64,000 nt of DNA from a bacterium. Its GTDB lineage: Bacteria > UBP14 > UBA6098. The DNA lies in assembly GCA_023145965.1 (NCBI GenBank), contig JAGLDC010000007.1, positions 5,574 through 69,573 of the forward strand, read 5' to 3'. The position numbers and the translations under genes were made by a program. The notes below the pieces were generated by a model. The model had not been told where the DNA came from, ran no database searches, and worked only from the letters and a program-made list of their open reading frames with translations. This document shows positions 1 through 64,000 of this stretch, in pieces. Every line of letters begins with the position of its first letter. Within the stretch, counting starts at the first letter, position 1.

Positions 1-198
1 GGCCAACAATTGGTATCCCATGCAGAAACTGACGATTTGTATGTGAGTATCGACGAAGTAGTTGATAAGATGCAGCGCCAACTTAAAAAGTATAATGAAA
101 AATTTAAAGAACACCGTGGTTTATCGGATGAAGAGAAGAAAATTTTTGCTGAAAAAATAACAGAAGAACTCCTTGAAGGACAAGACCAGATCAGATGA
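1..198 (+). CDS. hpf: Ribosome hibernation promoting factor / sigma-54 modulation protein, 3' fragment (5' end lies outside the window)
   Basis: The frame is open from nt 1. The C-terminal segment AETDDLYVSIDEVVDKMQRQLKKYNEKFKEH aligns to the conserved C-terminus of short HPF/YfiA (..DMYAAIDGLIDKLARQLTKHKDKLKQH). It lies directly upstream of hprK, as in rpoN-hpf-hprK clusters. Confidence 0.55.
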   Translation, partial: GQQLVSHAETDDLYVSIDEVVDKMQRQLKKYNEKFKEHRGLSDEEKKIFAEKITEELLEGQDQIR

Positions 199-1163
199 CG
201 GATTTGATTGTCAAGAAATTTTACGAAAAGAAAAAAGAAAGCTTTAAGCTCTCTTTGGTTGCAGGTACTGATGGTCTGAGCCGCAAGATACTAAGACCAG
301 TTATTCAAAGGCCTTCGTTTCTTCTTGCCGGATATAGTGCTGGTTTCGCGGAAAAAAGGCTTCAGGTTCTCGGTAAAACAGAGATGACTTTTCTTGAAAG
401 TCTTTCTGAGGAAGAAGCTAAAACGAGTTTTCGCCGACTTGCAGATTATCCCATTCCCGCTGTTATATTATCTAGGGGAATAGCTCCTAGTGACTACATG
501 GTTCATATAGCCGACAAATATAATATCCCACTTATAGTATCCGGCTTAAGTACCGATGAGATTTTCAATCAAATCACCGTGTATCTTGATTTTGTGTTTT
601 CACCTCAGATCAGAATACATGCAACCATGATGGATGTCTATGGGGTTGGTATTTTATATACCGGCCCAGCCGGTATCGGCAAATCTGAATGTGCGCTGGA
701 TCTTGTTGAAAGGGGACACAGGCTTATTGCCGACGATGTTGTCACCCTCCGAAGACGTGCAGGCGATGTTCTTATTGCCGCCGGCGCACCCGAAGCTGGA
801 CATCATATCGAGATACGCGGAGTCGGTATAGTGGATATCGAGAGGTTGTTTGGCGTTCGTGCCATCAGAATGCAGAAGCGCGTCGAGCTGGAGGTTCGTC
901 TCGAGCTTTGGAACGACCTTCAAGATTACGAAAGACTGGGTATCGAGGAGACGCAAACTACGTATATCAGTGTCCAGATACCTAAAATTACAATACCCAT
1001 CTCGCCCGGTAAGAATATCACAGCAATCAGCGAAGTCATTGCTATGAACCACATGCTCAAGGTTTATGGCCATCATCCAGCCAAGGAATTTGTGGCTCGT
1101 ATGCAGGAGATGATTAAGCGCAAAGAGGGGCTTCATAAGTATTTGGAATCGGATTTCGAATGA
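195..1163 (+). CDS. hprK: HPr kinase/phosphorylase
   Basis: 322 aa. Walker A/P-loop GPAGIGKSECALDLVERGHRLIADD is typical of HprK (GxSGxGKSExALELxxRGHRLVADD). The 4-nt overlap with the hpf stop is consistent with an operon. Confidence 0.9.
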   Translation: MTDLIVKKFYEKKKESFKLSLVAGTDGLSRKILRPVIQRPSFLLAGYSAGFAEKRLQVLGKTEMTFLESLSEEEAKTSFRRLADYPIPAVILSRGIAPSDYMVHIADKYNIPLIVSGLSTDEIFNQITVYLDFVFSPQIRIHATMMDVYGVGILYTGPAGIGKSECALDLVERGHRLIADDVVTLRRRAGDVLIAAGAPEAGHHIEIRGVGIVDIERLFGVRAIRMQKRVELEVRLELWNDLQDYERLGIEETQTTYISVQIPKITIPISPGKNITAISEVIAMNHMLKVYGHHPAKEFVARMQEMIKRKEGLHKYLESDFE

Positions 1164-1186
1164 AATCGGGTAAATAGGTCGTAATT

Positions 1187-1975
1187 TTGAACTTAAATAG
1201 CAGATGTAATAATTCAATCTTTGTGGTTTTAATGGCGTTAATAGCTATTACTTCGACAACGATTTGGTCTTCCTCTATATCCGCAAAAGGCAATGCTCTG
1301 CTGTGTGAAATACCTTTAGGAAGAGATTCTCTTTATGAGACAAATATTGTTGGAATTAATACGAGTGGCGATTCTACTCCTTTCGTTTTTTCAGTAGCAC
1401 CCAACAATGAGAAATTTTATGAACCATTACAGAATATTGGTTGGTTAATAGCAGTTCCAGAAACACTATGGGCAAAACCAAACGGCCAAACTCAACCTCT
1501 TAAGATACTTACTAAATTCCCAGGAAATCCCCTTTTAACCAACAGGCATTTTTCAGCCTCCATTATAGTTCGGCAAGCATCTAAAGGCACCATTTCACTT
1601 GGAGTTGCGTTAAAAGTTAGACTCGAAACTGTGGCGAGCAGGTTAGTTCCCGAAAACCTAAATCGACTTGCGTTAATACCATCTAAGATTAGTTATAATG
1701 GTGATATCGACTCATTATATATTTTCAATGGAACAAAATTGGTCGATACGGTCGAAGTATATTGGACAGATCACCTCGGTAGAAAAAGGAATTCTGAAAA
1801 AGTTTTTCTTTTTCGAAGAATATTGTTGTGGGAATTACCTCTTCACACTATATTCTTGGAACCTAAATGCGGTGAATGGATATTTTTTAAAAAAAATATT
1901 TCTGAAATCGATTCACATGGTTATATTGTTTGCAATGGTAGAGAGAATTATATATATTCTAGGATAGGGGAATAA
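1187..1975 (+). CDS. Hypothetical membrane-anchored/secreted protein in a low-GC patch
   Basis: 262-aa ORF with an N-terminal hydrophobic helix (IFVVLMALIAITSTTIW). I recognise no conserved motif. The AT-rich codon usage differs from neighbouring genes. Confidence 0.3.
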   Translation: MNLNSRCNNSIFVVLMALIAITSTTIWSSSISAKGNALLCEIPLGRDSLYETNIVGINTSGDSTPFVFSVAPNNEKFYEPLQNIGWLIAVPETLWAKPNGQTQPLKILTKFPGNPLLTNRHFSASIIVRQASKGTISLGVALKVRLETVASRLVPENLNRLALIPSKISYNGDIDSLYIFNGTKLVDTVEVYWTDHLGRKRNSEKVFLFRRILLWELPLHTIFLEPKCGEWIFFKKNISEIDSHGYIVCNGRENYIYSRIGE

Positions 1976-1993
1976 TTTTAAAGCGGGAAATAT

Positions 1994-2698
1994 ATGGTTG
2001 AGATCAAGCTAAGGCAATTATTGGTTATACTGATTCTTACTTTTTCGACTCTCCTTTTTAGTGCAGGGCAAAGATTAGGAACCAGTGAGGATTTTTCATT
2101 TCTTCCTACCGATGCTATCGGTGAAGGCACTGGCGATGAGGCTTATATTTATAGTCTTTTTACGATGTGCCCACTCCAATTGGAATTATTGGATCCTACG
2201 GATACTGTTTGGAATGTTGATTTTGGTACTGCATGTTGGGGATGCTATGCAATGCATGATACAGGATTTGCTTTCAGGAATACCGGTTGCATTGGCGCAA
2301 ATATTAAATTAGCTGTTGAGAGTGATATTTGGTCCAGTAGCACAACACCGCCAGCTAATCCCGGTTTCAATAAGTTCCTGCTCTGGGCTTTAGCGGTTAG
2401 AACCTGGCATACTTCTTATGACAATGATGATTTCTGGCTCGATTACGATACCAATCGCACAGTTTGTTTAATAGATACAGTTCCCAATTATGATAAGATT
2501 GCTTCCAACAGATTCTATAATTATTCTTGCGATGCTATTCCCCGTCTTGTGCCGCCCATGGACGCCACAGGGATGAATTTGCATCCCAGAAAAGATTTTA
2601 TATTGCTATTACTTCTTCAGAGTCCGAATGCGATAGACCCTGAAGATACTTCCGTTACAATAATTTTGCATGTTGTAGCTGAGCCAATTGGAGGTTAA
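1994..2698 (+). CDS. Hypothetical secreted Cys-containing protein
   Basis: Signal-peptide-like N-terminus (LLVILILTFSTLLFSAGQ). Eight or more Cys residues. No recognisable family. Confidence 0.45.
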   Translation: MVEIKLRQLLVILILTFSTLLFSAGQRLGTSEDFSFLPTDAIGEGTGDEAYIYSLFTMCPLQLELLDPTDTVWNVDFGTACWGCYAMHDTGFAFRNTGCIGANIKLAVESDIWSSSTTPPANPGFNKFLLWALAVRTWHTSYDNDDFWLDYDTNRTVCLIDTVPNYDKIASNRFYNYSCDAIPRLVPPMDATGMNLHPRKDFILLLLLQSPNAIDPEDTSVTIILHVVAEPIGG

Positions 2699-2817
2699 AA
2701 AATATTTATATTTAAATAAAAATTACTTGACTGAAAACGATAATCATCTTATTTTATTTAGTAATTGAGTATTTTGAGAATAATATATGCTTACCACTTT
2801 AAGGAGGTTCAAGCGGT

Positions 2818-4158
2818 ATGAAAACCATGAGAAAGTTTTGGGGAACAATCGCAATAGCGATCGCCATTCTTGCTTTTACTGGGTCGGCCATTGCACAGAC
2901 TGCTGTGATGGAGACTAGAGAAACGAGGACGGAGACTTCTCCGATAATTGATCGCGAAGATGTTACACCACTCGATTCAAGACCCGCTACACCGGTTATG
3001 ACGCCGGCAGAAACGGCACCTTTGATGAGAACGCTCTCGGACGGCCACGGTCCAGCCCCAATTATTCCGGGTGAAGCTATGGATGTTGATTCGAGGGACA
3101 TATATATTTATGTCACACTCTTAGCTCCAATCGGTCCAGACCCACCTGATACCGTTAAAATTATTAGCAAGAATTGCACCGATGGTAACGAAGCTGTCGA
3201 GTTTAAGACCGACCTCGGTCCTACCGGTTATTATGGCGATTTCTTCAATGTATATCGAGATACATTACCGCTTTTCTTTATGACTCAACTCGATACCACG
3301 CCAGCAAACAGAAACCTCATCGGCAGAACGGTAATTCGATTCTTCACCGATGATTTCGAAGGCACAACCGAGCTTCCGGATACTTTATGGCAGCATTATG
3401 AGGGTATGAGCAAGGGTGTTTGCGATACGTTGATCAACCTCTTCTATGCTTTCACCACGGTTGACACGGGTGCTTCGGCGCCGGATGGTTATTCGGAATC
3501 ATCTTTCCCAAGCTGGTGTATGTGCGAATACGACCAATCATTTTATTATCATCTCACATACGGGAATACTAATTTCTGGTCGGTTCCAAATGCCGATGAG
3601 CGCTTTGTTAATTGCTCTGATTTAGATCCGATGGGTATTCGTCAGATCATGGAATGGGATGCAGTTTCACAAGTTCCAGTCGTTATAGCTTATAAGCATT
3701 CACTTTTCGGGTGGACTGATGCTCCACTTATGGTTGGCCATGTTTACGAAGTTAGTGGCGATTACGCGGCTATCGATGCTCGCGATGATGAATATGAGTA
3801 TTTCCAGACTTACACACCTGGAATCATTCCTGAGACAGATTCTGTGTTCACTTTGGCTTACAGTCCTATATATGGTGGCAGAAATATCATTATGCTTCCG
3901 TTTAAGGCATCCATTGTAGAAGGCATAACAGATAGAGTTACACTGGAAGTTTCTATTGAAGAAGCGGGAAGTGCTCATGGTATAGAACTCAAGAGAATTG
4001 ATGTTTGGAATGGTAGTTCATTTGTTTGGACGCAGATTGCTTATGAGCATTCATTATTTGGATGGTCTGAGAACCCGCATCTTAGGCCTGGAAAGGTATA
4101 TTACATTTATCTTGAGACAACATCAGGAACAGTTTCCTTCACTTGGCCAATAACGTAA
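2818..4158 (+). CDS. Hypothetical secreted protein with a Pro/Thr-rich linker and two copies of a ~35-aa internal repeat
   Basis: Strong SD AAGGAGG at 2801-2807, 10 nt before the ATG. Signal peptide MKTMRKFWGTIAIAIAILAFTGSAIAQ. Repeats VIAYKHSLFGWTDAPLMVGHVYEV and QIAYEHSLFGWSENPHLRPGKVYY. Confidence 0.6.
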   Translation: MKTMRKFWGTIAIAIAILAFTGSAIAQTAVMETRETRTETSPIIDREDVTPLDSRPATPVMTPAETAPLMRTLSDGHGPAPIIPGEAMDVDSRDIYIYVTLLAPIGPDPPDTVKIISKNCTDGNEAVEFKTDLGPTGYYGDFFNVYRDTLPLFFMTQLDTTPANRNLIGRTVIRFFTDDFEGTTELPDTLWQHYEGMSKGVCDTLINLFYAFTTVDTGASAPDGYSESSFPSWCMCEYDQSFYYHLTYGNTNFWSVPNADERFVNCSDLDPMGIRQIMEWDAVSQVPVVIAYKHSLFGWTDAPLMVGHVYEVSGDYAAIDARDDEYEYFQTYTPGIIPETDSVFTLAYSPIYGGRNIIMLPFKASIVEGITDRVTLEVSIEEAGSAHGIELKRIDVWNGSSFVWTQIAYEHSLFGWSENPHLRPGKVYYIYLETTSGTVSFTWPIT

Positions 4159-4197
4159 TTCTTACTAATTAATGCAAATAAACTTATCGGAGGAATA

Positions 4198-5232
4198 ATG
4201 AAAAAAATAATCTGCATGATGCTAATGTTGACAGCAATTCTCATTACGAATTCACTCGTCGCTGAAGTGCTAGAACCATGTGATGTTTGCACCAATCAGC
4301 TAATCGCGCTCCAGATCTATAATGATCCCTATTATCAAGGTGGAAGTCTGGTGTCGCCGTCAAGCACTTCTGATGATCTAAGTTGTTGTCCCGGGATGTT
4401 GGCCGATGGCGAAGTAGCTCACAGGGACTTTCCTGATACTTTGGCGTTTGGGAACACGATAGATTCGCTTATTACTCTATTTTCCAGCGATACGATTGTA
4501 CCATATTCAACTTCTGCTACTTGGTGGCACCAAGATTTGTTTCCAGGAACTTCTATAGAGGTTCCTCCTCAAGTTCAGGAATGCTGCTGTGTAGATGGTA
4601 TTTTTTGGAAAGCAAAGATGTTTGATGACGCTACATCGACTTGGTCTGAGTGGACAGATGTCCATCAAGCTGGACAGGGTAATACTTCTTTTGGTACAAT
4701 TCTTGTAGCGGCAATTAGCACTGGTGCATTTAAACAACCCGGTTATGGCGGTAATATGTCTTTTGAGTGCAATGTCGATAGTGTTGCCATTTATGTTTGG
4801 GATTGTGCTAATGAACCTGGTATGGAAGGAACCCTTGGCGAATTTGCAGCTAAGGTTGCTACTTATCCCGATAATTCATCTATGGGTCTCGATACCTTGA
4901 TTCTAAGGAGATGGGCAATCCCGACTGGTATTGATGAGAATCCAAAATTACCGCGCGAATATTTCATCTCGCAGAACACGCCGAACCCGTTCAACGCTAC
5001 TACGGCTATCCAGTATGGTCTTCCAGAGGAAGCTGAAGTTCGCGTTGATGTTACAAATCTCCTTGGACAAAGGGTTGCTACTCTCGTTGACGAGAGGCAG
5101 TCTGCAGGATTTAAGCGCCTCATTTGGGATGGTCGCGACAATGTGGGTCACGAGCTACCGAGTGGAGTTTATTTCTATCAGATTAAGGCTAATAGCTTTA
5201 TCGATAAGAAGCGCGCTATCTTGATGAAGTAA
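4198..5232 (+). CDS. Secreted Cys-rich protein with a T9SS (Por) C-terminal sorting domain
   Basis: SD GGAGG lies 6 nt before the ATG. Signal peptide present. The C-terminal ~80 aa, NPFNATTAIQYGLPEEAEVRVDVTNLLGQRVATLVDE..LPSGVYFYQIKANSF..KRAILMK, matches the type-A T9SS CTD pattern (PNPFN..T.I.Y.LP....V.L.IYD..G..V..L......G.H...WDG.......SGVYFY.L). Confidence 0.7.
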   Translation: MKKIICMMLMLTAILITNSLVAEVLEPCDVCTNQLIALQIYNDPYYQGGSLVSPSSTSDDLSCCPGMLADGEVAHRDFPDTLAFGNTIDSLITLFSSDTIVPYSTSATWWHQDLFPGTSIEVPPQVQECCCVDGIFWKAKMFDDATSTWSEWTDVHQAGQGNTSFGTILVAAISTGAFKQPGYGGNMSFECNVDSVAIYVWDCANEPGMEGTLGEFAAKVATYPDNSSMGLDTLILRRWAIPTGIDENPKLPREYFISQNTPNPFNATTAIQYGLPEEAEVRVDVTNLLGQRVATLVDERQSAGFKRLIWDGRDNVGHELPSGVYFYQIKANSFIDKKRAILMK

Positions 5233-5256
5233 GAGATTATTACTTGACTATTAAAG

Positions 5257-5288
5257 AGGGAACTCAGTGTGGGTTCCCTTTTTTATTT
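5257..5288 (+). terminator. Rho-independent terminator after the cargo gene
   Basis: Stem AGGGAAC (5257-5263) pairs with GTTCCCT (5273-5279), 9-nt loop, followed by TTTTTATTTT. Confidence 0.6.
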
Positions 5289-5343
5289 TGTTATATTCGA
5301 TTGGGGTTGTTATCCTGACCTGTAAATGATATATTAATTTATT

Positions 5344-6621
5344 ATGAGAAATGTATTTATTACTATATTATTATTAGTCTCGACTTTTGCCGTGGCAGAA
5401 TCTGTCCCTCTCATTACTATAGATGGTGCAATTAATCCCGTTAGTGCGAAATTTATATTGCGTAACCTCGAACAGGCGCAGGAAGAGGGCGCATCCTGTT
5501 TTATTATTTTATTAGATACGCCGGGCGGTCTTATGACCTCGACAGAAGACCTCACCCGTGCTATTATGTCATCAGATGTGCCGGTTGTTGTTTATGTGTA
5601 TCCTCGCGGAGGACGAGCAGCAAGCGCGGGGGTATTTATTTCTTATTCATCACATATTGTGGCTATGACACCTGGAACTCGCATCGGTGCAGCTCATCCT
5701 GTTTCGATGATGGGCTCTGGTGGCAAATCGGACTCGACCGAGACCATGATGGAAAAAGTAGCCAACGATGCAGTAGCCAATGTCAGGGCCATGGCCTTGG
5801 AACGAGGTAGAAATCCCGATTGGCCGGAAAAGGCGGTTCGTAAATCCGAGAGTATTACCGCCGATAAAGCGCTAGAGTTGGGTGTTGTCGATCTTATTGC
5901 TGAGGATGTTGAGGATTTATTAATCAAGATCAACGGTTTGGCATATGGTCTAGAAAAGGAAGATACATTAAGGCTTAAAAAGCCTGTTGCAATCGAACGA
6001 AAGATGACCAATGTCGAGGACTTCCTATTCGTTATTTTGAACCCAAACATTGCATATATGTTGATGATGCTCGGAATGGTTGGAATTTATCTGGAACTTC
6101 AAAATCCGGGGGGAATACTACCGGGTGTCGTGGGGGCAATTTCGATATTACTTGCTCTTTATGCATTTCAAATACTACCTGTTAATTATGTAGGCATAGC
6201 CTTTTTAATATTGGCAGTCGCACTTTTTATTCTCGAAGCTAATACACCTACGTTTGGTCTTTTAACTACAGGAGGGGTTGTTTCGATGTTAGCTGGAAGT
6301 TTTCTTTTGACGAGCGGTAACGCTACGCTCTTCACTATATCGTGGTCAGTTATTTTACCAACAGTCGCGCTTGCGGCTATCATATCTATATTTGTTTTAT
6401 GGAAGGCTGTAAAGGCGCGGATTTCCCAACCAAAAACTGGCAAAGAAGGCATGATCGGTTTAAAAGGTGTGGTTGTGGAGAAGGCTAGTCCAAATCTGAA
6501 GAATTCTTATATTGAGATTCACGGAGAGCTATGGGCGGCATTTGGCGAAGGCCTCAGTCTTGGGAACGAGGTTGTTGTGATCGCTATCGAATCCGGCAAA
6601 CTTAAGGTGAAAAAAGTCTGA
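5344..6621 (+). CDS. NfeD-like membrane-bound serine protease (ClpP-class protease domain, TM segments and a C-terminal OB-fold)
   Basis: N-terminal ClpP-like domain (LLDTPGGLMTSTEDLTRAI..GGRAASAGVFISYSSHIVAMTPGTRIGAAHPV), central hydrophobic helices, and a C-terminal beta-rich NfeD tail. Confidence 0.8.
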   Translation: MRNVFITILLLVSTFAVAESVPLITIDGAINPVSAKFILRNLEQAQEEGASCFIILLDTPGGLMTSTEDLTRAIMSSDVPVVVYVYPRGGRAASAGVFISYSSHIVAMTPGTRIGAAHPVSMMGSGGKSDSTETMMEKVANDAVANVRAMALERGRNPDWPEKAVRKSESITADKALELGVVDLIAEDVEDLLIKINGLAYGLEKEDTLRLKKPVAIERKMTNVEDFLFVILNPNIAYMLMMLGMVGIYLELQNPGGILPGVVGAISILLALYAFQILPVNYVGIAFLILAVALFILEANTPTFGLLTTGGVVSMLAGSFLLTSGNATLFTISWSVILPTVALAAIISIFVLWKAVKARISQPKTGKEGMIGLKGVVVEKASPNLKNSYIEIHGELWAAFGEGLSLGNEVVVIAIESGKLKVKKV

Positions 6622-6688
6622 TCGTTTTTCACTCTATATCTGTTCAAATTACCCAAAAAAGTGGATAGGCGCTTATCCTTATTGTGTT

Positions 6689-9292
6689 ATGAAAAAAAAC
6701 CCAATCAATATAGATTCTCTGCTTCCGTTAGTTCGAAGACCGGCTAGATATATTGGCGGAGAATTTGGTGCTATTAAAAAGAAAGAAGCTGAAGACTCGC
6801 TTCGATTTTGTCTTTGTTTTCCTGAAATCTACGAGGTTGGGATTTGCCATACTGGAGGATTAATTCTCTATAAGGCCGTGAATGATTATCCCAAGCTTGT
6901 TTGCGAGCGCGCCTACTGCCCGGCAAAAGATATGGACGAGATTCTAAGAGAAAAGAATATTCCACTTTTTTCAATTGAGTCCAAGATTTCACTTTCGGCT
7001 TTCAGGGTTGTGGGCTTTTCACTCGAATATGAGATGTCGTTTACTAATGTGCTTGAAATGCTCGATCTCGCTAATGTTCCAATCTATGCTGATAAGAGAT
7101 CGGAGGAAGATCCGATAGTAATCGCTGGAGGGCCTTGCGTATTTCAGCCCGAACCGATAGCACCTTTTTTCGATCTAATTGTAATTGGCGACGGTGAGAT
7201 TATTTTGCCTGAAATTCTCGAAAAAATCCGGGTTTCTAATCTAGATAGAAGAGCATTGCTTTCAGAATTATCTCAATTTGAGGGAGTATATGTTCCTTCG
7301 CTGTATCGAGAGATATTTCAAGGCTGCGAGTTTAAGGGATTCGAGCCTATTGACGCAGCCTTAAATAGACCCTTTCCTATAAAATCTATACAAGTATATA
7401 ATTTCCAGGATTATAAACCACAGCCTATAGTTCCATGGGTAGAAGCAATCCATGATAGATTGAGTGTCGAGGTTATGCGAGGGTGTGGGCGTGGCTGTAG
7501 ATTCTGCTCAGCTGGATGGATATATAGACCTGTTAGAGAGAAAGATCCCGATTTGATAATCGAAGAAACAACGGAACAAATTGCAAAAACTGGCTGGGAA
7601 GAAATTGGCCTACTCTCGCTTTCGGCAACAGATTATAGCGAAATTAGAACGGTTTTGAGTCGGTTAAGTCCTATTGCGGACAAAAAAATGCTCAGTATCT
7701 CGCTACCGTCAATTCGTCCGAATGAGATAGATGCCACCACTTTAACCGTGCTTTCAATGGTTCGAAAGTCATCCATGACTTTTGCCCCGGAAGCAGCTAC
7801 AGAAAGACTCCGAAAGGTAATAAATAAGAGCATAGATATTGACGAGCTTCTAAAAACGATGGAGCTTATTTTTTCTCACGGTTGGAAAACAATAAAGCTT
7901 TATTTTATGGTAGGTCTTCCAACTGAAACAGAAGAAGATGTTCTGTCTATTGCGGATTTATGTATTAAATGTGATAATATTGCCAGAAAATACAGAGCTA
8001 AAATCAACGTATCGATATCGCCTTTTATACCTAAACCACACACGCCTTTTGCTTGGGAGGGACAGATTTCGGCAGGAGAGATTAAGCACCGCGTGGGTCT
8101 GGTGAAATCGGCTCTTTCCCGCAGGAAAATCAAGATAACAGGACGAGACTCATTTCTTTCGAGTATAGAAACAATACTTTCCCGAGCTGATAGACGCATT
8201 TCTAAGGTTATCGAAGAGGCATGGAAACTGGGTGGTGGTTTCGCTGCTTGGGATGAGAATAATGATGTTTATATTTGGAAAGAAGCATTCGAGAATACCG
8301 AATATGATTTTAATAAACAGCTTTTACCACTCGATCCAAATGAAGTAGCCCCTTGGGAACTCGTCTCTAAAGGCGTTCCTAAATCTTTCTTATTAAATGA
8401 AAGAGAAAAGGCTTATTCAACAAAATATTCACCGAGTTGCTTTGAGCGTGGAGGGTGTAATAATTGCGGTATATGTGACTTTTATACTCAGGATGAATCA
8501 ACAAGACAAAAAGCCCATGTTCCCAAAATAACATCGGTCAATTCCGATTATGGAAGAAGGGTAAAAACTCGGAGGATCAAACCTATTGCTTCTAATCTCG
8601 TTCGAGTCAGATATTCTAAAACAGGAAATACCAGATGGTTAGGGCATCTCGACACAACACGGACTTTAATCCGCGCTATTCGTAGAGCAGAATGGGATAT
8701 GGCATATTCAGAGGGACATCACAAACACCCAAAAATTGCCTTCGGACCTCCTCTTCCAACTGGTTATCAAAGCAGAGCGGAATTTATGGATATCGAGTTT
8801 GTTTCCTCCATTCCATCAATACATGATTTATCATCCAACCTCCCAAATGGAATGGAAATTATTAATGATGAAAGAATATTTAAAAAGGGCAGTAGCCTTT
8901 TTGATTCCATAGGTGCTGCACTCTATAGAGTCTTCCTTCCAGAAGATATCGCCGAGCGCTATACAGAATCACTGGAAAGCCTATTTTTAAGAGATGTGAT
9001 ACCATTCACCCGTAGGGGGAAAGAAATTGATATTAAACGATTCTATAAAGCGCATTCATTTGAAAAGGCAGATAATAATGGAGTTAATTTATTCCTTATA
9101 TTGAATTGCAATTCACAAGGTTCCGGCAGACCGGATGAATATATTTCTTTTGTCGGTATCAAGCAGCCCTTTGCTCATGGAATAGAATATATTCGTGAAG
9201 AGCTTATGGTTGAACATGCAGATATTTACTTTGACCCCTTTGGAGGAAGGTGGGGAACTTGGGATGAATGGATTTTACATGAACATAATTAA
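6689..9292 (+). CDS. Radical SAM protein, TIGR03960-like N-terminal part fused to a DUF2344/TIGR03936-like C-terminal part
   Basis: N-terminus PARYIGGEFGAIKKK..FCLCFPEIYEVGICHTGGLILY resembles the TIGR03960 signature. CxxxCxxC motif MRGCGRGCRFCSAGW. The C-terminal 250 aa (VRVRYSKTGNTRWLGHLDTTRTLIRAIRRAEWDMAYSEGHHKHPKIAFGPPLP) resembles the radical-SAM-associated DUF2344. Confidence 0.75.
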   Translation: MKKNPINIDSLLPLVRRPARYIGGEFGAIKKKEAEDSLRFCLCFPEIYEVGICHTGGLILYKAVNDYPKLVCERAYCPAKDMDEILREKNIPLFSIESKISLSAFRVVGFSLEYEMSFTNVLEMLDLANVPIYADKRSEEDPIVIAGGPCVFQPEPIAPFFDLIVIGDGEIILPEILEKIRVSNLDRRALLSELSQFEGVYVPSLYREIFQGCEFKGFEPIDAALNRPFPIKSIQVYNFQDYKPQPIVPWVEAIHDRLSVEVMRGCGRGCRFCSAGWIYRPVREKDPDLIIEETTEQIAKTGWEEIGLLSLSATDYSEIRTVLSRLSPIADKKMLSISLPSIRPNEIDATTLTVLSMVRKSSMTFAPEAATERLRKVINKSIDIDELLKTMELIFSHGWKTIKLYFMVGLPTETEEDVLSIADLCIKCDNIARKYRAKINVSISPFIPKPHTPFAWEGQISAGEIKHRVGLVKSALSRRKIKITGRDSFLSSIETILSRADRRISKVIEEAWKLGGGFAAWDENNDVYIWKEAFENTEYDFNKQLLPLDPNEVAPWELVSKGVPKSFLLNEREKAYSTKYSPSCFERGGCNNCGICDFYTQDESTRQKAHVPKITSVNSDYGRRVKTRRIKPIASNLVRVRYSKTGNTRWLGHLDTTRTLIRAIRRAEWDMAYSEGHHKHPKIAFGPPLPTGYQSRAEFMDIEFVSSIPSIHDLSSNLPNGMEIINDERIFKKGSSLFDSIGAALYRVFLPEDIAERYTESLESLFLRDVIPFTRRGKEIDIKRFYKAHSFEKADNNGVNLFLILNCNSQGSGRPDEYISFVGIKQPFAHGIEYIREELMVEHADIYFDPFGGRWGTWDEWILHEHN

Positions 9293-10598
9293 AGGTCTTC
9301 CGGCTAGAATGTTAACCTATCGCGCCCTTTTGGCAGCCCATAGAGGTGCTGGATTGGAAGGCTATCTCGATAGGCTTCTCGCTCAGGAGGCATTATCCAT
9401 TCAGGATAACGCCCTGGCCTATGCTATATGCATGGCAGTATATAGACATCTTTTCAAAATCGATCGAATAATTGATGAGTTTACACCGAGCAAAAAAATC
9501 GATGATGAAATAAGAATAATCTTGCAGATGGGCACTGCTCAATGGCTTTATTTTTCTAAAATACCTAGCCATGCAATCGTATCTACATCTGTTGATTTGG
9601 TCCGCAAGATTAAAAAGAGCAGCGCAACAGGCTTCGTAAATGCTGTTATGCGAAAGATAACTTCCTCTAAAATTTATAGTTTTGATTATGCGAACGATAT
9701 CGAGAAAATAAGTGTGGAATACTCACATCCGAGATGGCTTATTGAAAGATGGATAAAAAGATACGGCATGGATTTCACGATCGCCTTGGTCGAAGCAAAC
9801 AATGAAGAACCACCATTGACTATTCGAGTTAACACTCGTGCTTTGAATGTCGAAGATATGCAGAACCAGCTTCTTTCAGTGGGTATTGCAAATTCGGCCG
9901 ATGAAGACTATCCCGAATATTTAACTATCGAAGAAAAACGAAATCCAGCGATGCTCCCCGGATTTACCCAAGGCCATTTCACAGTTCAAGATCCAGCTTT
10001 TGGCCTCCCGGTTTGGATTCTTGCCCCAAGACCTGGAGAAAAGGTGCTGGAAATCGGTTGTGCCCCCGGGGGTAAGCTTTCCCATCTTGCTGAGATTGCG
10101 GGAGGCGATATTGAGCTTCATGGTGTCGATATATCACCCGAAAGGATCGGTTTTACAAGTAATAATCTTGATCGTTTAGGGCTTCTCGAAGATGTTCATC
10201 TTCAAATTGCCGATGTTTTAGATCTTGATATGAAAGGGTATTATGATGCTATATTGCTTGATGTGCCGTGTTCTTCTCTTGGTGTAATTCGTCGTCACCC
10301 GGAGATAAGATATAATAGAAAACCCGATGATATTGAAAGTTTGGCAATTCTTCAACACAAACTCATCGATAAGGCAGTATCGCTCTTAGCGCCAAGGGGT
10401 AGGCTTATTTATTGTTCTTGCTCGACAGAGCCACAGGAGGGTGAGGACCATTTTTCTGTGTTACCTGCTGGCATGAGATTTAAAAAGATAATATCTGGTA
10501 TTCCGTCAAAATATAAAGAGGGTGATTTTGTCCGAACTTGGCCGCAAAGAGATAATCTCGATGGCGCTTTCATCGCGTCGGTCGAACTAGAAAGCTAA
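9279..10598 (+). CDS. rsmB: 16S rRNA (cytosine967-C5)-methyltransferase RsmB/Sun family (NusB-like N-domain plus SAM-dependent methyltransferase)
   Basis: SAM-binding motif VLEIGCAPGGKLSHLAE and catalytic LDVPCSSLGVIRRHPEIRY. The start is chosen at MNIIKGL (the ORF-track start at 9195 would overlap the previous gene by ~100 nt). Confidence 0.8.
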   Translation: MNIIKGLPARMLTYRALLAAHRGAGLEGYLDRLLAQEALSIQDNALAYAICMAVYRHLFKIDRIIDEFTPSKKIDDEIRIILQMGTAQWLYFSKIPSHAIVSTSVDLVRKIKKSSATGFVNAVMRKITSSKIYSFDYANDIEKISVEYSHPRWLIERWIKRYGMDFTIALVEANNEEPPLTIRVNTRALNVEDMQNQLLSVGIANSADEDYPEYLTIEEKRNPAMLPGFTQGHFTVQDPAFGLPVWILAPRPGEKVLEIGCAPGGKLSHLAEIAGGDIELHGVDISPERIGFTSNNLDRLGLLEDVHLQIADVLDLDMKGYYDAILLDVPCSSLGVIRRHPEIRYNRKPDDIESLAILQHKLIDKAVSLLAPRGRLIYCSCSTEPQEGEDHFSVLPAGMRFKKIISGIPSKYKEGDFVRTWPQRDNLDGAFIASVELES

Positions 10599-11149
10599 GT
10601 GTGCTTTCTGTTTTCCCTGTCTTTTTCAGCCTCTAATTCGCTGAATATGCATCCACACCAACGCTGGCGATAGAGCCCCATTTTCTTGCTTTCCGTAATA
10701 CCTTTTCCCCATAAGGGTCTGAAATCTCGATATAGAAAGGTAATGCCATGTTTTGTGGCGGCGCTTTCTGCTGTTGAGATTATCGCCGAGTGATCTTGAT
10801 ATTTAGAATAAAGAAGTGTAGTGGTGAAAGCAGAAAAGCCCTCTTTTTTTGCTATTTTTGCTGTTTTTTCGAGTCGTTCGGAATAACAAAATTCGCACCT
10901 CTTACCCTTATCGAAACCCTCTAGAAGAAGCTTAAGGTTATCGTTTAGCAGATATTTATCTTCATATATTACCGGTAGATCGACAGCTTCTGCAAATTGC
11001 ACTACAACTGAGCGCCTTTTTTTCCATTCGCCATATGGATGTATCGATGGATTGAACCATAAACCAGCAACGTCAAAATCCTCCTCTCGGAGGTTTTTAA
11101 CACACATGACAGCACAGGGGGCACAACAAATATGAAGCAAGACTTTCAT
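10595..11149 (-). CDS. queH: Epoxyqueuosine reductase QueH (DUF208 family)
   Basis: N-terminus MKVLLHICCAPC and the Cys-rich C-terminus RWCGCIFS are characteristic of DUF208/QueH. 184 aa. Confidence 0.75.
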   Translation of the reverse strand: MKVLLHICCAPCAVMCVKNLREEDFDVAGLWFNPSIHPYGEWKKRRSVVVQFAEAVDLPVIYEDKYLLNDNLKLLLEGFDKGKRCEFCYSERLEKTAKIAKKEGFSAFTTTLLYSKYQDHSAIISTAESAATKHGITFLYRDFRPLWGKGITESKKMGLYRQRWCGCIFSELEAEKDRENRKHT

Positions 11150-11267
11150 TGTATTTCTTCTATAAATTCCTCGAACAGAACCTCTTAAGGTTTTTGTTTT
11201 CGGTCTTTATTTTTGGATGGCAATTAGTTTATTTTATTGGGATTCTGCAACTTTACTTCGTTTCAGT

Positions 11268-12194
11268 TTATGACAATAGACCCTCGATTATCAAATCGAC
11301 TGCTTCATCCTCGGAAAGACCCCTAGACAACAGAGTTTCGAGCTGTTTATTATCGACACTGCCAATAGCGGCTTCGTGTGTAACATGGGCTTTTGCGTTC
11401 TTAACCTCGACAATTGGCACTGCCTTGGCAGTTGCGTCATCTTGGACTATTTCTTTGCAATCGACATGGCCACGCGCATAAGGTGCATCGGCAATGAGGA
11501 CGTTGTATATTTCGGCGCGTGCCCGATCTCGAACCGCTATTCGTGAATTTAAGACTCCCACCGCGTGTTCGCCTAAAAGATACGCAGATTCTTTTATCTT
11601 TATTATATCGTCGCCTTTGCCGCTTATCTTAGATGTCATCTCCATGGTGCTACCTGCTGCCACGGTGGTTTCATAATCGATGTCGATTAAACCAACACGC
11701 CCTTTGATTAATTCGAAATCCGTTTTGAAACGGGCATTTTCTGCAAGCTTAACCCTCGCTTTAGGAATTACTGTAATTCCCCCGAGAGGGCTGTGTATAT
11801 GACGCTCGAGATATCGATATTCTGCGCCATTTTCGACTACAATTTCAGCATCCATAATATGCTTGACATCGACTGAGGATGGAAAAACGCAATGCGCGAA
11901 TATGTTGATCTTTGCTCCTTCGCCGACTCGCACATTCATCCTAATGTGCTGCAGTGCGTATTCATGAAGAACACCGAAACATAAATGCACCGGTTTTTCG
12001 ATAACGACCCCATTGAGAACATTCATAACCACGCGAACGCCGTCACTCATCTCTTCTGTGTAAACCTTAAGGCCTTTAACGAGTTTGCTGTCGGTGACTT
12101 TATTAAGGTTTATCGTTAAACGAGGCGCGGTTGGATCATGCATGAGGTTTTCCAAACCAGCTGCTGAATAAAGTTTTTTGGCGTCCATACTCAT
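11268..12194 (-). CDS. sufD: Fe-S cluster assembly protein, short SufB/SufD family
   Basis: 308 aa, directly downstream of sufC with a 4-nt overlap. Beta-helix-like repeat region with a C-terminal helical LSRGLSEDEAVDLIIEGLL, typical of SufB/SufD. Confidence 0.65.
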   Translation of the reverse strand: MSMDAKKLYSAAGLENLMHDPTAPRLTINLNKVTDSKLVKGLKVYTEEMSDGVRVVMNVLNGVVIEKPVHLCFGVLHEYALQHIRMNVRVGEGAKINIFAHCVFPSSVDVKHIMDAEIVVENGAEYRYLERHIHSPLGGITVIPKARVKLAENARFKTDFELIKGRVGLIDIDYETTVAAGSTMEMTSKISGKGDDIIKIKESAYLLGEHAVGVLNSRIAVRDRARAEIYNVLIADAPYARGHVDCKEIVQDDATAKAVPIVEVKNAKAHVTHEAAIGSVDNKQLETLLSRGLSEDEAVDLIIEGLLS

Positions 12195-12925
12195 TTCCCT
12201 CCATTGAAGCTTGGGTGGTTTTTATGGTCGCAGGGAATGCACTGATGCGAGAAATATTTCGTTATTTTTGAAATATCGCCTTTGTCAACTATCTTGCCGC
12301 AACATATAAGAAATGCATTTTCAGCATGGCTTAAAACCTCCATGCTGTGCGTAATAAGGATAACTGTAGCACCTATCTCTTTCAGATATTTAAGGGATTC
12401 AAAAATCCGATTGAGTGAAGCAACATCGATTCCGGAATCGGGTTCATCGAGCATCACAAGTTTCGGTTTCATAGCGAGTATCGAAGCAAGCTCGATTTTC
12501 TTTCGTTCACCACCACTGAGTGTTTTATCGACAGCACGATTCAAATACTCGTCGGGATTGATTCCAACCTTGTCGAGAACGGAAGAAACCGCCTTTGGTG
12601 ATTTATCCTTTGCGGAGGCTTTAATGAAGGCGCTAACCCTCATGCCCTCATATCGAGCCGGTTCTTGCCAAGCGAGTGTGATCCCGAGGCGCGCACGCTC
12701 GTCTATCGGCATGTTTTTTATAGACTTGCCCATAAATTGAATATCACCGGAAAAATGGCGATAGCCTTCGAGGCCCATAATAGTGAATGCTGTTGTTGAT
12801 TTGCCGGCACCGTTTGGCCCGACCAAAGCATGAATATGGCCATCCCAGAAATCGATATTTAAACCGTCTAGAATTTTACTTCCACCGAGTTCGAGAGTTA
12901 CATCTTTAATAATTAATTTGCCCAT
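12191..12925 (-). CDS. sufC: Fe-S cluster assembly ATPase SufC
   Basis: Walker A GPNGAGKST, ABC signature LSGGERKK, Walker B LVMLDEPDSGID. 244 aa. Confidence 0.9.
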   Translation of the reverse strand: MGKLIIKDVTLELGGSKILDGLNIDFWDGHIHALVGPNGAGKSTTAFTIMGLEGYRHFSGDIQFMGKSIKNMPIDERARLGITLAWQEPARYEGMRVSAFIKASAKDKSPKAVSSVLDKVGINPDEYLNRAVDKTLSGGERKKIELASILAMKPKLVMLDEPDSGIDVASLNRIFESLKYLKEIGATVILITHSMEVLSHAENAFLICCGKIVDKGDISKITKYFSHQCIPCDHKNHPSFNGGK

Positions 12926-13407
12926 TATTTATCTTTTAACTCCTTAAGTTTAGAAAGCACCGCCTCTGCGTGTCCTTGAACCTTAACTTTGAGCCAATGG
13001 TAGGCGATTACTCCATTAGCGTCTATCAAGAGCGTGCTTCTCACTACACCGTGGTATTCTCTTCCGAAGTTTTTCTTGAGTTGCCATGCTCCATATTTTT
13101 CTATAACCTCGTGCGATGGATCGGAGAGAAGTAGAATAGATAATTCCTGTTTTTCGATAAATCTTGCGTGGCTTTGAGGTGAGTCAGGACTTATCCCGAT
13201 AATCGAAGCCCCATTTTCCTCGAATTCCGGTTTCAGGGCACTGAATGCTTGGGCTTCTTTGGTGCAACCAGAAGTGTTGTCCTTAGGATAGAAGTAAAGA
13301 GCAATCCATTTTCCGTGGAACTCTGAGAGAGAATGCTCTTTGCTGTTAGCTGAAAGAAGTTGAAATTCAGGAGCAGGATTGCCGATTAATTTGTTTTTAT
13401 TTTCCAA
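12925..13407 (-). CDS. bcp: Thiol peroxidase Bcp / PrxQ (peroxiredoxin)
   Basis: FYPKDNTSGCTKEAQAF contains the peroxidatic Cys in the canonical Bcp context (FYPKxxTPGCT). 160 aa. Confidence 0.85.
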   Translation of the reverse strand: MENKNKLIGNPAPEFQLLSANSKEHSLSEFHGKWIALYFYPKDNTSGCTKEAQAFSALKPEFEENGASIIGISPDSPQSHARFIEKQELSILLLSDPSHEVIEKYGAWQLKKNFGREYHGVVRSTLLIDANGVIAYHWLKVKVQGHAEAVLSKLKELKDK

Positions 13408-13430
13408 CGTTATTCGACCTTACTATCGTT

Positions 13431-14126
13431 TTATATATTGTGAGGCATTTGGCTATTTTCAGAAGGTTTGTAGCCAATTCTATCGAAAGGATTGACTACT
13501 GAAGATGCTATGTTCTTGAGGTGTGCGCTTATTCTCTTCAGATACCTAGCGGCTAGAGCGACAAGAACACGTTGATTACATGTTAGCGTCAGATCGAGTT
13601 CCTCTTCTTGTATCATTTCAGCGATAATATTTTCGCATAGTTTTGAGTTAATTTGATGGATAGCCATCACCTCATGTGCGGTATTTGAATCTGCAATTTC
13701 GAATGCTTCTAGAGTTTTATCGAACATTTTGTCAACATTGCTGTTAACCGTGCGAAGTTGGTCTATGATCGGCGCAAAAGAAAACTGACGGCCATAGAGT
13801 CCCCATAACTCGAAAAAGTTTTTTGAATAATCACCTAGTCGCTCGATATCGACGGCAATAGTCGTAAGAACTAATGCTGCTGTTGTATCTTGTTTTCTTG
13901 AGATCGAAAGGTGTTCCAGAACTTTTTTTCTTGTGTCGATCTCGTATTTATTAATGAGTTTATCAGTTTCATATATCATATTTTTATCAGCTGATTCTCC
14001 AAGGAAAAGTGGGGCAGCGGCTCTTGTGAAAAACTCCTTTGCTATTTGTAGCATTTCAGATGTTTCCTTAAAGGCCTGCCGTAAAAGGTCATCATTGTTC
14101 CAGAGAGATAAAAGTTGCTTAAACAT
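13431..14126 (-). CDS. PhoU-like domain protein (partner of the Na/Pi cotransporter)
   Basis: 231 aa, all-helical, with a two-repeat PhoU-like layout. The start codon directly abuts the transporter stop (TAAATG). Confidence 0.55.
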   Translation of the reverse strand: MFKQLLSLWNNDDLLRQAFKETSEMLQIAKEFFTRAAAPLFLGESADKNMIYETDKLINKYEIDTRKKVLEHLSISRKQDTTAALVLTTIAVDIERLGDYSKNFFELWGLYGRQFSFAPIIDQLRTVNSNVDKMFDKTLEAFEIADSNTAHEVMAIHQINSKLCENIIAEMIQEEELDLTLTCNQRVLVALAARYLKRISAHLKNIASSVVNPFDRIGYKPSENSQMPHNI

Positions 14127-15248
14127 TTAAAATCCTTTCGTTAGGAATATTAAAAGTAATGGTATTCCGTAAAATAATAGGCAGATATATATAAGTGCAA
14201 AACCCCTTTTCTTCGTTACATAACTGGCTATAAACTTCGCCAAAGAAATTGGTATTTTACGAAGAGGATACCAAATAGCCATTCCTGAGAGGTTAAAAAG
14301 AAGATGGACAAAGGATGTAGCGATGGCGACAGGGCTTTGTGTGACAAGCGCGGCAAGAAGAGCTGTAATTGTTGTTCCGATATTGGAACCGATTGTATAT
14401 GGGAAAACCTGCTCTAAAGACAATATGCCGGCCCCTACCAGGGGCACCGCTAGGGATGTAACCACCGAGCTCGACTGAATTATTGCTGTAAGTAACATAC
14501 CGATAACAAGGCTTCTTAGAGGTTTGGCAAATAGATAGTTATGCAGTAAACGTTCTATCTTGCCAATAACGAGAGATTTCATTGCTTTAACTAGTTGAGT
14601 TAAAGCAACGAAAAGGAATGCAAAAGCTAAGACAAGGCCTAAAATACCTGCTAGTTTTGCATTGGATATGGAACCTGCGATTAAAGATAGAATAAATTCA
14701 GCCAGAGGAGAAACTAACACTTTCAGGGGACTAGCAATTTTAAAACCGCCAACACCGCAAAATATTCCGGATAGAAAAATAGCTGATTTTTCGAGGTAAT
14801 GAGTGAAACTTTCGAGTGGCAAAAAGATTAAAACCGAAAGCATATTAAACACATCATGGATTATTGCGCCGGAAAATGCTCTTCTAAACTCGGTCGGTCT
14901 GGTTATATGGGCTAGGGAAACAAGCGAGTTTGTGACTGTGGTTCCTATGTTTGCCCCCATTATTATTGGGATAGCTCCCCGAATTGGCACAACTCCAGCT
15001 GCCACCATGCCCACTACAACAGAGGTTGTGCATGAGGAACTCTGCACAAGGCTAGTTGCCAATATCCCAATAAATAAACCGATAAGTGGATTGGAGGTTA
15101 AAGTGAATAGTCTCGAGGCAAAATCACTCCCGAACATCTTGAATGAGCATGACATCATCTCGATACTTACTAGAAATAAATATAAAAAGACAAATAATCC
15201 GACAACCTTCGATGTCGTAATTAATTTCTCTTTTAATTTTACGTCCAA
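14127..15248 (-). CDS. Na+/phosphate cotransporter, NptA/type II family
   Basis: Duplicated motifs QSSSCTTSVVVGMVAAG..IMGANIGTTVTN and QSSSVVTSLAVPLV..IGSNIGTTITA are typical of Na/Pi cotransporter family (PF02690) repeats. Confidence 0.8.
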   Translation of the reverse strand: MDVKLKEKLITTSKVVGLFVFLYLFLVSIEMMSCSFKMFGSDFASRLFTLTSNPLIGLFIGILATSLVQSSSCTTSVVVGMVAAGVVPIRGAIPIIMGANIGTTVTNSLVSLAHITRPTEFRRAFSGAIIHDVFNMLSVLIFLPLESFTHYLEKSAIFLSGIFCGVGGFKIASPLKVLVSPLAEFILSLIAGSISNAKLAGILGLVLAFAFLFVALTQLVKAMKSLVIGKIERLLHNYLFAKPLRSLVIGMLLTAIIQSSSVVTSLAVPLVGAGILSLEQVFPYTIGSNIGTTITALLAALVTQSPVAIATSFVHLLFNLSGMAIWYPLRKIPISLAKFIASYVTKKRGFALIYICLLFYGIPLLLIFLTKGF

Positions 15249-15263
15249 TTTAGCCCTTTCGGG

Positions 15264-15632
15264 TTATTTTTTTTCGAGCAGGACAGTGTCTTCATGAGTA
15301 TATCTCGGAGTGCACATACAAAGGAAGACCAGTGGTGTATTGCTGGTGTTTTTAATCCTATGCGGCACGCCCGGGAGGTTGGCTATAGCATCACCTTTTT
15401 TTACTGGTTGTTGTTCGTTATTTATCTCCATCAACCCTTTGCCCTCGAGAATATAATATATTTCCTCCGAGGTTTTGTGAATATGGATTATAGTTGAATC
15501 GCCTGGATATACGATGGCTTCGGCTAGCGATTGGCGTTCAATGTTGCTATTAGCTGGAGACATTATCTCCCTAATTTCACTTTTATCTTTAGTGATAAAA
15601 GCCTCGATATCGTTTCTATTTATAACGAACAT
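15264..15632 (-). CDS. Cupin domain protein
   Basis: Small beta-barrel motif GDSTIIHIHKTSEEIYYILEGKG..GDAIANLPGVPHRIKN (two-His cupin motif). Confidence 0.7.
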   Translation of the reverse strand: MFVINRNDIEAFITKDKSEIREIMSPANSNIERQSLAEAIVYPGDSTIIHIHKTSEEIYYILEGKGLMEINNEQQPVKKGDAIANLPGVPHRIKNTSNTPLVFLCMCTPRYTHEDTVLLEKK

Positions 15633-15725
15633 TTACACTCCTCTGAAGGCTGTCACGATTCGTGCTACGCCCTTCGGACGCACGAATCCTCACCTCGACA
15701 CCAATTCTTCTCCCGCGCCAGCTTA

Positions 15726-18104
15726 TTATTTTACTTCAATGACATATGGCATAAGATAGAGCGCTTCGTAATCTTCGAACGGAAAGATTGGTGCTTTTTT
15801 CAATTCATTCAGAACGGGCATTTGTTTGACCATGCTATCGAACATATTATCGACCATAGAGCTGGTTCCCGGAAGGAACCACAGTTCGAGGTTTTTTTCA
15901 TCTGCGCCGGATTCTTGAACAATGTAATCCAGTGCATCGAGGAAACCACCCAAGGAATCCACAAGTCCTACCTCGTGGGCACGTTCGCCTGTCCACACGC
16001 GTCCTCGACCGAGAACATCTACGCTATCGACAGGAATTTCACGGCTATCTGCGACCCAATCCTTGAATATGTCGTAGAATCTAAGCGAACCACTTTGGAT
16101 GCGTTCGCGTTGTTGAGTCGAGAATGTATCTGTTGAGGAATAGATGCCTGAATTTTGGCCTCGTTCGAATGTTGTTGTCGATATTCCGATTTTATCGTAA
16201 AGCCCGCCTAAAGCGAATTTCCCGGAAATGACTCCTATTGAGCCTGTTATTGTAACATTGTCGGCAAATATTTTCTTTGCTGGCATGGAAACGAGGTAGC
16301 CACCACTAGCGGCTGCATTACCCATGCTTACGACAAGAGGTTTTTTCTCTGCGGCATCGGTGAGGGCATGCGCCATAAGGTCGCTAGCTAGCGCGCTTCC
16401 TCCTCCGGAATTTACGCGTAGTAAAATGCCTTTTACAGATCTATTCTTCTTTGCAGCATTGACTGCCGCGATAATTTCCGTTTCTCCAACATTGGATCCT
16501 CCAAGAAGTCCACCGGACCCACCTTTTCCTTTAATAATATTACCTTCTATAACTATAACAGCTATTCGATCGGGTTCACCCCACTCCATTTTGCGATATT
16601 CTTGCATAGCGAAAATGCCGAATGGTTGTGGTTTGAGGTCTTTTTCTTTCTTGATAAATTTCTCAAACTGGTCGAAATACATAAGCGAATCGATGAGGCC
16701 TAGCGAGTCTGATTCTAGGTCGTTATATGGCCCATTATCGACAAGCTCTTTCGCTTTTTCAATTGTAATTCCGCGACTTTCGGCTATGCCAGAGAGGAAT
16801 TCCTTGTTGTAAGAATCTAGAAGCTCGTTTATGTTTTGTGCGGCATATTCTGAAGGTTCACTTCTGGTAAACATCTCCATAGCGGACTTGTATTCGCCAA
16901 TATTAACGAAATCAGGTTCGACACCTATCTTTTCAAATGTCCCCTTGAAAAACTTCATCTCGGCGCGAAGACCTAGAATGCCTATGCCGTTTCCAGATGG
17001 TGGAACAGCGATGAAATTAGCTACACTAGCGAGATAATAAGACAGGTTACCAAGATTGTCCGCATAGATATATATCTCTTTGCCATTAGCTTTAAATTCT
17101 TCGAATATATTCCTCAACTCCTCAGCCTGAGCGAAATCGAAACTAGGGGATTTATAACGAATAATAAGCGCCGATATCTGGTCATCTTCGGAGGCGCGCT
17201 GTATAGTCCTTAGAAGGTTAGCGAAGGTCTTTTTCTTGCCTTTAAAAATTCCTGACTGCGCCTTTTCGGCGTATTCGCCGTTTAGATCCAGACGAAGAGG
17301 ATAACTGGGTAGCTTAAAAAGACTAGGCAAGCGTTTGGAACTTGCTAAGGAATATATAGTGTATTCTGACCATTCATCGTCGATTCCGCTGGAGGCCACA
17401 GCTCCAACGCCGCCGAATGGGTTATCTATTCGGATTCCAGCGGATATTTCATCTACAGTCTCGCCAAGAATGTCTTCACCCAGATAGTCATATCTACCGA
17501 AAAAGCGAATGCCGTCCAGAAGGTGAAGCTCTCCACCGACACCCCACCCCAGGTCTTCCCAATCGACATTGTTCTGTTTAAGCATATCGCCAAAGATGGT
17601 AACGCGCCATGTTTTTGGTCGCAATGCCAAACCAAGCCTATGGCCTTTCATTGCCTGAGTGTTTTCATAGGTCCAACCCGCAGAGACAAAATCCCACGGA
17701 CGAACAATAGCACCAAATATCCATCCGTTACGCCAACCTTCGCCCCATGCGTCGGATGATGTCCATGTGCGTAGATAGCCCAATCCGAATGTGCGTTCAC
17801 CTAGGCCTGCTCCTAGCGTCCAACGTTTCATGCCTACTATATTTTCGTATCCGCCACCGAGGCCATTCAAGTTGAAAAGAATACCGTGTGTGTTCTCTAT
17901 GTTTAAAGCAGAACTAGAGTCACTAGAAAAACTCCCGAATATCGCTGATTCGGCGCCATGGTCGAGGCCAAGATATCCGGGATTAGTATGCATTCCCATG
18001 GGGTCGTCAATTGCGGCTGTTCCCCAATAAACGCCCTGCGCCACACAAAATCCCGCTAGTGCTAAAAGTATAAGCGCGCGGTTAAACGGTCTATTCATTC
18101 TCAC
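15726..18104 (-). CDS. sppA: Signal peptide peptidase SppA (67K type, two ClpP-fold domains) with a ~260-aa N-terminal Gly/Trp/Tyr-rich beta-rich extension
   Basis: C-terminal 530 aa carries two SppA domains (..ALIIRYKSPSFDFAQAEELR..; ..GILLRVNSGGGSALASDLM..SMGNAAASGGYLVSMPAKKIFADNVTITGSIGV). The N-terminal 260 aa after the signal peptide MRMNRPFNRALILLALAGFCVAQG is rich in G, W, Y and D with alternating patterns, resembling an outer-membrane beta-barrel. Confidence 0.8.
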   Translation of the reverse strand: MRMNRPFNRALILLALAGFCVAQGVYWGTAAIDDPMGMHTNPGYLGLDHGAESAIFGSFSSDSSSALNIENTHGILFNLNGLGGGYENIVGMKRWTLGAGLGERTFGLGYLRTWTSSDAWGEGWRNGWIFGAIVRPWDFVSAGWTYENTQAMKGHRLGLALRPKTWRVTIFGDMLKQNNVDWEDLGWGVGGELHLLDGIRFFGRYDYLGEDILGETVDEISAGIRIDNPFGGVGAVASSGIDDEWSEYTIYSLASSKRLPSLFKLPSYPLRLDLNGEYAEKAQSGIFKGKKKTFANLLRTIQRASEDDQISALIIRYKSPSFDFAQAEELRNIFEEFKANGKEIYIYADNLGNLSYYLASVANFIAVPPSGNGIGILGLRAEMKFFKGTFEKIGVEPDFVNIGEYKSAMEMFTRSEPSEYAAQNINELLDSYNKEFLSGIAESRGITIEKAKELVDNGPYNDLESDSLGLIDSLMYFDQFEKFIKKEKDLKPQPFGIFAMQEYRKMEWGEPDRIAVIVIEGNIIKGKGGSGGLLGGSNVGETEIIAAVNAAKKNRSVKGILLRVNSGGGSALASDLMAHALTDAAEKKPLVVSMGNAAASGGYLVSMPAKKIFADNVTITGSIGVISGKFALGGLYDKIGISTTTFERGQNSGIYSSTDTFSTQQRERIQSGSLRFYDIFKDWVADSREIPVDSVDVLGRGRVWTGERAHEVGLVDSLGGFLDALDYIVQESGADEKNLELWFLPGTSSMVDNMFDSMVKQMPVLNELKKAPIFPFEDYEALYLMPYVIEVK

Positions 18105-18429
18105 TCCTTATTATTGTTTAACTAATTCCACTATCAAAATATCGGTTTTATTTATGATTTTCTGGAATTCTCCAAGATATCTTCTCTTTTATCTGCACAA
18201 TCGGTGGGATTGTCGCAGGCTCAGTGTTTCTTCATCCTTTCATCGGGAAAACATGATATCGAGCATATGCATAAAAGGCAATAGCAAAATCGTTATCGTT
18301 CATTTCGATAAAGCGTTTGAGCCATGAAGGATACATCTCGAAAAAGCCTTTGTCATTAGCTCGTATAGAATCTCCATAATTTGATTTTTTGCTAAATTCC
18401 TTGTGCAAATATACAGAATTATCACCACT

Positions 18430-19287
18430 CTAAATTACGATTTTCCCATGTCTTGCGCAATGACAATTGAGATTTACCGCTACTGGAAGAGAAGCAATAT
18501 GGCATGGATAGACTTCTATGAAAACATCGAGTGCGGTGGTTTTTCCTCCCATACCCATAGGCCCCACTCCGGTTTCGTTTATTTCAGACAATAAAGTATT
18601 TTCTAAATCAGCGTAAAACGGATTTTTGTTTCTTTGTCCTATATCTCTGAGGAGGGCTTTTTTTGCGAGAAAAGCGCATTTTTCAAATGTGCCACCGATT
18701 CCGACTCCAACAATTACAGGTGGACATGGATTCCCTCCGGCTTGGATAACAGAATGTAAAACGAATTTCCTCACGCCATCGATACCGTCGGCGGGTTTAA
18801 GCATGGCGATTCGGCTCATATTCTCACTTCCGCCACCCTTAGGAGCATATATAATTTCGATTCTATTACCTTCGACAATCTCAAGCCAAATTATTGGCGG
18901 TGTGTTATCGCCGGTATTCGATGCGCGGTCTAATGGGTCTCTGACAATTGATTTTCTCAGATAACCATTAAGATGCCCTTTGGATACCCCCTCTGCAATT
19001 GCAGAATATATATCTCCGTCTGCAATTTCGACTTCTCTCCCAAGCTTAACAAAAAAAACAGAAAAACCGGTGTCCTGACAAAGGGGGGAATTTTCAACAG
19101 ATGCAAGTTGGGCATTTTGGATTATCTGTTCGAGAGTCCAAATTGCGATAGGATTGTCTTCGTGATTATAGCAGTCTTCGATTCGCTTAAGAACATCACA
19201 TGGAAGATTTGCGCAAACAGAAATACATAAACGCTCGACGGCTTCAACAACCTTAGAGGCATGAATCGAGCGCATAATTTCCTCCAA
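18430..19287 (-). CDS. fumA: Class I fumarate hydratase / L(+)-tartrate dehydratase alpha subunit (Fe-S hydro-lyase)
   Basis: CQDTGFSVFFVKLG contains the hallmark CQDTG motif of class I fumarase/TtdA alpha subunits. 285 aa. Confidence 0.8.
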   Translation of the reverse strand: MEEIMRSIHASKVVEAVERLCISVCANLPCDVLKRIEDCYNHEDNPIAIWTLEQIIQNAQLASVENSPLCQDTGFSVFFVKLGREVEIADGDIYSAIAEGVSKGHLNGYLRKSIVRDPLDRASNTGDNTPPIIWLEIVEGNRIEIIYAPKGGGSENMSRIAMLKPADGIDGVRKFVLHSVIQAGGNPCPPVIVGVGIGGTFEKCAFLAKKALLRDIGQRNKNPFYADLENTLLSEINETGVGPMGMGGKTTALDVFIEVYPCHIASLPVAVNLNCHCARHGKIVI

Positions 19288-19305
19288 TATATTGAAAAGG
19301 AAAAA

Positions 19306-19977
19306 TTACTTTTTCTTTTTTTTCTTTTGGCAAAATTCTAGAAAAGCGCTTGTTAGCTTTTCCACACCGTCTGCTCCTTTAGAAAGGGAGCAATCTGGCG
19401 CAATTCCAGAGACAGAAAAAAGTAGATTTTCTTGATCGAAAACGACCTCCTGAGGCCCTACTTTGACAGGTGCAATGCCAAGCGGCGATAAAATACCTGT
19501 AAGGCTGGCATCTTCACCCATGACAATAATTGGTTCTTCAGCAGATCTTTTGAGGGCTATCATAACAAGTGCACCACCGTAACCCATACTCCCAATGGGT
19601 TTTCCTCTAACGTGCATTCCGACGATAAGGTCTTGCACAGTCCTTACCACACGGGCATCTGCGCCTGCATCTTCAATGTCAGAAAGCAATGTTATGGGTC
19701 CGCGCCCACCCGGCACAATGAGCCCATCTAGATCTTGAGGGTCGATTTCAGCAACTGAAGCAATATCTCCACGAAGTATTGGCGAGCATTCGGCAAGTAT
19801 ATCGCGAATAGGAGTATATTTACCACGTCCCGCAGTAGGGACAAGGTCTTTTGGGATAAGATTTACAACCAACCCACCGAGCTTTTCAAGCTCGCGGTAA
19901 ATCAATGTGACCTCGTGAATCTGCGTTCCGGTTTCGTAACCTAGACCAGAGAATAGTATTCCAATTTTACCGGGCAA
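19306..19977 (-). CDS. elbB: DJ-1/PfpI superfamily protein, ElbB-like (glutamine amidotransferase-like class 1 fold)
   Basis: KIGILFSGLGYETGTQIHE and LIVPGG align with E. coli ElbB (KIGVILSGCGVYDGSEIHE, LIVPGG). It ends in a poly-Lys tail (QKKKKKK) encoded by an A-rich tract. Confidence 0.65.
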   Translation of the reverse strand: MPGKIGILFSGLGYETGTQIHEVTLIYRELEKLGGLVVNLIPKDLVPTAGRGKYTPIRDILAECSPILRGDIASVAEIDPQDLDGLIVPGGRGPITLLSDIEDAGADARVVRTVQDLIVGMHVRGKPIGSMGYGGALVMIALKRSAEEPIIVMGEDASLTGILSPLGIAPVKVGPQEVVFDQENLLFSVSGIAPDCSLSKGADGVEKLTSAFLEFCQKKKKKK

Positions 19978-20244
19978 CTAATCTACTTTGTCGATTGTAT
20001 CTATATTTACTGCTTTTTTGCCGTAACGATTTTTGCCAAATCTAACCATTCCATCGATCAAACTAAAAAGCGTGAAATCTCTGCCCATTCCGCAGTTTTC
20101 ACCGGGATGGAATTTAGTCCCGTGTTGGCGGACTATTATACTTCCCGCGTTGATTCTCTCGCCAGAAAAAACCTTAACGCCAAGCCTTTGACCTTGAGAG
20201 TCCCTTCCATTGCGAGAACTCCCTACACCTTTCTTATGAGCCAT
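19978..20244 (-). CDS. rpmA: 50S ribosomal protein L27
   Basis: [29 protein letters not shown] is the near-invariant L27 N-terminus. The start is chosen at the second ATG, which is preceded by GGAGGA. Confidence 0.9.
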
Positions 20245-20422
20245 ATTGTCCTCCATCTACTTCTCTTAAACTCAGAAATATCATTAGTTTATTCATTTAT
20301 TACTATATGGCAAGCAGTTTTTTTAAATTTATTCTTATATATTGAGGAAATGGTATCGGTTTTCATAAATAGTATGAGGAACATATTGTAGTTATTAACG
20401 ACCATGCTTTAATTGATTTGGA

Positions 20423-20451
20423 TTGACATAGTAAATTGATTTTTTATATTT
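20423..20451 (+). promoter_or_regulatory. Sigma70-type promoter (TTGACA-N16-TATATT) for the HIT-plsC-leu-acc array
   Basis: TTGACA at 20423-20428 and TATATT at 20445-20450, about 25 nt upstream of SD GGAG and the ATG at 20475. Confidence 0.45.
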
Positions 20452-20474
20452 CAATATTAAAAATTGGAGTTAAA

Positions 20475-20954
20475 ATGGAAAAAATTTGGGCACCCTGGCG
20501 AATGGAATATATCGAGAGTTCCGGTGATAAAACCGGTTGTTTTTTGTGTGATGCTTTTGCATCGCTCGAAGACAGAGCTAATCTTGTTCTTGCAAGGCGT
20601 AAGCATGCTTTTCTTTTAATGAACCGCTATCCTTACACAAATGGTCACTTAATGGCTGTGCCAATCAAACATACTGGCGACTTGGACGATTTAAGCCCTG
20701 CCGAATTAACCGGGACTATGGAGTTAGTGAATGAATCTGTTCGGGCGCTGAGGGAAGTGATTTGTGCTCAGGGATTCAATATTGGTATCAATCTTGGGGC
20801 TGTCGCTGGAGCGGGTATGATAGACCATGTTCATATCCACATAGTCCCTCGATGGCTTGGAGATACGAATTTTATGCCAGTTTTGGGAGAAACTAAGGTT
20901 ATTAGTGAACACCTACTCGAAACCTACGATAAACTCAAATCCTCTTTTGAATGA
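20475..20954 (+). CDS. HIT family (histidine triad) nucleotide hydrolase/transferase
   Basis: Histidine triad HVHIHIVPRW. The start is chosen at MEKIWAPW, preceded by SD GGAG. Confidence 0.85.
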   Translation: MEKIWAPWRMEYIESSGDKTGCFLCDAFASLEDRANLVLARRKHAFLLMNRYPYTNGHLMAVPIKHTGDLDDLSPAELTGTMELVNESVRALREVICAQGFNIGINLGAVAGAGMIDHVHIHIVPRWLGDTNFMPVLGETKVISEHLLETYDKLKSSFE

Positions 20955-21661
20955 TTAAGCGAATTGCCGCATCGATTTTTTTCACTATTTGTGCTCCGTT
21001 CCTTTTTTTTGGTTCGATTTTTGCTTATATTTCATTTAAAATTGCAGGCTTATTTGGAAAAAGTGTGTTGCTCGTTGTGAGCAGAATTGTCCATTTGCTT
21101 TGGGGCAGGTTTGCGGTATATTCCGCGCTATCATCCGTTCGAGTGGTGGGAAAAAAGAAGATTCCCCATGGGAAGGCAGTTGTGATGTATTCGAATCACG
21201 CGAGTTTTTTTGATATACCAATAATCTCAGGATTTGTTTTGCCCTCCGGTATCTATGTTGCGCGTAAGGGACTGGCTTTATCACCAGCAATAAAGGCCTC
21301 GGGAGGTGTGCTTATTGAGCAGAAGAGCACACGAAAGGAAATTAGAAACATTCGAGAGATAGTCTCCAAAATAAAAGCAGGTCGTTCTTTTATTATTTTC
21401 CCAGAGGGCACGCGCTCGCGCGATGGCTCTGTTGGTGAGCTGAAAGCTGGTTCTCTTAAAATAGCTCAGTGGGCGGAAGTTCCTGCTATACCAATAAGAA
21501 TTGAAGGTTCGAGAGATTTGCTGGCAAGAGGTATGATGTGGCCAAAACCAAGCAAAATTGTTGTTTACATCGGCGATCCCATTACATGCGATGAGATACG
21601 AGCAGATTCGTCTGCAGTTTTGGAAAAAATAACCGATTTTTATACAAGAAACACGAATTAA
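20951..21661 (+). CDS. plsC: 1-acyl-sn-glycerol-3-phosphate acyltransferase
   Basis: Acyltransferase motifs NHASFFD (HX4D) and FPEGTRS. N-terminal TM helix. 4-nt overlap with the HIT gene. Confidence 0.8.
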   Translation: MIKRIAASIFFTICAPFLFFGSIFAYISFKIAGLFGKSVLLVVSRIVHLLWGRFAVYSALSSVRVVGKKKIPHGKAVVMYSNHASFFDIPIISGFVLPSGIYVARKGLALSPAIKASGGVLIEQKSTRKEIRNIREIVSKIKAGRSFIIFPEGTRSRDGSVGELKAGSLKIAQWAEVPAIPIRIEGSRDLLARGMMWPKPSKIVVYIGDPITCDEIRADSSAVLEKITDFYTRNTN

Positions 21662-21674
21662 TGGGGGAGAAGAG

Positions 21675-22931
21675 ATGGGCAAGACCATCGCTGAGAAAAT
21701 TTTAGCTAAGAACGCTGGTATTGAGTCCGTTATGTCGGGACAGATTGTAACTTCGAGACCCGATGTAGTGCTTTCTCACGATAATAGCGCTGCGATAATC
21801 GGTCATTTCAAGAAACTGGGTGTAGAGAAGGTCAAAATCCCTGATAAAATAGTAATAGTATTAGATCATGTCACTCCAGCCGCTACGGAAATTTATGCTA
21901 CAAATCATAAAAAGATTCGGGAGTTTGTAAATAAACAGGGGATAAGCCACTTTTTCGATATTGGACGCGGAATATGTCATCAAGTTCTACCGGAGGAGGG
22001 TTTTTCGACACCGGGAGCGCTTATTCTTGGAGCGGATAGCCATACAACATCGCATGGAGCATTTGGAGCATTTGCTGCTGGGATAGGCAGGAGCGAAGTA
22101 GCAGTTTTATGGGCTACGGGTGAACTATGGTTAAGAGTTCCCGAGAGCTTTATTATTCGTCTTTCTGAAGAATTTCACGAATTTGTGTCGCCGAAGGATT
22201 TAGCCCTTCATATTATAGGTAAAATCGGCGCCGATGGCGGGATTTATAAATCCATTGAATTCGCTGGACCAGGGCTTAAATCGCTGGGGATATCGGGCAG
22301 GTTTGTCCTGTCGAATATGGCAGCGGAGATGGGAGCTAAAGCGGGTATATGTCATCCGGATGATGAGGTGCTTCATTGGCTCGAGGGTAGGGCGAAACGA
22401 GAGTTGAAGCCCGTACTTCCAGATGACGATGCTATCTATGAGCGCGAATTTAATTTCGCTTTGGAAGATGTCGAGCCTATGATTGCTCGTCCACACACAG
22501 TGGATAATGTGGATTTGGCGAAAAACGCAGAGGATATTGTTCTTGATCAGGTGCTTATAGGAACATGCACAAATGGCAGGCTCGACGATCTTCACGCTGC
22601 ACGAAAGATTCTCGGAGGAAGAAAGGTTGCGCGTGGTGTTCGAATGTTGGTTTTTCCAGCGAGCAGAGAGGTATATATATCAGCGGCTTCAGATGGCACA
22701 TTTGCCTCATTGGCTGAGGCCGGTGCCACTATAATGAATCCCGGTTGTGGTCCATGCCTTGGTGCACATGAAGGTGTAATGGCGCCTGGTGAGGTTACAC
22801 TTTCCACAGCAAACAGAAATTTTAAAGGCAGAATGGGTTGTCGTGATTCAGAGATATATCTTGCTAGCCCTTTCACCGCAGCGGCTTCGGCGATTACCGG
22901 TAGAATAACAGACCCAAGGGAGTTTCTATGA
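21675..22931 (+). CDS. leuC: 3-isopropylmalate dehydratase (aconitase family) large subunit, small archaeal-type
   Basis: 418 aa aconitase-family catalytic domain with Cys ligands (GTCTNGR, PGCGPCLG), typical of LeuC/HACN large subunits. Confidence 0.8.
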   Translation: MGKTIAEKILAKNAGIESVMSGQIVTSRPDVVLSHDNSAAIIGHFKKLGVEKVKIPDKIVIVLDHVTPAATEIYATNHKKIREFVNKQGISHFFDIGRGICHQVLPEEGFSTPGALILGADSHTTSHGAFGAFAAGIGRSEVAVLWATGELWLRVPESFIIRLSEEFHEFVSPKDLALHIIGKIGADGGIYKSIEFAGPGLKSLGISGRFVLSNMAAEMGAKAGICHPDDEVLHWLEGRAKRELKPVLPDDDAIYEREFNFALEDVEPMIARPHTVDNVDLAKNAEDIVLDQVLIGTCTNGRLDDLHAARKILGGRKVARGVRMLVFPASREVYISAASDGTFASLAEAGATIMNPGCGPCLGAHEGVMAPGEVTLSTANRNFKGRMGCRDSEIYLASPFTAAASAITGRITDPREFL

Positions 22932-23434
22932 TCATCGAAGGAAAGGTTTTTAAATATGGCGACGATGTTAACACTGATGTCATCTTTCCGGGAAAATACA
23001 CATACGAGCCTTTTACACCCGAGCAGATGGCCGAGCACGCCCTCGAAGATCTAGACCCGACATTCAGGGGGCGATGCGAAGTAGGAGATATTATAGTATC
23101 AGGAAAGAACTTCGGTTGTGGGTCGAGTAGAGAACAAGCAGCAATTGCTATACATGCTGCTGGTTGCAGGGCGATAATCGCCCCGAGTTTTGCTAGGATA
23201 TTTTATAGAAATTGCCTTAATAGCGGTTTATTTGCATTGACAAATAGCGAAATCCAGAGTAAAATTGTAAACTATGATAGGATCAAGATCGATATTGATA
23301 ATGGAACTATCGAGGTTAATGGAGAAGTTTTTCGCTTTCCAAAGCCCTCCGAAGATGTTATCGGTATCCTGGAAGCAGGCGGTTTGATACCGTATACTCG
23401 TTTGAAACTTGAGACAACGAGGGGAGATAGGTGA
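22928..23434 (+). CDS. leuD: 3-isopropylmalate dehydratase small subunit (swivel domain)
   Basis: 168 aa. NFGCGSSREQAAIAI is the LeuD/aconitase swivel-domain signature. 4-nt overlap with leuC. Confidence 0.8.
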   Translation: MIIEGKVFKYGDDVNTDVIFPGKYTYEPFTPEQMAEHALEDLDPTFRGRCEVGDIIVSGKNFGCGSSREQAAIAIHAAGCRAIIAPSFARIFYRNCLNSGLFALTNSEIQSKIVNYDRIKIDIDNGTIEVNGEVFRFPKPSEDVIGILEAGGLIPYTRLKLETTRGDR

Positions 23435-23919
23435 ACACAAACAAGGTCAAAGAGATACTCAAGATGATCGAGGAAAGTCCACTGGACCAATTAGAGATCG
23501 AAGTCAAACAGTTCGGAGGTAAGGGAATTCGCGTTCGAAAAGGTTCTCTTGCCAACTCTGATAGTTGTGATGTTCGCTCGCCGAATACAATAGATATGGT
23601 TGGTTCTTCATTTAAGGACACCACCTCAGCAAAGTCTTCGGAAAGCGAAAGTCTCGAAAGGGAGCTCAATGATAACCAGATCGAAATCGTTTCTCCGATT
23701 GTTGGCACTTTCTACCGAGCACTATCGCCAGATTCACCGCCTTATGTAGAAGAGGGCGAGTCGATTAGCGCTAATCAGGTTGTTTGCATTGTAGAGGCCA
23801 TGAAGTTGATGAATGAGATTCAATCCGAGGTTTCTGGTGTAGTGGAGAAGATATTGGTTGAAAACAATCACCCTGTCGAATTTGGTCAAGTAATGTTTAT
23901 AATTAACACCCAGAAGTAA
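23431..23919 (+). CDS. accB: Biotin carboxyl carrier protein
   Basis: Biotinyl-lysine motif CIVEAMKLMNEI. GTG start overlapping the leuD stop. Confidence 0.85.
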   Translation: MNTNKVKEILKMIEESPLDQLEIEVKQFGGKGIRVRKGSLANSDSCDVRSPNTIDMVGSSFKDTTSAKSSESESLERELNDNQIEIVSPIVGTFYRALSPDSPPYVEEGESISANQVVCIVEAMKLMNEIQSEVSGVVEKILVENNHPVEFGQVMFIINTQK

Positions 23920-23920
23920 T

Positions 23921-25114
23921 ATGTCAATCGATGTAATAAAACTACTTTCCCAAATGCCCTCGAAAGAAGTTTCGGATTTGCACCTTAGGGTCAACATGCC
24001 GCCAATATATCGTATTCACGGTAAGCTTGTTCCTGCACTTAGGGAGTTTCTTTCCAAAGAGGATATGGAGAATCTCATTCACCATATTTTGACTGAGAAG
24101 CAAAGGCAACGCTTCGATGAGGAATGGGAACTTGACATGGGTTTAAATGTTCCTACCGGCGAGCGTTTTCGTGTCAATATCTATCGCGAACGTGGAACTC
24201 CGGGAATAGCCTTCAGGCTTGTTAGCGCTCAAGTCCCAGATTTCAACGAGTTAAATCTTCCAAATATTTTGAAAAAGCTATCTACGCAACCTCGTGGATT
24301 ATTATTAGTTACAGGTGTTACCGGTTCTGGTAAATCGACTACTCTTGCCTCTATGATAGATTTTGTTAACAGGAATAAAGGTGTCAATATTCTCACTATC
24401 GAAGACCCTATCGAATATGTTCATACAAATAGAAGGTCTATCATTGCTCAGCGAGAGATAGGAGGCGATTGCAGGTCTTTTGCTATGGGATTGAGGCAAG
24501 CTCTTCGACAGGATCCAGATGTTATTTTGGTTGGCGAGATTCGCGATGCAGATACTATGTCAATTGCCCTTTCGGCGGCGGATACAGGGCATTTGGTAAT
24601 GAGCACACTTCACACTTTGGATAGCTTACAAACAATATATCGAATATTGTCATTTTTTCCGCCACATCAGCACCAGGAGATTCGACATCTGCTTTCGAGC
24701 ACTTTACAAGCAGTTATCTCCCAACGGCTTGTTCCAAGAAGTGATAAACCCGGGCGTGTTCCTGCAGTAGAGATATTAATAGGCACAGGTGCGGTTCGAG
24801 AGTGTATTGTCGATTCATCTAAAACGACTTCGATTAGAGATTTAATATCTGAGGGTGCCAGTCAATATGGTATGCAGAGTTATGACCAGTCCCTGATGTG
24901 GTTTTACCAGAATGGTGCGATTTCACTTGAACTTGCTCTCGAAAACTCCACTAACCCAGATGATTTCAAGCTTCGCGTGGATGGTGTTCTCTCGGGTTCC
25001 GACCGCGGTTGGGCCGAGTTTGCCGCTACACAGAGTGATGTATCCCACGAGGAGAATGAAAACTCGATTAAGAAATCGAAAAAGAGTAGGGGGGATAAGT
25101 CCTCAGATGCTTAA
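23921..25114 (+). CDS. pilT: PilT/PilU-family type IV pilus retraction ATPase, inserted between accB and accC
   Basis: Walker A GVTGSGKSTTLASM. PilT C-terminal motifs SIRDLISEG and GMQSYDQSL. Extra acidic/Lys-rich C-terminal tail of ~35 aa. Confidence 0.85.
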   Translation: MSIDVIKLLSQMPSKEVSDLHLRVNMPPIYRIHGKLVPALREFLSKEDMENLIHHILTEKQRQRFDEEWELDMGLNVPTGERFRVNIYRERGTPGIAFRLVSAQVPDFNELNLPNILKKLSTQPRGLLLVTGVTGSGKSTTLASMIDFVNRNKGVNILTIEDPIEYVHTNRRSIIAQREIGGDCRSFAMGLRQALRQDPDVILVGEIRDADTMSIALSAADTGHLVMSTLHTLDSLQTIYRILSFFPPHQHQEIRHLLSSTLQAVISQRLVPRSDKPGRVPAVEILIGTGAVRECIVDSSKTTSIRDLISEGASQYGMQSYDQSLMWFYQNGAISLELALENSTNPDDFKLRVDGVLSGSDRGWAEFAATQSDVSHEENENSIKKSKKSRGDKSSDA

Positions 25115-26453
25115 GAAAGTTCTTGTCGCAAACAGGGGAGAGATTGCCCTGCGTGTGATTCGGGCCTGTCGCGAACTCGATATTCCGACGGTAGCTGTGT
25201 ATTCGACGGCTGATAGGTTTAGTCTTCCTGTATTGCTTTCAAATGAATCAATCTGCATAGGTGCTCCTAAACCCTTCGAGAGTTATCTCGATTCGAGGAG
25301 GATTCTATCTGCTGCAATTATAAGCAATTCCGATGCTATACATCCAGGATATGGATTTTTAGCAGAGAATGCGGATTTCGCGGAGAAATGCTTCGCCCAT
25401 GGTATAAAATTCATCGGGCCAACTGCGAATATGATTCGTCAGATGGGTGATAAAGTGAAGGCAAAAGAGATAATGGATGAAGTAGGCATACCGACTATAC
25501 CCGGTTCTAAAGGATTAGTGGAAAGTTACGATAGGGCTTTGGCCGTTGCCGAAGAGATATCCTATCCCATTATGATCAAGGCTGCATATGGTGGTGGTGG
25601 TAAAGGGATGAGGATAGTCCGCAAACAGGATGAGCTCAAAGGGAGCTTTTCCATAGCAAAACTCGAGGCAGAGAATGCCTTTGGAAATTCTGGTGTTTAT
25701 CTCGAACGATATGTAGAGAATCCGAGACATATAGAAGTGCAGCTTCTCGGCGACGGTAAAGGAAAAGTTATCTATCTGGGTGAGAGGGATTGTTCGATTC
25801 AAAGAAGGCATCAAAAACTTATAGAAGAATCGCCTTCACCTGCAGTTGATGAAATCACTAGAAAGATGATAGGCGAGACTGCCGCGCGAGGTGCTTCTGT
25901 GATAAAATATGAGGGAGCTGGCACTATCGAATTCCTTCTCGATGTGAGCGGCGATTTTTATTTTCTGGAGATGAACACGAGGATTCAAGTCGAGCATCCA
26001 GTGACTGAAAGCGTTGTAGATATGGATCTGGTGAAAGAGCAAATAAGAATAGCTAACGGATTGGGATTATCGAGGTCTCAAGATGATATTTCGCTTTCAG
26101 GACACGCAATAGAATGCCGTATCAATGCCGAGGATCCCTCGAAAGGTTTTGCACCAAGGCCTGGGAAGATAACTGCTTTTCATCCACCGGGAGGGCCCGG
26201 TGTTCGCGTCGATACACATGCTTATGCTGAATATGTTATTACGCCGTATTACGATTCCATGATAGCCAAACTTATTTGTCGTGGTCGTGATCGTGCCGAG
26301 GCACTTGCCCGAATGAACCGCGCGCTGGATGAATTTATTATCGAGGGAATTCCGACCACTATTCCATTTCATAAAAAGGTCATAAACGATCCAAATTTTA
26401 TCGCAGGCGATTATAATACAGCTTTTATCGAACGCTTTTCGAATAATTTGTGA
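25107..26453 (+). CDS. accC: Biotin carboxylase subunit of acetyl-CoA carboxylase
   Basis: MLKKVLVANRGEIALRVIRACRELDIPTVAVYS is the canonical AccC N-terminus, with ATP-grasp motifs. The start overlaps the pilT stop by 8 nt (ATGCTTAA). Confidence 0.9.
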   Translation: MLKKVLVANRGEIALRVIRACRELDIPTVAVYSTADRFSLPVLLSNESICIGAPKPFESYLDSRRILSAAIISNSDAIHPGYGFLAENADFAEKCFAHGIKFIGPTANMIRQMGDKVKAKEIMDEVGIPTIPGSKGLVESYDRALAVAEEISYPIMIKAAYGGGGKGMRIVRKQDELKGSFSIAKLEAENAFGNSGVYLERYVENPRHIEVQLLGDGKGKVIYLGERDCSIQRRHQKLIEESPSPAVDEITRKMIGETAARGASVIKYEGAGTIEFLLDVSGDFYFLEMNTRIQVEHPVTESVVDMDLVKEQIRIANGLGLSRSQDDISLSGHAIECRINAEDPSKGFAPRPGKITAFHPPGGPGVRVDTHAYAEYVITPYYDSMIAKLICRGRDRAEALARMNRALDEFIIEGIPTTIPFHKKVINDPNFIAGDYNTAFIERFSNNL

Positions 26454-26517
26454 TAAGCTTTTTTAATAAAAATTGATTATGTTACACCGAATCGATTCTA
26501 ATCTAAAGGAGATCATC

Positions 26518-27636
26518 ATGCCGAAGAAAAAAATAGCTGTTTTACCCGGTGACGGTGTAGGTAACGATGTCATGGAAGCCACTTTTATTGTTCTCGATCA
26601 ATTAAAACCCGATGTCGATTATGAATGGGGAGATATTGGTTGGGAATTCTGGCGCACCGAGGGGGATGCACTACCCGAAAGGACTATCGAGCTTCTAAAA
26701 AGAACCGATGCCTGCCTTTTCGGAGCGATTACGAGCAAGCCTAAGGAAGAGTGTGAGGAGGAACTTGTCCCGGAACTGAGGGGCAAAGGATTGGTCTATC
26801 GTTCACCTATAGTTCAATTACGACAGTTGCTCGATCTATATGTGAACTATCGTCCCTGTAAGGCATATAAGAATAATCCACTTATTTACCGAGAGGGCAT
26901 CGATTTACATGTTTTTAGGGAGAACACCGAGGGGCTTTATTCAGGTGTTGAGTATCATCCTTTAACGGATGATCTAAGAGCCAAAATGATCGAACACAAT
27001 AAAAATCTGAAAAAATTCGAGGGAATCGATGGGGATGATATAGCGATCTCATGCAGGGTTTTCTCTCGGCGTGGATGCGAGAGAATAGTGCGTTCAGCGT
27101 TCGAGTTTGCAAAAACAAAGGGGTATAAGACAGTTACTGTCGTTGAAAAACCGAATGTAATCCGCGAAACCTCGGGATTAATGGTTCGCGAAGCGCGTAA
27201 AGTAGCCAGTGAATTCCCCGGGATAGAACTTTGGGAGACCAATGTCGATGCTATGTGCATGTGGTTACTGAAGAATCCCCTTGAATATAGCGTTCTTGTA
27301 TCTAGCAATATGTTTGGAGACATTGTAAGTGATCTCTGCGCCCAATTGGTTGGAGGTTTAGGTTTTGCCAGCTCGGGAAGTTGGAGCGATCATTACGCGC
27401 TTTTCGAGCCCACGCATGGAAGTGCTCCAAAGTATTATGGGTTATATAAGGTCAATCCCATTGCGATGATACTTTCAACCGGCTTGATGCTTGATTATAT
27501 CGGCGAATGCGATAAGGCTGTGGCTTTGGAAAGTGCCGTTGCAAAAGTTGTCGCCGATGGCAAGGTTAGGACATATGATATGGGCGGATCAAATTCAAGC
27601 TTAGAGCTTGGGGAAGCAATCGCAGCGAAACTATGA
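26518..27636 (+). CDS. Isocitrate/3-isopropylmalate dehydrogenase family protein (LeuB- or Icd-like)
   Basis: NMFGDIVSDLCAQLVGGLGFASSGS and LRQLLDLYVNYRP are signatures of the beta-decarboxylating dehydrogenase family. An Icd-like insert is present, so LeuB versus IDH is unresolved. Confidence 0.7.
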   Translation: MPKKKIAVLPGDGVGNDVMEATFIVLDQLKPDVDYEWGDIGWEFWRTEGDALPERTIELLKRTDACLFGAITSKPKEECEEELVPELRGKGLVYRSPIVQLRQLLDLYVNYRPCKAYKNNPLIYREGIDLHVFRENTEGLYSGVEYHPLTDDLRAKMIEHNKNLKKFEGIDGDDIAISCRVFSRRGCERIVRSAFEFAKTKGYKTVTVVEKPNVIRETSGLMVREARKVASEFPGIELWETNVDAMCMWLLKNPLEYSVLVSSNMFGDIVSDLCAQLVGGLGFASSGSWSDHYALFEPTHGSAPKYYGLYKVNPIAMILSTGLMLDYIGECDKAVALESAVAKVVADGKVRTYDMGGSNSSLELGEAIAAKL

Positions 27637-27660
27637 TATAACACCGTTAAAGTATAGAAT

Positions 27661-27699
27661 AGAGCAAAAAAGGTGAAATAATTTTGCCTTTTTTGCTCT
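27661..27699 (+). terminator. Perfect 13-bp stem hairpin (probable terminator) ending the HIT..dehydrogenase array
   Basis: AGAGCAAAAAAGG (27661-27673) pairs with CCTTTTTTGCTCT (27687-27699) around a 13-nt loop. The T-rich 3' arm lies inside the stem. Confidence 0.5.
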
Positions 27700-27734
27700 A
27701 TAAAATGATGCGTTGATTCTTTCCTTAAAAAAGA

Positions 27735-27761
27735 AAAATATTTATTGACAGAATTAAAGCC
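27735..27761 (+). promoter_or_regulatory. Candidate sigma70 promoter TTGACA-N15-TATAGA upstream of the MEMO-AMMECR1 gene
   Basis: TTGACA at 27735-27740 and TATAGA at 27756-27761, in a 230-nt AT-rich intergenic region. Confidence 0.35.
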
Positions 27762-27864
27762 AATATATAGATTAAAAAGATTATACAGAAGTTGTGAGAT
27801 TGGAAGTTAATACTTTTATTTACTTTGGAGGCATGTAGAGAATAATTGCGACTAATTAGTTAGT

Positions 27865-29382
27865 TTGACCAGCAAGCAAAGGGAGCGCATGAAAAGCAGG
27901 GGAGCCAATAATCGCTTCCATAGGATGTCGAGGCTGGTAAGTTATGGGGTTGCAGTATTCCTCTTGACTCTACCCGCTAAAGTCGCTTTTTCTTTTGAAA
28001 ATGTGCGACCTTGTTGTTGTGCCGGTTATCAATACCCAACTCAACAATCGGAACTTTATTCTCAGGTAGAGGCCTTTCTAAAGCTCTATCCTACCGAATC
28101 CCAATTTAGCAGTATTCAGGCCATCATCGCTCCACAGGCGCCTTATGTATATATCGGCCCTATTCTAGGTGCTGCCTATTCGAATCTGATAAATAAGAAT
28201 TTTGATAGAATTATTATTCTCGGATATGACCCGACAGCAATAGTGCCGACTTTGTATATCGGTGCAAAGATAGCCACGCCCTTGGGACAATTGCGTTCTG
28301 ATGATGTGCTCGCTTCTCGATTAATCGATGAATCCAACATCAAATTCGAAATAGTCGATGCGGAATATCCCCTTCCCGGATCCATAGAGGCCCAATTGCC
28401 ATTTTTGCAATATCTCTATGGTGAAAGACCACTGCTTGCGATAGGATTGGGAGGACAAACTTCTCAAGAGGCTATTAAATTGGGTAATTCGATCTCAGAG
28501 ATTGTGGGCGATAGTAGAACTCTAATTATTGGTGTGTCGAATCTCTCTCAATATTATGATTCTGGTTCTGGAGAGGGAATGGATAGACTTCTTATAGATA
28601 GGTTAAAAGGGTTTGAGTTAGAAAAAATGGGCATCGAATTCGAACAGGGTAGGATACAAGCGGAAAGTCCTGCCGTTCTCATTGCTACCTTGCAAATTGC
28701 TCAAGAAAACGAAGCGGATTATATCGAAATACTACGCTATGCAAATTCGGCTGTTTTAAGCGGAGATCAGCAATCGACAGTTGGTTACCTCACTGCTGCT
28801 ATTGGAAATAAAAAACCTTCTACAGGCGAGATTGAGTGTTTTTCCACCGACGAGGAGAAATATCTTCTTAATTTAGCACGAATGGCGATTAAAGATGTGT
28901 TGGCAATTCCTCGAGAACCCGAAATATCCCAACAGAAGCCAACTGATAATGTCCACCCAGATGGTATTTATCTTACAATCGATTATCAAGGCAAAATCAG
29001 AGGAGGATGTAGCCTTCTTTTTTCCGGTCAACCAATCGACGATTTAATCTCAAGTGCTGCACAATCGGCAGCTTTTAATGATCCCAGGTTCAATCCTATT
29101 ACTTTTGAAGAATTAAATGATCTTAATATAACTTTGCATATGCTCTTTAATGCTCGAAGAATAAATTCTCCCTCTAATTTCGATCCAAATAAAGACGCGA
29201 TTTTTATCAGCAAAGGAAGTTATTCGGCTCTAGTTTTTCCGGGAGAACTTAATTTATTGCTCAAAAAGGAAGAGATTCTCGGTAGAGCTTGTATTAATGC
29301 TGGCCTGCTGTCGAATTGTTGGCGTCAAAACGAAACAAGTGTTTGGTCTTTTGATATCCAGATTGTAAAGGAGGAAAGGTGA
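27865..29382 (+). CDS. MEMO1-family (AmmeMemoRadiSam protein B-like) and AMMECR1 (protein A-like) fusion with an N-terminal basic/hydrophobic anchor
   Basis: VRPCCCAGYQYPTQQSELYSQVEAFL aligns to the Memo N-terminal signature (RKPAVAGQFYPGDPEELRKQ). The C-terminal 180 aa (LNLARMAIKDVL..GCSLLFSGQPIDDLISSAAQSAAFNDPRFNPI) is an AMMECR1 domain. A 46-aa N-terminal extension has a Lys/Arg-rich start then LVSYGVAVFLLTLPAKVAF. Confidence 0.7.
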   Translation: MTSKQRERMKSRGANNRFHRMSRLVSYGVAVFLLTLPAKVAFSFENVRPCCCAGYQYPTQQSELYSQVEAFLKLYPTESQFSSIQAIIAPQAPYVYIGPILGAAYSNLINKNFDRIIILGYDPTAIVPTLYIGAKIATPLGQLRSDDVLASRLIDESNIKFEIVDAEYPLPGSIEAQLPFLQYLYGERPLLAIGLGGQTSQEAIKLGNSISEIVGDSRTLIIGVSNLSQYYDSGSGEGMDRLLIDRLKGFELEKMGIEFEQGRIQAESPAVLIATLQIAQENEADYIEILRYANSAVLSGDQQSTVGYLTAAIGNKKPSTGEIECFSTDEEKYLLNLARMAIKDVLAIPREPEISQQKPTDNVHPDGIYLTIDYQGKIRGGCSLLFSGQPIDDLISSAAQSAAFNDPRFNPITFEELNDLNITLHMLFNARRINSPSNFDPNKDAIFISKGSYSALVFPGELNLLLKKEEILGRACINAGLLSNCWRQNETSVWSFDIQIVKEER

Positions 29383-30698
29383 ACAGGCCTATTCCCAGAA
29401 GGTTTAGGGGGGAACCGGAGATAGAAAGGAAACGGAATAGGAGTTTCTCGCTTATAGATTTTTTAAAAGGGTTCAGGTTGCCGGGTTTATTTATTCTAAT
29501 TGGTATTTTAACAGTAGCAATTTTCCATTTCCTTGGGGGCGAGACTCAAGCAAAACCAATTACTCCGGAAATTCAGTTATCCTCTCTCGATGTAAAATGC
29601 AGGCTTTGTGGTGAGATCAAGCGGGACGAGTCACTTTATATCTCTCTTACAAATGCAGGTATGACTCCGCGAATAGTATATGATATCAATTGCGCTTTCG
29701 ATGGAGTGTTCGATCCCAAAAAAATAATGCCCGGAGATAGATATACCATAGATACCGATAATGAGGGCAAACTGGTCGAGTTCGAACTGGAGCGTTCTCC
29801 ATGGGAGCATTATAGAATTAAACGCCAATGTGATACACTTCTGGGCGTTAAGGATACAATCCCTTTAACTTATGTTATCAAGGCTGCAAAAGGTGAAGTC
29901 AGCAATACTCTTTGGGAATCCATGGTTAATAAAGGTATTCCTGCTGAAGTTATTCTTAGGTTCACCGATATCCTTTCTTTTAATGTTGATTTTCTCACTG
30001 AAACCCGTGATGGCCAGCGCTTTGCGCTTCTTTATGAAGAATATATATTTCATGGTGATGTTATAAAGGTAGGGCGAGTTGTGGCCGCCGAATATTGGAT
30101 TTCAGATACAAGTTATGGCGGGATTTATTACATGGACCCAGACAGTGTCTCGGGATATTATACACTGAGTGGCAAAAACACTAAGAAGGCGCTTTTAAAG
30201 ACACCGCTTACTTACAGACGAATATCGAGTTATTTTTCAAAGAGCCGTTTTCATCCGATTTTAAAAATCTATCGGCCGCATCTCGGTGTTGACTATGCTG
30301 CTCCATCTGGAACGCCAGTTTCTGCCTCGGGTTCCGGCGTGGTAACTTTCGCTGGTTGGAAGGGTGGTTATGGCAATTTTATACAGATTAAGCACGAAGG
30401 TAACATCGTGACTATGTATGGTCACCTTAAGGGATTCGCAGGTGGAATAAAAAAGGGTGTCCGAGTGAAACAAGGACAACTTATCGGTTATGTCGGGACT
30501 ACGGGACTTTCTACCGGGCCACATCTAGATTACAGGGTTAAAGTTAGAGGAGATTTTGTTAATCCCTTGCGCTATGCCTTCCCCGATGGCCCGCCTGTTA
30601 AAAATAAGTATATAAGTGATTTCAAGGAAAAGGCAGTGGATTATATTGGTCTTCTTGAAGCACTAACAGAAAATAATTTCGCTGTAAGGACTCAATGA
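29379..30698 (+). CDS. M23 family (LytM-type) peptidoglycan endopeptidase with N-terminal TM and an OapA/Csd3-like domain
   Basis: HLGVDYAAPSGTPVSASGSGVVTFAGW..GHL..GPHLDYRV are the HxxxD and HxH zinc motifs of M23. GTG start overlapping the upstream stop (GTGA). Confidence 0.85.
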   Translation: MNRPIPRRFRGEPEIERKRNRSFSLIDFLKGFRLPGLFILIGILTVAIFHFLGGETQAKPITPEIQLSSLDVKCRLCGEIKRDESLYISLTNAGMTPRIVYDINCAFDGVFDPKKIMPGDRYTIDTDNEGKLVEFELERSPWEHYRIKRQCDTLLGVKDTIPLTYVIKAAKGEVSNTLWESMVNKGIPAEVILRFTDILSFNVDFLTETRDGQRFALLYEEYIFHGDVIKVGRVVAAEYWISDTSYGGIYYMDPDSVSGYYTLSGKNTKKALLKTPLTYRRISSYFSKSRFHPILKIYRPHLGVDYAAPSGTPVSASGSGVVTFAGWKGGYGNFIQIKHEGNIVTMYGHLKGFAGGIKKGVRVKQGQLIGYVGTTGLSTGPHLDYRVKVRGDFVNPLRYAFPDGPPVKNKYISDFKEKAVDYIGLLEALTENNFAVRTQ

Positions 30699-30846
30699 TT
30701 AAACTTGACTTTTTGCAAATAATGTTTTAATTAATAAGCTTGTTTGAAGTCGTTATTAGTATGGGAAATGGAAAATATTGTTAAGTATAAGTTTGAATAG
30801 AAAGAATTTTATTTTTAATCCGATACTCCCGAGGAAGGGGGCATTA

Positions 30847-33800
30847 ATGGAATTTAACGCAAGAATAACGAGTGTCGCTATTGTATGCGTATTGCTTTTA
30901 GGTTCGGGCGTTCTTTTTGCTCAACCTACGGAACCACTTTGCGCAGATTTAGTGACAACCGGTTACGGCCTTATTGGTGATACCCTCGAAGGCGATTTGG
31001 TGCTTTCAGGATTCGTTAAAGGGCACAGTGTTTCGCTTGAAGTGATGCCGATGTGTGTTTCTCCAACGCGCCAATACCGTTTTTTCCGCACACCACTGGG
31101 AGCTTCGGTGCCTGATCTACAGACAGATTGGATGCCGATGGCATACACCAATATGGATGGTGGTGGTGACAGCGAAGTATTCAAATACTATGCCGCCGTG
31201 ACCGACGGTGATACAGTGACGTATTCCAATCCTGACGAGGATCCTGCAATGGACCTCTGGCTTATGCACGATTGGTATCGTCCTGACCGTATCGAGGGGA
31301 TTTCGACTTACTATTATCCGAGCCCCACGCGCATTCGTATCAACTGGTATAAAGGCACTGACAGCGCTTCTGGAGTTTATAAATATTATATTTATCGAGC
31401 TCCAAGTGGCCTAGGATATACACTCGAGTATATCGATCCTACCGAAACTCCTATCGATTCGGTTCTAGATGATGGTCGTGCTTGGTATGATTGGTCGGAT
31501 TATGAAGTTACTCCGGATGAATGTTACTGGTATGTTATTGTCCCGATGGACAAAGCTGGATGGATACGCAGGGATGGCAATGATATTTTCCGTCGTTGCG
31601 CCGCAGTTTCCGGTTTTGGATTCCCGCCTTGCGCTCAACTTCAGCCGCTAGACAGATATCATGTCGGTGGTGGTGTGACAATTCGCGTTAATCTCGATGC
31701 TTGCCCCGGCGACCCCGACGAGGTAGTTCAATATCGGTTCCGCAAGTATGGTGTCTTTATTGATTCGGTTTCCGGCGATCCCGATATGTATATCATGGAT
31801 GAAACGGACTGGACGGATACACCGTTCTACTTCTTCTCGACGATGGAGTGTTCGACATACACATTTAGTGCACAGGCGAGATACCTCGGAGGAACGACAA
31901 GTCCTTGGTCTCACCTTATACCGACCTATCCACTTACCACAAACGATCCCACGCCTCCGGGGTGCCCGGATGAAATGTTCGCGCATTCGTATGGCGAGGA
32001 TGGTATATATGTTCATTTCGAGCAAGATCCGGGGGACGATTGTGGAAGTGGAATCCTCGGTTATCACCTTTTCCGTTTCCCTGCCGATTCGATCAGCGAT
32101 CATCTTCCACCGGACTCCAGCGATATTGCTGATTATGTGCTCTGGGAATATTATGTGAACGAAGAGGGGATTTATACATTCCAGGATGATGGCCCGACCG
32201 ACCCGGTTATTGATCTTATAGATAATGTCACATATTATTATGTAGTATGTCCTTATGATTCTGCTGGCTGGACAAATTGGCTTGATTGTGGGGATCTTCA
32301 GATAGATACCGCAACTGTTGATAAGGGCGTTGCCGCGCCAATGGCAAATAGGCTTCCGGCATATGCTTGCGATGGGGAGATTTATGTTGAATTCGTAGAT
32401 ACAACCCGTTGTGATGCCACCGAGGTCGAGATACAATGGTCGGCGGAACCGGAATTTGGCGGCGCGACATTCGTCGGCGTTGGCCCGATACCATTACACG
32501 GTGATACCGCGATCGGCGGTTTCTTCGATTTCACGAACCATGACGACGGTATCTGCACTAACTGGGATACGCTACAAGTCAATATCAGTGGTCTTTATGA
32601 AACACAGTGGTTCTTCCGCGCGCGTTTCTACGATATTCACAGCAACGTTTCCGAGTGGAGCAATATTTCTATAACACGCGTTGATAATACTCCGCCAACG
32701 ACAACGAGCATTATTAATGTTCAGTCTTTCTCGGATAGCGTTAATACTGTCGATATTCTTTTGAACTGGGATGAAAGTGATTTCAACGATGCTGATGGAA
32801 TTGGTATCGATTCGGTAAAAGTCTATCGTTCAGCAATGGCAGGCGATTTAGGAACCGTAATTGCCACAGTTTCCAAATTTGATAACAAGTTCGTCGATTA
32901 CGATCCTGTTCCGACGAACAACTGGCACGATAATGTTTATCGAGTGGTGCCTTATGATTATTGCGGACATATGAACACCGAGGGCGGCCAAGGTTGTTTT
33001 GCAGCACTTGGACAGCATCCGCCGGCAGTCCCGCGTATCGACACGGTTCTTGTTAGTCACTATCTCGATTCCTTCACTATAGTATGGTCGGATACCGGCA
33101 TAAGCCCGCTTACGACGAAATATGTTCTTCGCCACGGTGGAACCGAAAGCTGGCTTTGGATCGGCGACACAATTATCGCCCCCAATACTCACCTCGGCAC
33201 GGTGCCTTCGCATCGCTACACCTTCCCAATAGAGGAACTTTTCGGTGGCCCGAGGCATTATTTCATGATGTATGCCCTTGATGGTGAATCCCCGGCTAAC
33301 CAGAGCGGTTGGTCAGAGGTTTTTGCTTTCGATCTTCCTGAGGCGTTGACCGTCACGGATACTATTCATATTCGCGCTGGATGGAACTTTATCAGTCTTC
33401 CGGTTATGCCAGCCAATAATGAGGCTAATGTCATATTCCCCGGTGGACTTGATTATTATGAATGGAATCCAACGACCTCGATATATGATCCGATTACTGT
33501 TATGCAACCGGGTAAAGCCTATTGGGTGCTTATGTCATCCACAGCGGATTATCCGATTACAGGTATTCCTGTGGTCAGAGTCGAGGAGACTGAAATTGGC
33601 CCTGGATGGTGGAGTATTGGAACTCCTTATGATTCTACTGTTGCAATGCTTGGGAGCGGTTTTACCTGGGACGGAACCGGTTGGGCACGAGCCTACGGTT
33701 ACGATGGTGAAACACCTTATTATACGACAACCCATCTGAATGGTGGAGAGGCGTATTGGCTTCTTCTCAGCGGAACAGGGGATTTTTATTCCGAAGCTGG

Positions 33801-34464
33801 AATGGCTAAAGGGATAGTCGATGATCCGGTTATCGATTGGAACATAAACATCGATATAGATGGCAGTCCCATCGAACTGGCATATTCGACTCACGCCGAA
33901 AGCGGAATCGATGCGGCAGATATTGTAATGCCGCCTGCGCCGCCATCGGGTGCCTTCAGCCCATGTTTCGTTGACGAATCTGGCTATCGTTACTTGCGCG
34001 AGGTAAGGCCGGATGGTGTATGGAATATCTCGGCGCCATATGGCTCTATCATTAGCTGGAACGCAAAGGCGCTTCCTTCGGTTGAACTTGAGATTGTTAC
34101 CGATTTTGGGACGTTTGATATGCACAAGGTTGAAAGCATAGAATTCCTTGGGACAGCGAAAGTTGTTACAAAGGGCGTTCTTCCGACCGAGTTTACTCTT
34201 GGTCAGAATGTTCCAAATCCATTCAATGCTACATCTACGGTGCCGTTCAGCGTTCCGGTGGATTCAAGAGTGTCCATTAAGATATACGACATCAATGGCC
34301 ACACGATTTCGACCCTCGTCGAGAGCTATGTCGAGGTTGGAAGCCATCGTGTTGTTTGGGATGGTTTGGACGATCTCGGACGATCTGTTCCTTGTGGAAT
34401 TTACCTTTGTAGGATGGAAGCGGGGAGCTTTGCCGAGACAAGGCGAATGCTTCTAGTGAAATAG
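30847..34464 (+). CDS. Giant secreted surface protein (1205 aa) with a T9SS C-terminal sorting domain
   Basis: Signal peptide MEFNARITSVAIVCVLLLGSGVLFAQ. Aromatic/Asp-rich beta-sandwich-like repeats. C-terminus QNVPNPFNATSTVPFSVPVDSRVSIKIYDINGHTISTLVE..HRVVWDGLDDLGRSVPCGIYLCRMEAG matches the type-A T9SS CTD. Confidence 0.75.
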   Translation: MEFNARITSVAIVCVLLLGSGVLFAQPTEPLCADLVTTGYGLIGDTLEGDLVLSGFVKGHSVSLEVMPMCVSPTRQYRFFRTPLGASVPDLQTDWMPMAYTNMDGGGDSEVFKYYAAVTDGDTVTYSNPDEDPAMDLWLMHDWYRPDRIEGISTYYYPSPTRIRINWYKGTDSASGVYKYYIYRAPSGLGYTLEYIDPTETPIDSVLDDGRAWYDWSDYEVTPDECYWYVIVPMDKAGWIRRDGNDIFRRCAAVSGFGFPPCAQLQPLDRYHVGGGVTIRVNLDACPGDPDEVVQYRFRKYGVFIDSVSGDPDMYIMDETDWTDTPFYFFSTMECSTYTFSAQARYLGGTTSPWSHLIPTYPLTTNDPTPPGCPDEMFAHSYGEDGIYVHFEQDPGDDCGSGILGYHLFRFPADSISDHLPPDSSDIADYVLWEYYVNEEGIYTFQDDGPTDPVIDLIDNVTYYYVVCPYDSAGWTNWLDCGDLQIDTATVDKGVAAPMANRLPAYACDGEIYVEFVDTTRCDATEVEIQWSAEPEFGGATFVGVGPIPLHGDTAIGGFFDFTNHDDGICTNWDTLQVNISGLYETQWFFRARFYDIHSNVSEWSNISITRVDNTPPTTTSIINVQSFSDSVNTVDILLNWDESDFNDADGIGIDSVKVYRSAMAGDLGTVIATVSKFDNKFVDYDPVPTNNWHDNVYRVVPYDYCGHMNTEGGQGCFAALGQHPPAVPRIDTVLVSHYLDSFTIVWSDTGISPLTTKYVLRHGGTESWLWIGDTIIAPNTHLGTVPSHRYTFPIEELFGGPRHYFMMYALDGESPANQSGWSEVFAFDLPEALTVTDTIHIRAGWNFISLPVMPANNEANVIFPGGLDYYEWNPTTSIYDPITVMQPGKAYWVLMSSTADYPITGIPVVRVEETEIGPGWWSIGTPYDSTVAMLGSGFTWDGTGWARAYGYDGETPYYTTTHLNGGEAYWLLLSGTGDFYSEAGMAKGIVDDPVIDWNINIDIDGSPIELAYSTHAESGIDAADIVMPPAPPSGAFSPCFVDESGYRYLREVRPDGVWNISAPYGSIISWNAKALPSVELEIVTDFGTFDMHKVESIEFLGTAKVVTKGVLPTEFTLGQNVPNPFNATSTVPFSVPVDSRVSIKIYDINGHTISTLVESYVEVGSHRVVWDGLDDLGRSVPCGIYLCRMEAGSFAETRRMLLVK

Positions 34465-34490
34465 TATCAACCAACTGGATATGAGTAGTT

Positions 34491-37400
34491 ATGATAAAAA
34501 TAAACATAAAGGATAAGGAGCGAGCCTTGAGAGTAAAGACTATGCCTATTATACTCGGTATTCTGGCTCTCGGGCTTTTTGGAAGCCTGTTAGCGCAATC
34601 AGCGCCTGTAGTTGAGCCGGAGCCGGCATATACTGCGGGACATGTCAACCCTTTGCTGTGGTCCGAACCTACAAGCTATAGTGTTACAATTTCAGCTTGG
34701 GAGATTTGGGTTGATACAGCATCTACCGGATTTCCTGATTGGCCGGATTCGGCCTATGAGGAGCTTTTGGGACCAGATAGAATCTCTATCGGCCCGATAC
34801 CGGTGACAGATGCTGCTGATTTCGGTTCTACCTACGGAAGCGAATATGCTTATCCGATCGGTAGCGGTGTTTATGGCGATTCCGACGATCCTCTTACTTC
34901 AGGATTGCGGTATTGTTATAAAGTGCGTTATCGTTGGTACACACCGCCTTCAACTTACGGGTTCTCCGATTGGTCTGAGACACATTGTAGTGTTCAGGAT
35001 GCCGCACCACCTACTGTCGAAATTGATTCTTTACCGGATTGGTGGAATACCGATGAGGTATCGATTCATTATATAGCCAATGATGCCCTCGTTGGTGAAG
35101 TCGATAGTGTGGTATTATATTACAGAATGCCGCCTTCGACCGATTGGATTAGGGTGTTTGCAGAAGCACCGCCACCACCTGGTTACGACGACTATATGGA
35201 ATTTGATATTACAGGAACCGGCGATGGTGAATACGAGTTTTTCATCGGCGCATGGGATGCCTTGGGCAATGGAACCATTCCACTGGGAACGCTTCATGCC
35301 CCAATGGCTGACACAAGGGTTGATGATACTGATCCGACAAGTGCCATTATAGAAACGGAAGATTTACCGCTTTATTATACAGGTTGGCCCGAAGGAATTA
35401 ATCTATTTTTCTCAGCCTCTGATTCATATAGCGGTTTAACAGCAGTCTATCTTGATACCGATTACGGCGATACTCCGCCGTTACCTTTCGATAGTCTATT
35501 TTTCCCGGCTGTGGAAAGTGTCACGCGCGATACCTTCGTATTTTCACGCACCGAGAATGGCGAGTGGAACATTCGTGCTAGAGCTGTCGATTTGGCCGGT
35601 AATCATGAATCAGAAACGACCTGGGATTGGACTTTTTATGTCGATACTCAGGAGCCTGAGTTTACTTCGACAACGGTTATAGACTCGACAACGGTTTCCC
35701 ATCGCTATGATGTTCCTGCAATGCATGGCTGGACAAACTCTCGGGCCGTCAAAGTAACGCCCGAAAGCGCTATCGACCCATTGGTTGATGGTTATGCCAG
35801 CGGCTTGGATACCGTTTCGGTTGCCTCGAATTCGGCATTCACCGAGGATTATATGGCTTTTGTGGCAGGAACACCGCCCTATATTTGGATTACTTCGGAT
35901 GACGACGGCGCAAAGGAAGCATATGTCCATCTCAAGGACAGAGCTACTAATATCAGCGAGTCGAGGTTTGGGGTAATCGAACTCGATACCGAGGTTCCGG
36001 TTCTTTCGGCATGCACACTTTGGAACCATGTAACGCCGGATACCTACACCGACACAACGGTTTCGCTCACTGTCGATGTTACCGCTAATCTCGATCCTTA
36101 TTACGGCTCGGCCAGCGGAATATACTTCGCGCAGAATGCTTCCAATCTTAATTCCATTGATACTGACGATTGGCAGGCGGTAGATGGCGATTATACATTT
36201 ACCTTCGATGGCTTCTCATCGGGCGAGTGGATGACGCTTTATGTTGTAGTTCGCGATAGTGCTGGTAACGTTAGCGAAGCTGCGATAGATAGCATAAGGT
36301 ATATTCATGGAAATAAGTGGGTCGAAATATTCAATATTCGCGATATCGACGGCCCCGATGTTACAGGAAGATACACCGATACAACCGAAATATCTATTGA
36401 GATAGCATACGGTAATGGAATAGATACATTATTGGTTTGGGATGGAAGCTCCATGTTGGGATTACCCGATACTGTTTTCCCTGTGGACGATCCTACCGGT
36501 GATTCGGATACGATAACCATAATTGGCAAACTTGAAAGGACAGACGGTTGGCATACATTGTCCGTTCGCGGAAAGACCGATTATGATATTATCCTCACAG
36601 ATCCGGATACTGCTTCGATAGAGCTTGATATTCAGCATCCGACGGTTCCAGATTTTCTCGTGTTAGACCTTACGATACACACAGAACCTTCAGGTCCTGC
36701 AGATGTTGCCGATACAGGTTGGACGAACGATGCAGATGTTAAAGGCATGTTCACTGGCAGCTACGACACAGGTGGCGAATCCAGTGGAACCGGCCTTTAT
36801 AGGTATAAGGTATCCATCGATACTCTAGTTCTCGGCACTGATGCATTCCCGGGGACTTATCAAGTTGACTTTGCGCTTCCAGTCGCTGATGGCCCTAGTG
36901 ATGTTATCGGTGATGTTCAGGATTCCAGCGGGAATTGGGCCTCTGAAGATGCCGACCCGATTTTCAACATTAAACTCGATACACATATTCCGACTATAGA
37001 CTCGATCCAGCTTTTAGATGCTACAAGTCTTTCACCGGATTATACCGACGATCCAAGTATCGTTGTTAAGATTTTCGGCGATGATGATCCATACACGCCG
37101 GCTTATGCATCGATTTTCGAGGATGGAACGGATTATCCAAATATCGTCCGCTCGATACGCCGTTCATTCAGTTCGGGGACATTAAGTTATATGCTTACAG
37201 ATACGCTCACAGGCGGTATTAAGACGGTTTATGTTGCTCTTATGGATAGAGCTGGGAATATCTCGGCGATTTCTTCGGCCACAATCGTATATAATAAGGA
37301 AATCGTTCTCGACATGTCGCTTTACGACTGCGATAGCGAACCAGAGAATAATGAATGCACGAATGACCCAACTGTTGGTGTGCATTTGTTTGCTTATGGA

Positions 37401-39278
37401 ACTCCGGCTGCAGCTTATATTCTTTCCGAGACACCGGGCGGTTTGCCCGAACCTGACGACCCGCGTTGGATAGACTATCCCGAGAGCGGTGATACTTTAT
37501 TTACCATGGTATTGGATGCCACCGAAGGCGAAAAAGTTATTTATGGATGGCTTCTTTCCGAGAGCTATATAGTCAGTGAGATGGACGAAGACACTATCTA
37601 TCTTGACATGACAGCACCGGAACAGAATGAGGGGTTCTTCGTATGGGATACCACTTCGGGAGATAACTTCCCCACCATATTTAAAGCGGCTATGGGCTGG
37701 TCGAACGAGAGTTATATATTTGCGCAGGTGCCTTTCTCCTATGATGAGGGCTGTGGAACCGATAGTATAAAGTTCTCTGGTGGTATCGACCTTGAGCTCT
37801 GGAGAGACATCGACCATGTTATTGATATCGAGGAACATAGTATTTCATTGGACTTCAGAACGGATAGTCTTCCATTGGTTATCGACACAGACTCCGAGGG
37901 TAGAAAGCAGATAGTTTCGCGTCTTCGCGACTCCGCAGGTAATTGGGGCAATGTTTTCGATCCATTGAGTCAGATAACCATACACGGCGGTTACGATGTT
38001 ACCGCACCTGATTTCGATTTTCTCGATGTTTTCAGTGAAGAGGTTACGGATAGCGTTACTTCGGTGCTTCCGAACTCTCTTCCAATAAAATTCATGGACG
38101 ACCCCGCACCGGGCTTTCTCTGGAAAGTTTGCTGGCAGATCGACTCCGATCCAACCAGGATAAGTTGCACGACTTACGATTCAACCTGGGATACGCCTGC
38201 CGATAGTATTTTCTATGCGGCTTTCCCGGGCGATTTAACAAGTGGTCTTGTTCCCGATCAGCATTACGATCTCAGTATAGTAGTGATCGATTCGGCGGGT
38301 AATCCAAGCGATCTTAAAACAGCGGATCTATTAATAATACCGGATTCAATCGAGTTCGCTTTCGAGGTTGTCGATACTAATGATCTCGAAGATAGCGATT
38401 ACTGTGGCGAAGTAACTGTCGCCACGCATGTTATGATGGATAATCCTCCGGATTATATGAGATTCGGCGAAAGCGCAAGCGGTTTAGGTAGCTGGATGGA
38501 TTATTCCGAATATGGGGAGTTCACGTTTAGCTCCAGCTTGAACCAGATGAAATATGTCTATGCTCAGATTCGTTATGGAACACAGGAATCAAAGATTGCG
38601 GTAGATTCAATCATTCTCGATACTCAGAATCCAAGCGTTTCTAATATCGAAGCCTTCGATATATCGACTGGCGATAGATATTATTCGGACGATGTGGAAA
38701 TTGGATTTAAGGCCTATGGTGCCAGCGATCCTAATCCGGGTATTGTGGGTGCTATGCTCATTGCTGAGGATGCAGATTTTACACTGAATGTTCAGAAGTG
38801 TGAACTCGATCTTACTGATACAACTTGCACTTATACTGCTTCAGAACTTGCAGATATAGATGATGATGCCTCAGCTTCCGGTGAAATTCGACAGGATGCT
38901 AGAGTATTTTGGGTGAAGTTGCTCGACCGCGCCGAGAACCCGGCTTCGATTAAAATGCCCGCTATTGTTATAGATTTAGATGAAGAGCTTGTGACCAACT
39001 TCCCAAATCCTTTCGATCCGACGGAAGAACCCACTATTGTTAGGGTCAAGGGGATTTCGATAGGTGGATCGGTAGAGGTTAGTATCTATGATAATTATGG
39101 TAACTTGGTATGGAATACGACAGTCTCCGCTCTCGGTGGAAGTAAAACAGTTGATGTTTTGTGGAACGGCAAGAACGGAAAGGGTGATGTTGTTGCCGGA
39201 GGAGTTTATGTGGCAATTGTAGAGGTCGAAGGAGAAATCATAAAACGCAAAATAGCTGTATGGAAGGGGGGTGAGTAG
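34491..39278 (+). CDS. Giant secreted surface protein (1595 aa) with a T9SS C-terminal sorting (FlgD-Ig-like) domain
   Basis: N-terminal signal (MIKINIKDKERALRVKTMPIILGILALGLFGSLLAQS). Many Ig/cadherin-like Asp/Thr-rich segments. C-terminus TNFPNPFDPTEEPTIVRVKGISIGGSVEVSIYDNYGNLVWNTTV..VLWNGKNGKGDVVAGGVYVAIVEVEG fits the CTD pattern. Confidence 0.75.
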   Translation: MIKINIKDKERALRVKTMPIILGILALGLFGSLLAQSAPVVEPEPAYTAGHVNPLLWSEPTSYSVTISAWEIWVDTASTGFPDWPDSAYEELLGPDRISIGPIPVTDAADFGSTYGSEYAYPIGSGVYGDSDDPLTSGLRYCYKVRYRWYTPPSTYGFSDWSETHCSVQDAAPPTVEIDSLPDWWNTDEVSIHYIANDALVGEVDSVVLYYRMPPSTDWIRVFAEAPPPPGYDDYMEFDITGTGDGEYEFFIGAWDALGNGTIPLGTLHAPMADTRVDDTDPTSAIIETEDLPLYYTGWPEGINLFFSASDSYSGLTAVYLDTDYGDTPPLPFDSLFFPAVESVTRDTFVFSRTENGEWNIRARAVDLAGNHESETTWDWTFYVDTQEPEFTSTTVIDSTTVSHRYDVPAMHGWTNSRAVKVTPESAIDPLVDGYASGLDTVSVASNSAFTEDYMAFVAGTPPYIWITSDDDGAKEAYVHLKDRATNISESRFGVIELDTEVPVLSACTLWNHVTPDTYTDTTVSLTVDVTANLDPYYGSASGIYFAQNASNLNSIDTDDWQAVDGDYTFTFDGFSSGEWMTLYVVVRDSAGNVSEAAIDSIRYIHGNKWVEIFNIRDIDGPDVTGRYTDTTEISIEIAYGNGIDTLLVWDGSSMLGLPDTVFPVDDPTGDSDTITIIGKLERTDGWHTLSVRGKTDYDIILTDPDTASIELDIQHPTVPDFLVLDLTIHTEPSGPADVADTGWTNDADVKGMFTGSYDTGGESSGTGLYRYKVSIDTLVLGTDAFPGTYQVDFALPVADGPSDVIGDVQDSSGNWASEDADPIFNIKLDTHIPTIDSIQLLDATSLSPDYTDDPSIVVKIFGDDDPYTPAYASIFEDGTDYPNIVRSIRRSFSSGTLSYMLTDTLTGGIKTVYVALMDRAGNISAISSATIVYNKEIVLDMSLYDCDSEPENNECTNDPTVGVHLFAYGTPAAAYILSETPGGLPEPDDPRWIDYPESGDTLFTMVLDATEGEKVIYGWLLSESYIVSEMDEDTIYLDMTAPEQNEGFFVWDTTSGDNFPTIFKAAMGWSNESYIFAQVPFSYDEGCGTDSIKFSGGIDLELWRDIDHVIDIEEHSISLDFRTDSLPLVIDTDSEGRKQIVSRLRDSAGNWGNVFDPLSQITIHGGYDVTAPDFDFLDVFSEEVTDSVTSVLPNSLPIKFMDDPAPGFLWKVCWQIDSDPTRISCTTYDSTWDTPADSIFYAAFPGDLTSGLVPDQHYDLSIVVIDSAGNPSDLKTADLLIIPDSIEFAFEVVDTNDLEDSDYCGEVTVATHVMMDNPPDYMRFGESASGLGSWMDYSEYGEFTFSSSLNQMKYVYAQIRYGTQESKIAVDSIILDTQNPSVSNIEAFDISTGDRYYSDDVEIGFKAYGASDPNPGIVGAMLIAEDADFTLNVQKCELDLTDTTCTYTASELADIDDDASASGEIRQDARVFWVKLLDRAENPASIKMPAIVIDLDEELVTNFPNPFDPTEEPTIVRVKGISIGGSVEVSIYDNYGNLVWNTTVSALGGSKTVDVLWNGKNGKGDVVAGGVYVAIVEVEGEIIKRKIAVWKGGE

Positions 39279-39280
39279 TC

Positions 39281-41095
39281 ATGAGTAGAAAATTTAAACT
39301 CGACTATCTCTGGATTATCCCGCTTTTCGCATTGGTTTCTTTCTCAGCTTTCGCTCAGGATGGCAGTGCCGGTCAAGCCGGGGAGCTTCTCCGTAGTGGA
39401 CTCGATGCAAGGAGTTTCTCTATGGGCAGAGCATATACTGTAATGCCCACAGGGGGCGATGCCCTCGTTTGGAATCCCGCCGGATTAGGAAAACTCGGAC
39501 GCTGGGAATTTCGTTTCATGCATGCTCAAGGCTATGTCGATAGCAGAACCGAATACGGAAGTTTCGCTATTCCTATCGGGGATCTCGGTGGTTTTGGTAT
39601 AGGCTTTGCCAATGAAGGAGTGACCTCTATAGAGGGCCGCGATGCTTTCAACCGTTCTACCGAAGAAATTTCTTGGGGAGAATCAGCCGCTCTGTTTGGT
39701 TGGGGTCGGGCGTTCATGCAGAACAAATTGTATGGTGGTCTTACCGCTAAATATGTGATGCAGAATATGGGAGACGAATCCGCAAATGGTTTTGGCGGCG
39801 TCGATGTCGGCTTTCTGTCTAAAGAATTCATGTTTAAATATCGCGTTGGTTTGACGCTTCAGAACCTCGGTGCAGCCGAGGTAGCTGGTGATGCCTATCC
39901 GATGACCGTTCGAGCTGGCGTCGGTTGGAGGGTTCTTAATGACCTTTATGTTACAGCCGATGGTGAGATGGTTTCTGGAAGGGATATTTCACCGCGAGTC
40001 GGCGCTGAATATCATCTTGGATGGGTAGCAATCCGCGCAGGATACGATATAATGAAGCCAGAGCTTACATTCGGACTTGGGTTGATGATCGACAATATAG
40101 CCGGTAGAGTTGCAGGGACTTATCCGAGATTAGATTATGCCGGAGGAGCATTAGCGCCGATAGGCAATAATTTTGCGAGAGTTTCTTTGACTCTTATGGG
40201 CGAGGAAATGAGCAAACTTGAGGATATTGAAGGTGATCCGTGTTCACAGTTATCGACCATTGAACCGCATATGAGTAAGCGCGGTTTTGTTGGAGCGAAA
40301 GCAAACTTGATCTACGGAGAATGCCGTTTCAAGGCTGAAGCTCTTGAAGCACCATTTGACATTGAACCTCGTTTTGGCGAAATTCATCCCTTCTTCAATT
40401 CTGCCTATTATGGTAAGTATGGTTCTAACTGGATGACCGAGATAGTTACGGATACTCTAGCTCAGACTGTATTTAGCCAGAAAACACATTATATGTATGC
40501 TGAAACGCGTATGGCTAAAGGCATAGATGAAGAAGCCAAAATCCTTCTTGATCAATTGATTTCGGCAGGTGGCGACAGCGCTCAATATGACCTTCGCCTT
40601 CAATATGATCTAGCTTTGATCAATGAAGAATTAGGCGAAACTGACGCGGCACTTAAGGACTACGAGTCTATCGCAGGGAAGAATGTAGATGACCCTGTTA
40701 AGGTTCTCGCTCTTTATCGTGCAGCAAATATACTCAGAGATAGAGATAAGACGAAGGCAATTAATTACCTAGAGACTTTAGTAAGTAAATATGGATCAGG
40801 CTTTTATGATGAAAGCGGTGAAAGAATCGGCTATCCCATGTTCCCCAAGTATATGGATAACTCGATTGCCGATGACGCTACGATCCTGTTAGCCGATATT
40901 ATTTTCTCCACTGCAAGCGGAGACCCAACCGTGCTTCGTAAAGCATTGGGACTTTATCTAGATGTTTTAATTTACTATCCGGATATGCAAGCTTCGATTC
41001 GTCGTGAAGCTGCGGAAAAAGCCGCTATATGTTTCGAAGAACTTGGAGATTCCGCGAGCGCAGCTTCGATGCGCTCGAAAGCGGGTGAGATTTAA
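39281..41095 (+). CDS. Putative outer-membrane beta-barrel (PorV/PorQ/PorP-type, FadL-like) fused to a C-terminal TPR-like domain
   Basis: Signal peptide ..LFALVSFSAFAQ. N-terminal motif DARSFSMGRAYTVMPTGGDALVWNPAGLG resembles the conserved start of T9SS-associated FadL-like barrels. Gly/aromatic-rich alternating strands follow to ~aa 330. The C-terminal 250 aa is helical repeats (TPR-like). Confidence 0.4.
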   Translation: MSRKFKLDYLWIIPLFALVSFSAFAQDGSAGQAGELLRSGLDARSFSMGRAYTVMPTGGDALVWNPAGLGKLGRWEFRFMHAQGYVDSRTEYGSFAIPIGDLGGFGIGFANEGVTSIEGRDAFNRSTEEISWGESAALFGWGRAFMQNKLYGGLTAKYVMQNMGDESANGFGGVDVGFLSKEFMFKYRVGLTLQNLGAAEVAGDAYPMTVRAGVGWRVLNDLYVTADGEMVSGRDISPRVGAEYHLGWVAIRAGYDIMKPELTFGLGLMIDNIAGRVAGTYPRLDYAGGALAPIGNNFARVSLTLMGEEMSKLEDIEGDPCSQLSTIEPHMSKRGFVGAKANLIYGECRFKAEALEAPFDIEPRFGEIHPFFNSAYYGKYGSNWMTEIVTDTLAQTVFSQKTHYMYAETRMAKGIDEEAKILLDQLISAGGDSAQYDLRLQYDLALINEELGETDAALKDYESIAGKNVDDPVKVLALYRAANILRDRDKTKAINYLETLVSKYGSGFYDESGERIGYPMFPKYMDNSIADDATILLADIIFSTASGDPTVLRKALGLYLDVLIYYPDMQASIRREAAEKAAICFEELGDSASAASMRSKAGEI

Positions 41096-41148
41096 TTATG
41101 AAAAACCAAAAAACCAATATAACTAATATGTTTCCCAAGGAGGAACAA

Positions 41149-42516
41149 ATGAAGTTTAACCGCATCGCAAACGGCGTGATGCTGGCAGTGCTTTTCGGAA
41201 TTATTGCAATTTGTGGAACCCTAGCGGCGCAAGCGCCAGCTGAACTGGATTCTATTTGGTTGCATACTTCCGATGCCAAGTGGGAGAAAACCGACGAAGG
41301 TTTTAATCTCACGATGTCATGGGAGCTTTACATCAAGAAAGCTCAAGATAAAAAAGGCTCTAAATTTTCAGGTGAATGGACTAAACTTTCTCCTGAGAAT
41401 GTAGAGTATACTTATCGCGTAGAAGTAGCTACTGATTCGGTTTTCAGCCAAATCGATAAGACTCAGGAAACTAATGAGGCTTCGCTAGTAATCCGCGATC
41501 TAAACTTTGACAAGTTTTATACTTCCAGAGTGCGTATTGTAGATCCTCCGGTCAATTATCGAGACGATTTCGCTGCCGGAACGATTTATAAACATGAAAA
41601 GGAAACCGGCGGAAAAAGCGAAGAACGAAAAGGCGTTATTGGTTTCTTACTTTTCGCCTTCGATAAGGGCGGATGGCAAACCTACGTTATTATTGCTCTC
41701 GCTTTATTGGGAATCCTGGGAGTTATGCCGATAACATGGTATAGACTTCGTTTGGCGAATATCTTCCCGCCGAATAAACCCGGGTTCTTATATTCGGCTT
41801 TGCCTTTCGATAGAACCGGGAAATGCGATCATCTATCGCCTAAGGGCAATGTCTTTGTTCGCGAAGTGGCAAAATATTGGTCGCGGGCTATGGCGGCTAT
41901 GGCATCCGATCCCTCGAATTGGGAGAGCACCGATGCTTTTATTAAAGCTACGGCTCAAGAACAAGAGGAAGTTAAGAAGCGCCGTTGGATCGAAGAGGGT
42001 CTTCCTGCGATAGAGCAGGCTATCGATGTCTGTAAAAATGGCGTTCCCGGTATCAAACTGAAGAAAAAACCGCTCGACTACCCGTTCCCGCGCGTTCTTC
42101 TCGCGGCGCTGGAAAATCAGAGGATTAACCGCAATAACTGGTGGGCGAGTCAGGAAATGGACAGAGCCGTTGAGAACACCTCGTTTAAAGAAATCGACGA
42201 TCTTAAGGGATGGAGTGTCACGGCATTCTGGGCTTTAGGTTCGGTTGAGCCTATGCTCGGTTTGTTCGGCACTGTTGAAGGAATTCAGAAGGCCTTCATG
42301 AAGATCCAGGAGCAATTAAAGGAAAATCCGGATGCGCCTATGGCCGATACGATTGAAAACCTCGCAGGAGGTATTCATCAAGCGCTTATTACCACGTTCT
42401 TCGGATTGCTCTTCGGTATTCCGTTCATGATGATTTACTATTATTATCGTGGAAAAGCTGATTGGGTTTTCTCCAAATGGGAGGAAATCGTTATCGACCT
42501 ATTAAACAGGGCCTAA
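41149..42516 (+). CDS. exbB: MotA/TolQ/ExbB-family proton channel protein with a ~200-aa N-terminal extracytoplasmic domain
   Basis: C-terminal part has three TM helices and the family motif MLGLFGTVEGIQKAF. Strong SD AAGGAGG lies 5 nt before the ATG at 41149. The N-terminal signal peptide is followed by a beta-rich domain with no recognisable family. Confidence 0.75.
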   Translation: MKFNRIANGVMLAVLFGIIAICGTLAAQAPAELDSIWLHTSDAKWEKTDEGFNLTMSWELYIKKAQDKKGSKFSGEWTKLSPENVEYTYRVEVATDSVFSQIDKTQETNEASLVIRDLNFDKFYTSRVRIVDPPVNYRDDFAAGTIYKHEKETGGKSEERKGVIGFLLFAFDKGGWQTYVIIALALLGILGVMPITWYRLRLANIFPPNKPGFLYSALPFDRTGKCDHLSPKGNVFVREVAKYWSRAMAAMASDPSNWESTDAFIKATAQEQEEVKKRRWIEEGLPAIEQAIDVCKNGVPGIKLKKKPLDYPFPRVLLAALENQRINRNNWWASQEMDRAVENTSFKEIDDLKGWSVTAFWALGSVEPMLGLFGTVEGIQKAFMKIQEQLKENPDAPMADTIENLAGGIHQALITTFFGLLFGIPFMMIYYYYRGKADWVFSKWEEIVIDLLNRA

Positions 42517-42532
42517 CCCAAGGAGGGGCAGA

Positions 42533-43102
42533 ATGCCCAGAAAACAAACAGAGGCTGTACCTTCTGCTGACTGGACCTCCTTAATCGATATCATCTTCCA
42601 GTTGCTCATCTTCTTCATGGTGACGCTGGCTATGGGGACAGTCGAGCAACAGGCTAGTGCCCAGATGGAAGGTGAAATGGATGAGAGCCTACCCGAGTTG
42701 CCCGGAATGAGTAATCTCGGTGAAGCCTTAGAAATCGGCCCCGGCGTGATACTTATTCATGCCGCTTACGATGAAGATAATGAAGTTGCAGGCGATATAG
42801 TAACATATCTCTTTACGAACGAGATCTCGAATATTGAAGAGGCGAAGAAAGATTCAACTCATAGCGCGGGTCCGTTCTCTTGGGATAAAGCCTATAAGAA
42901 GCTGCAAAAGCAGCTTACTTTTGCTCGTGATTACAACGAAAACCTTCCGAGGGTCGAGATGAGGGCTTTTAAGGGAACTCCTTACGGTAATGTTCTCGAT
43001 ATTATGAACCTATGCTATCACGACGAACCCGAAATGAGAATCGATCAGGTATATTTTAGGTTTGCTAGATTAGCTAGAGAGCAATTGGGAGGTGGAAGTT
43101 AG
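42533..43102 (+). CDS. exbD: ExbD/TolR-family biopolymer transport protein (paralogue 1)
   Basis: N-terminal DWTSLIDIIFQLLIFFMVT is the ExbD/TolR TM signature. SD AAGGAGGGG. Confidence 0.75.
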   Translation: MPRKQTEAVPSADWTSLIDIIFQLLIFFMVTLAMGTVEQQASAQMEGEMDESLPELPGMSNLGEALEIGPGVILIHAAYDEDNEVAGDIVTYLFTNEISNIEEAKKDSTHSAGPFSWDKAYKKLQKQLTFARDYNENLPRVEMRAFKGTPYGNVLDIMNLCYHDEPEMRIDQVYFRFARLAREQLGGGS

Positions 43103-43663
43103 ATGCAGAGAAGATATCTTAATCTTGAAAGCGCCGACTGGACGCCTTTAATCGATATTATCTTCCAGTTGATGATCTTCTTCCTGGTAACGATGAGCGT
43201 TCTTCCGGCGGTGAAATCTGCACCGCAGGTCGAGGGGAATATGTCGCTTCCGACACCGAATCAAGGAAGTTCTGAAGTCTCACACCTTATTCAGATATTG
43301 AAGGTCCCTTTCAAATCCGACATGTATGGTTATCTTGTTCTTGACGGCACTCCGCAATCTGCCGAATTCTATAAGGATGTTGACAGAAACCGTCAGTTTT
43401 TAGGTGACCAATATGCATTGGAAAGTGAAATTGTTCTTGGAACAAATATGGGGCTTTGGTTTAACGAGACAAGTCTTAAAGCGAAGTTTCAAGAAGCCTT
43501 CAGTCAACAGGATGTTAAGGTGATTATTAGAGCTGCCAGGAATGTCCCATATGGAGAGGTAGTAAAGGTTCATTCGATATTGTTTAATATCGGTATATCC
43601 AAGATCGCTTGGTTGGATGGCAAGATTGGAACTCTTAAGGCTGACATCAAGGAGGTGAGGTAG
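43103..43663 (+). CDS. exbD: ExbD/TolR-family biopolymer transport protein (paralogue 2)
   Basis: DWTPLIDIIFQLMIFFLVT. The start directly abuts the previous stop. SD GGAGGTGG. Confidence 0.75.
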   Translation: MQRRYLNLESADWTPLIDIIFQLMIFFLVTMSVLPAVKSAPQVEGNMSLPTPNQGSSEVSHLIQILKVPFKSDMYGYLVLDGTPQSAEFYKDVDRNRQFLGDQYALESEIVLGTNMGLWFNETSLKAKFQEAFSQQDVKVIIRAARNVPYGEVVKVHSILFNIGISKIAWLDGKIGTLKADIKEVR

Positions 43664-44230
43664 ATGAGCAAACTCAAACCTACCTATAAAGTTGTCGTTT
43701 TAAGCTTCGTCGTTATTTTATTGGCGATGTCTTTCGGTTGTAGAAACGCTGTCGAAGGCGAGAGCGGTTTCGAAACTGAAGATGGACCGAAGATAATCTT
43801 CCGTGGCGGTTATGGTAATATTGTTATCAAGTATCAACCACCGCCTGAACCAATATTCCAAGTTGGTAATGCAACTCGATATCTCGATTTCAATGAGTTA
43901 CAAAAGAAATTTGGTATCGTCGAGCAACCTTTAATTCTTTCTTATACTGTGAAAACTTCTGTGATGAGTGCGAGTATAGAAAGCAATACGCTTGATCCAG
44001 CATTCGATAACGAAATTCTTGCGGTTATCAAGAGCTGGACCTATACCAGATGGGGCTTTGGTAGATTAAGGATCAAGATTGAAATGGCGAGAAGCCGAGT
44101 TACCGTAGATATGAGTGGAGCTAATCTTGCGGATAGAGTTCCTAATATGAGCATGCCACGCTTTGGCGAAGCCAAAGATATGGTCGCTGCATACGGTTTC
44201 GGAAAGGTTTCTCAGGCAGGTATAGATTAA
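43664..44230 (+). CDS. Lipoprotein / TonB-like energy-transducer candidate (by synteny after exbB-exbD-exbD)
   Basis: Signal peptide ending SFGC (lipobox-like). Short Pro-rich QPPPEPIFQ. C-terminal beta region. The position matches tonB in Bacteroidetes-type exbB-exbD-exbD-tonB loci. Sequence evidence is weak. Confidence 0.3.
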   Translation: MSKLKPTYKVVVLSFVVILLAMSFGCRNAVEGESGFETEDGPKIIFRGGYGNIVIKYQPPPEPIFQVGNATRYLDFNELQKKFGIVEQPLILSYTVKTSVMSASIESNTLDPAFDNEILAVIKSWTYTRWGFGRLRIKIEMARSRVTVDMSGANLADRVPNMSMPRFGEAKDMVAAYGFGKVSQAGID

Positions 44231-44237
44231 TAACAAA

Positions 44238-44270
44238 ACGCCCGTCTTGTGGCGGGCGTATTTTGACATT
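44238..44270 (+). terminator. Rho-independent terminator closing the cargo/Exb unit
   Basis: ACGCCCG (44238-44244) pairs with CGGGCGT (44253-44259), 8-nt loop, then ATTTTGACATTTTTT. Confidence 0.6.
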
Positions 44271-44311
44271 TTTTCGTTATTTAAAGTTAAAACATAAACA
44301 AAGAGGATGAA

Positions 44312-47300
44312 ATGAAGAAAATAATCGCAGGAATCCTTTTTATCGCGTTGATTTCTGTTGTTGGTCTTGTGGCTCAGGATGCAGAAGAGACTACGACAGT
44401 AGTTGATGAAAATATTTTAGCCGAAGAAGCGGATGCTACTGCTACAGAAGCAATCGAAGAAAATTCTCCGGTTAATCCGGCGATGAATCAAACCGGCATT
44501 GGAGGGATTAATGAGGCTTATGAAGCGGGTGCGGAGGCTCTCCAGGAAGGTAATTCAGATTCAGCGATCTCCTATTTCCAAAGCGCTGTTACTATCGCCG
44601 ATGTATTCCTTGGCGGTATTGTCGATCCTAGCGAAGAAGCTCAGGCTAAATATTTTAAAGGTCTTGCGCTTTATTATTGGGGGAAATTGGCAAAAGATGA
44701 CGGTAAGCTCGACGAGGCTTCTGCGGAATTCGGAGAGGCAATTAGCGCTTTTACAGCGATAGAGAAACTCGGGCGTTTTTATCTCGATAGTAAATATCGA
44801 AGAGCACTGTGTTCTTATCGTCAGTACCAAAATGCTAAGGTAGAAAATTCGCAGATTCGTAAGCTTGGTCAGTCATACGGCGATCTTCGAGATTTTCTCG
44901 AAGACCCTGCTCTTCAAGAGGCCAAGGATGAAATGGTCTCTGAGATCGAGAGCGGGAATTATTTTTCAGCATTATGCCTATTAAGACGCGGGCAAATCAA
45001 GACTTTCGATCCCTCTGAGTATAAAGCAGCTAAAAACGATCTTATTACAGCAGCAGGTTATTTCGCGGAGTTGGTAGATGCCAAAAACCAGCAAATAGCT
45101 ATTGTATCGAAATTAATGGAAGGGCTTACACATTATTACATAGCCAGATTATATATGCAGGTTACCCCGGAAAACTGGGAAGAGGTGGCTCTTTCTAATA
45201 AAGAGAGAGATGCGGTCATTATGGAGGAACTAGAAACAGCTGATACGAGGTTGAAGGCCGCAAAGTCCTCAGTGGGAGCATTTGCTACCGCAGTGCCTTA
45301 TATCGATTTCGCTATACTCTATAATAAAATTGCTCGAGGTGCCGCTGGTGATGCTTCAAAGCTTCGCGAGGCTTTAGAAACCCTTTCAAGCCAATCAGCT
45401 TCTGGGATATGGTCAAAGGAAAAAGACATACTTGCAGCAGATGCACAATTGCTGCGCTATTTTTCAGGGGAAGCGAATGCCGGTGCGGCCGTTAACGGAT
45501 GGAGTGGTTTAACGGGGAAAGATAAGATTGCAAATTACTGGATAGGTTGGGTTAAATTCATTGAGGCAATTGAAGAACCAAATAACTATCCCCAGTCCTC
45601 AGCTCAATTTAATAATTTCTTATCTGGTGGTAGTGGGTCAACGCGTGAAGCTATCATGCGTGCCGATGCAAAATTTAGAGATGCTGAATGTATATTCTGG
45701 GATGCTACTCTTAAAGAGCTTGCCCCTCTTCTTCAAGAAGCCAAAGGTACATACGAATCCCTTATTTCAAGCAGTGGAGCTTATTTCCGCTATCTTCCAG
45801 AAGAAATCCTCAAGCAAGCAGAAGTTAGGATTCAGATCATTGAAGTTCAACAGAGAATGGCAAGTGGAACCAGTGATATTAACCGCGTGATTACGAACCT
45901 TAAAATGCAAGGTCTTAATCTACCAGATGATGCGGCAGCTTATCTCAATTTTGGCCAATACTTCCTAGAAAAGGCAAACCGAGAAGCTGGCGACAAGCGT
46001 ATCCGCGATGTGGGTTTAGCTATAGGTCTTTTTAATCATGTAGCACAGAATTCATCGGTTAAAGCCGGTTTATTGCAGGAAGCTAAGTTCCTCAAAGGTG
46101 TGGGTTATGTTAAGAAGGCTACAGCTGTTCAGTCCCAAGAAGAAGCTTCTTCCGCAATGAAAGAAGCACAGCAGATTCTTAATGGCGTCACCGGTAAATT
46201 GGCAACAGAAGCGAAATATGCTATCGGTGTTGGTTTCTTCAATATAGAGGATAAGGCCAATGCGAGAACAGCGCTTAATAGCTTTAAAGATAACTATCTT
46301 CGTCCTGCTTTTGTATATGGAATGTCGAGCGATGGTTGTGTTACTAAAGGAACATATCTTCGCAAAGTTATTTCAAGCACAGACAGGTCGGACACATGGC
46401 ATATCAAAGCAACTTTGGCTTTTGATGGTCTCGAGTGTAAAAGCAGTATTCCCCCTCAATCAAACGATTTAAAATCTATCGGTTCACCGATTACATATGA
46501 GTCTCTTGCCGATGCAAAAGCACAAATGGATGAACTTAGATCTAAAGCTATTCTTATGTGGGAGAAAGTCAGCCCAGGAATGAATGCGTATCCGGCAGAT
46601 GATCTAATTCCAGATATGCCACCAAAAACGACTATTCTTGTTCAATTTCAAATTGTCGATCCTAATGATAAAACCATAAGCGGTGATCATTCTCTTATTA
46701 TAGACAACGATACTGAGATTGCTGAAAAAACGGATGGAAGCACCTATCGCGCAACTCTTAGCAGAGCGACACATAAGATAGAAGTTAACTTTAGAGGCTA
46801 TTATAAGTTTTCCGAGGAGCTTTCAATTACAGAAGAACAAACGGTTCCTTTAGTTCTAAAAAAGGCTGTTCGTTATGTCAGAAGAGGTTCTGATGTTGAT
46901 AATACAAATCAACCGATGGCCATCACTGCCGACGATGAGCAGTTATTCGTTGCAAGCAACGATAAGAAAACCATATTTAGACGCAATGCAGGGGAAAACC
47001 TCATTGGTTCGATTAATTATGAAGATATCGGTGTTTCAGCAGTTACCGGTTTAGCCCTCGATGGTGATTATTTGTTAGTGGTCGATGGTCGTTCGGGGCA
47101 AGTTAAGCTCACCACGGTCGATGGCTCAGATGTTCAGCCTATTGCGGTTAAGGGCGAATCTTATGGTGGTTCACCGTTAGTGAAGCCATTAAGCGCGATT
47201 TCTGTGGATGGCAGATATTATGTTGTCGATGCTGGCAATAGCCGTATTGTTGTTTTCGAGGGGATTAATTTCAGGAGTAAATTCGGAGTTGATCAGCTAG

Positions 47301-47674
47301 AGCATCCAATGGGAATTGCCTATAGAGCAAGTGATAGCAGGCTTTTAGTCACTGATATTGTCCAAGGGAAGGTGTTTGTTTTTTCAAAGACAGGAGACAT
47401 GATTGAGAGTTTCGCACTACCTAATCTAAAAAGCCCAAGTAGTATCTTCGTTGACCCTGATGGTTTTATCCTTATCTCGGACTATGTTAGCAATGCAATT
47501 TACAAATATACGAACAGATTCGAACCTCTCGGTGAAGTTACAGGTGAGATTGAGGCTCCGATTGCTATTGCGCAAATAGGGAGTGGTCCTGATGCAACAC
47601 TTTTTGTTGCATGTCAAGATGTTGTCGCAGTATTAAAGGGCGCATGGGACAATGCCTATACGCCGTCTAAGTAA
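44312..47674 (+). CDS. Large secreted TPR-like and NHL-repeat beta-propeller protein (1120 aa)
   Basis: Signal peptide MKKIIAGILFIALISVVGLVAQ. Long helical-repeat region. C-terminal NHL repeats (YVVDAGNSRIVVFEG; LLVTDIVQGKVFVFSKTGD; ILISDYVSNAIYKY). Confidence 0.6.
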   Translation: MKKIIAGILFIALISVVGLVAQDAEETTTVVDENILAEEADATATEAIEENSPVNPAMNQTGIGGINEAYEAGAEALQEGNSDSAISYFQSAVTIADVFLGGIVDPSEEAQAKYFKGLALYYWGKLAKDDGKLDEASAEFGEAISAFTAIEKLGRFYLDSKYRRALCSYRQYQNAKVENSQIRKLGQSYGDLRDFLEDPALQEAKDEMVSEIESGNYFSALCLLRRGQIKTFDPSEYKAAKNDLITAAGYFAELVDAKNQQIAIVSKLMEGLTHYYIARLYMQVTPENWEEVALSNKERDAVIMEELETADTRLKAAKSSVGAFATAVPYIDFAILYNKIARGAAGDASKLREALETLSSQSASGIWSKEKDILAADAQLLRYFSGEANAGAAVNGWSGLTGKDKIANYWIGWVKFIEAIEEPNNYPQSSAQFNNFLSGGSGSTREAIMRADAKFRDAECIFWDATLKELAPLLQEAKGTYESLISSSGAYFRYLPEEILKQAEVRIQIIEVQQRMASGTSDINRVITNLKMQGLNLPDDAAAYLNFGQYFLEKANREAGDKRIRDVGLAIGLFNHVAQNSSVKAGLLQEAKFLKGVGYVKKATAVQSQEEASSAMKEAQQILNGVTGKLATEAKYAIGVGFFNIEDKANARTALNSFKDNYLRPAFVYGMSSDGCVTKGTYLRKVISSTDRSDTWHIKATLAFDGLECKSSIPPQSNDLKSIGSPITYESLADAKAQMDELRSKAILMWEKVSPGMNAYPADDLIPDMPPKTTILVQFQIVDPNDKTISGDHSLIIDNDTEIAEKTDGSTYRATLSRATHKIEVNFRGYYKFSEELSITEEQTVPLVLKKAVRYVRRGSDVDNTNQPMAITADDEQLFVASNDKKTIFRRNAGENLIGSINYEDIGVSAVTGLALDGDYLLVVDGRSGQVKLTTVDGSDVQPIAVKGESYGGSPLVKPLSAISVDGRYYVVDAGNSRIVVFEGINFRSKFGVDQLEHPMGIAYRASDSRLLVTDIVQGKVFVFSKTGDMIESFALPNLKSPSSIFVDPDGFILISDYVSNAIYKYTNRFEPLGEVTGEIEAPIAIAQIGSGPDATLFVACQDVVAVLKGAWDNAYTPSK

Positions 47675-49241
47675 GACATTTATTAAAGTTGCTATCCTCT
47701 TTGGGGGGTTCTTATTTTGTAAGACCCCCCTTTTAGGTCAATATACTATCGACCTTACCGATGGGATATGCTCACAAAGGTTCCTTAATTCCGCCGAAAA
47801 TGTAGCTAAGTCATACGCAAATGATCTTGGTGCCCCCGAATTTCTATCGCAAATGATAGATTCCTCTTTTATTTCAGAAGATTATATATCGACAATTACA
47901 TACCTATATATAGCCCATTTTGCGGCTGGTGTGGATGAAACATATCTAGGAGATATTGCCTTCGTTATGGAGAGGGCTGGGTGTAACAGCCTTCCTGATT
48001 CATTATATAAGCTTCATATGGAAATAAACCCGCGCGACTATAAAGCTATCGGGAATTATGCTATTCTGTTAGCCAAAAACTGGAAATTTAAGGATGCGAG
48101 ACACATTATTGAAAGCAATTTGGGTAAATTTCGTGGTGAGAAAAAAAATAATTTATTAAGAGATCTAGGTCTTGTTAGAGCCCTGGAATATAATCGAAAC
48201 AAAAGTGAAAAAGCTTTATCAGCAGCTTTTGAGGCTTTTAGAAAAACTAGATATGGAACTCGAAAATCGCCTACAACTTTACAAAGAGGTGCTGTAGATT
48301 TTAAAGTTGCCCCTGTAGAAAGCTTCGAAAGCGGTAAATATAGATTCAACGCCTCACTCGAACATGCTGTAGGTTCAGATGGAATTATCCTTAATATTTG
48401 CGGAAGAATTGTTTTTGGAAGGGAAATGACTACGGACATTAAAGAGATCGATCAACTGGATGTTGCTGAGCTTTTAGGAGATATATATATTGCCCCGGGA
48501 GATTATTTACAAAGCGAAAGAGGTGCTTTAGAAGTTATAGGTGATCTTGGAGAATTCGCACCATTTTACGATGGTAGGATAGAACTCGAGATTGAAGTGG
48601 TGTTTCCTGATGGTTCCCGAAAGTATTTTAAAAATAACCCAGAACCCTTAACGCTCGATTCACCACATCTATCCCATATCACGAGCGAGTTATTCTATGG
48701 TAAAGGTGAATGGTCTTGCTCGTTAATGACAGAAATAGCCGATAGTGGAGCCGATTTGCCGGTATTATGGCGCGAATCAGCATATCTATCTACTGCATTA
48801 GAAGATTCAAGCAAATGGGTCGAGGCGATAAACTTCGTCGATTCACTTATGAATATAAAGTTGTATCCGAATCTCTGGGTTTATCGTGGCGCATTGGATT
48901 ACCTTTTAGGCAATTATGTTGCCGCAAGACATCCGTTGTTACAGGCTTTAGAGAATGATCCTAATAATTATTGGGCTATGCATAATCTTGGACTTGTAGA
49001 ATATGAGCTTGGCAATGAATCTCTAGCTGTCGAGCTTCTTATAAAAACCGCAGATATCAATCCTGAAATGAGTGCGAATTATATTGTAGCTGGAGCTATC
49101 TTAGAAGAAGATGGCAAATTAAGGGAAGCTTTAAAATACTACAAGAAGGGGCATTCCAAATCAGCTTTTCGCTCAGATGAAGTTCAAAGTTGGATCAAAA
49201 ATCTGGAGCAACAGCCGGGGATAATGGAGCCGATTGAATAG
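47652..49241 (+). CDS. TPR repeat protein with an N-terminal membrane anchor
   Basis: Hydrophobic N-terminus VAILFGGFLFC. C-terminal TPR units (YRGALDYLLGNYVAARHPLLQALENDPNNYWAMHNLGLVEYELGN..). 23-nt overlap with the upstream gene. Confidence 0.55.
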   Translation: MPIRRLSKTFIKVAILFGGFLFCKTPLLGQYTIDLTDGICSQRFLNSAENVAKSYANDLGAPEFLSQMIDSSFISEDYISTITYLYIAHFAAGVDETYLGDIAFVMERAGCNSLPDSLYKLHMEINPRDYKAIGNYAILLAKNWKFKDARHIIESNLGKFRGEKKNNLLRDLGLVRALEYNRNKSEKALSAAFEAFRKTRYGTRKSPTTLQRGAVDFKVAPVESFESGKYRFNASLEHAVGSDGIILNICGRIVFGREMTTDIKEIDQLDVAELLGDIYIAPGDYLQSERGALEVIGDLGEFAPFYDGRIELEIEVVFPDGSRKYFKNNPEPLTLDSPHLSHITSELFYGKGEWSCSLMTEIADSGADLPVLWRESAYLSTALEDSSKWVEAINFVDSLMNIKLYPNLWVYRGALDYLLGNYVAARHPLLQALENDPNNYWAMHNLGLVEYELGNESLAVELLIKTADINPEMSANYIVAGAILEEDGKLREALKYYKKGHSKSAFRSDEVQSWIKNLEQQPGIMEPIE

Positions 49242-49245
49242 AGAT

Positions 49246-50151
49246 TTAGTCTTCAACCACTGCGGGAGATATATATTTTTTAGGATCTGTCGCTTTTCCT
49301 GATATCCTGACTTCGTAATGAAGATGCACACCTGTAGTGTTACCTGAATTCCCGCAAGTCCCGATGATATCACCCCGTTTAACGGACTGTCCCGGTCTGA
49401 CTTTAATTTCACTTAAGTGTGCATATCGGGTTTCGTAATATGTATGATTTACCCTAACCATCTTGCCATAGCCGTGATACCAGCCTGTAAAACGAACTTT
49501 TCCATCTGCGGTAGCGCGCACCGGTGTCCCTTTTCTTGCACAAATATCAATGCCTTCATGTTGTTTCCAAATGCCAGTAAAGGGATCGAGCCTTTTCCCA
49601 AAGCCAGAACTGACGTAACCCTTCATAGGCCAAATAGAAGGAGTGCGGTCGAATAGCGACTTTCTTTTAGTGAAGTGTTCTTGTGTCTCAAGAATAGCCT
49701 TATTTTCGGTCTGAGCGGCCACTATAAGGGAATCGAGTTTTCTGTCTATTTCTTTAGCGCGAGCTAAGATAATCGGTTGATCGGGATCAAGGTAAGCGAG
49801 TTCTGGGCCACCTATGCCATAAGAAAAATTGGATTCATCGATGGGGGGGAGGTCGGCTACCTCGCGGACTTTCGAGTTAATTTCCCTCAGATTGCCGAAG
49901 AGAATTTCCAGAGAATCTGCTCTATGTTCCATTATCTTTATATTTTGCGCGAGTAACTTATTATTATTGGATTGCGCGCGAGATTGAACAAGCTCATTAA
50001 AATTAAACAGATTGAAGCCGAAAAATAGCACATTTACAAGTATGAGGGCTCCGACTGCGAAAAGAATCCATCGAAGTCGTGAGCCCTCAATTCTGATTTG
50101 CCTGATCTTCCCCGAATGTGGGGGGATTATTTGAAAACTATATTTTCCCAT
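49246..50151 (-). CDS. M23 family peptidase (LytM/EnvC-like, N-terminal TM plus coiled coil)
   Basis: HEGIDICARKGTPVRATADGKV..GNTTGVHLHYEV zinc motifs. Convergent with the TPR gene, 4-nt gap. Confidence 0.85.
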   Translation of the reverse strand: MGKYSFQIIPPHSGKIRQIRIEGSRLRWILFAVGALILVNVLFFGFNLFNFNELVQSRAQSNNNKLLAQNIKIMEHRADSLEILFGNLREINSKVREVADLPPIDESNFSYGIGGPELAYLDPDQPIILARAKEIDRKLDSLIVAAQTENKAILETQEHFTKRKSLFDRTPSIWPMKGYVSSGFGKRLDPFTGIWKQHEGIDICARKGTPVRATADGKVRFTGWYHGYGKMVRVNHTYYETRYAHLSEIKVRPGQSVKRGDIIGTCGNSGNTTGVHLHYEVRISGKATDPKKYISPAVVED

Positions 50152-50193
50152 TTATTAATTGAAATATATTAATTAATTATAATCCGTCAAGGT

Positions 50194-51291
50194 TTAAGGT
50201 CTTATCTGTTCGAGTGCTTTTTCGTCGAGAGCTTTCACGGTTTCCACTAAAATAGCAATCAAGTTATCGACATCATCGCGATGAAGAATGCCATAGTGGC
50301 TATGAATATACCTTGTTGCGATACTGAGTGTCAAACTGGGGATACCCTGTCTTGTGGTAGCAAAACGGCCACCATCGGTACCGCCTTTACTCAAACTTCC
50401 CATCTGATAAGGAATCTTGTTTTTATCTGCTATGTCAAGAACGAAGTCTAAGAGGCGCGGATTGGGAAGAAGGCTTCCGTCCATTACACTGATAGAGGGT
50501 CCTTTTCCAATCTTTTCACCCCATTCAGAGTTGGAACTTCCGGGAATATCGGCGGCAAGCGTAACATCGATAGCTATTGCGATATCCGGATTAACGAAAT
50601 AAGCACATGTTCCAGCGCCGCGAAGTCCAACTTCTTCCTGAACCGAGCCACCGGCATAAAGCGTATTCGGGTGCTTTTGCCCCTTAAGAGCTTTGGCAAC
50701 TTCCATTGCAATAGCGACTCCAATTCTATTGTCCCAAGCTTTAGCCATTAGAAATTTGCCGTCGGGGCCAATTTTCTCAAATTGAGCGTAAGGAACCACG
50801 GGATCGCCGACTTTTACCCCGAATTTCTTTGCGGCTTCGTTGTCTTCGGAGGCACCAATATCGATGTAAAGGTCATCAAGGTCCATAACTTTACTACGCT
50901 CTTCCTGTTTTAAGGAATGAGGGGCCTTTGAGCCGATCATACCATGAACTAGTTTGCCCTGACGAGTGCGAATAACAACCCTTTGGCTAAGTAAGACATG
51001 AGGCCACCAACCTCCGAGTGGGTTGATCTTGAGATAACCACTTTTTGTGATACCGGATATCATAAAACCAACCTCGTCCATGTGGCCTGCGATGAGGATC
51101 GAGGGGGACTTCGAGCTTCCTACTTTCTTGCCGATAGTGCTTCCGAGCCCATCGCGCATGATCTCGCAGAAACCGCCGAGATGCTCCTCTACAATTTTGC
51201 TTACTTCCTCCTCGAAGCCGCTTGGACCGAATGCATCGGTTAATTGGATGAGTAACTTCTCGCGTTCGTCAGATGACTTAATTTTTGCCAT
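50194..51291 (-). CDS. M42 family aminopeptidase (FrvX/YsdC/CelM-like)
   Basis: GHMDEVGFMI and the downstream metal-binding Asp/Glu pattern typical of M42 glutamyl aminopeptidases. Confidence 0.8.
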   Translation of the reverse strand: MAKIKSSDEREKLLIQLTDAFGPSGFEEEVSKIVEEHLGGFCEIMRDGLGSTIGKKVGSSKSPSILIAGHMDEVGFMISGITKSGYLKINPLGGWWPHVLLSQRVVIRTRQGKLVHGMIGSKAPHSLKQEERSKVMDLDDLYIDIGASEDNEAAKKFGVKVGDPVVPYAQFEKIGPDGKFLMAKAWDNRIGVAIAMEVAKALKGQKHPNTLYAGGSVQEEVGLRGAGTCAYFVNPDIAIAIDVTLAADIPGSSNSEWGEKIGKGPSISVMDGSLLPNPRLLDFVLDIADKNKIPYQMGSLSKGGTDGGRFATTRQGIPSLTLSIATRYIHSHYGILHRDDVDNLIAILVETVKALDEKALEQIRP

Positions 51292-51320
51292 GATTTATCC
51301 TTTCGAGAATTTTGAATAAC

Positions 51321-54071
51321 CTATTTATTTCTTAAAGCTGCTTGAGCCGCCGCAAGGCGTGCGACCGGAACCCTATAAGGACTACAACTAACATAATTCA
51401 GGCCAACTCGGTGGCAGAAATCGATAGAATTCGGTTCTCCACCGTGTTCGCCACAAATACCTGCTTTTAGATTTGGATTGGTTTTGCGGCCTAATTCAAC
51501 AGCGATAGATACTAGTTTGCCGACTCCCTTTTGATCGAGGGATTGGAAGGGATCAATATCGTAGATGCCGAGTTTAACATAGTAGGGAAGGAATTTACCT
51601 GCATCGTCGCGCGAGAAACCACAACCCATTTGTGTAAGGTCGTTTGTTCCGAAGCTAAAAAACTCAGCAATAGTGGCTATTTCATCCGCCGTCACGGCAG
51701 CACGGGGAATCTCTATCATAGTGCCTACTTGATAAGGGATATCCTTTTTGGAGAGCCCTGCATCGGTAAGAACTTGGTCTGCCATCTCGACAACAAAATT
51801 CTTTTGAAGCTCTAGTTCTTTGACATTGCCGATCAGAGGAATCATAATTTCAGGATGGACTTCAATTCCCTCTTTGAATACCGTGACTGCAGCTTCCATG
51901 ATCGCTCGGGCTTGCATTTGTGTAATCTCGGGATATGTAATGCCTAGGCGGCAACCGCGATGTCCTAACATGGGGTTTGACTCATGCAAACTCTCTACTT
52001 TCGCTTTAACATCTTCTACAGAGATGCCTATCTGTGTCGCAACTTGTTGCTGCCCTTCGGGATCATGGGGAAGGAATTCATGTAAGGGTGGGTCGAGGGT
52101 TCTAATTGTTGCTGGTCTGCCATTGAGCGCGCGGAAAATACCCTCGAAATCGTCGCGTTGCATAGGAAGAATTTTGTCTAGGGCTTTTTTGCGGCCTTCA
52201 ATATTGTTTGCCATTATCATCTCTCTGAATGCCACAATACGGTCGCCTTCAAAGAACATGTGTTCCGTTCTACATAGTCCAATTCCTTGGGCGCCGAATT
52301 TTACCGCAATAACAGTGTCGCGCGGGGTGTCAGCATTTGTCCGCACACCAAGTTTGCGAATTTCGTCGGCCCAACTCATGAATTCCTCGTATTGTGCGTA
52401 TAGAAGGGAATCTTTCGGTTGAAGGGTGCCATTGAGAACCTGGAGTATTTCCGATGGCTTAACTTCGATCGGTCTTGCATATACATCGCCGGTGAATCCA
52501 TCGATGGAAATCATATCACCTTCATTGAATGACCTATTTTCGATTTTTAGAGTTCGGGATTTGTAATTGATCACAAGCTCTCCAGCGCCAGCTACGCAAG
52601 GAACTCCCATTCCACGGGCAACGACTGCGGCATGAGATGTCATACCCCCTCGTGAGGTTAGGATACCCTTAGAGATGGCCATTCCACCGATGTCCTCTGG
52701 AGTAGTCTCGATTCGAGTAAGTATAACGCGAGTGTGTTCTTCCAGATACGCCTTGCGTTCATGTTTAGGTAATTTTGCAGCTTCCGCTTTAGCTTTCGAG
52801 ATTATCTCTTCAGCTTTCTCGGAATTAAAGACTATAACTCCTGTCGCACCACCCGGGGATGCAGGCAAACCTGATGCCATCACTAAGCCTTCATCGCGCG
52901 CCTTTTTTTGATCTTTTGAGTCTAAGATGGGAGCAAAAAGCTGGTTGAGTTGGTCAGCTGGCACCCGAGAAATAGCCTCGTTTTTAGTGATAAAGCCATC
53001 TTCGACCATTTCAGTGGCAATTCTCAGGGCAGAAAATATAGTCCTTTTGCCACTACGGGTTTGAAGCATCCAGAGTTTATTATTTTCAATAGTAAATTCA
53101 ACATCCTGCATCTCGCGATAACGCTCTTCGAGTTTTTCGCGTATGTGAAGAAGCTCTTCATATGCTTTTGGCATATTTTCCTGAAGTTCTTTGATTGGCT
53201 TAGGCGTTCTGATCCCAGCGACGACATCTTCGCCCTGAGCATTCATTAAATATTCGCCATAGAATACGTTCTCGCCGGTGGCTGGGTTCCGTGTGAAGGC
53301 GACTCCGGTTCCACAATTCTCACCCATGTTACCGAAGACCATGGCCTGAATATTAACTGCTGTTCCGAGAAGGCCTTTGATATTGTTTAATTCGCGATAT
53401 TTGATAGCACGAGAATTGTTCCAGCTTCCGACTACTGCGCCGATCGAGCTTTTCAATTGCTCAAATGGGTCCGTTGGGAAATCACTACCCGTGTGTTCTT
53501 TGTAGATATTAAGATAATCATCGACAAGTTCCTTAAGATCATCCGCGCTCAGATCCATGTCGAGTTACACACCGCGTTCGTCTTTTTTAGCTTGAATTGC
53601 CTCTTCGAATTTTTCGTGGGGAACATTCATTACTACATTGCCGAACATATTAATAAATCTTCGATAGGCATCCCATGCAAAACGTTCGTTAGAGGACTTA
53701 TTAGCAAGGCCTTTAACAGATTTTGGGTTTAAGCCAAGATTGAGGACAGTGTCCATCATCCCGGGCATCGATACAGAGGCGCCCGAGCGAACTGAAACGA
53801 GAAGTGGATTATCTGAATCTCCAAGTTTCTTTTTCATGGCCTTCTCGAGTTTATGCATATACTCTTCTATGTCGGTCCAAAGGCCTTCAGGATAGGTGCA
53901 TTCGTGTTTGTGATAATAATCACAAACACTTGTAGATATTGTGAATCCAGGCGGAACAGGCAAGCCTAGCTTAGACATCTCTGCGAGGTTGGCTCCTTTA
54001 CCTCCGAGAATATCCTTCATTCCTGCGTTTCCTTCAGCTTCGTTCGGGCCGAAAAAGTATAGACATTTCAT
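51321..54071 (-). pseudogene. ppdK: Pyruvate, phosphate dikinase interrupted by one in-frame TAA (stop at 53565-53567 on the minus strand); two ORFs of 168 and 745 aa
   Basis: N-terminal ORF carries the PPDK ATP-grasp start (..[27 protein letters not shown]..). The C-terminal ORF carries phospho-His and PEP-utilising domains (..GGMTSHAAVVARGMG.., ..GICGEHGGEP..). The junction reads KKDERGV-TAA-LDMDLSADDLKEL in one frame, where PPDKs have GVKLDxDL. Confidence 0.8.
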
Positions 54072-54092
54072 ATAACCTCCTAATTTGCTTGA

Positions 54093-55520
54093 CTAATAGG
54101 TGTCCGAGCATTTTTCTTTATTTAACAACATTTTATCTTTTTCTGGGTTCTCAGTTAATTCGATTGGATATTTGCCATTAAAGCATGCCGTGCAAAATGT
54201 GGTATGCGGCAACCCCTCGATTGACATCATTCCTTCGAGTGAGAGATAACCTAATGTATCCGCGCCGATGAATTTAGCTGTATCTTCAAGAGAAGTGTGG
54301 CTTGCGATAAGCTGATCGGATGTCGGAGTGTCTATGCCATAATGACAAGGGAATTTAATTGAAGGGCTTGCGACCCGCATGTGCACCTCGGCGGCACCGG
54401 CTTCTCGTAACATGGATACCAAAGCTTTCGATGTAGTTCCTCTAACAATAGAATCATCGACAACTACAACACGCTTATTATAGAGCACGCCTCTCACTGG
54501 ATTATATTTAATCCTCACTCCAAAGTCGCGTATTGCCTGCCTGGGTTGAATAAATGTTCTTCCGATATAATGATTTCTAATGAGCCCGAATTCGAAAGGT
54601 ATGCCGCTTTCTCTCGAATAACCGAGTGCAGCGGTATTCGAGCTATCCGGCACGCTGATGACTATATCCGCTTCAGCAGGTTGCTCTTGAGCGAGAACTC
54701 TCCCCATTCTCCTTCTAATTTTATCCACATTTGTGTCGAATATTCGGCTGTCAGGTCGGGAAAAATATATAAACTCAAATATACAAGGAGAGGGAGTTAC
54801 CGGTTTGAAAGGGAATAATGATTCAACATTGCCTCGGTTATCGGCAATTATCATTTCACCCGGTTCGAGAGTTTTACCCATGGGGAGGTCTAAAAGATCG
54901 AACGCACAAGACTCACTCGCTACGACGGTTCCTCCTTCCGGAGTACGTGTGATCCCAAGCGGCCGGAATCCAGATGGATCGCGAACGGCAATAAGCGAAT
55001 CCAGCGTAAGAAATACCAGTGAATAAGCTCCTTTGACTTGCGAGAGAGCATCGGCTATACCTTCTGCTGTGGTTCTGCATGGACTTTTCGCGAGAAGGTG
55101 AAGAATAACTTCGGTATCTGTTGAAGTGCGAAAAATGGAGCCTTCTTGTTCCATTTTTCGCCGAAGCTCACGGGCATTAATGAGATTGCCATTATGCGCT
55201 CCGGTGATTGTTCCTCGTTTATAATTAATTGTGAAAGGCTGAGAATTGGCAAAATTCGTTGATCCTGTAGTGGAATATCTAACATGTCCGATAGCTGCCG
55301 AGCCGACCAAATCCTTTAATGTTTCGGGAGAACCAAAGACTTGATTAACAAGACCGAGGCCCTTTCTCTCGATTAACTCTTTTCCATCGGAGATGACTAA
55401 ACCTGCAGATTCTTGACCTCTATGTTGAAGAGCATAAAGACCCATATAGGCCTTGATAGCCGCATCCGGAACGCCAATCAAGCCAACGATTCCACAGTAT
55501 TCACCAAAATTACTGCTCAT
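54093..55520 (-). CDS. purF: Amidophosphoribosyltransferase
   Basis: N-terminal nucleophile region EYCGIVGLIG, glutaminase domain, and a PRTase C-terminal domain with a Cys-rich Fe-S region. Confidence 0.9.
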   Translation of the reverse strand: MSSNFGEYCGIVGLIGVPDAAIKAYMGLYALQHRGQESAGLVISDGKELIERKGLGLVNQVFGSPETLKDLVGSAAIGHVRYSTTGSTNFANSQPFTINYKRGTITGAHNGNLINARELRRKMEQEGSIFRTSTDTEVILHLLAKSPCRTTAEGIADALSQVKGAYSLVFLTLDSLIAVRDPSGFRPLGITRTPEGGTVVASESCAFDLLDLPMGKTLEPGEMIIADNRGNVESLFPFKPVTPSPCIFEFIYFSRPDSRIFDTNVDKIRRRMGRVLAQEQPAEADIVISVPDSSNTAALGYSRESGIPFEFGLIRNHYIGRTFIQPRQAIRDFGVRIKYNPVRGVLYNKRVVVVDDSIVRGTTSKALVSMLREAGAAEVHMRVASPSIKFPCHYGIDTPTSDQLIASHTSLEDTAKFIGADTLGYLSLEGMMSIEGLPHTTFCTACFNGKYPIELTENPEKDKMLLNKEKCSDTY

Positions 55521-55529
55521 CGATTCCTT

Positions 55530-56891
55530 CTACTTTAAATGTGAAACTCCAGACGACAATAACTTTCCACTTCCAAGTTTATATATTTTGTTATCGAGTC
55601 CTGTGAAGTCTTTTAGTGCGTTACGACCATCGAAAATTAGCTTAGCTTTATCGACTATCCGAGCCCAATCATATGTCTTATGATTAGTCGAGATAAGCAC
55701 CAAGTCAGCATTTTCGAGAAGTTCGTCTGTCAGTTCGACAGACTTGAATTCTCTATTTTTCCAAGTGATGCTTGGAACAAAAGGATCATTATAAACAACT
55801 TCGGCGCCTTTAGAATCGAGGATTTCTAATAGATCGAGACTTGGAGATTCCCTTACATCGGATATGTCGTTTTTGTAAGCCATACCCAAAAGAACGATCT
55901 TGGAGCCTTTTATTGCTTTTCCGAATTTATTGAAAAGTTCACCAACCTGAGAAACAACATATGCTGGCATGTTTCCGTTGATCTCGCCAGCTAATTCTAT
56001 AAAGCGCGCGTAGTAATTAAGACTCTTTAGCTTCCAAGAAAGGTAATGTGGGTCGATAGGAATGCAATGCCCGCCGAGTCCCGGGCCGGGATAAAAAGGC
56101 ATAAAACCAAAAGGTTTTGTTGCAGCGGCATTAATTATTTCCCATACATCTACGCCAAGGCGATCACACATAAGCGCAAGCTCGTTAACCAAGCCGATAT
56201 TAACACTGCGGAAAGTATTCTCGAGGAGTTTGACCATTTCGGCTGCTTTTGTAGATGAAACCGGAATAGCCTTCTCGATTGTTTTTTCATAGAACTCCAT
56301 CGCTATCTTTGTGCAAGCGGGGGTGACACCACCGACAATTTTCGGAGTGTTAAAAGTCTGGTAAGTCGGATTTCCCGGGTCCACTCGTTCGGGAGAGAAG
56401 GCGAGGAAAATGTCCTCGCCGACTTTAAAGCCGGTTTCCTCTAATATCGGAAGTATAAGTTCTTCGGTAGTGCCGGGATAGGTTGTTGACTCAAGGATCG
56501 AGATAGTTCCCTTTTTAAGATACTTTCTTATCTTCTCGGTTGCATCGAGAATATAGGAAACATCAGGGTCTTTTGTTTTGTTAAGTGGAGTAGGAACGCA
56601 TATAAGGATAATATCTGCCTGTGCCATGACTGAAGGATCGGTGGTGCATTTCATAAGACCACTGTTGACCAGATCGGCTACGGTTTCAGCAGGAATATCG
56701 TCAACATCGGAACCACCCGAGTTCAAAGTATTAACTTTTTTCTCTGAAACATCATAACCATCTACATGAAAACCGACCTTACAGGCCTCTACTGCAAGAG
56801 GTAATCCGACATATCCCATTCCTATAACGCACACTCGTGCGTTACAATCCTGAACTTTTTTCGATAAGATTTCGGCGGTTAAATTTGCCAT
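55530..56891 (-). CDS. Nucleotide-sugar dehydrogenase (UDP-GlcNAc/ManNAc 6-dehydrogenase family, WbpA/WecC-like)
   Basis: Rossmann motif VCVIGMGYVGLPLAVE. Catalytic-Cys region GLGGHCIPID. Confidence 0.85.
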   Translation of the reverse strand: MANLTAEILSKKVQDCNARVCVIGMGYVGLPLAVEACKVGFHVDGYDVSEKKVNTLNSGGSDVDDIPAETVADLVNSGLMKCTTDPSVMAQADIILICVPTPLNKTKDPDVSYILDATEKIRKYLKKGTISILESTTYPGTTEELILPILEETGFKVGEDIFLAFSPERVDPGNPTYQTFNTPKIVGGVTPACTKIAMEFYEKTIEKAIPVSSTKAAEMVKLLENTFRSVNIGLVNELALMCDRLGVDVWEIINAAATKPFGFMPFYPGPGLGGHCIPIDPHYLSWKLKSLNYYARFIELAGEINGNMPAYVVSQVGELFNKFGKAIKGSKIVLLGMAYKNDISDVRESPSLDLLEILDSKGAEVVYNDPFVPSITWKNREFKSVELTDELLENADLVLISTNHKTYDWARIVDKAKLIFDGRNALKDFTGLDNKIYKLGSGKLLSSGVSHLK

Positions 56892-56927
56892 CGATTTCTC
56901 CTTCTAGGTCTTATTAGTGTTTTTTGT

Positions 56928-58841
56928 TTATCTAATTGAAGTGCCGGGAGGAAGATCCCCATCCACGGTTAACACTTTAACTGCATCGCCCGCTCCGGCA
57001 GCTAATAACATACCTTGGGATTCATATCCTCTTATTTTAGCCGGTTCGAGGTTGATAACTACTACAATTGTCTTGCCAATTAATTCCTCTGGTCTATACC
57101 AAGGGGCAATACCGGCGACAATTTGACGGATTTCAGTGCCTAGATCGACTTTTAGAAGTAAAAGCTTGTCTGCATTCGGAGCGCTGACGCAGTCGATCAC
57201 TTTTCCGAGGGCTAATTTGATCTTGGCGAAATGCCCGATATCGATAAGTCCCTCAGCGGAATCGGTTGTCGGAAGGGGATGATCCTTCCCTTGAATCTCT
57301 TTCATCATTTCCTTTTTATCTATACGTGGGAATAGCGGTAAACCAACAGTTATTCGACGATTAGCACGCAAAACACCCCATTCGAAGGCCTTATCTAGCT
57401 CGATGTTGCCTTTTTCGATCCCCAGCCTAAGTCTTAGTTCTTCACATGTGTCGGGCATCACAGGCCAGAATAGAATCGAGCAAATTCTAAGAGCTTCCGC
57501 AGCATTGTATAAAACTGTTGCTAAGCGTTCGTATTCTCCCAGTTTTGCCAATTTCCAAGGAGCGGTGCGTTCGAGATAGCGGTTAGTTTCTGAAACTAAT
57601 TGATTAGCAGCCTCTAATCCCCTGGAAAGTCTGAATGACCAAACTTCATCTCGAAGTTTGGTCGCAGTTTTTTGGGCAGTTTCTTTAAGCTCAATCTCAT
57701 CATCGTGAGCCTCTCCGGGATTAGGAATAATGCCTTTGAAATTTTGTTGAATAAGGCCGAGAACGCGACTCGTTAAGTTGCCGAAATCATTTGCTAAATC
57801 GGTGTTGAGTCGTAGTATCATCGACTCGAACGAAAACTGCGAATCGTTTGCAATTACGCTATCACGGATGAGGAAATAGCGGAGTGCATCTGCCCCCATA
57901 AGCTTGATAAGTTTGGAAATGGGGACGGCATTACCGAGAGACTTTCCCATTTTAACATCCTCTACCATCCACCAACCATGGCTGAATACAGTTTTTGGTG
58001 GTTCGATACCGAGGGCATGCAACATCGTAGGCCAATAAACAGCATGAGTAGTAACTATGTCTTTTGCCATTAAATGGATATCTGCTGGCCAGCGGTATTC
58101 GAATTTGCCCATTTGCTCGGGCCAACCAATAGCCGTAATATAATTAAGCAAGGCATCAAACCAGACATAACAAACGAAATCCTTATCGAAAGGAAGCTCG
58201 ATTCCCCAAGAGAGGCGATCTTTTGGTCTGGAAATGCAAAGGTCGTTCAGAGGGCGCCGCAAAAAGCCCAAAATTTCGTTGCGTCTCGACTCAGGTTTAA
58301 TGAAATCGGGGTGTTGATTAATATGATCGATTAGCCATTGTTGATGCTTACCCATGCGGAAGAAATAATTCTTTTCAGTAAGTTTCTTGACGGGGCGATG
58401 GCAATCGGGACACTTTCCATCCTGAATATCTTTTTCTGTCCAGAATCTTTCGCAGGGTGTGCAATACCATCCACTGTATTCATCTTGATAGATATCCCCG
58501 AGTTCCCAGAGCATATTAAGTGCATGTTTAACGGCCTTCTCATGAGCTTTATCAGTCGTTCTTATGAAGTGGTCGTAATTGATATTCAGCTCTTTCCAAA
58601 ACCTCTTAAAATTTTTCACATAAATATCACAATGTTGTTTTGGTGTCATACCTTTAGAGGAAGCGGCTTCAGCAACTTTTTGACCATGTTCGTCGGTTCC
58701 AGTGAGAAAAAACACCTCTTCTCCAGCGATCTTTCTGTAGCGTGAAATGGTGTCCGCGAGGACAGTAGTATATGCATGTCCAAGATGCGGATTATCATTT
58801 ACATAATATAGAGGTGTAGTGATGAAAAATGGCTTATCCAT
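56928..58841 (-). CDS. metG: Methionine--tRNA ligase with a C-terminal tRNA-binding (EMAP-like) domain
   Basis: HIGH motif NPHLGHAYT, KMSKS variant KMGKSLGN, Zn knuckle CPDCHRP, and a C-terminal OB-fold. Confidence 0.9.
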   Translation of the reverse strand: MDKPFFITTPLYYVNDNPHLGHAYTTVLADTISRYRKIAGEEVFFLTGTDEHGQKVAEAASSKGMTPKQHCDIYVKNFKRFWKELNINYDHFIRTTDKAHEKAVKHALNMLWELGDIYQDEYSGWYCTPCERFWTEKDIQDGKCPDCHRPVKKLTEKNYFFRMGKHQQWLIDHINQHPDFIKPESRRNEILGFLRRPLNDLCISRPKDRLSWGIELPFDKDFVCYVWFDALLNYITAIGWPEQMGKFEYRWPADIHLMAKDIVTTHAVYWPTMLHALGIEPPKTVFSHGWWMVEDVKMGKSLGNAVPISKLIKLMGADALRYFLIRDSVIANDSQFSFESMILRLNTDLANDFGNLTSRVLGLIQQNFKGIIPNPGEAHDDEIELKETAQKTATKLRDEVWSFRLSRGLEAANQLVSETNRYLERTAPWKLAKLGEYERLATVLYNAAEALRICSILFWPVMPDTCEELRLRLGIEKGNIELDKAFEWGVLRANRRITVGLPLFPRIDKKEMMKEIQGKDHPLPTTDSAEGLIDIGHFAKIKLALGKVIDCVSAPNADKLLLLKVDLGTEIRQIVAGIAPWYRPEELIGKTIVVVINLEPAKIRGYESQGMLLAAGAGDAVKVLTVDGDLPPGTSIR

Positions 58842-58879
58842 ATTTTGCTTCCTTTTTTGACTCTGAAAAATAATTATAT

Positions 58880-58908
58880 AATATAAATTTTATTTATCTC
58901 CGTGTCAA
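58880..58908 (-). promoter_or_regulatory. Sigma70-type promoter for metG (minus strand: TTGACA-N17-TATATT)
   Basis: Reverse complement of 58903-58908 is TTGACA. Reverse complement of 58880-58885 is TATATT. It lies ~38 nt upstream of the metG ATG, with AAGGAAG as SD. Confidence 0.5.
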
Positions 58909-58937
58909 TCCATCTTTCTCGTTTTCAGGAACTTCTG

Positions 58938-59004
58938 CTTCCTAAAATATATGTAAGAATTAATGTGACAGTAGCATTCTTTATTTATGCATAGTTTTAG
59001 GAAG
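58938..59004. repeat. 10-bp inverted repeat (CTTCCTAAAA / TTTTAGGAAG) separated by 47 nt in the AT-rich divergent intergenic region
   Basis: Read directly: 58938-58947 and 58995-59004 are reverse complements. Confidence 0.4.
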
Positions 59005-59142
59005 AATAATTATGTCGAATTCACATTGTCATTAGCAATTTTATAATTCAATGAAAAAGAAAATATACTCCTAATGTCGGAAATCATAATTAATATAATT
59101 TTTTTTGTATTACACATTAAACAATTAATTGAACTTTTACCC

Positions 59143-59171
59143 TTGACACACAAGCGATTGAGGTATATAAT
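59143..59171 (+). promoter_or_regulatory. Consensus sigma70 promoter TTGACA-N17-TATAAT driving tRNA-Glu
   Basis: TTGACA at 59143-59148 and TATAAT at 59166-59171, both perfect hexamers with a 17-nt spacer. The tRNA starts ~20 nt downstream. Confidence 0.65.
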
Positions 59172-59191
59172 TTGCTCGAATTTTTAAATAG

Positions 59192-59266
59192 GGCGGTATC
59201 GTCTAGGGGTTAGGACAGATGGTTCTCAGCCACCAAACCGGGGTTCGATTCCCCGTACCGCTACCA
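59192..59266 (+). tRNA. tRNA-Glu (anticodon CUC), 75 nt with encoded CCA
   Basis: Manual fold: acceptor GGCGGTA/TACCGCT (G1-U72 wobble), D-stem GTCT/GGAC, anticodon stem GATGG/CCACC (one A-C mismatch), loop TTCTCAG giving anticodon CTC, variable loop of 4 nt, T-arm CGGGG-TTCGATT-CCCCG. The D-arm resembles tRNA-Glu (TCGTCTAG..GGACA). Confidence 0.75.
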
Positions 59267-59272
59267 GTTTAT

Positions 59273-59299
59273 AAAAGCGGGTTTCTTACCCGCTTTTTA
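59273..59299 (+). terminator. Rho-independent terminator after tRNA-Glu
   Basis: AAAAGCGGGT-ttctt-ACCCGCTTTTT: a 7-10-bp GC-rich stem plus a T5 tract. Confidence 0.7.
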
Positions 59300-59352
59300 T
59301 TTATAGAAATTCAGATTGAATAATGCATTCAGATTGCTTAACCTATTCTAAA

Positions 59353-59697
59353 ATGATAACCCGAACTGACAGAATTTTCATCTATGTCTCTGATATTGAT
59401 CGAGCTATTCGTTTCTATGGCGTTACTCTCGGTCTTAAACGCATCTCCGGTTTCGAAGGCGATATACTCTTCGACACAGGCAATGTGCCGTTGATGCTTG
59501 TCCCTGGGCGAGGGCGTGGTGGAACCTACACAGGAGCTGATGTTTGCCTTTGGACAGACGATATAAACGGTGATTATGGAAGATTGGTTGTGTCTGGAGT
59601 GAATTTTTTCAAACCACCATCGCGAGAAAAATGGGGGGGATGGCTGACCGGTTTATACGATTCTGAAGGAAATCGAATATACCTCATTCAGTATTAG
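59353..59697 (+). CDS. VOC/glyoxalase-bleomycin-resistance family protein
   Basis: MITRTDRIFIYVSDIDRAIRFYGVTLGLK is a typical VOC N-terminal beta-alpha-beta-beta-beta start. ~114 aa. Confidence 0.65.
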   Translation: MITRTDRIFIYVSDIDRAIRFYGVTLGLKRISGFEGDILFDTGNVPLMLVPGRGRGGTYTGADVCLWTDDINGDYGRLVVSGVNFFKPPSREKWGGWLTGLYDSEGNRIYLIQY

Positions 59698-60260
59698 TGT
59701 TCACTTAGTTCTAATGACTCGATAAAACACTTAATTATATTCATGTCGAGTCGCGGTAAACGTGCGCCACCATTTAGAATGAATATGCTATCACCAAACT
59801 CGCCAAACCCGATAAAATACGATACCGGCTCAGCATCAAAACGACTTGATTTTTTATTGGCTTTGAATAATTCTATCTTGATCCCATTGGATGTTGAGTA
59901 TTCATGTCTGCATATTGATTCTATTGTAGCATCGTTATTATATTTAGTTAAACAATTATTAAGTGGGCCTTCGAGAGTCTCTTTTGGACCAATTATCGTG
60001 AAAAACTGGGTTTGATCGGCAGGAGGCGATTTAAATAACGCCATTCGGCAATCATTTGGAGGAAAATATCTGAACCATTGATAGGTCCAATATAAATTCT
60101 TTATTTTATAAGGATCGAAAACTATCCATCTTGGAGGAAGTCTGTAAGAAGTATTCTCTGTAGAAAAATTCTTCCATTTTTCGAGAGAGTTACCATTACA
60201 GGATAATAGAAAAGAAATTGCTACCAACAAAAATATAAAATTTAATAATCTTGCATTCAA
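59694..60260 (-). CDS. Hypothetical lipoprotein/secreted protein
   Basis: Signal peptide MNARLLNFIFLLVAISFLLSC (lipobox LLSC). No recognisable domain. Confidence 0.5.
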   Translation of the reverse strand: MNARLLNFIFLLVAISFLLSCNGNSLEKWKNFSTENTSYRLPPRWIVFDPYKIKNLYWTYQWFRYFPPNDCRMALFKSPPADQTQFFTIIGPKETLEGPLNNCLTKYNNDATIESICRHEYSTSNGIKIELFKANKKSSRFDAEPVSYFIGFGEFGDSIFILNGGARLPRLDMNIIKCFIESLELSEH

Positions 60261-60361
60261 AATACTCCAATTTTTGAAAATAAACTACTCTAGCTAGAGA
60301 TTTTAGTCAAGCGGATTTTGAAATGAATTTAAATTATACTAAAAAGGGCGGGAAAAAAGCG

Positions 60362-61951
60362 TTAATCCATGATTATGCTGTCATAACGCCATGAACGAAT
60401 TCCGTATGGAGTATTGACAAATACTGGCGAAGCATAAGCATCGGTTGTGTCAACAAGATTGGCAGCTCCGAGAAAACCAGGGAGCTGGACCATAATGACG
60501 CCATCGCCAGCGGAGGAGGCATCTGAAGAATCTATTACCTTTAAACAATATATTCCTTCATTTCCTTGAATAAAAATGTGTCGAGGCTCGTAGGAGGATG
60601 TAATCGGTATAGAAAGTGAACTATAACCATAGTTGCAAAATGAGTCTCGAGCGGCGACTTGAAAATACAAACTATCACAATAAGGGGGTGTTATTCCACT
60701 GAAAATCGTGTCTGAAACAAATGTGGTTTCCACAATGTCAGAGCATGTCTGGATTATCTCGAAAGGTGCATCTAAACCAAAAAGATCTTCCGCACTCCAA
60801 GTCAATACGAAAGGTTCTCCAACAGCGAGGGAATCGGGGCCATCGAGGGTTAATTCTGGTCCCCTTGAATCCAGGGGGCCGATATCGTGTGCTCTACTTG
60901 AAGTTGTATCTGTAATGACTATCTGCCAAATGCGGTTTAGCTCACGGTTGTGATACCAAAGATAGCTCCCATCGAAACAAAGTCCCTCGGCTCCAAGACC
61001 GATGTTTGGCACCTGATAACATCCTGTAAATGTTCGACTCGCGAGATCTGCCCTAATAATTCTGCCATAGTTATTGCTCCCCCAGAGATAACCATGTCCA
61101 TATGCAAGACCTTCCATTCCTGTGCAAGTGTCTATATGTGCCCATGTGAGGGTGTCCCAACCCGATGTAATGGGGAGAGTCGATGTTAGGTCGAATGCTA
61201 ATATGAAAATTCTATTTGACCAAATTCGGCTATCATAATAGGCAGCATATAGCGAATCGCCAATAACCTGAACGTCTTGAATAGATGAGCCATGTTCAGG
61301 AACTGTAGCAATATGAGTTTCAATTCCAGTAAATAGCTCTATACTATATATTTGAGTTGGATTCGACCCTGAACGGGCGAAATAGATTTTGTAATCTTCT
61401 GCATCAATATCGCAATTAAGTGAATCGCCTAGGAATATTGAATCGCGTGGTGGTGAGGCAACGGGATCTATATAATCCGAATAATAAAGGTAGCCGCTTG
61501 TGTAATCGTATATCCAATATGAGCCCAACATATACCCAAGACCCCAACCATAGTGTGGTCTTGTTGAAATATCTATAGAATCAATAACTTGAAATGTATC
61601 AAGAAAATTAACAACCTCGATTTGCACTATCCAATTTGTTCCATCCGTATCGGGTAGATCATGGCTCATAACCCATTCGAAGCAATGAGTCCCTGGAGTT
61701 ATTTCGAAACCGAGATCTCCATCATCGTTTATTAATGAATCCAATGGAACTGACCACGTATAGCCGGAGTCAGCGGACATAATTGCTGAAACATGCGCAG
61801 TTTCTCCTGAAAGAATGTAACAAATTTCCACAATAGTTTGGTCATCACAAATCGTATCTTGAGAGAACCAAATTTCATCGATAGTTGGATCGGCATGTAA
61901 GGCAGTCGATAGGAGAAAAATTATAAAAAATAAACTAATATATTTTTCCAT
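60362..61951 (-). CDS. Hypothetical secreted beta-rich (propeller-like) protein
   Basis: Signal peptide MEKYISLFFIIFLLSTALHA. Recurring YD/W/G-rich segments. No recognisable family. Confidence 0.5.
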   Translation of the reverse strand: MEKYISLFFIIFLLSTALHADPTIDEIWFSQDTICDDQTIVEICYILSGETAHVSAIMSADSGYTWSVPLDSLINDDGDLGFEITPGTHCFEWVMSHDLPDTDGTNWIVQIEVVNFLDTFQVIDSIDISTRPHYGWGLGYMLGSYWIYDYTSGYLYYSDYIDPVASPPRDSIFLGDSLNCDIDAEDYKIYFARSGSNPTQIYSIELFTGIETHIATVPEHGSSIQDVQVIGDSLYAAYYDSRIWSNRIFILAFDLTSTLPITSGWDTLTWAHIDTCTGMEGLAYGHGYLWGSNNYGRIIRADLASRTFTGCYQVPNIGLGAEGLCFDGSYLWYHNRELNRIWQIVITDTTSSRAHDIGPLDSRGPELTLDGPDSLAVGEPFVLTWSAEDLFGLDAPFEIIQTCSDIVETTFVSDTIFSGITPPYCDSLYFQVAARDSFCNYGYSSLSIPITSSYEPRHIFIQGNEGIYCLKVIDSSDASSAGDGVIMVQLPGFLGAANLVDTTDAYASPVFVNTPYGIRSWRYDSIIMD

Positions 61952-62013
61952 AACTGTTTAGTATAAGAATAGTTAAATCAAATATCAACAATTAAGAAAA
62001 CATAATCAAACTG

Positions 62014-63339
62014 CTATTTCAGATATAGTAGCTTGACAAAGCTTGTATTAAGCGAAGCCATTCTGGCAAAATATATACCTGCTGGGACACTTTCATTCGG
62101 TGACCAAATAGTAGGCTCACCGGTGGAAAAAGCAATTTTGACAATTAAATTTCCTTTTACATCGAAAATATCCACTTTAGAAGGCACTAGTTTTTGTATT
62201 TCTTCGCAGGTATTTTTTATTTCAATTTGCACCGCAGAATTGAAGGGATTGGGGTAAGTTTTAATTGAATATTCAGTTGGCTCGAGAGGTTTTTCTTTTG
62301 AGGATAAAGGTCCGTTATATACCCACATCACTGCGTCGGCGATAACAACATCGCCATCTATTGCGGTCCTATCTCCAAGACTGACATAACCGCCATTGCC
62401 AGCATAGAAATCGTAATTTCCCAGGTAGTGCCATTCCCCATCCAACCCTTTTTGGGAAACGAACATACTATCATTGCCAGTGCCGAAAATGCGAATAAAG
62501 ACATTATCACATCGGTTAGCCCCTGCAAGCCACCACATATAGATCGAATACTCTCCAGCATTTGGTAGATCAGGTTGCCAACGTGCCCAACTCTGGATAG
62601 TGTCGGTTCCGTCGCACCATATATAATCATCCTCCCAACCACCGGAATATGTTCCATCGTTCCATGATCCTCCTGAGGTGAATTCAGGGTCGCTATTATC
62701 GACGATTATTGAATCACCTCCAGTTCCACCCCCATAAACCGGTGCTGTTATACTACGGTGGGTGCAATAACCGTTGGCATAGGCAAAACCCTGTCGTCCT
62801 TCGTGATCGTTCCAATTTGTTAAGTAGCGCCAAGATTCGTTCCACCCAGAGGTGTAATCAATGAATGTTCCTTCTCCGAGAATGGCCGGCATCGAGGTAT
62901 GAACGAGAACATAAAAGCTGGCTGTTTTAGTTCCTCGGTTGTAATAACTATGAGCCCATATTAATTGAGGATGCACACAATCACGAAGATCGAAGCTGTT
63001 TGAACTACCACTCGTGTAACAATAGGTTTCAGTTCCCTGTACCGAGGCATCGAAGGCGTTTTCATGGATTGACATGAACCTTTCATAACCTCCTGAATTG
63101 GCTATAGAGCATCGATCATCAAGGGAAACATAGATGTCGGTGCTACGAGTCATGCCCACTGTAACGCCTGCTGATTCGAGATAGGATTTGGCATAAAAAG
63201 CCACGTCGAGGTTTGCGTTTTTTTCCCAATAAGATGGCCCTGTAGCCCCCGAGTCCGTGCCGCCGTGCCCGGGATCAAGAATAACATTTGCAGAAAAAAG
63301 GTTTAATACGATCACTAAAAGGAGGATTAATCTTTTCAT
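62014..63339 (-). CDS. N-acetylmuramoyl-L-alanine amidase (Amidase_3/AmiC family) with a T9SS C-terminal sorting domain
   Basis: N-terminal catalytic motifs ILDPGHGGTDSGATG ..EKNANLDVA.. RFMSIHENAF. A middle beta-rich domain. C-terminus YPNPFNSAVQIEI..KVDIFDVKGNLIVKI..VPAGIYFARMASLNTSFVKLLYLK fits the type-A T9SS CTD. Confidence 0.75.
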   Translation of the reverse strand: MKRLILLLVIVLNLFSANVILDPGHGGTDSGATGPSYWEKNANLDVAFYAKSYLESAGVTVGMTRSTDIYVSLDDRCSIANSGGYERFMSIHENAFDASVQGTETYCYTSGSSNSFDLRDCVHPQLIWAHSYYNRGTKTASFYVLVHTSMPAILGEGTFIDYTSGWNESWRYLTNWNDHEGRQGFAYANGYCTHRSITAPVYGGGTGGDSIIVDNSDPEFTSGGSWNDGTYSGGWEDDYIWCDGTDTIQSWARWQPDLPNAGEYSIYMWWLAGANRCDNVFIRIFGTGNDSMFVSQKGLDGEWHYLGNYDFYAGNGGYVSLGDRTAIDGDVVIADAVMWVYNGPLSSKEKPLEPTEYSIKTYPNPFNSAVQIEIKNTCEEIQKLVPSKVDIFDVKGNLIVKIAFSTGEPTIWSPNESVPAGIYFARMASLNTSFVKLLYLK

Positions 63340-64000
63340 TTATTTATCTCCTTTATGCAATCTCTGTCAAGAATAAACTGTCCATCGCTGGTAGTAAGGA
63401 GAAGGCCATGTTTAGGATTGTAATCGATATCGGTGATTATATATTCCGAGTATTCTGCGGCTATCTCGATAGCTTGAGAAATTGTAGTATCTTCAATACC
63501 AACAAATATAATATTGCTTTGGATGATCTCCTCGCCATCATCCTTCAACTGAAGTTGAATGATACCCGAGGGCTTCTCGGTGAAGAATGGTTTATCCCCA
63601 TAAGGTAGTTTTATCGATATTCTTGACAAGACATCATATAGAAAAACAACGCCGGAAATATCCTCTAAGAGGACAAATTTTCCATCTTTGGAAACAACTG
63701 GAGAGAAAAGAAATTTGGACTCATCTCCAAGCTCGATTTGCTGGGTTTGTTGATTTATTGTGTCCATCGACCAGGCTACTCCGGCTCTATCGCACCATAG
63801 GAAACCACCTTCTATTGGCACAACCAAATATGCACCACCTTGAAAAACTTCGATTAATTCGCTATGGATCGAGAAGGTATAAATTTTTTGACCATCAGAG
63901 AATACAAGATCGCCGTTTTTGTTGAATGAGGGTGGCCCAAGATTGAAATCGCCATATATAGACCGGTTTTTCTTTTTATGAGAATCATAAACAAAGACAT
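63336..64000 (-). CDS. PD40/WD40-like beta-propeller repeat protein (TolB-like), 5' end outside the window
   Basis: The frame stays open to the window edge upstream of the TTG listed by the ORF track. PD40-like repeats: SKDGKFVLLEDISGVVFLYDV, NKNGDLVFSDGQKIYTF. 4-nt overlap with the amidase start. Confidence 0.5.
   Translation of the reverse strand, partial: VFVYDSHKKKNRSIYGDFNLGPPSFNKNGDLVFSDGQKIYTFSIHSELIEVFQGGAYLVVPIEGGFLWCDRAGVAWSMDTINQQTQQIELGDESKFLFSPVVSKDGKFVLLEDISGVVFLYDVLSRISIKLPYGDKPFFTEKPSGIIQLQLKDDGEEIIQSNIIFVGIEDTTISQAIEIAAEYSEYIITDIDYNPKHGLLLTTSDGQFILDRDCIKEINK

Follow-up and report, generated by a model that had tools for sequence, protein, structure and literature searches.

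A predicted FadL/PorV-type outer-membrane barrel fused to the peptidase SppA in UBP14 and other little-studied diderm lineages

A barrel-SppA fusion gene in UBP14

The window analyzed here, a 64,000-nucleotide stretch of contig JAGLDC010000007.1 from a bacterium of the lineage UBP14, encodes on its reverse strand an SppA-type peptidase with a long N-terminal extension (Table 1). The ORF list gives this gene as 15726..18104 (-), with a stop codon at 15726-15728 and 792 aa counted from a GTG at 18104-18102. This GTG overlaps the AAGGAG ribosome-binding site, and because that site lies 5 nt upstream of an ATG at 18098, the sequence makes the ATG the more plausible start. The length of 792 aa reported in the first-pass annotation is thus correct for the ORF as listed, while the better start gives a product of 790 aa (P0001) that is 100% identical to NCBI MCK5832177.1.

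Table 1. Features of the fusion gene, numbered from the first letter of the window.
Feature	Positions	Strand	Basis
Whole gene, barrel-SppA fusion, 790 aa	15726..18098	-	ORF list; ATG and ribosome-binding site; protein identical to MCK5832177.1
Ribosome-binding site AAGGAG	18104..18109	-	Sequence read; 5 nt upstream of the ATG at 18098
Predicted signal peptide, residues 1-20 (MNRPFNRALILLALAGFCVA)	18039..18098	-	Sole transmembrane-helix-like hydrophobic segment; AF2 helix 4-18, low pLDDT
Predicted N-terminal plug ("hatch"), residues 21-48	17955..18038	-	Invariant N39-P40 of the NPGYLG motif; pLDDT ~90
Predicted 14-stranded antiparallel beta-barrel, residues 49-253	17340..17954	-	
Pro-rich linker, residues 254-265 (SKRLPSLFKLPS)	17304..17339	-	AF2 secondary structure; conserved S259, P264, P258
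SppA N-terminal S49 domain, residues 266-505	16584..17303	-	Pfam, TIGR00705, Foldseek to 3bf0
SppA C-terminal S49 domain, residues 506-742	15873..16583	-	Pfam best stretch 585-730; TIGR00706
C-terminal tail, residues 743-790	15729..15872	-	Conserved end motif LYLMPYVIEVK; low-confidence model

Metagenome-assembled genomes can contain artefactual long fusions, and this prior, together with the lack of any Pfam family covering the N-terminal part, is what speaks for a frameshift or misassembly that joined an outer-membrane protein gene to sppA, or else for a soluble beta-sandwich at the N terminus. However, a single unbroken ORF spans the barrel and SppA parts, the GC content runs smoothly through their junction with no step, and independent assemblies carry the same architecture. 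A frameshifted upstream gene would have left close homologs without the N-terminal region, and 13 full-length homologs at 54-75% identity were found. The fusion is real: chance, frameshift, and misassembly are all excluded, which settles the concern over a misassembled junction raised in the first-pass annotation, and this alternative as a whole is almost certainly wrong.

The SppA moiety and its catalytic dyad

Pfam recognizes only Peptidase_S49 in the fusion, in 2 stretches (E 6.9e-66). The SppA_67K model TIGR00705 aligns its positions 73-555 of 590 to residues 289-763, and its score of 290.5 bits falls just below the cut-off of 311.45, as the fusion lacks a match to model positions 1-72; the domain model TIGR00706 passes (218.4 vs a cut-off of 155.45). 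A Foldseek search with the full predicted model matched E. coli SppA (3bf0) at E 1e-38 and TMt 0.86. The 2 Peptidase_S49 stretches and this fold match agree with the earlier proposal that two SppA ClpP-fold domains follow the extension. A second SppA or another copy of the barrel was considered and rejected, as no other S49 ORF was found across the window.

The predicted general base Lys404 (codon 16887-16889, within EYKSA) and the predicted nucleophile Ser598 (codon 16305-16307, within AASGGY) are invariant in 34 sequences and align to the lysine of GTYKSA and the serine of AASGGY in E. coli SppA. Their partners are chain positions 184 and 384 of the E. coli protein, with an offset of +25 to its dyad numbering, which we take to be K209 for the general base and S409 for the nucleophile. 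The Ser-Lys dyad of E. coli SppA is described in a review (PMC9360617). Conservation of Lys404 and Ser598 suggests that the SppA moiety is most likely catalytically competent. In the monomer model the C-terminal tail drops to pLDDT <50 at residues 745-772, 776-779, and 783-790, and its end motif is kept both in fused forms and in unfused canonical SppA.

A predicted outer-membrane barrel in place of the inner-membrane helix

Compared with canonical SppA, the fusion has ~265 additional residues at its N terminus. The region originally flagged as a Gly/Trp-rich extension, 17325-18104, corresponds to residues 1 to ~258 and thus takes in the signal peptide, plug, and barrel. The peptides quoted for it are present in the sequence, and residues 22-255 contain 16.7% Gly and 5.1% Trp versus 9.7% and 0.8% in the SppA part. 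The signal peptide that had been proposed there was also recovered, and forms the sole 19-aa hydrophobic window in the whole protein. No lipobox was found in it, and signal peptidase I would be expected to cut before Q21, which is invariant in the close clade. The predicted plug that follows is confidently modeled ahead of strand 1, with a short helix at residues 40-44. Its N39 and P40 are invariant in alignments of 24 and 34 homologs, in a motif that reads NPA in the majority of homologs and NPG in the present protein, and the plug region is the source of weak profile matches to BamG and PorV.

Structure prediction, suggested at the outset as a check on the barrel-like extension, gave a full-length model with pLDDT 85.5 and pTM 0.81 in which residues 49-253 form a 14-stranded antiparallel barrel, and the closest folds to this domain are FadL and PorV. 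This supports a predicted FadL/PorV-type outer-membrane barrel, an assignment based on the modeled structure and one short motif, NP(A/G). Among 24 members, neither Pfam nor NCBIfam yielded a significant match to the barrel: Toluene_X and PorP_SprF from Pfam each appeared in 1 of 24 (E 0.085 and 0.17, respectively), and no NCBIfam model, PorV_fam included, matched it below E 0.05. The window's own PorV/PorQ-like barrel matched the SppA barrel at E 1.7e-4 by hmmsearch and weakly by hhalign (probability 25%). Separately, we observed that the same window encodes a second protein with a barrel plus periplasmic domain design.

The lengths of the barrel connections across 34 homologs carry a topology signature. 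Seven alternate connections are variable (sd 2.1-6.3) and 5 of the remaining 6 are fixed (sd 0-0.8), the exception to the alternation being the S2-S3 connection (sd 3.9). Since variable and fixed lengths alternate in this way, as they do in outer-membrane proteins, the alignment supports a topology in which both barrel ends, and hence SppA, would face the periplasm. R160-P161 is invariant and sits in a fixed-length turn predicted to be periplasmic. The outward connections of the present protein are very short, at 2-11 residues, and the domain measures ~230 aa, whereas PorV and FadL have 345-444 aa. The shortest strands in the model are 2 and 3, with 8 residues each, which is only suggestive of a lateral opening.

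This topology bears on the idea of a surface protease resembling an inverse autotransporter, in which the SppA domains at the C terminus would reach the cell surface by way of the N-terminal barrel. We consider this exceedingly unlikely, as the model has 14 strands and an N-terminal plug instead of a 12-strand barrel with a linker through the pore, the folded protease lies only 12 residues past strand 14, an enzyme of ~530 aa that is expected to oligomerize would have to be exported as the passenger, and the fixed-length turns lie on the same side as the barrel termini.

Those 12 residues join strand 14 to the first SppA strand, and within the close clade they include the invariant S259 and P264 and a nearly invariant P258. 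In canonical relatives a transmembrane helix lies exactly where the barrel ends in the fusion, and its spacing of ~12 aa to the first SppA strand equals the length of the linker. In 19-aa windows no hydrophobic helix besides the signal peptide was found in the fusion, so an uncleaved inner-membrane anchor was not seen. This comparison supports the conclusion that the inner-membrane helix of SppA has been replaced by a cleavable signal peptide and a complete outer-membrane barrel. The first-pass annotation had proposed that a barrel fusion would place SppA at the outer membrane, and this gains support from the predicted barrel fold, the topology signature, and the lack of another anchor. The active site of E. 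coli SppA is far from the membrane, and its substrates are peptides already released into the periplasm (PMC9360617). With the active site remote from the membrane, activity could therefore be kept when the anchoring membrane changes.

Distribution and genomic context

In addition to the 13 close homologs, many more were found at ~30% identity. A profile of the barrel matched 4191 clusters (defined at 50% identity) at E<=1e-3, 1344 at <=1e-10, and 165 at <=1e-30. Lengths in relatives, which the original annotation had proposed to compare, are mostly 740-890 aa among the best 150 matches listed. All 12 of the shorter profile matches that were checked (362-596 aa), candidates for stand-alone barrels, run on into SppA and are truncated fusions or fragments.

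A genome scan with the close-clade alignment found the fusion in 40 of 80 GTDB loci, all 40 from diderm lineages, and the barrel fusion is absent from Nocardiopsis and Caldilineaceae. The architecture is confirmed in at least 8 diderm lineages, with carriers in UBP14, Zixibacteria, Cloacimonadota, Marinimicrobia, Delongbacteria, Eisenbacteria, and uncultured Spirochaetota. No cultured, studied carrier was identified among the fusion loci and homologs found. An all-against-all comparison of 39 fusion loci found no neighbors shared across phyla and only lineage-level synteny with an ABC ATPase in 12 of the 39.

Leptospira was considered as a possible carrier. Surface proteomics of L. interrogans lists SppA among the abundant surface-exposed proteins (PMC8659334), and two fusion loci come from MAGs titled "Leptospira biflexa". 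A search for Leptospira carriers with this long form returned only uncultured Spirochaetota proteins and no named Leptospira, and we do not claim a barrel in L. interrogans SppA.

Barrel-anchored SppA is thus widespread in several little-studied phyla, and in the literature on SppA together with the outer membrane, beta-barrels, FadL, or PorV we found no description of this architecture. Since nearly all carriers are uncultured, the architecture has been overlooked under the annotation "S49 family peptidase".

Proposed role of the fusion

We think it likely that this protein is an outer-membrane-tethered periplasmic SppA that clears peptides, with a FadL/PorV-type barrel standing in for the inner-membrane helix. 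Sequence analysis and structure prediction provide the domain composition, the barrel fold class, the dyad, the lack of another anchor, the conservation across phyla, and the topology signature on which this proposal is built. The protein would be exported by Sec and its signal peptide removed, probably before Gln21, which would eliminate its sole hydrophobic helix. We infer that BAM would then insert the barrel, which may serve solely as an anchor, into the outer membrane. The SppA moiety would hang 12 residues beneath the inner face of the outer membrane, a distance equal to that between canonical SppA and the inner membrane. The E. coli enzyme suggests, by analogy, that this moiety may form a tetrameric bowl that opens towards the outer membrane and is held by four barrels. 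It would degrade hydrophobic peptides that either float free in the periplasm or lie against the outer membrane on its periplasmic side, for example fragments of signal peptides after their release, membrane-active peptides, or the remains of envelope proteins that failed to assemble.

Replacing one helix by a 230-aa barrel, complete with an invariant plug motif, is costly, and this hints that the barrel has some further role besides that of an anchor. One such role would make the barrel a working FadL/PorV-type channel or receptor that passes peptides to the SppA chamber below, a coupled channel-protease machine fed from the exterior or the outer membrane, with antimicrobial peptides, nutrient peptides, and cleaved sorting signals as candidate cargo. 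The fold neighbors fit this idea, FadL being a lateral-gate transporter of hydrophobic molecules and PorV part of the type IX secretion translocon. So do the invariance of N39-P40 down to ~17-25% identity, the conservation of the barrel at the level of the protease (77% and 75% identity to the homolog P0002, respectively), and a short fixed linker that would hold the protease under the barrel. The best 150 matches all have the size of SppA or, in the shorter cases checked, are truncated SppA fusions, so this barrel subfamily appears to be dedicated to SppA. On the other hand, the outward connections lack the extended external loop structures of FadL and PorV, and no operon partner was found at the 39 fusion loci. 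Spirochaetota carry the fusion and, to our knowledge, have no type IX secretion, which rules out a general link to sorting signals. Overall, we regard a channel-protease machine as unlikely, and the more specific route, with hydrophobic or amphipathic peptides entering through the plug or a lateral gate into an SppA chamber tethered by four barrels, as similarly improbable.

FadL-family barrels have elsewhere been recruited to non-transport roles, as in BamG (PMC12611786), a precedent that counts in favor of the channel idea. In another reading, the SppA barrel would dock on BAM as a paralog of the FadL-like BamG of the FCB superphylum. The SppA chamber would then sit under BamA and clear stalled or misfolded outer-membrane protein substrates. 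We consider this very unlikely.

SppA is the textbook inner-membrane "signal peptide peptidase", and the fusion adds a large, ancient, and well-conserved branch that appears built to hang from the outer membrane. Under the outer-membrane-tethered reading, a better picture of SppA would be that of a peptide-clearing chamber in the periplasm, close to a membrane, for which one anchoring membrane can be exchanged for another. The fusion would add a further case to the recent finding that barrels with the FadL fold serve in roles other than transport, examples being BamG in BAM and PorV in type IX secretion. With its 230 residues, the compact barrel appears to be an N-terminal module for outer-membrane anchoring that can be reused, and it could be useful for engineering and for annotation, as current family models miss it. 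A channel-protease machine, if true, would be a previously unknown route to destroy or harvest peptides at the outer membrane in whole candidate phyla and in uncultured spirochaetes.

Comparison with known systems

We know of S49 proteases of the SppA kind otherwise only as inner-membrane proteins. E. coli SppA (protease IV, 67K; MEROPS S49; PDB 3BF0/3BEZ) shares with the fusion the tandem S49/ClpP-fold domains at 28-29% identity, the structural match noted above extending over ~495 aligned columns. Also shared are the aligned positions of the Lys base in the first domain and the Ser nucleophile in the second, a catalytic part expected in the periplasm, and, as in the canonical relatives, an N-terminal anchor ~12 residues before the first strand. 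The two differ in the anchor itself, which is an uncleaved inner-membrane helix in the 618-aa E. coli protein and a predicted cleaved signal peptide plus 14-strand barrel in the 790-aa fusion.

FadL/TodX (PDB 1T16, 3DWO, 3BRZ) have 12-13% identity to the barrel, with no significant Toluene_X match. At 404-444 residues they are larger than the ~230-residue SppA barrel because its outer loops are minimal, and unlike them the fusion barrel bears a large C-terminal periplasmic enzyme. PorV/PorQ (PDB 6H3I chain F) differ in that the SppA barrel has no NCBIfam PorV_fam match and the fusion also occurs in Spirochaetota. Inverse autotransporters (type Ve, intimin/invasin) have a 12-strand barrel and a pore-crossing linker to a surface passenger, neither of which is seen in the fusion.

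OmpA joins an outer-membrane barrel at its N terminus to a periplasmic domain at its C terminus, and Prc-NlpI and CtpA-LbcA are periplasmic proteases tethered at the outer membrane. In all three, as would be the case for the fusion, a component of the outer membrane keeps a periplasmic domain or protease at the inner face of this membrane. The fusion differs from them in combining anchor and protease in one polypeptide, with a predicted 14-strand FadL-type barrel in place of an 8-strand barrel or a lipoprotein adaptor.

The fusion gene and its product

Read from the listed GTG, the fusion gene is an uninterrupted ORF of 792 aa, as the first-pass annotation had it. This GTG overlaps an AAGGAG ribosome-binding site seen in the upstream DNA, and an ATG lies five bases downstream of that site, two codons beyond the GTG. 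The ATG is therefore likely the true start, giving a product of 790 aa that begins with MNRPFNRALILLALAGFCVAQG. The same start is used in the deposited protein MCK5832177.1 ("S49 family peptidase [bacterium]"), to which the 790-aa product is identical. The gene is flanked by those for a class I fumarase subunit and a cupin, then by those for a Na/Pi cotransporter and PhoU, and no second S49 gene is found in the 64-kb window.

Features of the window, in window coordinates
Feature	Position	Strand	Details
ABC-type ATPase	12191..12925	minus	also at loci L003, L025, L027, L028, L030, L032, L044, L048, L051, L055 and L077 of the GTDB scan
Fusion ORF as listed	15726..18104	minus	uninterrupted, 792 aa from GTG
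C-terminal tail, residues 743-790	15729..15872	minus	LYLMPYVIEVK end; pLDDT <50 over most of its length (monomer model)
Gln21	18036..18038	minus	directly after the predicted signal-peptide cut
ATG start	18096..18098	minus	likely true start
GTG start	18102..18104	minus	listed start
AAGGAG	18104-18109		ribosome-binding site
Possible surface-protein gene cluster	30778..49241	plus	two giant proteins, barrel-TPR protein, MotA/ExbB, two ExbD, others
PorV/PorQ-like barrel-TPR protein, 604 aa	39281..41095	plus	NCBIfam and profile matches

The SppA moiety and the exchange of its anchor

Pfam finds only two Peptidase_S49 stretches in the fusion protein, and Foldseek superposes the full model on the E. 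coli enzyme (3BF0; E ~1e-38, TMt 0.86, 28-29% identity), in agreement with the two SppA ClpP-fold domains that had been read from the sequence. Residues 289-763 align to positions 73-555 of the NCBIfam model SppA_67K, so that, on this alignment, the first ~265 residues occupy the place of ~70 in canonical SppA, inner-membrane helix included. Lys404 (EYKSA) and Ser598 (AASGGY) are invariant in 34 of 34 sequences and align to the corresponding lysine and serine of E. coli SppA, which we take to be K209 and S409, and the enzyme should therefore be active. Both the Ser-Lys dyad and the tetramer of SppA have been described (PMC9360617).

Unfused SppA of Acidobacteriota, Planctomycetota, and Spirosoma starts with a transmembrane helix, and its first strand follows ~12 residues past the helix ("..SVLVLQVSGDLPD", with "YPLRLDLNGEYAE" as the counterpart in the fusion protein). 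The C-terminal motif is also shared ("..MLPYELEVK" in unfused SppA versus "..LYLMPYVIEVK" in the fusion protein). Since helix, ~12 residues, and the same first strand succeed one another in the unfused relatives, the sequences place the barrel exactly where the helix used to be, at equal spacing, as an anchor swap. According to its PDB title, the B. subtilis SppA structure 4KWB has C-termini bound in the active sites, and by analogy the C-terminal tail of the fusion protein might be an autoinhibitory or self-processed segment.

A predicted 14-stranded barrel

The N-terminal extension, flagged early on as Gly/Trp-rich, contains 16.7% Gly and 5.1% Trp, versus 9.7% and 0.8% in the rest of the protein. 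No Pfam or NCBIfam model matches it, either in the fusion protein or in 24 diverse homologues scanned singly. The AlphaFold2 full-length model, built on an alignment of 34 long-form homologues (mean pLDDT 85.5, pTM 0.81), has a signal helix at residues 4-18, a plug segment at ~21-48 with a short helix over an NPGYLG motif, exactly 14 antiparallel strands within residues 49-253, and a 12-residue linker leading to the SppA fold. Residues 1-272 modelled separately give the same 14 strands (pLDDT 87.2); all structural statements made here rest on AlphaFold models from shallow alignments (34 and 24 sequences). The barrel suspected in the first-pass annotation is thus predicted, and a soluble beta-sandwich is refuted as far as these models go.

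The NPA motif is a hallmark of FadL, and a FadL "delta NPA" mutant is present in the PDB (2r4o). A profile of the domain weakly matches F. johnsoniae BamG (E 0.0019) and PorV (E 0.074), both matches being centred on the N-terminal NPA motif, and Asn39-Pro40, Gly107, and Arg160-Pro161 are invariant across all aligned homologues. The spirochaete fusion proteins have INPVF(A/S)D as their plug motif, in place of NPAGLG. FadL-family proteins are characterised by 14 strands together with a tail or plug at the N-terminus (PMC12611786). As far as the predicted model shows, the barrel has the structure of the FadL/PorV superfamily, with 14 strands and an N-terminal plug carrying NP(A/G), and it reaches no FadL/PorV sequence-model threshold. 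BamG being the best sequence match, the barrel could be a BamG paralogue that docks to BamA, but FadL and PorV match better structurally, the distinctive BamG tail and pillar are missing, and the fusion occurs in Spirochaetota too, which leaves this reading improbable.

Topology and membrane anchoring

Outer-membrane barrels classically alternate variable loops with tight turns. We measured mid-point distances between consecutive strands in the 34 aligned homologues: connections 1-2, 3-4, 5-6, 7-8, 9-10, 11-12, and 13-14 vary (sd 2.1-6.3 residues), while 4-5, 6-7, 8-9, 10-11, and 12-13 are essentially fixed (sd 0-0.8), connection 2-3 (sd 3.9) being the sole exception to the alternation. On this pattern strand 1 would begin, and strand 14 would end, on the tight-turn, periplasmic side, and with a linker of only 12 residues the S49 domains should be periplasmic as well. 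An inverse-autotransporter-like display of the peptidase at the cell surface is contradicted by the number of strands, by the plug and short linker, and by this topology signature, and we give it very little credence.

Helix-like hydrophobicity is confined to the signal peptide, so once this is removed the barrel is, judging from the sequence, the sole possible membrane anchor. Loop lengths and the lack of another hydrophobic helix both support the peptidase location at the outer membrane that was proposed at first pass. Under the "Q-rule" of Bacteroidota, a Gln after the signal peptidase I site is cyclised to pyroglutamate. Gln21 is invariant in 13 close homologues (..AQG or ..AQN), which would fit, by analogy, an FCB-group organism under this rule.

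Distribution of the fusion

A word-indexed search with the full-length protein returned 13 full-length homologues of 775-814 aa that are 54-75% identical to it, one labelled Zixibacteria, and many long forms at ~30% identity, Fermentibacterales and Delongbacteria among them. Residues 1-285 alone gave zero matches at E<=1e-3 in this search, missing even the identical database protein that the full-length query retrieved at once; its negatives for Gly-rich barrel domains are untrustworthy. With the barrel profile, an exhaustive HMMER search of 1.84 billion cluster representatives gave 4191 matches (E<=1e-3), of which 1344 reach E<=1e-10 and 165 reach E<=1e-30. Lengths among the 150 matches listed are mostly 740-890 aa, and the 12 shorter ones fetched are truncated and all continue into SppA sequence.

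In a GTDB scan of one genome per species, 40 of the 80 loci returned (two of them partial) carry the barrel and S49 domains in one ORF. The carriers belong to UBP14 (the closest, 75% identity), Zixibacteria, Ca. Electryonea, Delongbacteria, Cloacimonadota, Neomarinimicrobiota, Eisenbacteria, and several uncultured Spirochaetota, and no cultured, experimentally studied carrier was identified among them. The window organism is itself a member or near relative of the UBP14/Zixibacteria part of the FCB group. Ordinary SppA of 576-640 aa is found at loci of Acidobacteriota, Gemmatales, Caldilineaceae, Nocardiopsis, Sumerlaeota, and Spirosoma. Homologues and GTDB loci show the same architecture, the ORF is continuous, and GC content is smooth across the barrel/SppA junction, which excludes a frameshift or misassembly artefact. 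Three fusion loci come from metagenome bins titled "Leptospira biflexa" (L026, L042) and "Winogradskyella sp." (L047), species labels that look unreliable; when the L026 form was used as a protein query, its relatives were all uncultured Spirochaetota, with no named Leptospira among them.

The barrel is conserved equally to the enzyme and its subfamily is apparently dedicated to SppA; together with the invariant plug motif this makes a working FadL/PorV-like conduit or receptor feeding the protease attractive, but the outer loops are minimal and we consider such a role unlikely.

Gene neighbourhood and other barrel proteins

No neighbour gene is conserved across phyla among 39 fusion loci compared. 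In 12 of the 39, mostly in Cloacimonadota, an ABC-type ATPase is encoded no more than a few kb from the fusion, which looks like lineage-level synteny and not a functional link; the one in the window adjoins a SufBD-core gene and is therefore probably SufC.

Residues ~35-275 of the 604-aa protein, with an NPAGLG motif, match the NCBIfam "PorV/PorQ family protein" (E 3e-22, 79.6 bits against a cut-off of 90), and its C-terminal part holds TPR repeats. Among window ORFs it gives a weak match (E 1.7e-4) to the HMM of the barrel fused to SppA, and hhalign against the barrel profile is also weak (probability 25%). This second protein in the window with an N-terminal FadL/PorV-type barrel and a C-terminal periplasmic domain suggests that such barrels are a reusable outer-membrane anchor module. 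The surrounding cluster contains two giant proteins of 1228 and 1595 aa. They have Ig-like domains, and their C-terminal tails bear a weak resemblance to sorting domains of type IX secretion (Por_Secre_tail at E 0.0011, short of the cut-off, and matches to tail regions of PorU and PorZ). They are followed by the barrel-TPR gene, MotA/ExbB, two ExbD genes, a 188-aa ORF, an NHL-repeat protein of 1120 aa, and a TPR protein. The cluster may encode a surface-protein system that is related to type IX secretion or energised by ExbBD.

Proposed role and comparison with known systems

The reading best supported by the sequences and predicted structures (domain composition, fold class, dyad, lack of another anchor, topology signature, and conservation), with function drawn by analogy, is an SppA hung from the outer membrane by a BAM-inserted barrel. 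After Sec export and signal-peptide cleavage, BAM would insert the barrel into the outer membrane, leaving the SppA moiety suspended in the periplasm directly beneath it, presumably as a bowl-shaped tetramer, the usual form, tethered by four barrels, where it would degrade hydrophobic peptides. In E. coli SppA the active sites are far from the membrane and the substrates are peptides already released into the periplasm (PMC9360617), so a move from inner- to outer-membrane anchor would be consistent with unchanged chemistry and perhaps unchanged substrates.

Full-text literature searches on SppA with outer membrane, beta-barrel, FadL, or PorV turned up no account of this architecture, a widespread combination of a known enzyme with a known barrel fold by which the enzyme would be relocated. 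In catalytic residues and fold the fusion protein is an S49 SppA of the E. coli 67K type, but that type is defined by an inner-membrane anchor, which the fusion protein lacks, and it narrowly misses the TIGR00705 cut-off. Its barrel likewise differs from the FadL/PorV superfamily in lacking the long outer loops.

Follow-up and report, generated by a model that had tools for sequence, protein, structure and literature searches.

The accB-accC gene pair is organized as a two-gene operon of the type found in Escherichia coli, and the order pepP/efp-accB-accC is common in many bacteria. In the 64,000-nucleotide stretch of DNA that was analysed here (referred to below as ‘the window’), an ATPase gene of approximately 1.2 kb, unrelated to its neighbours, intervenes between accB and accC on the same strand. 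The locus therefore raises the question of whether the arrangement is genuine and, if so, whether the ATPase is the host’s pilus retraction motor, a second motor lodged at an unusual address, or a partner of acetyl-CoA carboxylase (ACC). The reading favoured below, which we regard as reasonably probable, is that the gene encodes an accessory (PilT2- or PilU-like) pilus retraction ATPase, a paralog of the canonical motor, that has become fixed within a housekeeping operon.

An interrupted accB-accC pair and its recurrence

Both flanking proteins score at the equivalog level (Table 1): the accB product reached 133.4 bits against the biotin carboxyl carrier protein (BCCP) model TIGR00531 (cut-off 115.2; alignment over model positions 1-155, starting at residue 1) and carries the biotinylation motif EAMKLMN, and the accC product reached 697.4 bits against TIGR00514 (cut-off 626.5). 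A longer accC reading frame from 24912 was rejected as a start, because the TIGR00514 alignment begins at residue 1 of the product initiated at ATG 25107. The genes resemble the E. coli type in equivalog identity, order and strand, and differ from it in the ATPase gene that lies between them. At the junctions, the 3' end of the leuD-like gene shares four nucleotides (GTGA) with the GTG start of accB at 23431, a single nucleotide (T, 23920) separates the TAA stop of accB from the ATPase gene, and the stop codon of the latter (25112-25114) falls within ATGCTTAA. The original prediction had given the same coordinates for accB, pilT and accC, together with the 8-nt pilT-accC and 4-nt leuD-accB overlaps, and proved exact to the base.

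Table 1. Features of the co-directional gene run and of the ATPase gene (window positions)
Feature	Position	Strand	Basis
Candidate operon promoter, sigma-70-like TTGACA-16-TATATT	20423..20450	+	11/12 consensus match
HIT-family hydrolase gene, opening the run	20475..20954	+	Pfam HIT 3.6e-13
PlsC-type acyltransferase gene	20951..21661	+	Pfam Acyltransferase 2.6e-20
LeuC/HacA-type (aconitase-family) dehydratase large subunit	21675..22931	+	NF001614, TIGR01343
leuD-like small subunit (LeuD/DmdB family)	22928..23434	+	TIGR02087 169 bits (cut-off 109)
accB, biotin carboxyl carrier protein, GTG start	23431..23919	+	TIGR00531, Pfam Biotin_lipoyl 6e-21
accB-linked PilT-family hexameric ATPase paralog (predicted), 397 aa	23921..25114	+	TIGR01420 447 bits; PDB; AF2/Foldseek
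Walker A G-V-T-G-S-G-K-S-T, residues 132-140	24314..24340	+	Motif alignment
F-F-P-P-H-Q-H-Q signature, residues 245-252	24653..24676	+	Described as invariant in subfamily
A-V-R-E-C-I-V-D, residues 291-298, degenerate AIRNLIRE counterpart	24791..24814	+	Motif comparison
Conserved C-terminal extension D-G-V-L-S-G-S-D-R-G-W-A-E, residues 354-366	24980..25018	+	40-sequence conservation
Variable acidic/Lys-rich tail, residues 367-397	25019..25111	+	Low-confidence or disordered (predicted)
accC start codon overlapping pilT stop codon, ATGCTTAA	25107..25114	+	8-nt overlap
accC, biotin carboxylase, ATG at 25107	25107..26453	+	TIGR00514, NF006367 707 bits
Isopropylmalate/homoisocitrate/isocitrate dehydrogenase-family gene	26512..27636	+	Pfam Iso_dh 9.7e-84

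The locus was surveyed in 76 evaluable genomes at species level and in a further 54 metagenome contigs, from Zixibacteria and the candidate lineage UBP14; AccB is encoded directly 5' of the ATPase in 69 of the 76 genomes and 48 of the 54 contigs. Over 120 independent assemblies of related organisms, from many projects, were thus covered, and about 90% of them share the arrangement, which occurs in each of the two major branches of the tree and recurs far above chance. An assembly or binning chimera joining part of a pilT gene with the two acc genes, which the original prediction had raised as a concern, is suggested by nothing except the oddity of the arrangement; it is refuted by the same order in those assemblies, including two closed chromosomes (CP070742.1 and OY970208.1) and a 770-kb contig, by the identical (A/G)TGCTTAA overlap junction in three other assemblies (L010, L011 and L012), and by a base composition that is uniform over the region and displays no anomaly across the ATPase gene, and its probability is negligible. 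The interruption is accordingly as unusual as had been claimed, albeit as a trait of the whole clade rather than a single occurrence.

A PilT-type paralog distinct from the canonical PilT

The protein looks like a catalytically competent, hexameric ATPase of the PilT family, a prediction made from its sequence: it aligned to the PilT/PilU model TIGR01420 over positions 4-343 of 343 with 447.4 bits (cut-off 319.1), and its Walker A (GVTGSGKST), Asp box (LTIEDPIEY), Walker B (RQDPDVILVGEIRD) and His box (DTGHLVMSTLHTL) are present and are conserved in 84 of 84 locus sequences in an alignment of relatives. An AF2 monomer model (mean pLDDT 86.4, pTM 0.80, confident over residues 1-355) displayed the two-domain PilT fold, for which Foldseek returned Thermus thermophilus PilT2 (5FL3) as the top match (47% identity, E 2.9e-46), and also PilU (9N32) and PilT4, with E values over the three of ~1e-43 to 1e-46 and TM scores, normalised to target length, of at most 0.93.

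While it shares family model, fold and catalytic boxes with the canonical PilTs of Geobacter metallireducens and G. sulfurreducens (PilT4), Pseudomonas aeruginosa and Aquifex aeolicus, the accB-linked type differs from them in a changed Walker A residue (G[VTI]TGSGKST, as opposed to GPTGSGKST), in the FFPPHQHQ segment, in a C-terminal extension and in a degenerate counterpart of AIRNLIRE, a motif that plays an important part in the working of PilT in P. aeruginosa. The exact FFPPHQHQ sequence was found in 82 of 84 locus sequences and 104 of 120 database matches, as compared to 0 of 120 canonical Zixibacteria PilTs; conversely, the pattern A[IV]RxxIR[ED] occurred in 113 of 120 of those canonical proteins and in 2 of 120 accB-type proteins, and is absent from that of the window.

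Those canonical proteins (GPTGSGKST, AIRxxIRE) are encoded separately in relatives from both branches, which also possess pilMNOPQ and pilins. The gene lies within a pilB-pilT-pilC-pilS cluster at L170 and L171, and adjoins pilC-pilS at L104, where both PilT types occupy a single contig with pilT-pilC-pilS 7 kb from the accB-type gene; the latter is flanked by accB and accC and not, as is the lineage’s other PilT, by pilB and pilC. The two types share ~44% identity and mutually exclusive sets of motifs. It might nevertheless be argued that the accB-linked gene encodes the principal, or even the sole, PilT retraction motor of the organism from an unusual place in an operon, since NCBI names it PilT, its score against the family model and its motifs both fit an active PilT-type ATPase, and it lies directly 3' of pilQ in L033 and L140. 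Such an identity is unlikely in view of the separate canonical copy beside pilB and pilC in both branches (and on the same contig in L104), the missing AIRNLIRE, and a score against experimentally studied PilTs some 180 bits below that of the canonical copy (299 as opposed to 483 bits against Geobacter PilT4). By sequence, the accB-linked ATPase is a paralog of the canonical retraction motor and not that motor itself; the ‘orphan PilT/PilU’ of the original prediction holds in one sense, as a distinct subfamily with a separate canonical PilT in relatives, but the non-pilus role proposed for it is not indicated.

Among proteins of known structure, the closest by sequence as well as by fold was T. 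thermophilus PilT2 (346 bits), the name given to 5FL3 in PMC6153414. That enzyme is similarly a second PilT-family ATPase beside another PilT, and contains both a segment of the FFP-x-H-x-H type (DFFPLHEHRQ) and a motif other than AIRNLIRE (YVRELLKD). Unlike the accB-linked type, it retains GPTGSGKST and, in the alignment (which stops at query residue 353), is without the SDRGW extension; an identity of 47% does not establish orthology.

The PilU proteins (P. aeruginosa 9N32, Vibrio cholerae, and Myxococcus xanthus MXAN_1995) offer a second comparison, in that they too are additional PilT-family ATPases, acting as PilT-dependent accessories, with a C-terminal extension beyond the PilT core and a fold matching at TM values of at most 0.91. 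PilU is likewise not known to carry a good AIRNLIRE motif. The pilT and pilU genes adjoin in pilTU operons, whereas the accB-linked gene is not beside pilT and its product ends in a different C-terminal motif. Membership of the PilU clade was rejected on the PDB reference scores, with PilU at 261 bits (37-38% identity) falling below P. aeruginosa PilT (280 bits), PilT4 (299-308 bits) and PilT2; because the sequence is no closer to PilU than to the PilTs, the resemblance to PilU is a functional analogy only.

The C-terminal region itself comprises 49 residues past the end of the PilT model at residue 348, of which roughly the first 18 form the conserved motif D-G-V-L-S-G-S-D-R-G-W-A-E-F. Across 40 sequences G355 and W364 were invariant, and D361, R362, G363 and E366 were present in at least 90%; a search of this motif against the PDB gave no match, and pLDDT in the AF2 model is below 50 from residue 362 onward. 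An acidic, lysine-rich tail of ~35 residues had been claimed, and such a tail is real, but only the last ~30 of the 49 residues are of that variable kind, with the final codons overlapping accC. PilU touches the PilT ring through a C-terminal extension that PilT does not have (bioRxiv 10.1101/2025.10.30.685630), and the M. xanthus protein has a disordered C-terminal region and is encoded outside the main pil cluster (PMC13584747). In a comparable manner, the conserved extension and acidic tail of the accB-linked ATPase may dock it to a partner ring.

Further PilT paralogs (G. sulfurreducens PilT1-3, those of M. xanthus, and Neisseria PilT2; PMC5065972, PMC13584747, PMC10790696) illustrate that several PilT-family genes per genome, off the pil cluster and with partly overlapping or unclear roles, have precedent, but none has been reported inside accBC. 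A literature search yielded no earlier description of an accB-linked PilT-type subfamily and no relevant paper joining accB, accC and pilT. What emerges is a recognisable subfamily of PilT-type motors (G[VTI]TGSGKST, FFPPHQHQ, a C-terminal SDRGW extension, no AIRNLIRE) that coexists with canonical PilT throughout an uncultured phylum. Automatic annotation as ‘PilT’ in genomes of the Zixibacteria/UBP14 type conceals two different genes. How a second motor docks, and how it tunes retraction, are questions now being pursued for PilU and other PilT paralogs, and a motif conserved at the C-terminus of proteins from an independent lineage provides a natural test case for them.

Persistence beside accB and the case for a pilus role

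The accB-[pilT2-like]-accC order constitutes a robust genomic signature of Zixibacteria/UBP14-type genomes, although its components are not equally stable. AccC is encoded directly 3' of the ATPase in 36 of 66 genomes and 32 of 46 metagenome contigs (about 55-70%), and within 6.3 kb of it in 52 of 66 genomes; accB-ATPase adjacency (~90%) is more persistent than either pilT-accC or accB-accC proximity. In mainstream Zixibacteria pepP lies upstream and gcvH-gcvP downstream, and the tight packing seen in the window’s subclade gives way to spacers, often with terminator-like hairpins (in 9 of 45 and 9 of 26 spacers, as compared to approximately 1 expected).

This stubborn adjacency would be explained if the ATPase were functionally coupled to ACC, for instance as a partner of BCCP or of biotin carboxylase that regulates the complex or remodels it, or as a tie between membrane-lipid supply and the envelope machinery. 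The adjacency outlives both the departure of accC (in L006 and the L016-L021 clade) and the complete turnover of outer flanks between subclades, and is kept across the hairpins between genes, so that operon hitch-hiking alone is not an obvious explanation; moreover, a canonical PilT is already present elsewhere in relatives, and the conserved C-terminal motif is without an assigned partner. Against such coupling, AccB and AccC score as ordinary members of their equivalog families, the ATPase has parted from accB in five species (L023, L033, L039, L057 and L068), functionally related genes that have newly come to adjoin it belong to the pilus (pilMNOPQ, at L033 and L140), and the literature offered no link. 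In addition, the two closest relatives from the out-group (49% identity) adjoin recA and ftsZ, which indicates that the subfamily may simply tend to lodge among housekeeping genes. A coupling to ACC, or another non-pilus role, is accordingly quite unlikely, and the specific possibility that the adjacency reflects a functional or physical partnership with BCCP or ACC (possibly through ATP-driven control over how ACC assembles or how active it is, or through lipid synthesis coupled to envelope or pilus dynamics), which would give a PilT-family motor a non-pilus task or a double one, is very unlikely. Were adjacency to reflect function rather than history, a secretion-superfamily ATPase would be tied to central lipid metabolism, for which no precedent was found; were it history only, the locus would be a neat minor case of an unrelated gene frozen within a highly conserved operon. 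There is a small chance of a functional link to ACC, and otherwise the locus is a conserved gene-order curiosity.

The distribution of pilus genes is consistent with the accessory-motor reading. Pilus machinery was found in relatives at L033, L089, L104, L140, L170 and L171; a single genome (RBG_16_53_22) harbors both an accB-pilT locus (L056) and, elsewhere, pilMNOPQ with a GspH-like minor pilin (L089), and in two lineages (L033 and L140) the accB-type gene itself directly follows pilMNOPQ. As relatives with accB-pilT also carry pilMNOPQ, a pilin or pilT-pilC-pilS, the non-pilus role originally envisaged finds no indication, and the suggestion that a pilus locus elsewhere would leave only a curiosity of synteny applies at the level of the clade, from the genomes of relatives. 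By the same comparison, the window’s organism would itself possess a pilus machine.

The absence of further pilus genes from the window had also been claimed correctly: Pfam scans of its 47 reading frames of at least 150 residues identified no other type IV pilus gene, nor did a search of all six frames turn up the prepilin motif G-F/M-T/S-L-I-E. This absence and the degenerate AIRNLIRE both count against an accessory pilus role.

On the favoured reading, the ATPase would act upon the machinery of the type IVa pilus as an auxiliary retraction motor, comparable to T. thermophilus PilT2 or to PilU. Its gene was inserted into the common pepP-accB-accC array in an ancestor of Zixibacteria and the UBP14-like lineage and has been kept there. 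This position most likely gives it a housekeeping type of expression that does not depend on the pil cluster with PilS, and need not mean that it takes part in fatty-acid synthesis.

The surrounding gene run

In the window’s subclade, the 1-nt gap and the 8-nt start/stop overlap argue that the ATPase gene almost certainly shares a transcript with accB and accC and is coupled to them in translation, a judgement drawn from gene anatomy. The candidate promoter in Table 1 is the best sigma-70-like match, by consensus, in the intergenic region 5' of the co-directional run, and no promoter comparable to it, and no terminator-like site, was detected at the accB, pilT and accC junctions. The run begins with the HIT-family gene (its ATG at 20475 lying within a reading frame of 20436-20954), which shares four nucleotides with the PlsC-type gene, and continues with the LeuC/HacA-type subunit (540.9 bits against NF001614, cut-off 385; 517.6 bits against TIGR01343). 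The Iso_dh-family gene, for which no NCBIfam equivalog scored at or above its cut-off, begins 58 nt 3' of accC. In this subclade, the accB-ATPase-accC trio is thus nested between leuCD-like and leuB-like genes, and the HIT-PlsC prefix is also kept in L001, L002, L004, L008 and L015.

The accB-pilT-accC trio in the window

Examination of the ORF listing and the raw sequence established that a PilT-family gene of 397 codons lies between accB and accC, with its ATG one base past the accB stop and its own TAA falling within ATGCTTAA, a string that also contains the accC ATG, while the leuD-like gene upstream overlaps the GTG start of accB by 4 nt. The original prediction had described just such an interposed gene with overlapping stop and start codons, and its coordinates were all borne out. 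The alignments of the three gene products to their family models (see the table of features) all begin with the first residue encoded from the proposed start codon.

The trio belongs to a co-directional run (encoding HIT, PlsC-type acyltransferase, LeuC/LeuD-like, AccB, PilT-like, AccC, Iso_dh-family, Memo/AMMECR1 and M23 peptidase proteins) in which the top promoter-like pattern match precedes the HIT gene, and a pattern search of the accB/pilT/accC junctions returned no promoter or terminator-like site. At 0.41-0.46, the GC content of the ATPase gene resembles that of its neighbours. Neither a Pfam analysis of the other 38 large ORFs nor a six-frame search for prepilin motifs revealed any pilus gene in the 64-kb window, in agreement with the earlier statement that no other type IV pilus gene is found there.

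In the window's subclade the trio is flanked by LeuC/LeuD-like dehydratase genes and an isopropylmalate/homoisocitrate-dehydrogenase-like gene, and thus splits a leu/hac-type gene set; two related loci (L004 and L015) are without these flanking genes and display the order HIT-PlsC-accB-pilT-accC, followed by an LpxA-like gene. Elsewhere in the window, a pyruvate phosphate dikinase gene is cut by a single in-frame TAA (…GGT GTG TAA CTC GAC ATG…) into ORFs of 168 and 745 aa, which points either to a nonsense mutation/pseudogene or to a sequencing error. A further run of genes encodes very large proteins (1228, 1595 and 1120 aa) with FlgD_ig, Big_13 and CHU_C/T9SS-type C-terminal domains, interspersed with TPR proteins and a MotA/ExbB-ExbD-ExbD set, and could correspond to a surface or gliding-type apparatus.

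Positions of features in the window and at related loci
Sequence	Feature	Positions	Family model	Bits	Cut-off
Window	LeuC/LeuD-like dehydratase genes	21675-23434
Window	leuD-like gene	22928-23434
Window	accB (BCCP)	GTG 23431; TAA 23917-23919	TIGR00531	133	115
Window	PilT/PilU-family gene	ATG 23921; TAA 25112-25114	TIGR01420	447	319
Window	accC	ATG 25107	TIGR00514	697	626
Window	Dehydrogenase-like gene	26512-27636
Window	Run encoding very large proteins	30778-49241
Window	MotA/ExbB-ExbD-ExbD set	41098-43663
Window	Pyruvate phosphate dikinase gene (- strand)	51321-54071
Window	In-frame TAA of that gene	53565-53567
L054	Hairpins after accB and pilT-like gene	7736-7761; 9156-9180
L170	MglB-like and MglA-like genes	5128-7066
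L171	Third T2SSE-family ATPase	7824-8990
L172	Out-group ATPase after recA	3566-6220
L173	Out-group ATPase after ftsA-ftsZ	3380-7101

Conservation of the order among relatives

The best-matching database proteins for the window ATPase are labelled Zixibacteria or unclassified 'bacterium'. The nearest species representative ('bacterium UBP14_UBA6098', an unplaced candidate-phylum MAG; 89% identity) displays an identical gene order, and among homologues at 89, 73, 66, 64 and 56% identity BCCP is encoded directly 5' in all five and biotin carboxylase directly 3' in four, with outer flanks that vary. A species-level scan (one genome per species; 80 loci, including the closed CP070742.1 and OY970208.1 and a 2.1-Mb RBG-1 contig), in which HMMs built from the loci themselves were run on six-frame segments, placed AccB at most 520 nt upstream on the same strand at 69 of 76 evaluable loci, AccC within 560 nt downstream at 36/66 and within 6.3 kb at 52/66, and the strict trio at 34 of 63 loci; among 74 more metagenome contigs, sampled independently, the corresponding figures were 48/54 (AccB) and 32/46 (AccC). 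Both real and strongly conserved, the arrangement constitutes a robust gene-order signature of which no prior description was found in the literature. A chimeric assembly, the concern raised with the original prediction, was refuted by the comparison of accB-accC loci proposed alongside it: the same order is a clade-wide trait across independent loci, closed chromosomes included. Horizontal gain of pilT alone is likewise not indicated, as composition is uniform and the gene tree agrees with the context subclades.

In a neighbour-joining tree, which is crude and has no reference sequences to root it, the ATPases fall into two main divisions, the window's own and that of mainstream Zixibacteria; accB adjacency is present in both and is therefore ancestral, and its few losses are nested and derived. 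The mainstream Zixibacteria block (PfkB kinase, cytidylyltransferase, TPR protein, PepP (M24), AccB, PilT-like, AccC, GcvH, GcvP) is the common pepP-accB-accC arrangement with one inserted gene. The most persistent link is that between accB and pilT, which is kept in one subclade (L006, L016-L021 and L104) though accC has moved away.

Tight packing (overlaps or gaps of no more than ~20 nt) is found only in the window's division, so that co-transcription with translational coupling can reasonably be inferred for the window trio; the (A/G)TGCTTAA overlap junction recurs at three related loci (L010, L011 and L012). Loci outside the division have median spacers of 84 and 95 nt. Terminator-like hairpins, which like the promoter calls are pattern matches, were found in 9 of the 45 spacers between accB and pilT and in 9 of the 26 between pilT and accC, with approximately one expected from the coding-sequence rate, and the order is also retained in genomes whose three genes resemble independent transcription units. 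On one closed Zixibacteria chromosome (L054), strong terminator-like hairpins with 11-bp stems and a T-run follow both accB and the pilT-like gene; such hairpins are also present in 16 other spacers.

Two types of PilT in one lineage

While the PilT/PilU-family identity originally assigned to the interposed gene stands, its product is a paralog distinct from the lineage's canonical PilT. At L104, where the accB-linked ATPase shares 63% identity with the window's protein, a second PilT-family gene lies 7 kb upstream of it, followed by pilC and a PilS-like kinase gene; this second protein (TIGR01420, 485 bits; GPTGSGKST and AIRAMIRE motifs) displays 43% identity to the window protein, and using it as the query brought up 120 more proteins, many of them annotated as Zixibacteria or GN15. 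In a comparison of hit lists by contig, L104 (82,638 bp) was the single case in which pilus genes could be placed on a contig with one of the closest relatives of the window's ATPase. The canonical type is found in the context pilB-pilT-pilC-pilS in a closed 3.84-Mb genome (L170) and pilB-x-pilT-pilC-pilS at L171. Because relatives hold this canonical copy, it is unlikely that the accB-linked ATPase serves as the sole or main PilT.

The accB and canonical types are cleanly separated (median between-group identity 44%) and differ in several motifs, including the region corresponding to AIRNLIRE, which is functionally important in P. aeruginosa PilT. The catalytic boxes are all kept in 84/84 accB-type locus sequences, and the protein represents a new-looking subfamily of a very well-known family.

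Motif counts and bit scores against reference ATPases of solved structure (PDB) for the two types
Motif or reference	accB type	Canonical type
G[VTI]TGSGKST	117/120	not scored
GPTGSGKST	1/120	117/120
FFPPHQHQ	104/120; all 84 loci (FF or FY variant)	0/120
C-terminal S-D-R-G-W	118/120	0/120
A[IV]RxxIR[ED]	2/120	113/120
T. thermophilus 5FL3 (PilT2)	346 bits	333 bits
Geobacter PilT4	299-308 bits	476-483 bits
P. aeruginosa PilT	280 bits	390 bits
PilU (9N32)	261 bits	280 bits

The 5FL3 structure corresponds to PilT2 (PMC6153414), in agreement with its Foldseek description. An AlphaFold2 model of the window ATPase (40 sequences) is confident over residues 1-355, with pLDDT below 50 from residue 362, and its closest folds in Foldseek are PilT2, PilU and PilT4; for the last 68 residues the PDB gave no match. 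In the accB type a conserved extension, G-I/V-x-G-x-S-D-R-G-W-x-E-F, precedes an acidic tail that varies by lineage. A C-terminal extension that wraps the PilT ring is the distinguishing feature of PilU (bioRxiv 10.1101/2025.10.30.685630), and in M. xanthus the PilU C-terminal region is disordered and its gene lies outside the main pil cluster (PMC13584747). The accB type, with its own extension and variable acidic tail, is thus analogous to PilU, but does not group with it by sequence.

Additional family members were encountered in these searches. A third T2SSE-family ATPase at L171 (388 aa), encoded between pilB and the canonical pilT, carries a CxxC…CxxC segment and altered Walker B/His-box regions (VPRQDVDILFVSE; DMGLLVFATMRS), and may be a degenerate or regulatory paralog. 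The top representatives in a 50%-identity library (P0361-P0368 and P0374; 700-1000 aa) contain two PilT-like stretches each, and are probably tandem or fused PilT-family ATPases.

Probable pilus connection and proposed role

The evidence for a link with pili comes from relatives. In Zixibacteria RBG_16_53_22, pepP-accB-pilT lies on one contig (L056), and another (L089) encodes a GspH-like minor pilin, PilM, PilN, PilO, an AMIN protein and the PilQ secretin; many PilM homologues are encoded in Zixibacteria MAGs. At two loci only (L033 and L140), pil genes lie immediately upstream of the accB-type gene, which there directly follows pilin-GspH-pilMNO-(PilP-like)-pilQ, with accC 3-6 kb further downstream. 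By the tree, this position beside pilQ is a derived rearrangement, so that pilus genes are the only functionally coherent new neighbours that the accB-type ATPase has gained. A 585-aa ORF between pilO and pilQ at L033 has no Pfam match, and proteins of 570-585 aa encoded 5' of pilT at L023 and L039, considered as PilB, are actually SurA-like rotamases and Mfd.

The accB-pilT-accC order is absent at both loci sampled outside Zixibacteria/UBP14 (n=2), where the two nearest out-group relatives (49% identity; a similar C-terminal S-D/E-x motif) are encoded directly after recA and after ftsA-ftsZ, suggesting that the wider subfamily tends to settle beside core housekeeping genes in different lineages. 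A functional partnership of the ATPase with BCCP/ACC would accord with an accB-pilT adjacency that outlasts operon logic, but appears quite improbable (and, in a second appraisal, slightly more so), given that AccB and AccC are ordinary, that the adjacency was lost in five derived cases, that the functionally related recruits are pilus genes only, that these out-group relatives do not follow accB, and that literature searches returned no link between accB/accC (BCCP) and PilT. A co-mention of BCCP and PilT in a Francisella secretome paper proved unrelated, and a literature search on Zixibacteria pilT returned nothing relevant.

The accB-type protein most likely functions as a second, accessory ATPase of the retraction type in a type IVa pilus; with a putative docking motif of its own at the C-terminus, it is a candidate for a second pilus motor. 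Its location within accBC would put its expression under a housekeeping promoter instead of linking it to the PilS-associated pil cluster. Both PilT1 and PilT2 of Thermus function in twitching.

In the closed Zixibacteria genome at L170, pilB-pilT-pilC-pilS is immediately preceded by genes for a Roadblock/LC7 protein (MglB-like) and an Arf/Ras-type GTPase (MglA-like), a layout reminiscent of the polarity control of pili in Myxococcus.

Follow-up and report, generated by a model that had tools for sequence, protein, structure and literature searches.

Gene content and layout of the locus

In the window, by which we mean the whole 64-kb stretch of DNA analyzed, nine open reading frames share one direction between 27865 and 44230, as the original prediction had it. 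These and the neighboring features are as follows.

27745-27773 (+): sigma-70-like promoter candidate, TTGACA-17-TAGATT, 10/12 consensus match, 5' of the first gene
27865-29382 (+): exported Memo/AMMECR1 fusion, ORF of 505 aa (Pfam Memo 102.7 bits, AMMECR1 83 bits; TIGR04336/TIGR04335)
29379-30698 (+): membrane-anchored M23 peptidoglycan endopeptidase, ShyC/MepM-like (PF01551, 107.6 bits; TM ~28-56)
30847-34464 (+): giant-1, 1205 aa; signal peptide, acidic and Cys-rich FN3/Ig repeats, T9SS type-A (FlgD-Ig) C-terminal domain (CTD)
34491-39278 (+): giant-2, 1595 aa, very acidic; signal peptide, Ig-like repeats, T9SS-type CTD
39281-41095 (+): PorV/PorQ-family outer-membrane barrel (~25-310) and periplasmic CpoB/YbgF-like TPR domain (~320-604), one fused protein
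41149-42516 (+): long TolQ/ExbB-type proton-channel subunit, 455 aa (PF01618, 68.7 bits; best NCBIfam model TolQ)
42533-43102 (+): ExbD/TolR-type subunit 1, 189 aa (PF02472, 37.2 bits; TM Asp19)
43103-43663 (+): ExbD/TolR-type subunit 2, 186 aa (PF02472, 52.9 bits; TM Asp18)
43664-44230 (+): gene 9, 188 aa, lipoprotein with TonB/TolA-C-terminal-like domain (invariant lipobox Cys26; Y-x-PPP-x-P-I-F motif)
44238-44259 (+): GC-rich hairpin and T-run, intrinsic-terminator-like or attenuating element (-18.8 kcal/mol, z -3.6), inside the conserved cluster
44312-47674 (+): periplasmic scaffold, 1120 aa; TPR-like helices (~750 aa) after the signal peptide, then a PEGA-like beta-sandwich and a six-bladed NHL beta-propeller
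47652-49241 (+): accessory TPR protein, 529 aa (TPR families), overlapping the scaffold gene by 23 nt

Every overlapping or abutting junction was recovered where it had been placed, with a 4-nt overlap at 29379/29382, a 2-nt gap at 39278/39281, and abutting genes at 43102/43103 and 43663/43664. Identical database proteins make 30847 and 41149 the likely true starts of giant-1 and ExbB, while the Memo fusion probably starts at 27889. Shine-Dalgarno-like purine runs, described earlier as strong, precede most starts. The candidate promoter lies just 3' of the strong terminator hairpin that follows icd (27659-27702; -25 kcal/mol, z -6.7); the site that had been proposed is present, but promoter-type sites in the region are as numerous as expected from shuffled sequence, so it stands as a consensus match only. 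The terminator predicted at 44238-44270 proved to be a real hairpin and T-run, and no terminator was found between the giants and the Exb genes. The unit nevertheless does not end at 44230 as proposed, since the conserved gene order runs past this hairpin into the scaffold gene. In the source genome, such a credible terminator between gene 9 and the scaffold gene counts against reading the whole locus as one machine. The earlier domain calls were all reproduced with Pfam and NCBIfam, gene 9 aside.

The Memo/AMMECR1 fusion bears an N-terminal signal or anchor segment, with a hydrophobic N-terminus in 5/5 homologs examined, and its gene lies immediately 5' of M23 and giant-1 in loci L028-L030 and in the distant L036. 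The M23 protein scores 223.8 bits against the ShyC model, which is under that model's equivalog cutoff; its gene keeps its position in the same loci, the L036 version adding Csd3_N2.

A Ton/Tol-type motor and a co-encoded lipoprotein

The ExbB protein comprises a signal peptide, a periplasmic FN3-like beta-sandwich, TM1, an enlarged cytoplasmic loop, and TM2-TM3, and its AF2 model places beta-strands at 33-139 ahead of a helical core. Its length is not ordinary, being twice the normal one. The extra ~200-aa periplasmic domain claimed for it holds as an extension but not in size, as the surplus consists of a ~110-140-aa FN3-like sandwich together with the longer cytoplasmic loop. Nor are N-extended ExbBs peculiar to this locus: they form a broad class, and the nearest outgroup carries Pfam fn3 at the same position. 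A Foldseek search returned TolQ on top (E 2e-5) and ExbB next, and no GldL/PorL-like match was seen in this structural search, which implies a different motor class. Both ExbD aspartates, D19 of ExbD1 and D18 of ExbD2, are invariant in 23/23 homologs, those of ExbD1 including KSB1-type loci; the two subunits share 47% identity over 58 aa only, a likeness confined to the TM segment.

Gene 9 has no Pfam or NCBIfam match. Its model, moderately confident overall (mean pLDDT 60.7), adopts a TonB/TolA-C-like fold, and the TonB_C sequence evidence is sub-threshold. The label "TonB-like" thus fits the fold but not the anchor, as the protein is a lipoprotein with an invariant Cys and no TM/His anchor was found in it. 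TonB, TolA and GltG bind their motors via a TM helix; coupling through a TonB-C-like protein that lacks one would therefore be unprecedented.

Barrel, giant surface proteins and scaffold

The predicted fusion of a PorV/PorQ-like barrel to TPRs was borne out. The window protein matches PorV_fam with 79.6 bits (E 3e-22), below the curated cutoff of 90, and within the family (n=19) PorV_fam is found in 19/19 members (best 6e-34), PorVQ2 in 19/19, PorQ in 18/19, and tol_pal_ybgF in 4/19 (1.4e-7). The best PDB match of the family profile is CpoB (6g5s, E 1e-4), and C321 and C348 are invariant.

Such a barrel could serve energized, Ton-like uptake, in which surface capture of a polymeric or hydrophobic substrate would fall to the giants, the FadL-related barrel would form the channel, and the TonB-C-like lipoprotein and motor would gate it. 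Ton genes of FCB bacteria are commonly laid out as ExbB-ExbD-ExbD-TonB, for example in Fibrobacter FSU_2400-2403, which is up-regulated on cellulose (PMC6851124). The cluster shares this order with Bacteroidota and Fibrobacter Ton systems, along with the ExbD TM Asp and the TonB-C-like fold of gene 9, and a TonB-dependent receptor lies directly downstream in loci L004/L005. However, that receptor is not conserved at the other loci, and no Plug-containing TonB-dependent transporter occurs among the conserved partners; the barrel itself has neither a Plug domain nor a recognizable TonB box. The cluster also differs from Ton systems in its double-length ExbB and in its transducer, which is lipidated, carries only a short PPPxP, lacks a TM His motif and has no TM connection with the motor. 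Neither enzymes (glycoside hydrolases) nor substrate-binding (SusD-like) proteins are encoded in the cluster. We regard uptake as improbable.

T9SS-type CTDs were confirmed on both giants. Giant-1 scores 29.8 bits against FlgD_ig (cutoff 27) and 19 bits against TIGR04183, below its cutoff of 23; outside its family it matches T9SS type-A sorting proteins, and these in their last ~100 aa only, and its profile finds the PorU CTD in the PDB (6za2, E 9e-5). Giant-2 matches Big_13, Big_3_2 and, weakly, CHU_C in Pfam and the PorZ and PorU C-termini in NCBIfam, and its profile finds the PorU (1.4e-4) and PorZ (7.6e-3) CTDs; it contains repeated D-x-[AS]-G-N motifs and 270 D+E against 80 K+R. Family lengths are constant for giant-1 (1198-1217 aa) and span 1460-1600 aa for giant-2. 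Conserved lengths and moderately conserved sequence are unlike typical fast-evolving gliding adhesins and count against a gliding-adhesin role. Further CTD proteins are encoded outside the cluster (an amidase at 62014-63339; L036:231-1643), implying a general route of export, which could serve the giants as well.

These features resemble the T9SS anchoring modules PorV-PorU and PorQ-PorZ and the GldLM-SprB system: a PorV/PorQ-family barrel, a PMF-driven 5:2 motor, giant repeat-rich surface proteins co-encoded with an outer-membrane partner, and CTDs that most resemble those retained by PorU and PorZ. The motor could be a cargo-specific energizer that replaces or supplements GldL/GldM in exporting or attaching just these two giants through or at the barrel, which was the favored idea of the original prediction. 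The gene content parallels porP-porK-porL-porM-porN (outer-membrane barrel, lipoprotein, 5:2 motor, periplasmic protein), the scaffold resembles PorE, both giants carry T9SS CTDs, the barrel is of the right type, and the motor yields no GldL/PorL-like match. PorV/PorQ barrels, however, act as small FadL-like shuttles or anchors rather than as translocons. The cluster encodes nothing of SprA/Sov size, no PorK/N ring and no PorU-like sortase, CTD proteins also occur elsewhere, and, in contrast to T9SS, the motor is of the TolQ/ExbB-ExbD class and the barrel adds a C-terminal TPR. An energizer of this kind is unlikely. Cargo-specific energized export was the weakest of the functions originally offered; anchoring or mechanical coupling fits better, as the cluster encodes no protein of translocon size and its sole outer-membrane barrel is of the small PorV/PorQ type.

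The scaffold gene is collinear in all loci that reach that far and has homologs in KSB1-type clusters (E 1e-28). Its profile matches NHL propellers (E 2e-59, profile positions ~820-1070), and the family (n=18) shows NHL in 18/18, PEGA in 5/18, and several TPR families. The 529-aa TPR gene follows it in UBP14-like loci (40-62% identity), bears a weak likeness (22-30%) to genes in some Zixibacteria-type loci, and is missing from L004.

With the scaffold included, the cluster invites comparison with Tol-Pal and with PorE, a proposed fused CpoB-TolB-CP-Pal analogue that may be driven by a TonB/TolA-like transducer (PMC12204202); that reading of PorE is also a precedent for the surface machine proposed below. 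The cluster could be an envelope-integrity and division system in which motor, TolA-C-like lipoprotein, TolB-like propeller scaffold and CpoB-like TPRs tether and constrict the outer membrane against peptidoglycan, M23 enzymes remodel the wall, and the giants are surface or S-layer-like elements tied to the tether. TolQ is the top NCBIfam and structural match of the channel subunit, TolR-like subunits accompany it, the barrel's TPR half matches CpoB/YbgF, and M23 genes flank both sides of the cluster; a six-bladed propeller joined to TPRs and an Ig-like CP/PEGA domain recalls PorE, read as a compact Tol-Pal, and tol-pal loci are reported not to be identifiable in Bacteroidetes (PMC12204202). 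On the other hand, the conserved core holds no Pal or OmpA-like peptidoglycan-binding protein, the NHL-type propeller has no TolB N-domain or TolB-family match, and no TolA-like transducer with a TM/SHLS segment is encoded. The KSB1 cluster has neither M23 nor Memo upstream, there are two ExbD paralogs, and the giants and PorV/PorQ barrel are integral, the giants being the motor's most constant partners in all lineages, KSB1 included, with no evident need for them in a Tol-Pal analogue. We consider this reading doubtful, though less so than the energizer.

Conservation and a proposed surface machine

Conservation of the block in relatives had been set as a test, and it extends across at least three candidate-phylum-level groups. 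In each of the 22 species-level genomes found, UBP14-like or Zixibacteria, a core of eight genes is collinear, with ExbB identities of 42-82% and conserved protein lengths; Memo/AMMECR1 and M23 are kept 5' of it in UBP14-like and Zixibacteria-type genomes, though the neighbors differ. An exhaustive search recovered much more distant long ExbBs, 5/5 of them in homologous clusters (homology confirmed by profile HMMs), of which one is from candidate division KSB1 and one is split into two divergent operons. All organisms carrying the cluster are uncultured.

It could be argued that a housekeeping Ton/Tol module merely sits beside unrelated surface-protein genes, given how common ExbB-ExbD-ExbD arrangements are and that the 64-kb window showed no second ExbB. 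Linkage in all of these near and distant genomes over phylum-level groups, once with rearranged operons, and the non-standard architectures of ExbB, the ExbDs and the TonB-C protein speak against this, and on gene order such a juxtaposition appears close to refuted. Block conservation, the unusual ExbB length and the uninterrupted run from giants to Exb genes instead support the original claim of one functional unit.

The literature search found no published description of such a system, in keeping with the earlier statement that it is not a described one. Among the closest known systems in component types is the Myxococcus Agl-Glt machinery with its ancestral core (AglR/Q/S and GltD/E/G/C), including the Nfs sporulation paralog. 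Both have a single TolQ-like subunit together with two distinct TolR-like ones, a protein with a TonB-like domain, exported TPR proteins of which one is very large and at least one smaller, one or more beta-barrels in the outer membrane, and adhesive proteins exposed at the surface. The core of TolQ, two TolR, TonB-like and TPR proteins also occurs outside myxobacteria as a clustered unit of unknown function and offers a precedent (PMC3169522). In contrast to GltG, which has a TM anchor and binds to AglR, gene 9 is a lipoprotein; our barrel is PorV/PorQ-type and TPR-fused, the surface proteins carry T9SS CTDs, and ExbB adds its N-terminal periplasmic FN3-like domain. "New force transducer" clusters likewise combine a TolQ-like and two heterologous TolR-like subunits with TPR and vWA proteins (PMC12204202), but there the transducer is a TM-anchored vWA protein rather than a TonB-C-fold lipoprotein, and the giants, PorV/PorQ barrel and NHL scaffold are extra here.

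Building on the observed identity, fold and topology of the components and on their very strong synteny, we tentatively propose (probability roughly 0.45) that the genes encode one PMF-driven, envelope-spanning machine performing mechanical work on cell-surface proteins. At the inner membrane, a long TolQ/ExbB-type pentamer would surround a heteromeric ExbD1/ExbD2 axle with a proton-binding Asp in both subunits. The protein-protein contacts that we infer would run through the periplasm, where the novel features of the motor, the FN3-like domains of ExbB and the enlarged ExbD domains, may engage the lipid-anchored TonB/TolA-C-like protein and the TPR-PEGA-NHL scaffold, and these in turn the CpoB-like TPR domain hanging under the barrel. 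The barrel would hold the CTDs of both acidic giants, as in PorQ-PorZ and PorV-PorU, after their export via the cell's presumed general T9SS, and the M23 endopeptidase may open peptidoglycan for assembly of the complex. The cluster joins a proton-driven Ton/Tol-type motor to two giant surface proteins and an outer-membrane anchor of type-IX style, in what seems to be an undescribed system. Direction of force and physiological output are likewise conjectural, but the output would most likely be force or movement on the anchored giants, serving adhesion or gliding-type surface translocation as in Agl-Glt or GldLM-SprB.

Gene layout and transcription signals

Eleven co-directional genes occupy 27.7-49.3 kb of the window, and every one of the nine genes of the original prediction lies within this run: a Memo/AMMECR1 fusion, an M23 peptidase, two giant proteins (giant-1 and giant-2), a barrel/TPR protein, a long ExbB, ExbD1, ExbD2 and gene 9. 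The tight junctions proposed between them were recovered as a 4-nt overlap at 29379/29382, a 2-nt gap at 39278/39281 and abutting genes at 43102/43103 and 43663/43664; the remaining intergenic gaps in the cluster are 16-148 nt. Purine-rich Shine-Dalgarno-like runs precede most starts. Identical database proteins place the start of giant-1 at 30847 (1205 aa) and that of ExbB at 41149 (455 aa), the latter 17 codons downstream of a 472-aa ORF start. The features bearing on transcription are:

27636: end of the isocitrate dehydrogenase gene (icd), the upstream neighbour of the cluster
27659-27702: very stable hairpin after icd (-25 kcal/mol, z -6.7)
27745-27773: promoter candidate TTGACA-17-TAGATT, a consensus match only
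44238-44259: 9-bp GC-rich hairpin followed by a T-run, 3' of gene 9 (-18.8 kcal/mol, z -3.6)

The promoter proposed near 27735 thus has a consensus match, but the scan yields as many sites as it does in shuffled sequence. The hairpin 3' of gene 9 may terminate or attenuate transcription ahead of the following gene in this genome. It does not mark the end of the unit, as originally supposed, since the conserved unit continues into the gene at 44312-47674, which encodes a TPR-PEGA-NHL protein (hereafter the scaffold).

Two observations concern genes farther upstream. A T2SSE/PilT-type secretion ATPase gene (23921-25114) lies between the biotin carboxyl carrier and biotin carboxylase genes (window 23431-26453), and this insertion in the aconitase-acc-icd run recurs in a related contig (L030:2613-5615). 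Window 6689-9292, unrelated to the cluster, encodes an 867-aa fusion of a TIGR03960 B12-binding radical SAM protein with a TIGR03936 radical-SAM-associated domain.

Conservation and linkage of the core

Scanning GTDB with each species represented by one genome identified 22 loci, the closest (82%) labelled 'bacterium UBP14_UBA6098' and others Zixibacteria. As expected of the single unit originally proposed, the core is collinear in all 22 species-level loci to the limits of the contigs, in the order giant-1, giant-2, barrel/TPR, long ExbB, ExbD, ExbD, lipoprotein (gene 9) and TPR-PEGA-NHL, on one strand, with conserved protein lengths and ExbB identities of 42-82%. Traced through giant-1 homologs, the Memo/AMMECR1 and M23 genes lie directly upstream in three UBP14-like contigs, in which everything further upstream is different, and also in a Zixibacteria-type 499-kb contig (ExbB 45% identical), where the neighbours are unrelated deaminase and SurA-like genes. 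For the Zixibacteria-type upstream genes, a metagenome search with a single giant-1 sequence matched solely the query's own contig.

An exhaustive HMMER search with the long ExbB (1.84 billion representatives, E < 1e-10) returned 121 matches. The family itself measures ~445-470 aa; beyond it, the matches were mostly 430-760-aa MotA/ExbB proteins aligned at the C-terminal channel domain only, and the nearest outgroup carries a Pfam FN3 domain where the beta-sandwich of the long ExbB sits. All five distant long ExbBs that we inspected are encoded in the same kind of cluster. The KSB1 version comprises an 824-aa protein with a T9SS-type C-terminal domain (CTD), split giant-2-like genes, a 619-aa barrel/TPR protein, ExbB, ExbD, ExbD, small ORFs and a 1029-aa TPR/NHL protein, while on one distant contig the CTD giants and barrel/TPR gene are divergent from an ExbB-ExbD-ExbD-small-NHL group. 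Profile HMMs confirmed that each component is homologous in the two distant clusters tested (barrel/TPR, 3e-49 and 2e-25; giant-1, 4e-43 and 3e-49; giant-2, 3e-16 and 2e-47), with E-values of 1e-28 for the scaffold and 5e-5 for the lipoprotein. Because this linkage has outlasted phylum-level divergence and operon rearrangement, it is strong evidence for a single functional system. Chance juxtaposition of motor and surface-protein genes is contradicted by the synteny and essentially excluded.

Composition of the cluster

Gene 6 belongs to the MotA/TolQ/ExbB family (PF01618, 68.7 bits against a cutoff of 22.9) and, among NCBIfam models, reaches the equivalog cutoff of neither exbB nor tolQ; TolQ is the top model at 58.5 bits, far under its cutoff of 221. 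Foldseek likewise ranked TolQ first (E 2e-5, 20-22% identity) and ExbB next, with probability 1.0 for both; PomA and ZorA were marginal, and GldL/PorL was absent among the structural matches. Genes 7 and 8 are ExbD/TolR-type (PF02472, 37.2 and 52.9 bits), resemble each other across the TM segment only (47% over 58 aa) and retain an invariant TM aspartate (D19 in ExbD1, D18 in ExbD2; 23/23 homologs each). These MotA_ExbB and ExbD assignments substantiate the proposal of a motor other than PorL/PorM, and they set the cluster apart from T9SS, which uses a GldL/PorL-GldM/PorM motor. No second ExbB/ExbD paralog occurs in the 747 kb searched, the whole window included. A Zorya-like or other known defence system was considered and rejected: seven cluster proteins gave no PADLOC match, and the ZorA match in Foldseek had an E-value of 0.03.

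The gene 6 product begins with a cleavable-looking signal peptide, followed by a predicted beta-sandwich, TM1, a cytoplasmic loop longer than that of E. coli ExbB, and TM2-TM3. An extra periplasmic domain is therefore present as predicted, but the beta-sandwich spans only residues ~33-139 rather than ~200 aa. Across lineages the N-terminal periplasmic region of long ExbBs is highly variable, with total lengths of 438-761 aa (as at L035:10001-11875 and L034:10001-12286, loci in other genomes), and one long ExbB has a CLIPPER_2 domain. In one Zixibacteria-type subclade, an extra gene of ~185 aa separates the barrel/TPR gene from ExbB, at the following locus-internal coordinates:

L013:9427-9987
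L015:9365-9922
L016:9451-10011
L017:9417-9968
L018:3866-4426

Its product combines a signal peptide with a beta-sandwich paralogous to that of the ExbB N-terminus ('DSLWVHI...'), a single TM helix at the C-terminal end and a basic tail, indicating that the ExbB periplasmic domain plus TM also exists in free-standing form.

Both giants carry a signal peptide, are built of FN3/Ig repeats and are strongly acidic, and their last ~90 residues share the pattern N-x-P-N-P-F-N ... IYD..G ... WDG ... G.Y. The giant-1 CTD passes the FlgD_ig cutoff (29.8 bits against 27) and lies just under that of TIGR04183 (19 against 23), while giant-2 has a weak CHU_C match. Outside its own family, all database matches of giant-1 are confined to this tail; they comprise about 30 proteins annotated with a T9SS type-A sorting domain, drawn among others from Bacteroidota, Ignavibacteriae, Calditrichaeota and Latescibacterota. 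In profile searches of the PDB, both giants matched the PorU CTD (6za2) and giant-2 also the PorZ CTD (5m11), in agreement with the earlier designation of the pair as T9SS-CTD proteins; these searches returned CTD matches only, leaving the bodies without any functional lead. Elsewhere in the window, an N-acetylmuramoyl-L-alanine amidase (62014-63339, minus strand) carries a T9SS type-A sorting domain (TIGR04183, 25 bits against 23), an odd placement of an outer-membrane export signal on a peptidoglycan amidase, and shows that other T9SS-type cargo exists in this genome. The adjoining 529-aa ORF (60362-61951, minus strand) has no NCBIfam match at E <= 0.001.

Gene 5 appears to encode a barrel of the PorV/PorQ family with a helical TPR domain behind it, the architecture originally proposed. 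The window protein scores 79.6 bits against PorV_fam, slightly under the curated cutoff of 90; its family matches PorV_fam in 19/19 members (best E 6e-34), the 'PorV2' model in 19/19 and PorQ in 18/19. The Tol-Pal YbgF model (TIGR02795) matches the TPR half in 4/19 members (1.4e-7), and in the PDB the family profile matches CpoB best (6g5s, E 1e-4), an unspecific TPR similarity. As the TPR domain is C-terminal, it is therefore assigned to the periplasm. Cargo with a C-terminal sorting domain is common to T9SS and this cluster, and the gene content parallels porP-porK-porL-porM-porN, as a cargo-specific T9SS-like export energiser would. We nevertheless consider such an energiser improbable, since the cluster has no translocon-sized barrel and other CTD proteins are encoded elsewhere, which implies a general export route. 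No SprA/Sov translocon, PorK/PorN ring or PorU sortase was found among the annotated subset of window genes.

Gene 9 has no Pfam or NCBIfam family match. In a 20-homolog alignment, the signal peptide ends in an invariant Cys (Cys26) preceded by Gly or Ser, identifying the product as a lipoprotein; a Y-x-P-P-P-x-P-I-F motif is likewise invariant, and the hydrophobic segment has no conserved His and no S-x-H-x-L-x-S TM anchor. TonB_C and TonB_2 are sub-threshold in 3/20 members, and a PDB profile search gave nothing meaningful. The segment N-P-x-F-D ... S-W-x-Y-T-R-x-G resembles F-E-R-E-V ... R-W-R-Y-E-P-G of E. coli TonB, and hhalign pairs exactly this motif, but weakly. A canonical TonB is ruled out by the lipobox anchor and missing His motif, and only the fold search was informative. 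In an AlphaFold model computed from an alignment of 19 database homologs, residues 66-155 form a confident core (pLDDT 75-90) of alpha-beta-beta-alpha-beta-beta topology, which suggests a TonB/TolA-C-like fold on a lipid-anchored protein. The label "TonB-like" thus survives for the modelled fold but not for the anchor. The Ton system has the same MotA/TolQ/ExbB-family channel and TM-Asp ExbD/TolR subunits, but its TM TonB with S-x-H-x-L-x-S and its Plug-type OM transporter are both missing from the cluster core, whose conserved PorV/PorQ-type OM protein has no Plug domain. With neither a Plug transporter nor a TM-linked transducer, a Ton-like uptake system is the least probable of the functional readings and quite unlikely.

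In the scaffold, a signal peptide precedes a TPR-like helical stretch of ~750 residues, a PEGA-like beta-sandwich and a six-bladed NHL propeller. Its profile matches PDB entries down to 2e-59, and Pfam detects several TPR families, along with NHL in 18/18 family members and PEGA in 5/18. A 529-aa TPR protein, common but not universal, follows with a 23-nt overlap. Behind the cluster, the 499-kb Zixibacteria-type contig encodes a GT2 glycosyltransferase, a VTT-domain protein and a TonB-dependent receptor with CarboxypepD_reg and Plug domains (L004/L005:18061-21356). Other loci do not retain this arrangement, and a TonB-dependent receptor follows the cluster at L004/L005 only.

Gene 1 fuses Memo to AMMECR1 (Pfam, 102.7 and 83 bits) and is kept in UBP14-like and Zixibacteria-type clusters but not in the KSB1 cluster. 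Memo and AMMECR1 domains are cytosolic as a rule. The gene 1 N-terminus is hydrophobic, an export or anchor segment, in all homologs examined, and a signal peptide or anchor heads the fusion in five of five genomes (window 27865-29382; L028:7043-8533; L029:7062-8534; L030:6951-8543; L036:7203-8651), none of which has an adjacent AmmeMemoRadiSam-type radical SAM partner. The product of gene 2 is an M23 endopeptidase of ShyC/MepM type that is anchored in the membrane. A second M23 peptidase (MepM/Pgp3/DipM-like; 49246-50151, minus strand) directly follows the 529-aa TPR gene; an opposite-strand M23 gene holds this position in UBP14-like loci, L024 and L026, and is common, not universal.

M23 genes flanking the cluster, together with the TolQ, TolA-III and CpoB similarities, would fit a system that tethers the outer membrane or serves division in the manner of Tol-Pal or PorE. 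A recent proposal treats PorE (TPR, propeller, CP-like Ig, OmpA) as a Tol-Pal-like module that a TonB/TolA-like transducer may drive (PMC12204202). The cluster, however, has no Pal/OmpA, TolB-family or TM-TolA features: Tol-Pal has a TM-anchored TolA, a TolB made of an N-terminal domain and a beta-propeller, and Pal, an OmpA-like lipoprotein, whereas here no TM-anchored TolA is encoded, the scaffold is NHL-type with no TolB match, and the conserved core has no OmpA-domain gene. Two surface giants are moreover always present. A tether or division role is therefore unlikely, though the strongest of the competing explanations.

Proposed machine and comparable systems

The cluster combines a TolQ/ExbB-class channel, two Asp-bearing ExbDs, a lipidated protein of predicted TonB/TolA-C fold and a periplasmic TPR-PEGA-NHL scaffold with, on the outer side, a PorV/PorQ-type barrel bearing a CpoB-like TPR, two exported CTD giants and a peptidoglycan endopeptidase. 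In T9SS, PorZ is held by PorQ and PorU by PorV. By analogy, the barrel would grip the CTDs of both giants, the motor would form a 5:2 complex (ExbB5-ExbD1/ExbD2), and the TPR domains, lipoprotein and scaffold would span the distance from motor to barrel. Were motor and barrel so bridged, proton-motive force would act on the surface giants and be converted to force or movement. The most likely output, proposed with modest confidence, is a motor-driven surface-protein apparatus of the adhesion or gliding type. We give a probability of roughly 0.3 to the boldest reading, namely that candidate phyla related to FCB (Zixibacteria, UBP14, KSB1 and others) possess an envelope-spanning machine of a class not recognised before. 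In it, a Ton/Tol-type 5:2 motor without a TM-anchored transducer would be joined to a PorV/PorQ anchor of T9SS type and would move or load two dedicated giants.

In composition the cluster matches the published description of the Agl-Glt core, in which a TolQ-like protein, two distinct TolR-like proteins, a TonB-like protein and large and small TPR proteins form a complex whose genes also cluster outside myxobacteria, where their function is unknown (PMC3169522). The likeness is one of composition; GltG is TM-anchored whereas gene 9 has no TM anchor. Consistent with the original view that this is not a described system, we found no account of the cluster in the published literature, and public annotations of its proteins read 'hypothetical' or 'MotA/TolQ/ExbB family'. 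Every module is of a known kind; the combination is, as far as can be told, undescribed, as are three architectures: the FN3-extended ExbB, the lipidated TonB-C protein and the PorV/PorQ-CpoB-like fusion.

In Flavobacterium, the SprB adhesin is driven by GldLM, and ion-driven 5:2 motors (MotAB, ExbBD, TolQR, AglRQS, GldLM, ZorAB) are emerging as a universal power source beyond the inner membrane; each newly wired output has been informative on envelope mechanics. Clearly bounded and broad in phylogenetic range, the cluster would extend this list with three unusual traits: its channel subunit has a periplasmic domain of its own, its TonB-C-like module is lipid-anchored, and its PorV/PorQ barrel continues into a CpoB-like TPR. 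It joins two usually separate fields, Ton/Tol force transduction and type IX secretion/gliding, and offers a test bed for the proposal that TonB/TolA-like transducers drive PorE-like TPR-propeller proteins. It also gives a context to giant proteins annotated as 'hypothetical' that form large families in phyla abundant in sediments and the subsurface. If the proposed machine is real, it would join GldLM-SprB and Agl-Glt as a third independent way of powering surface motility or adhesion with a motor, and could also link Ton/Tol systems to the T9SS trans-envelope core in evolution.
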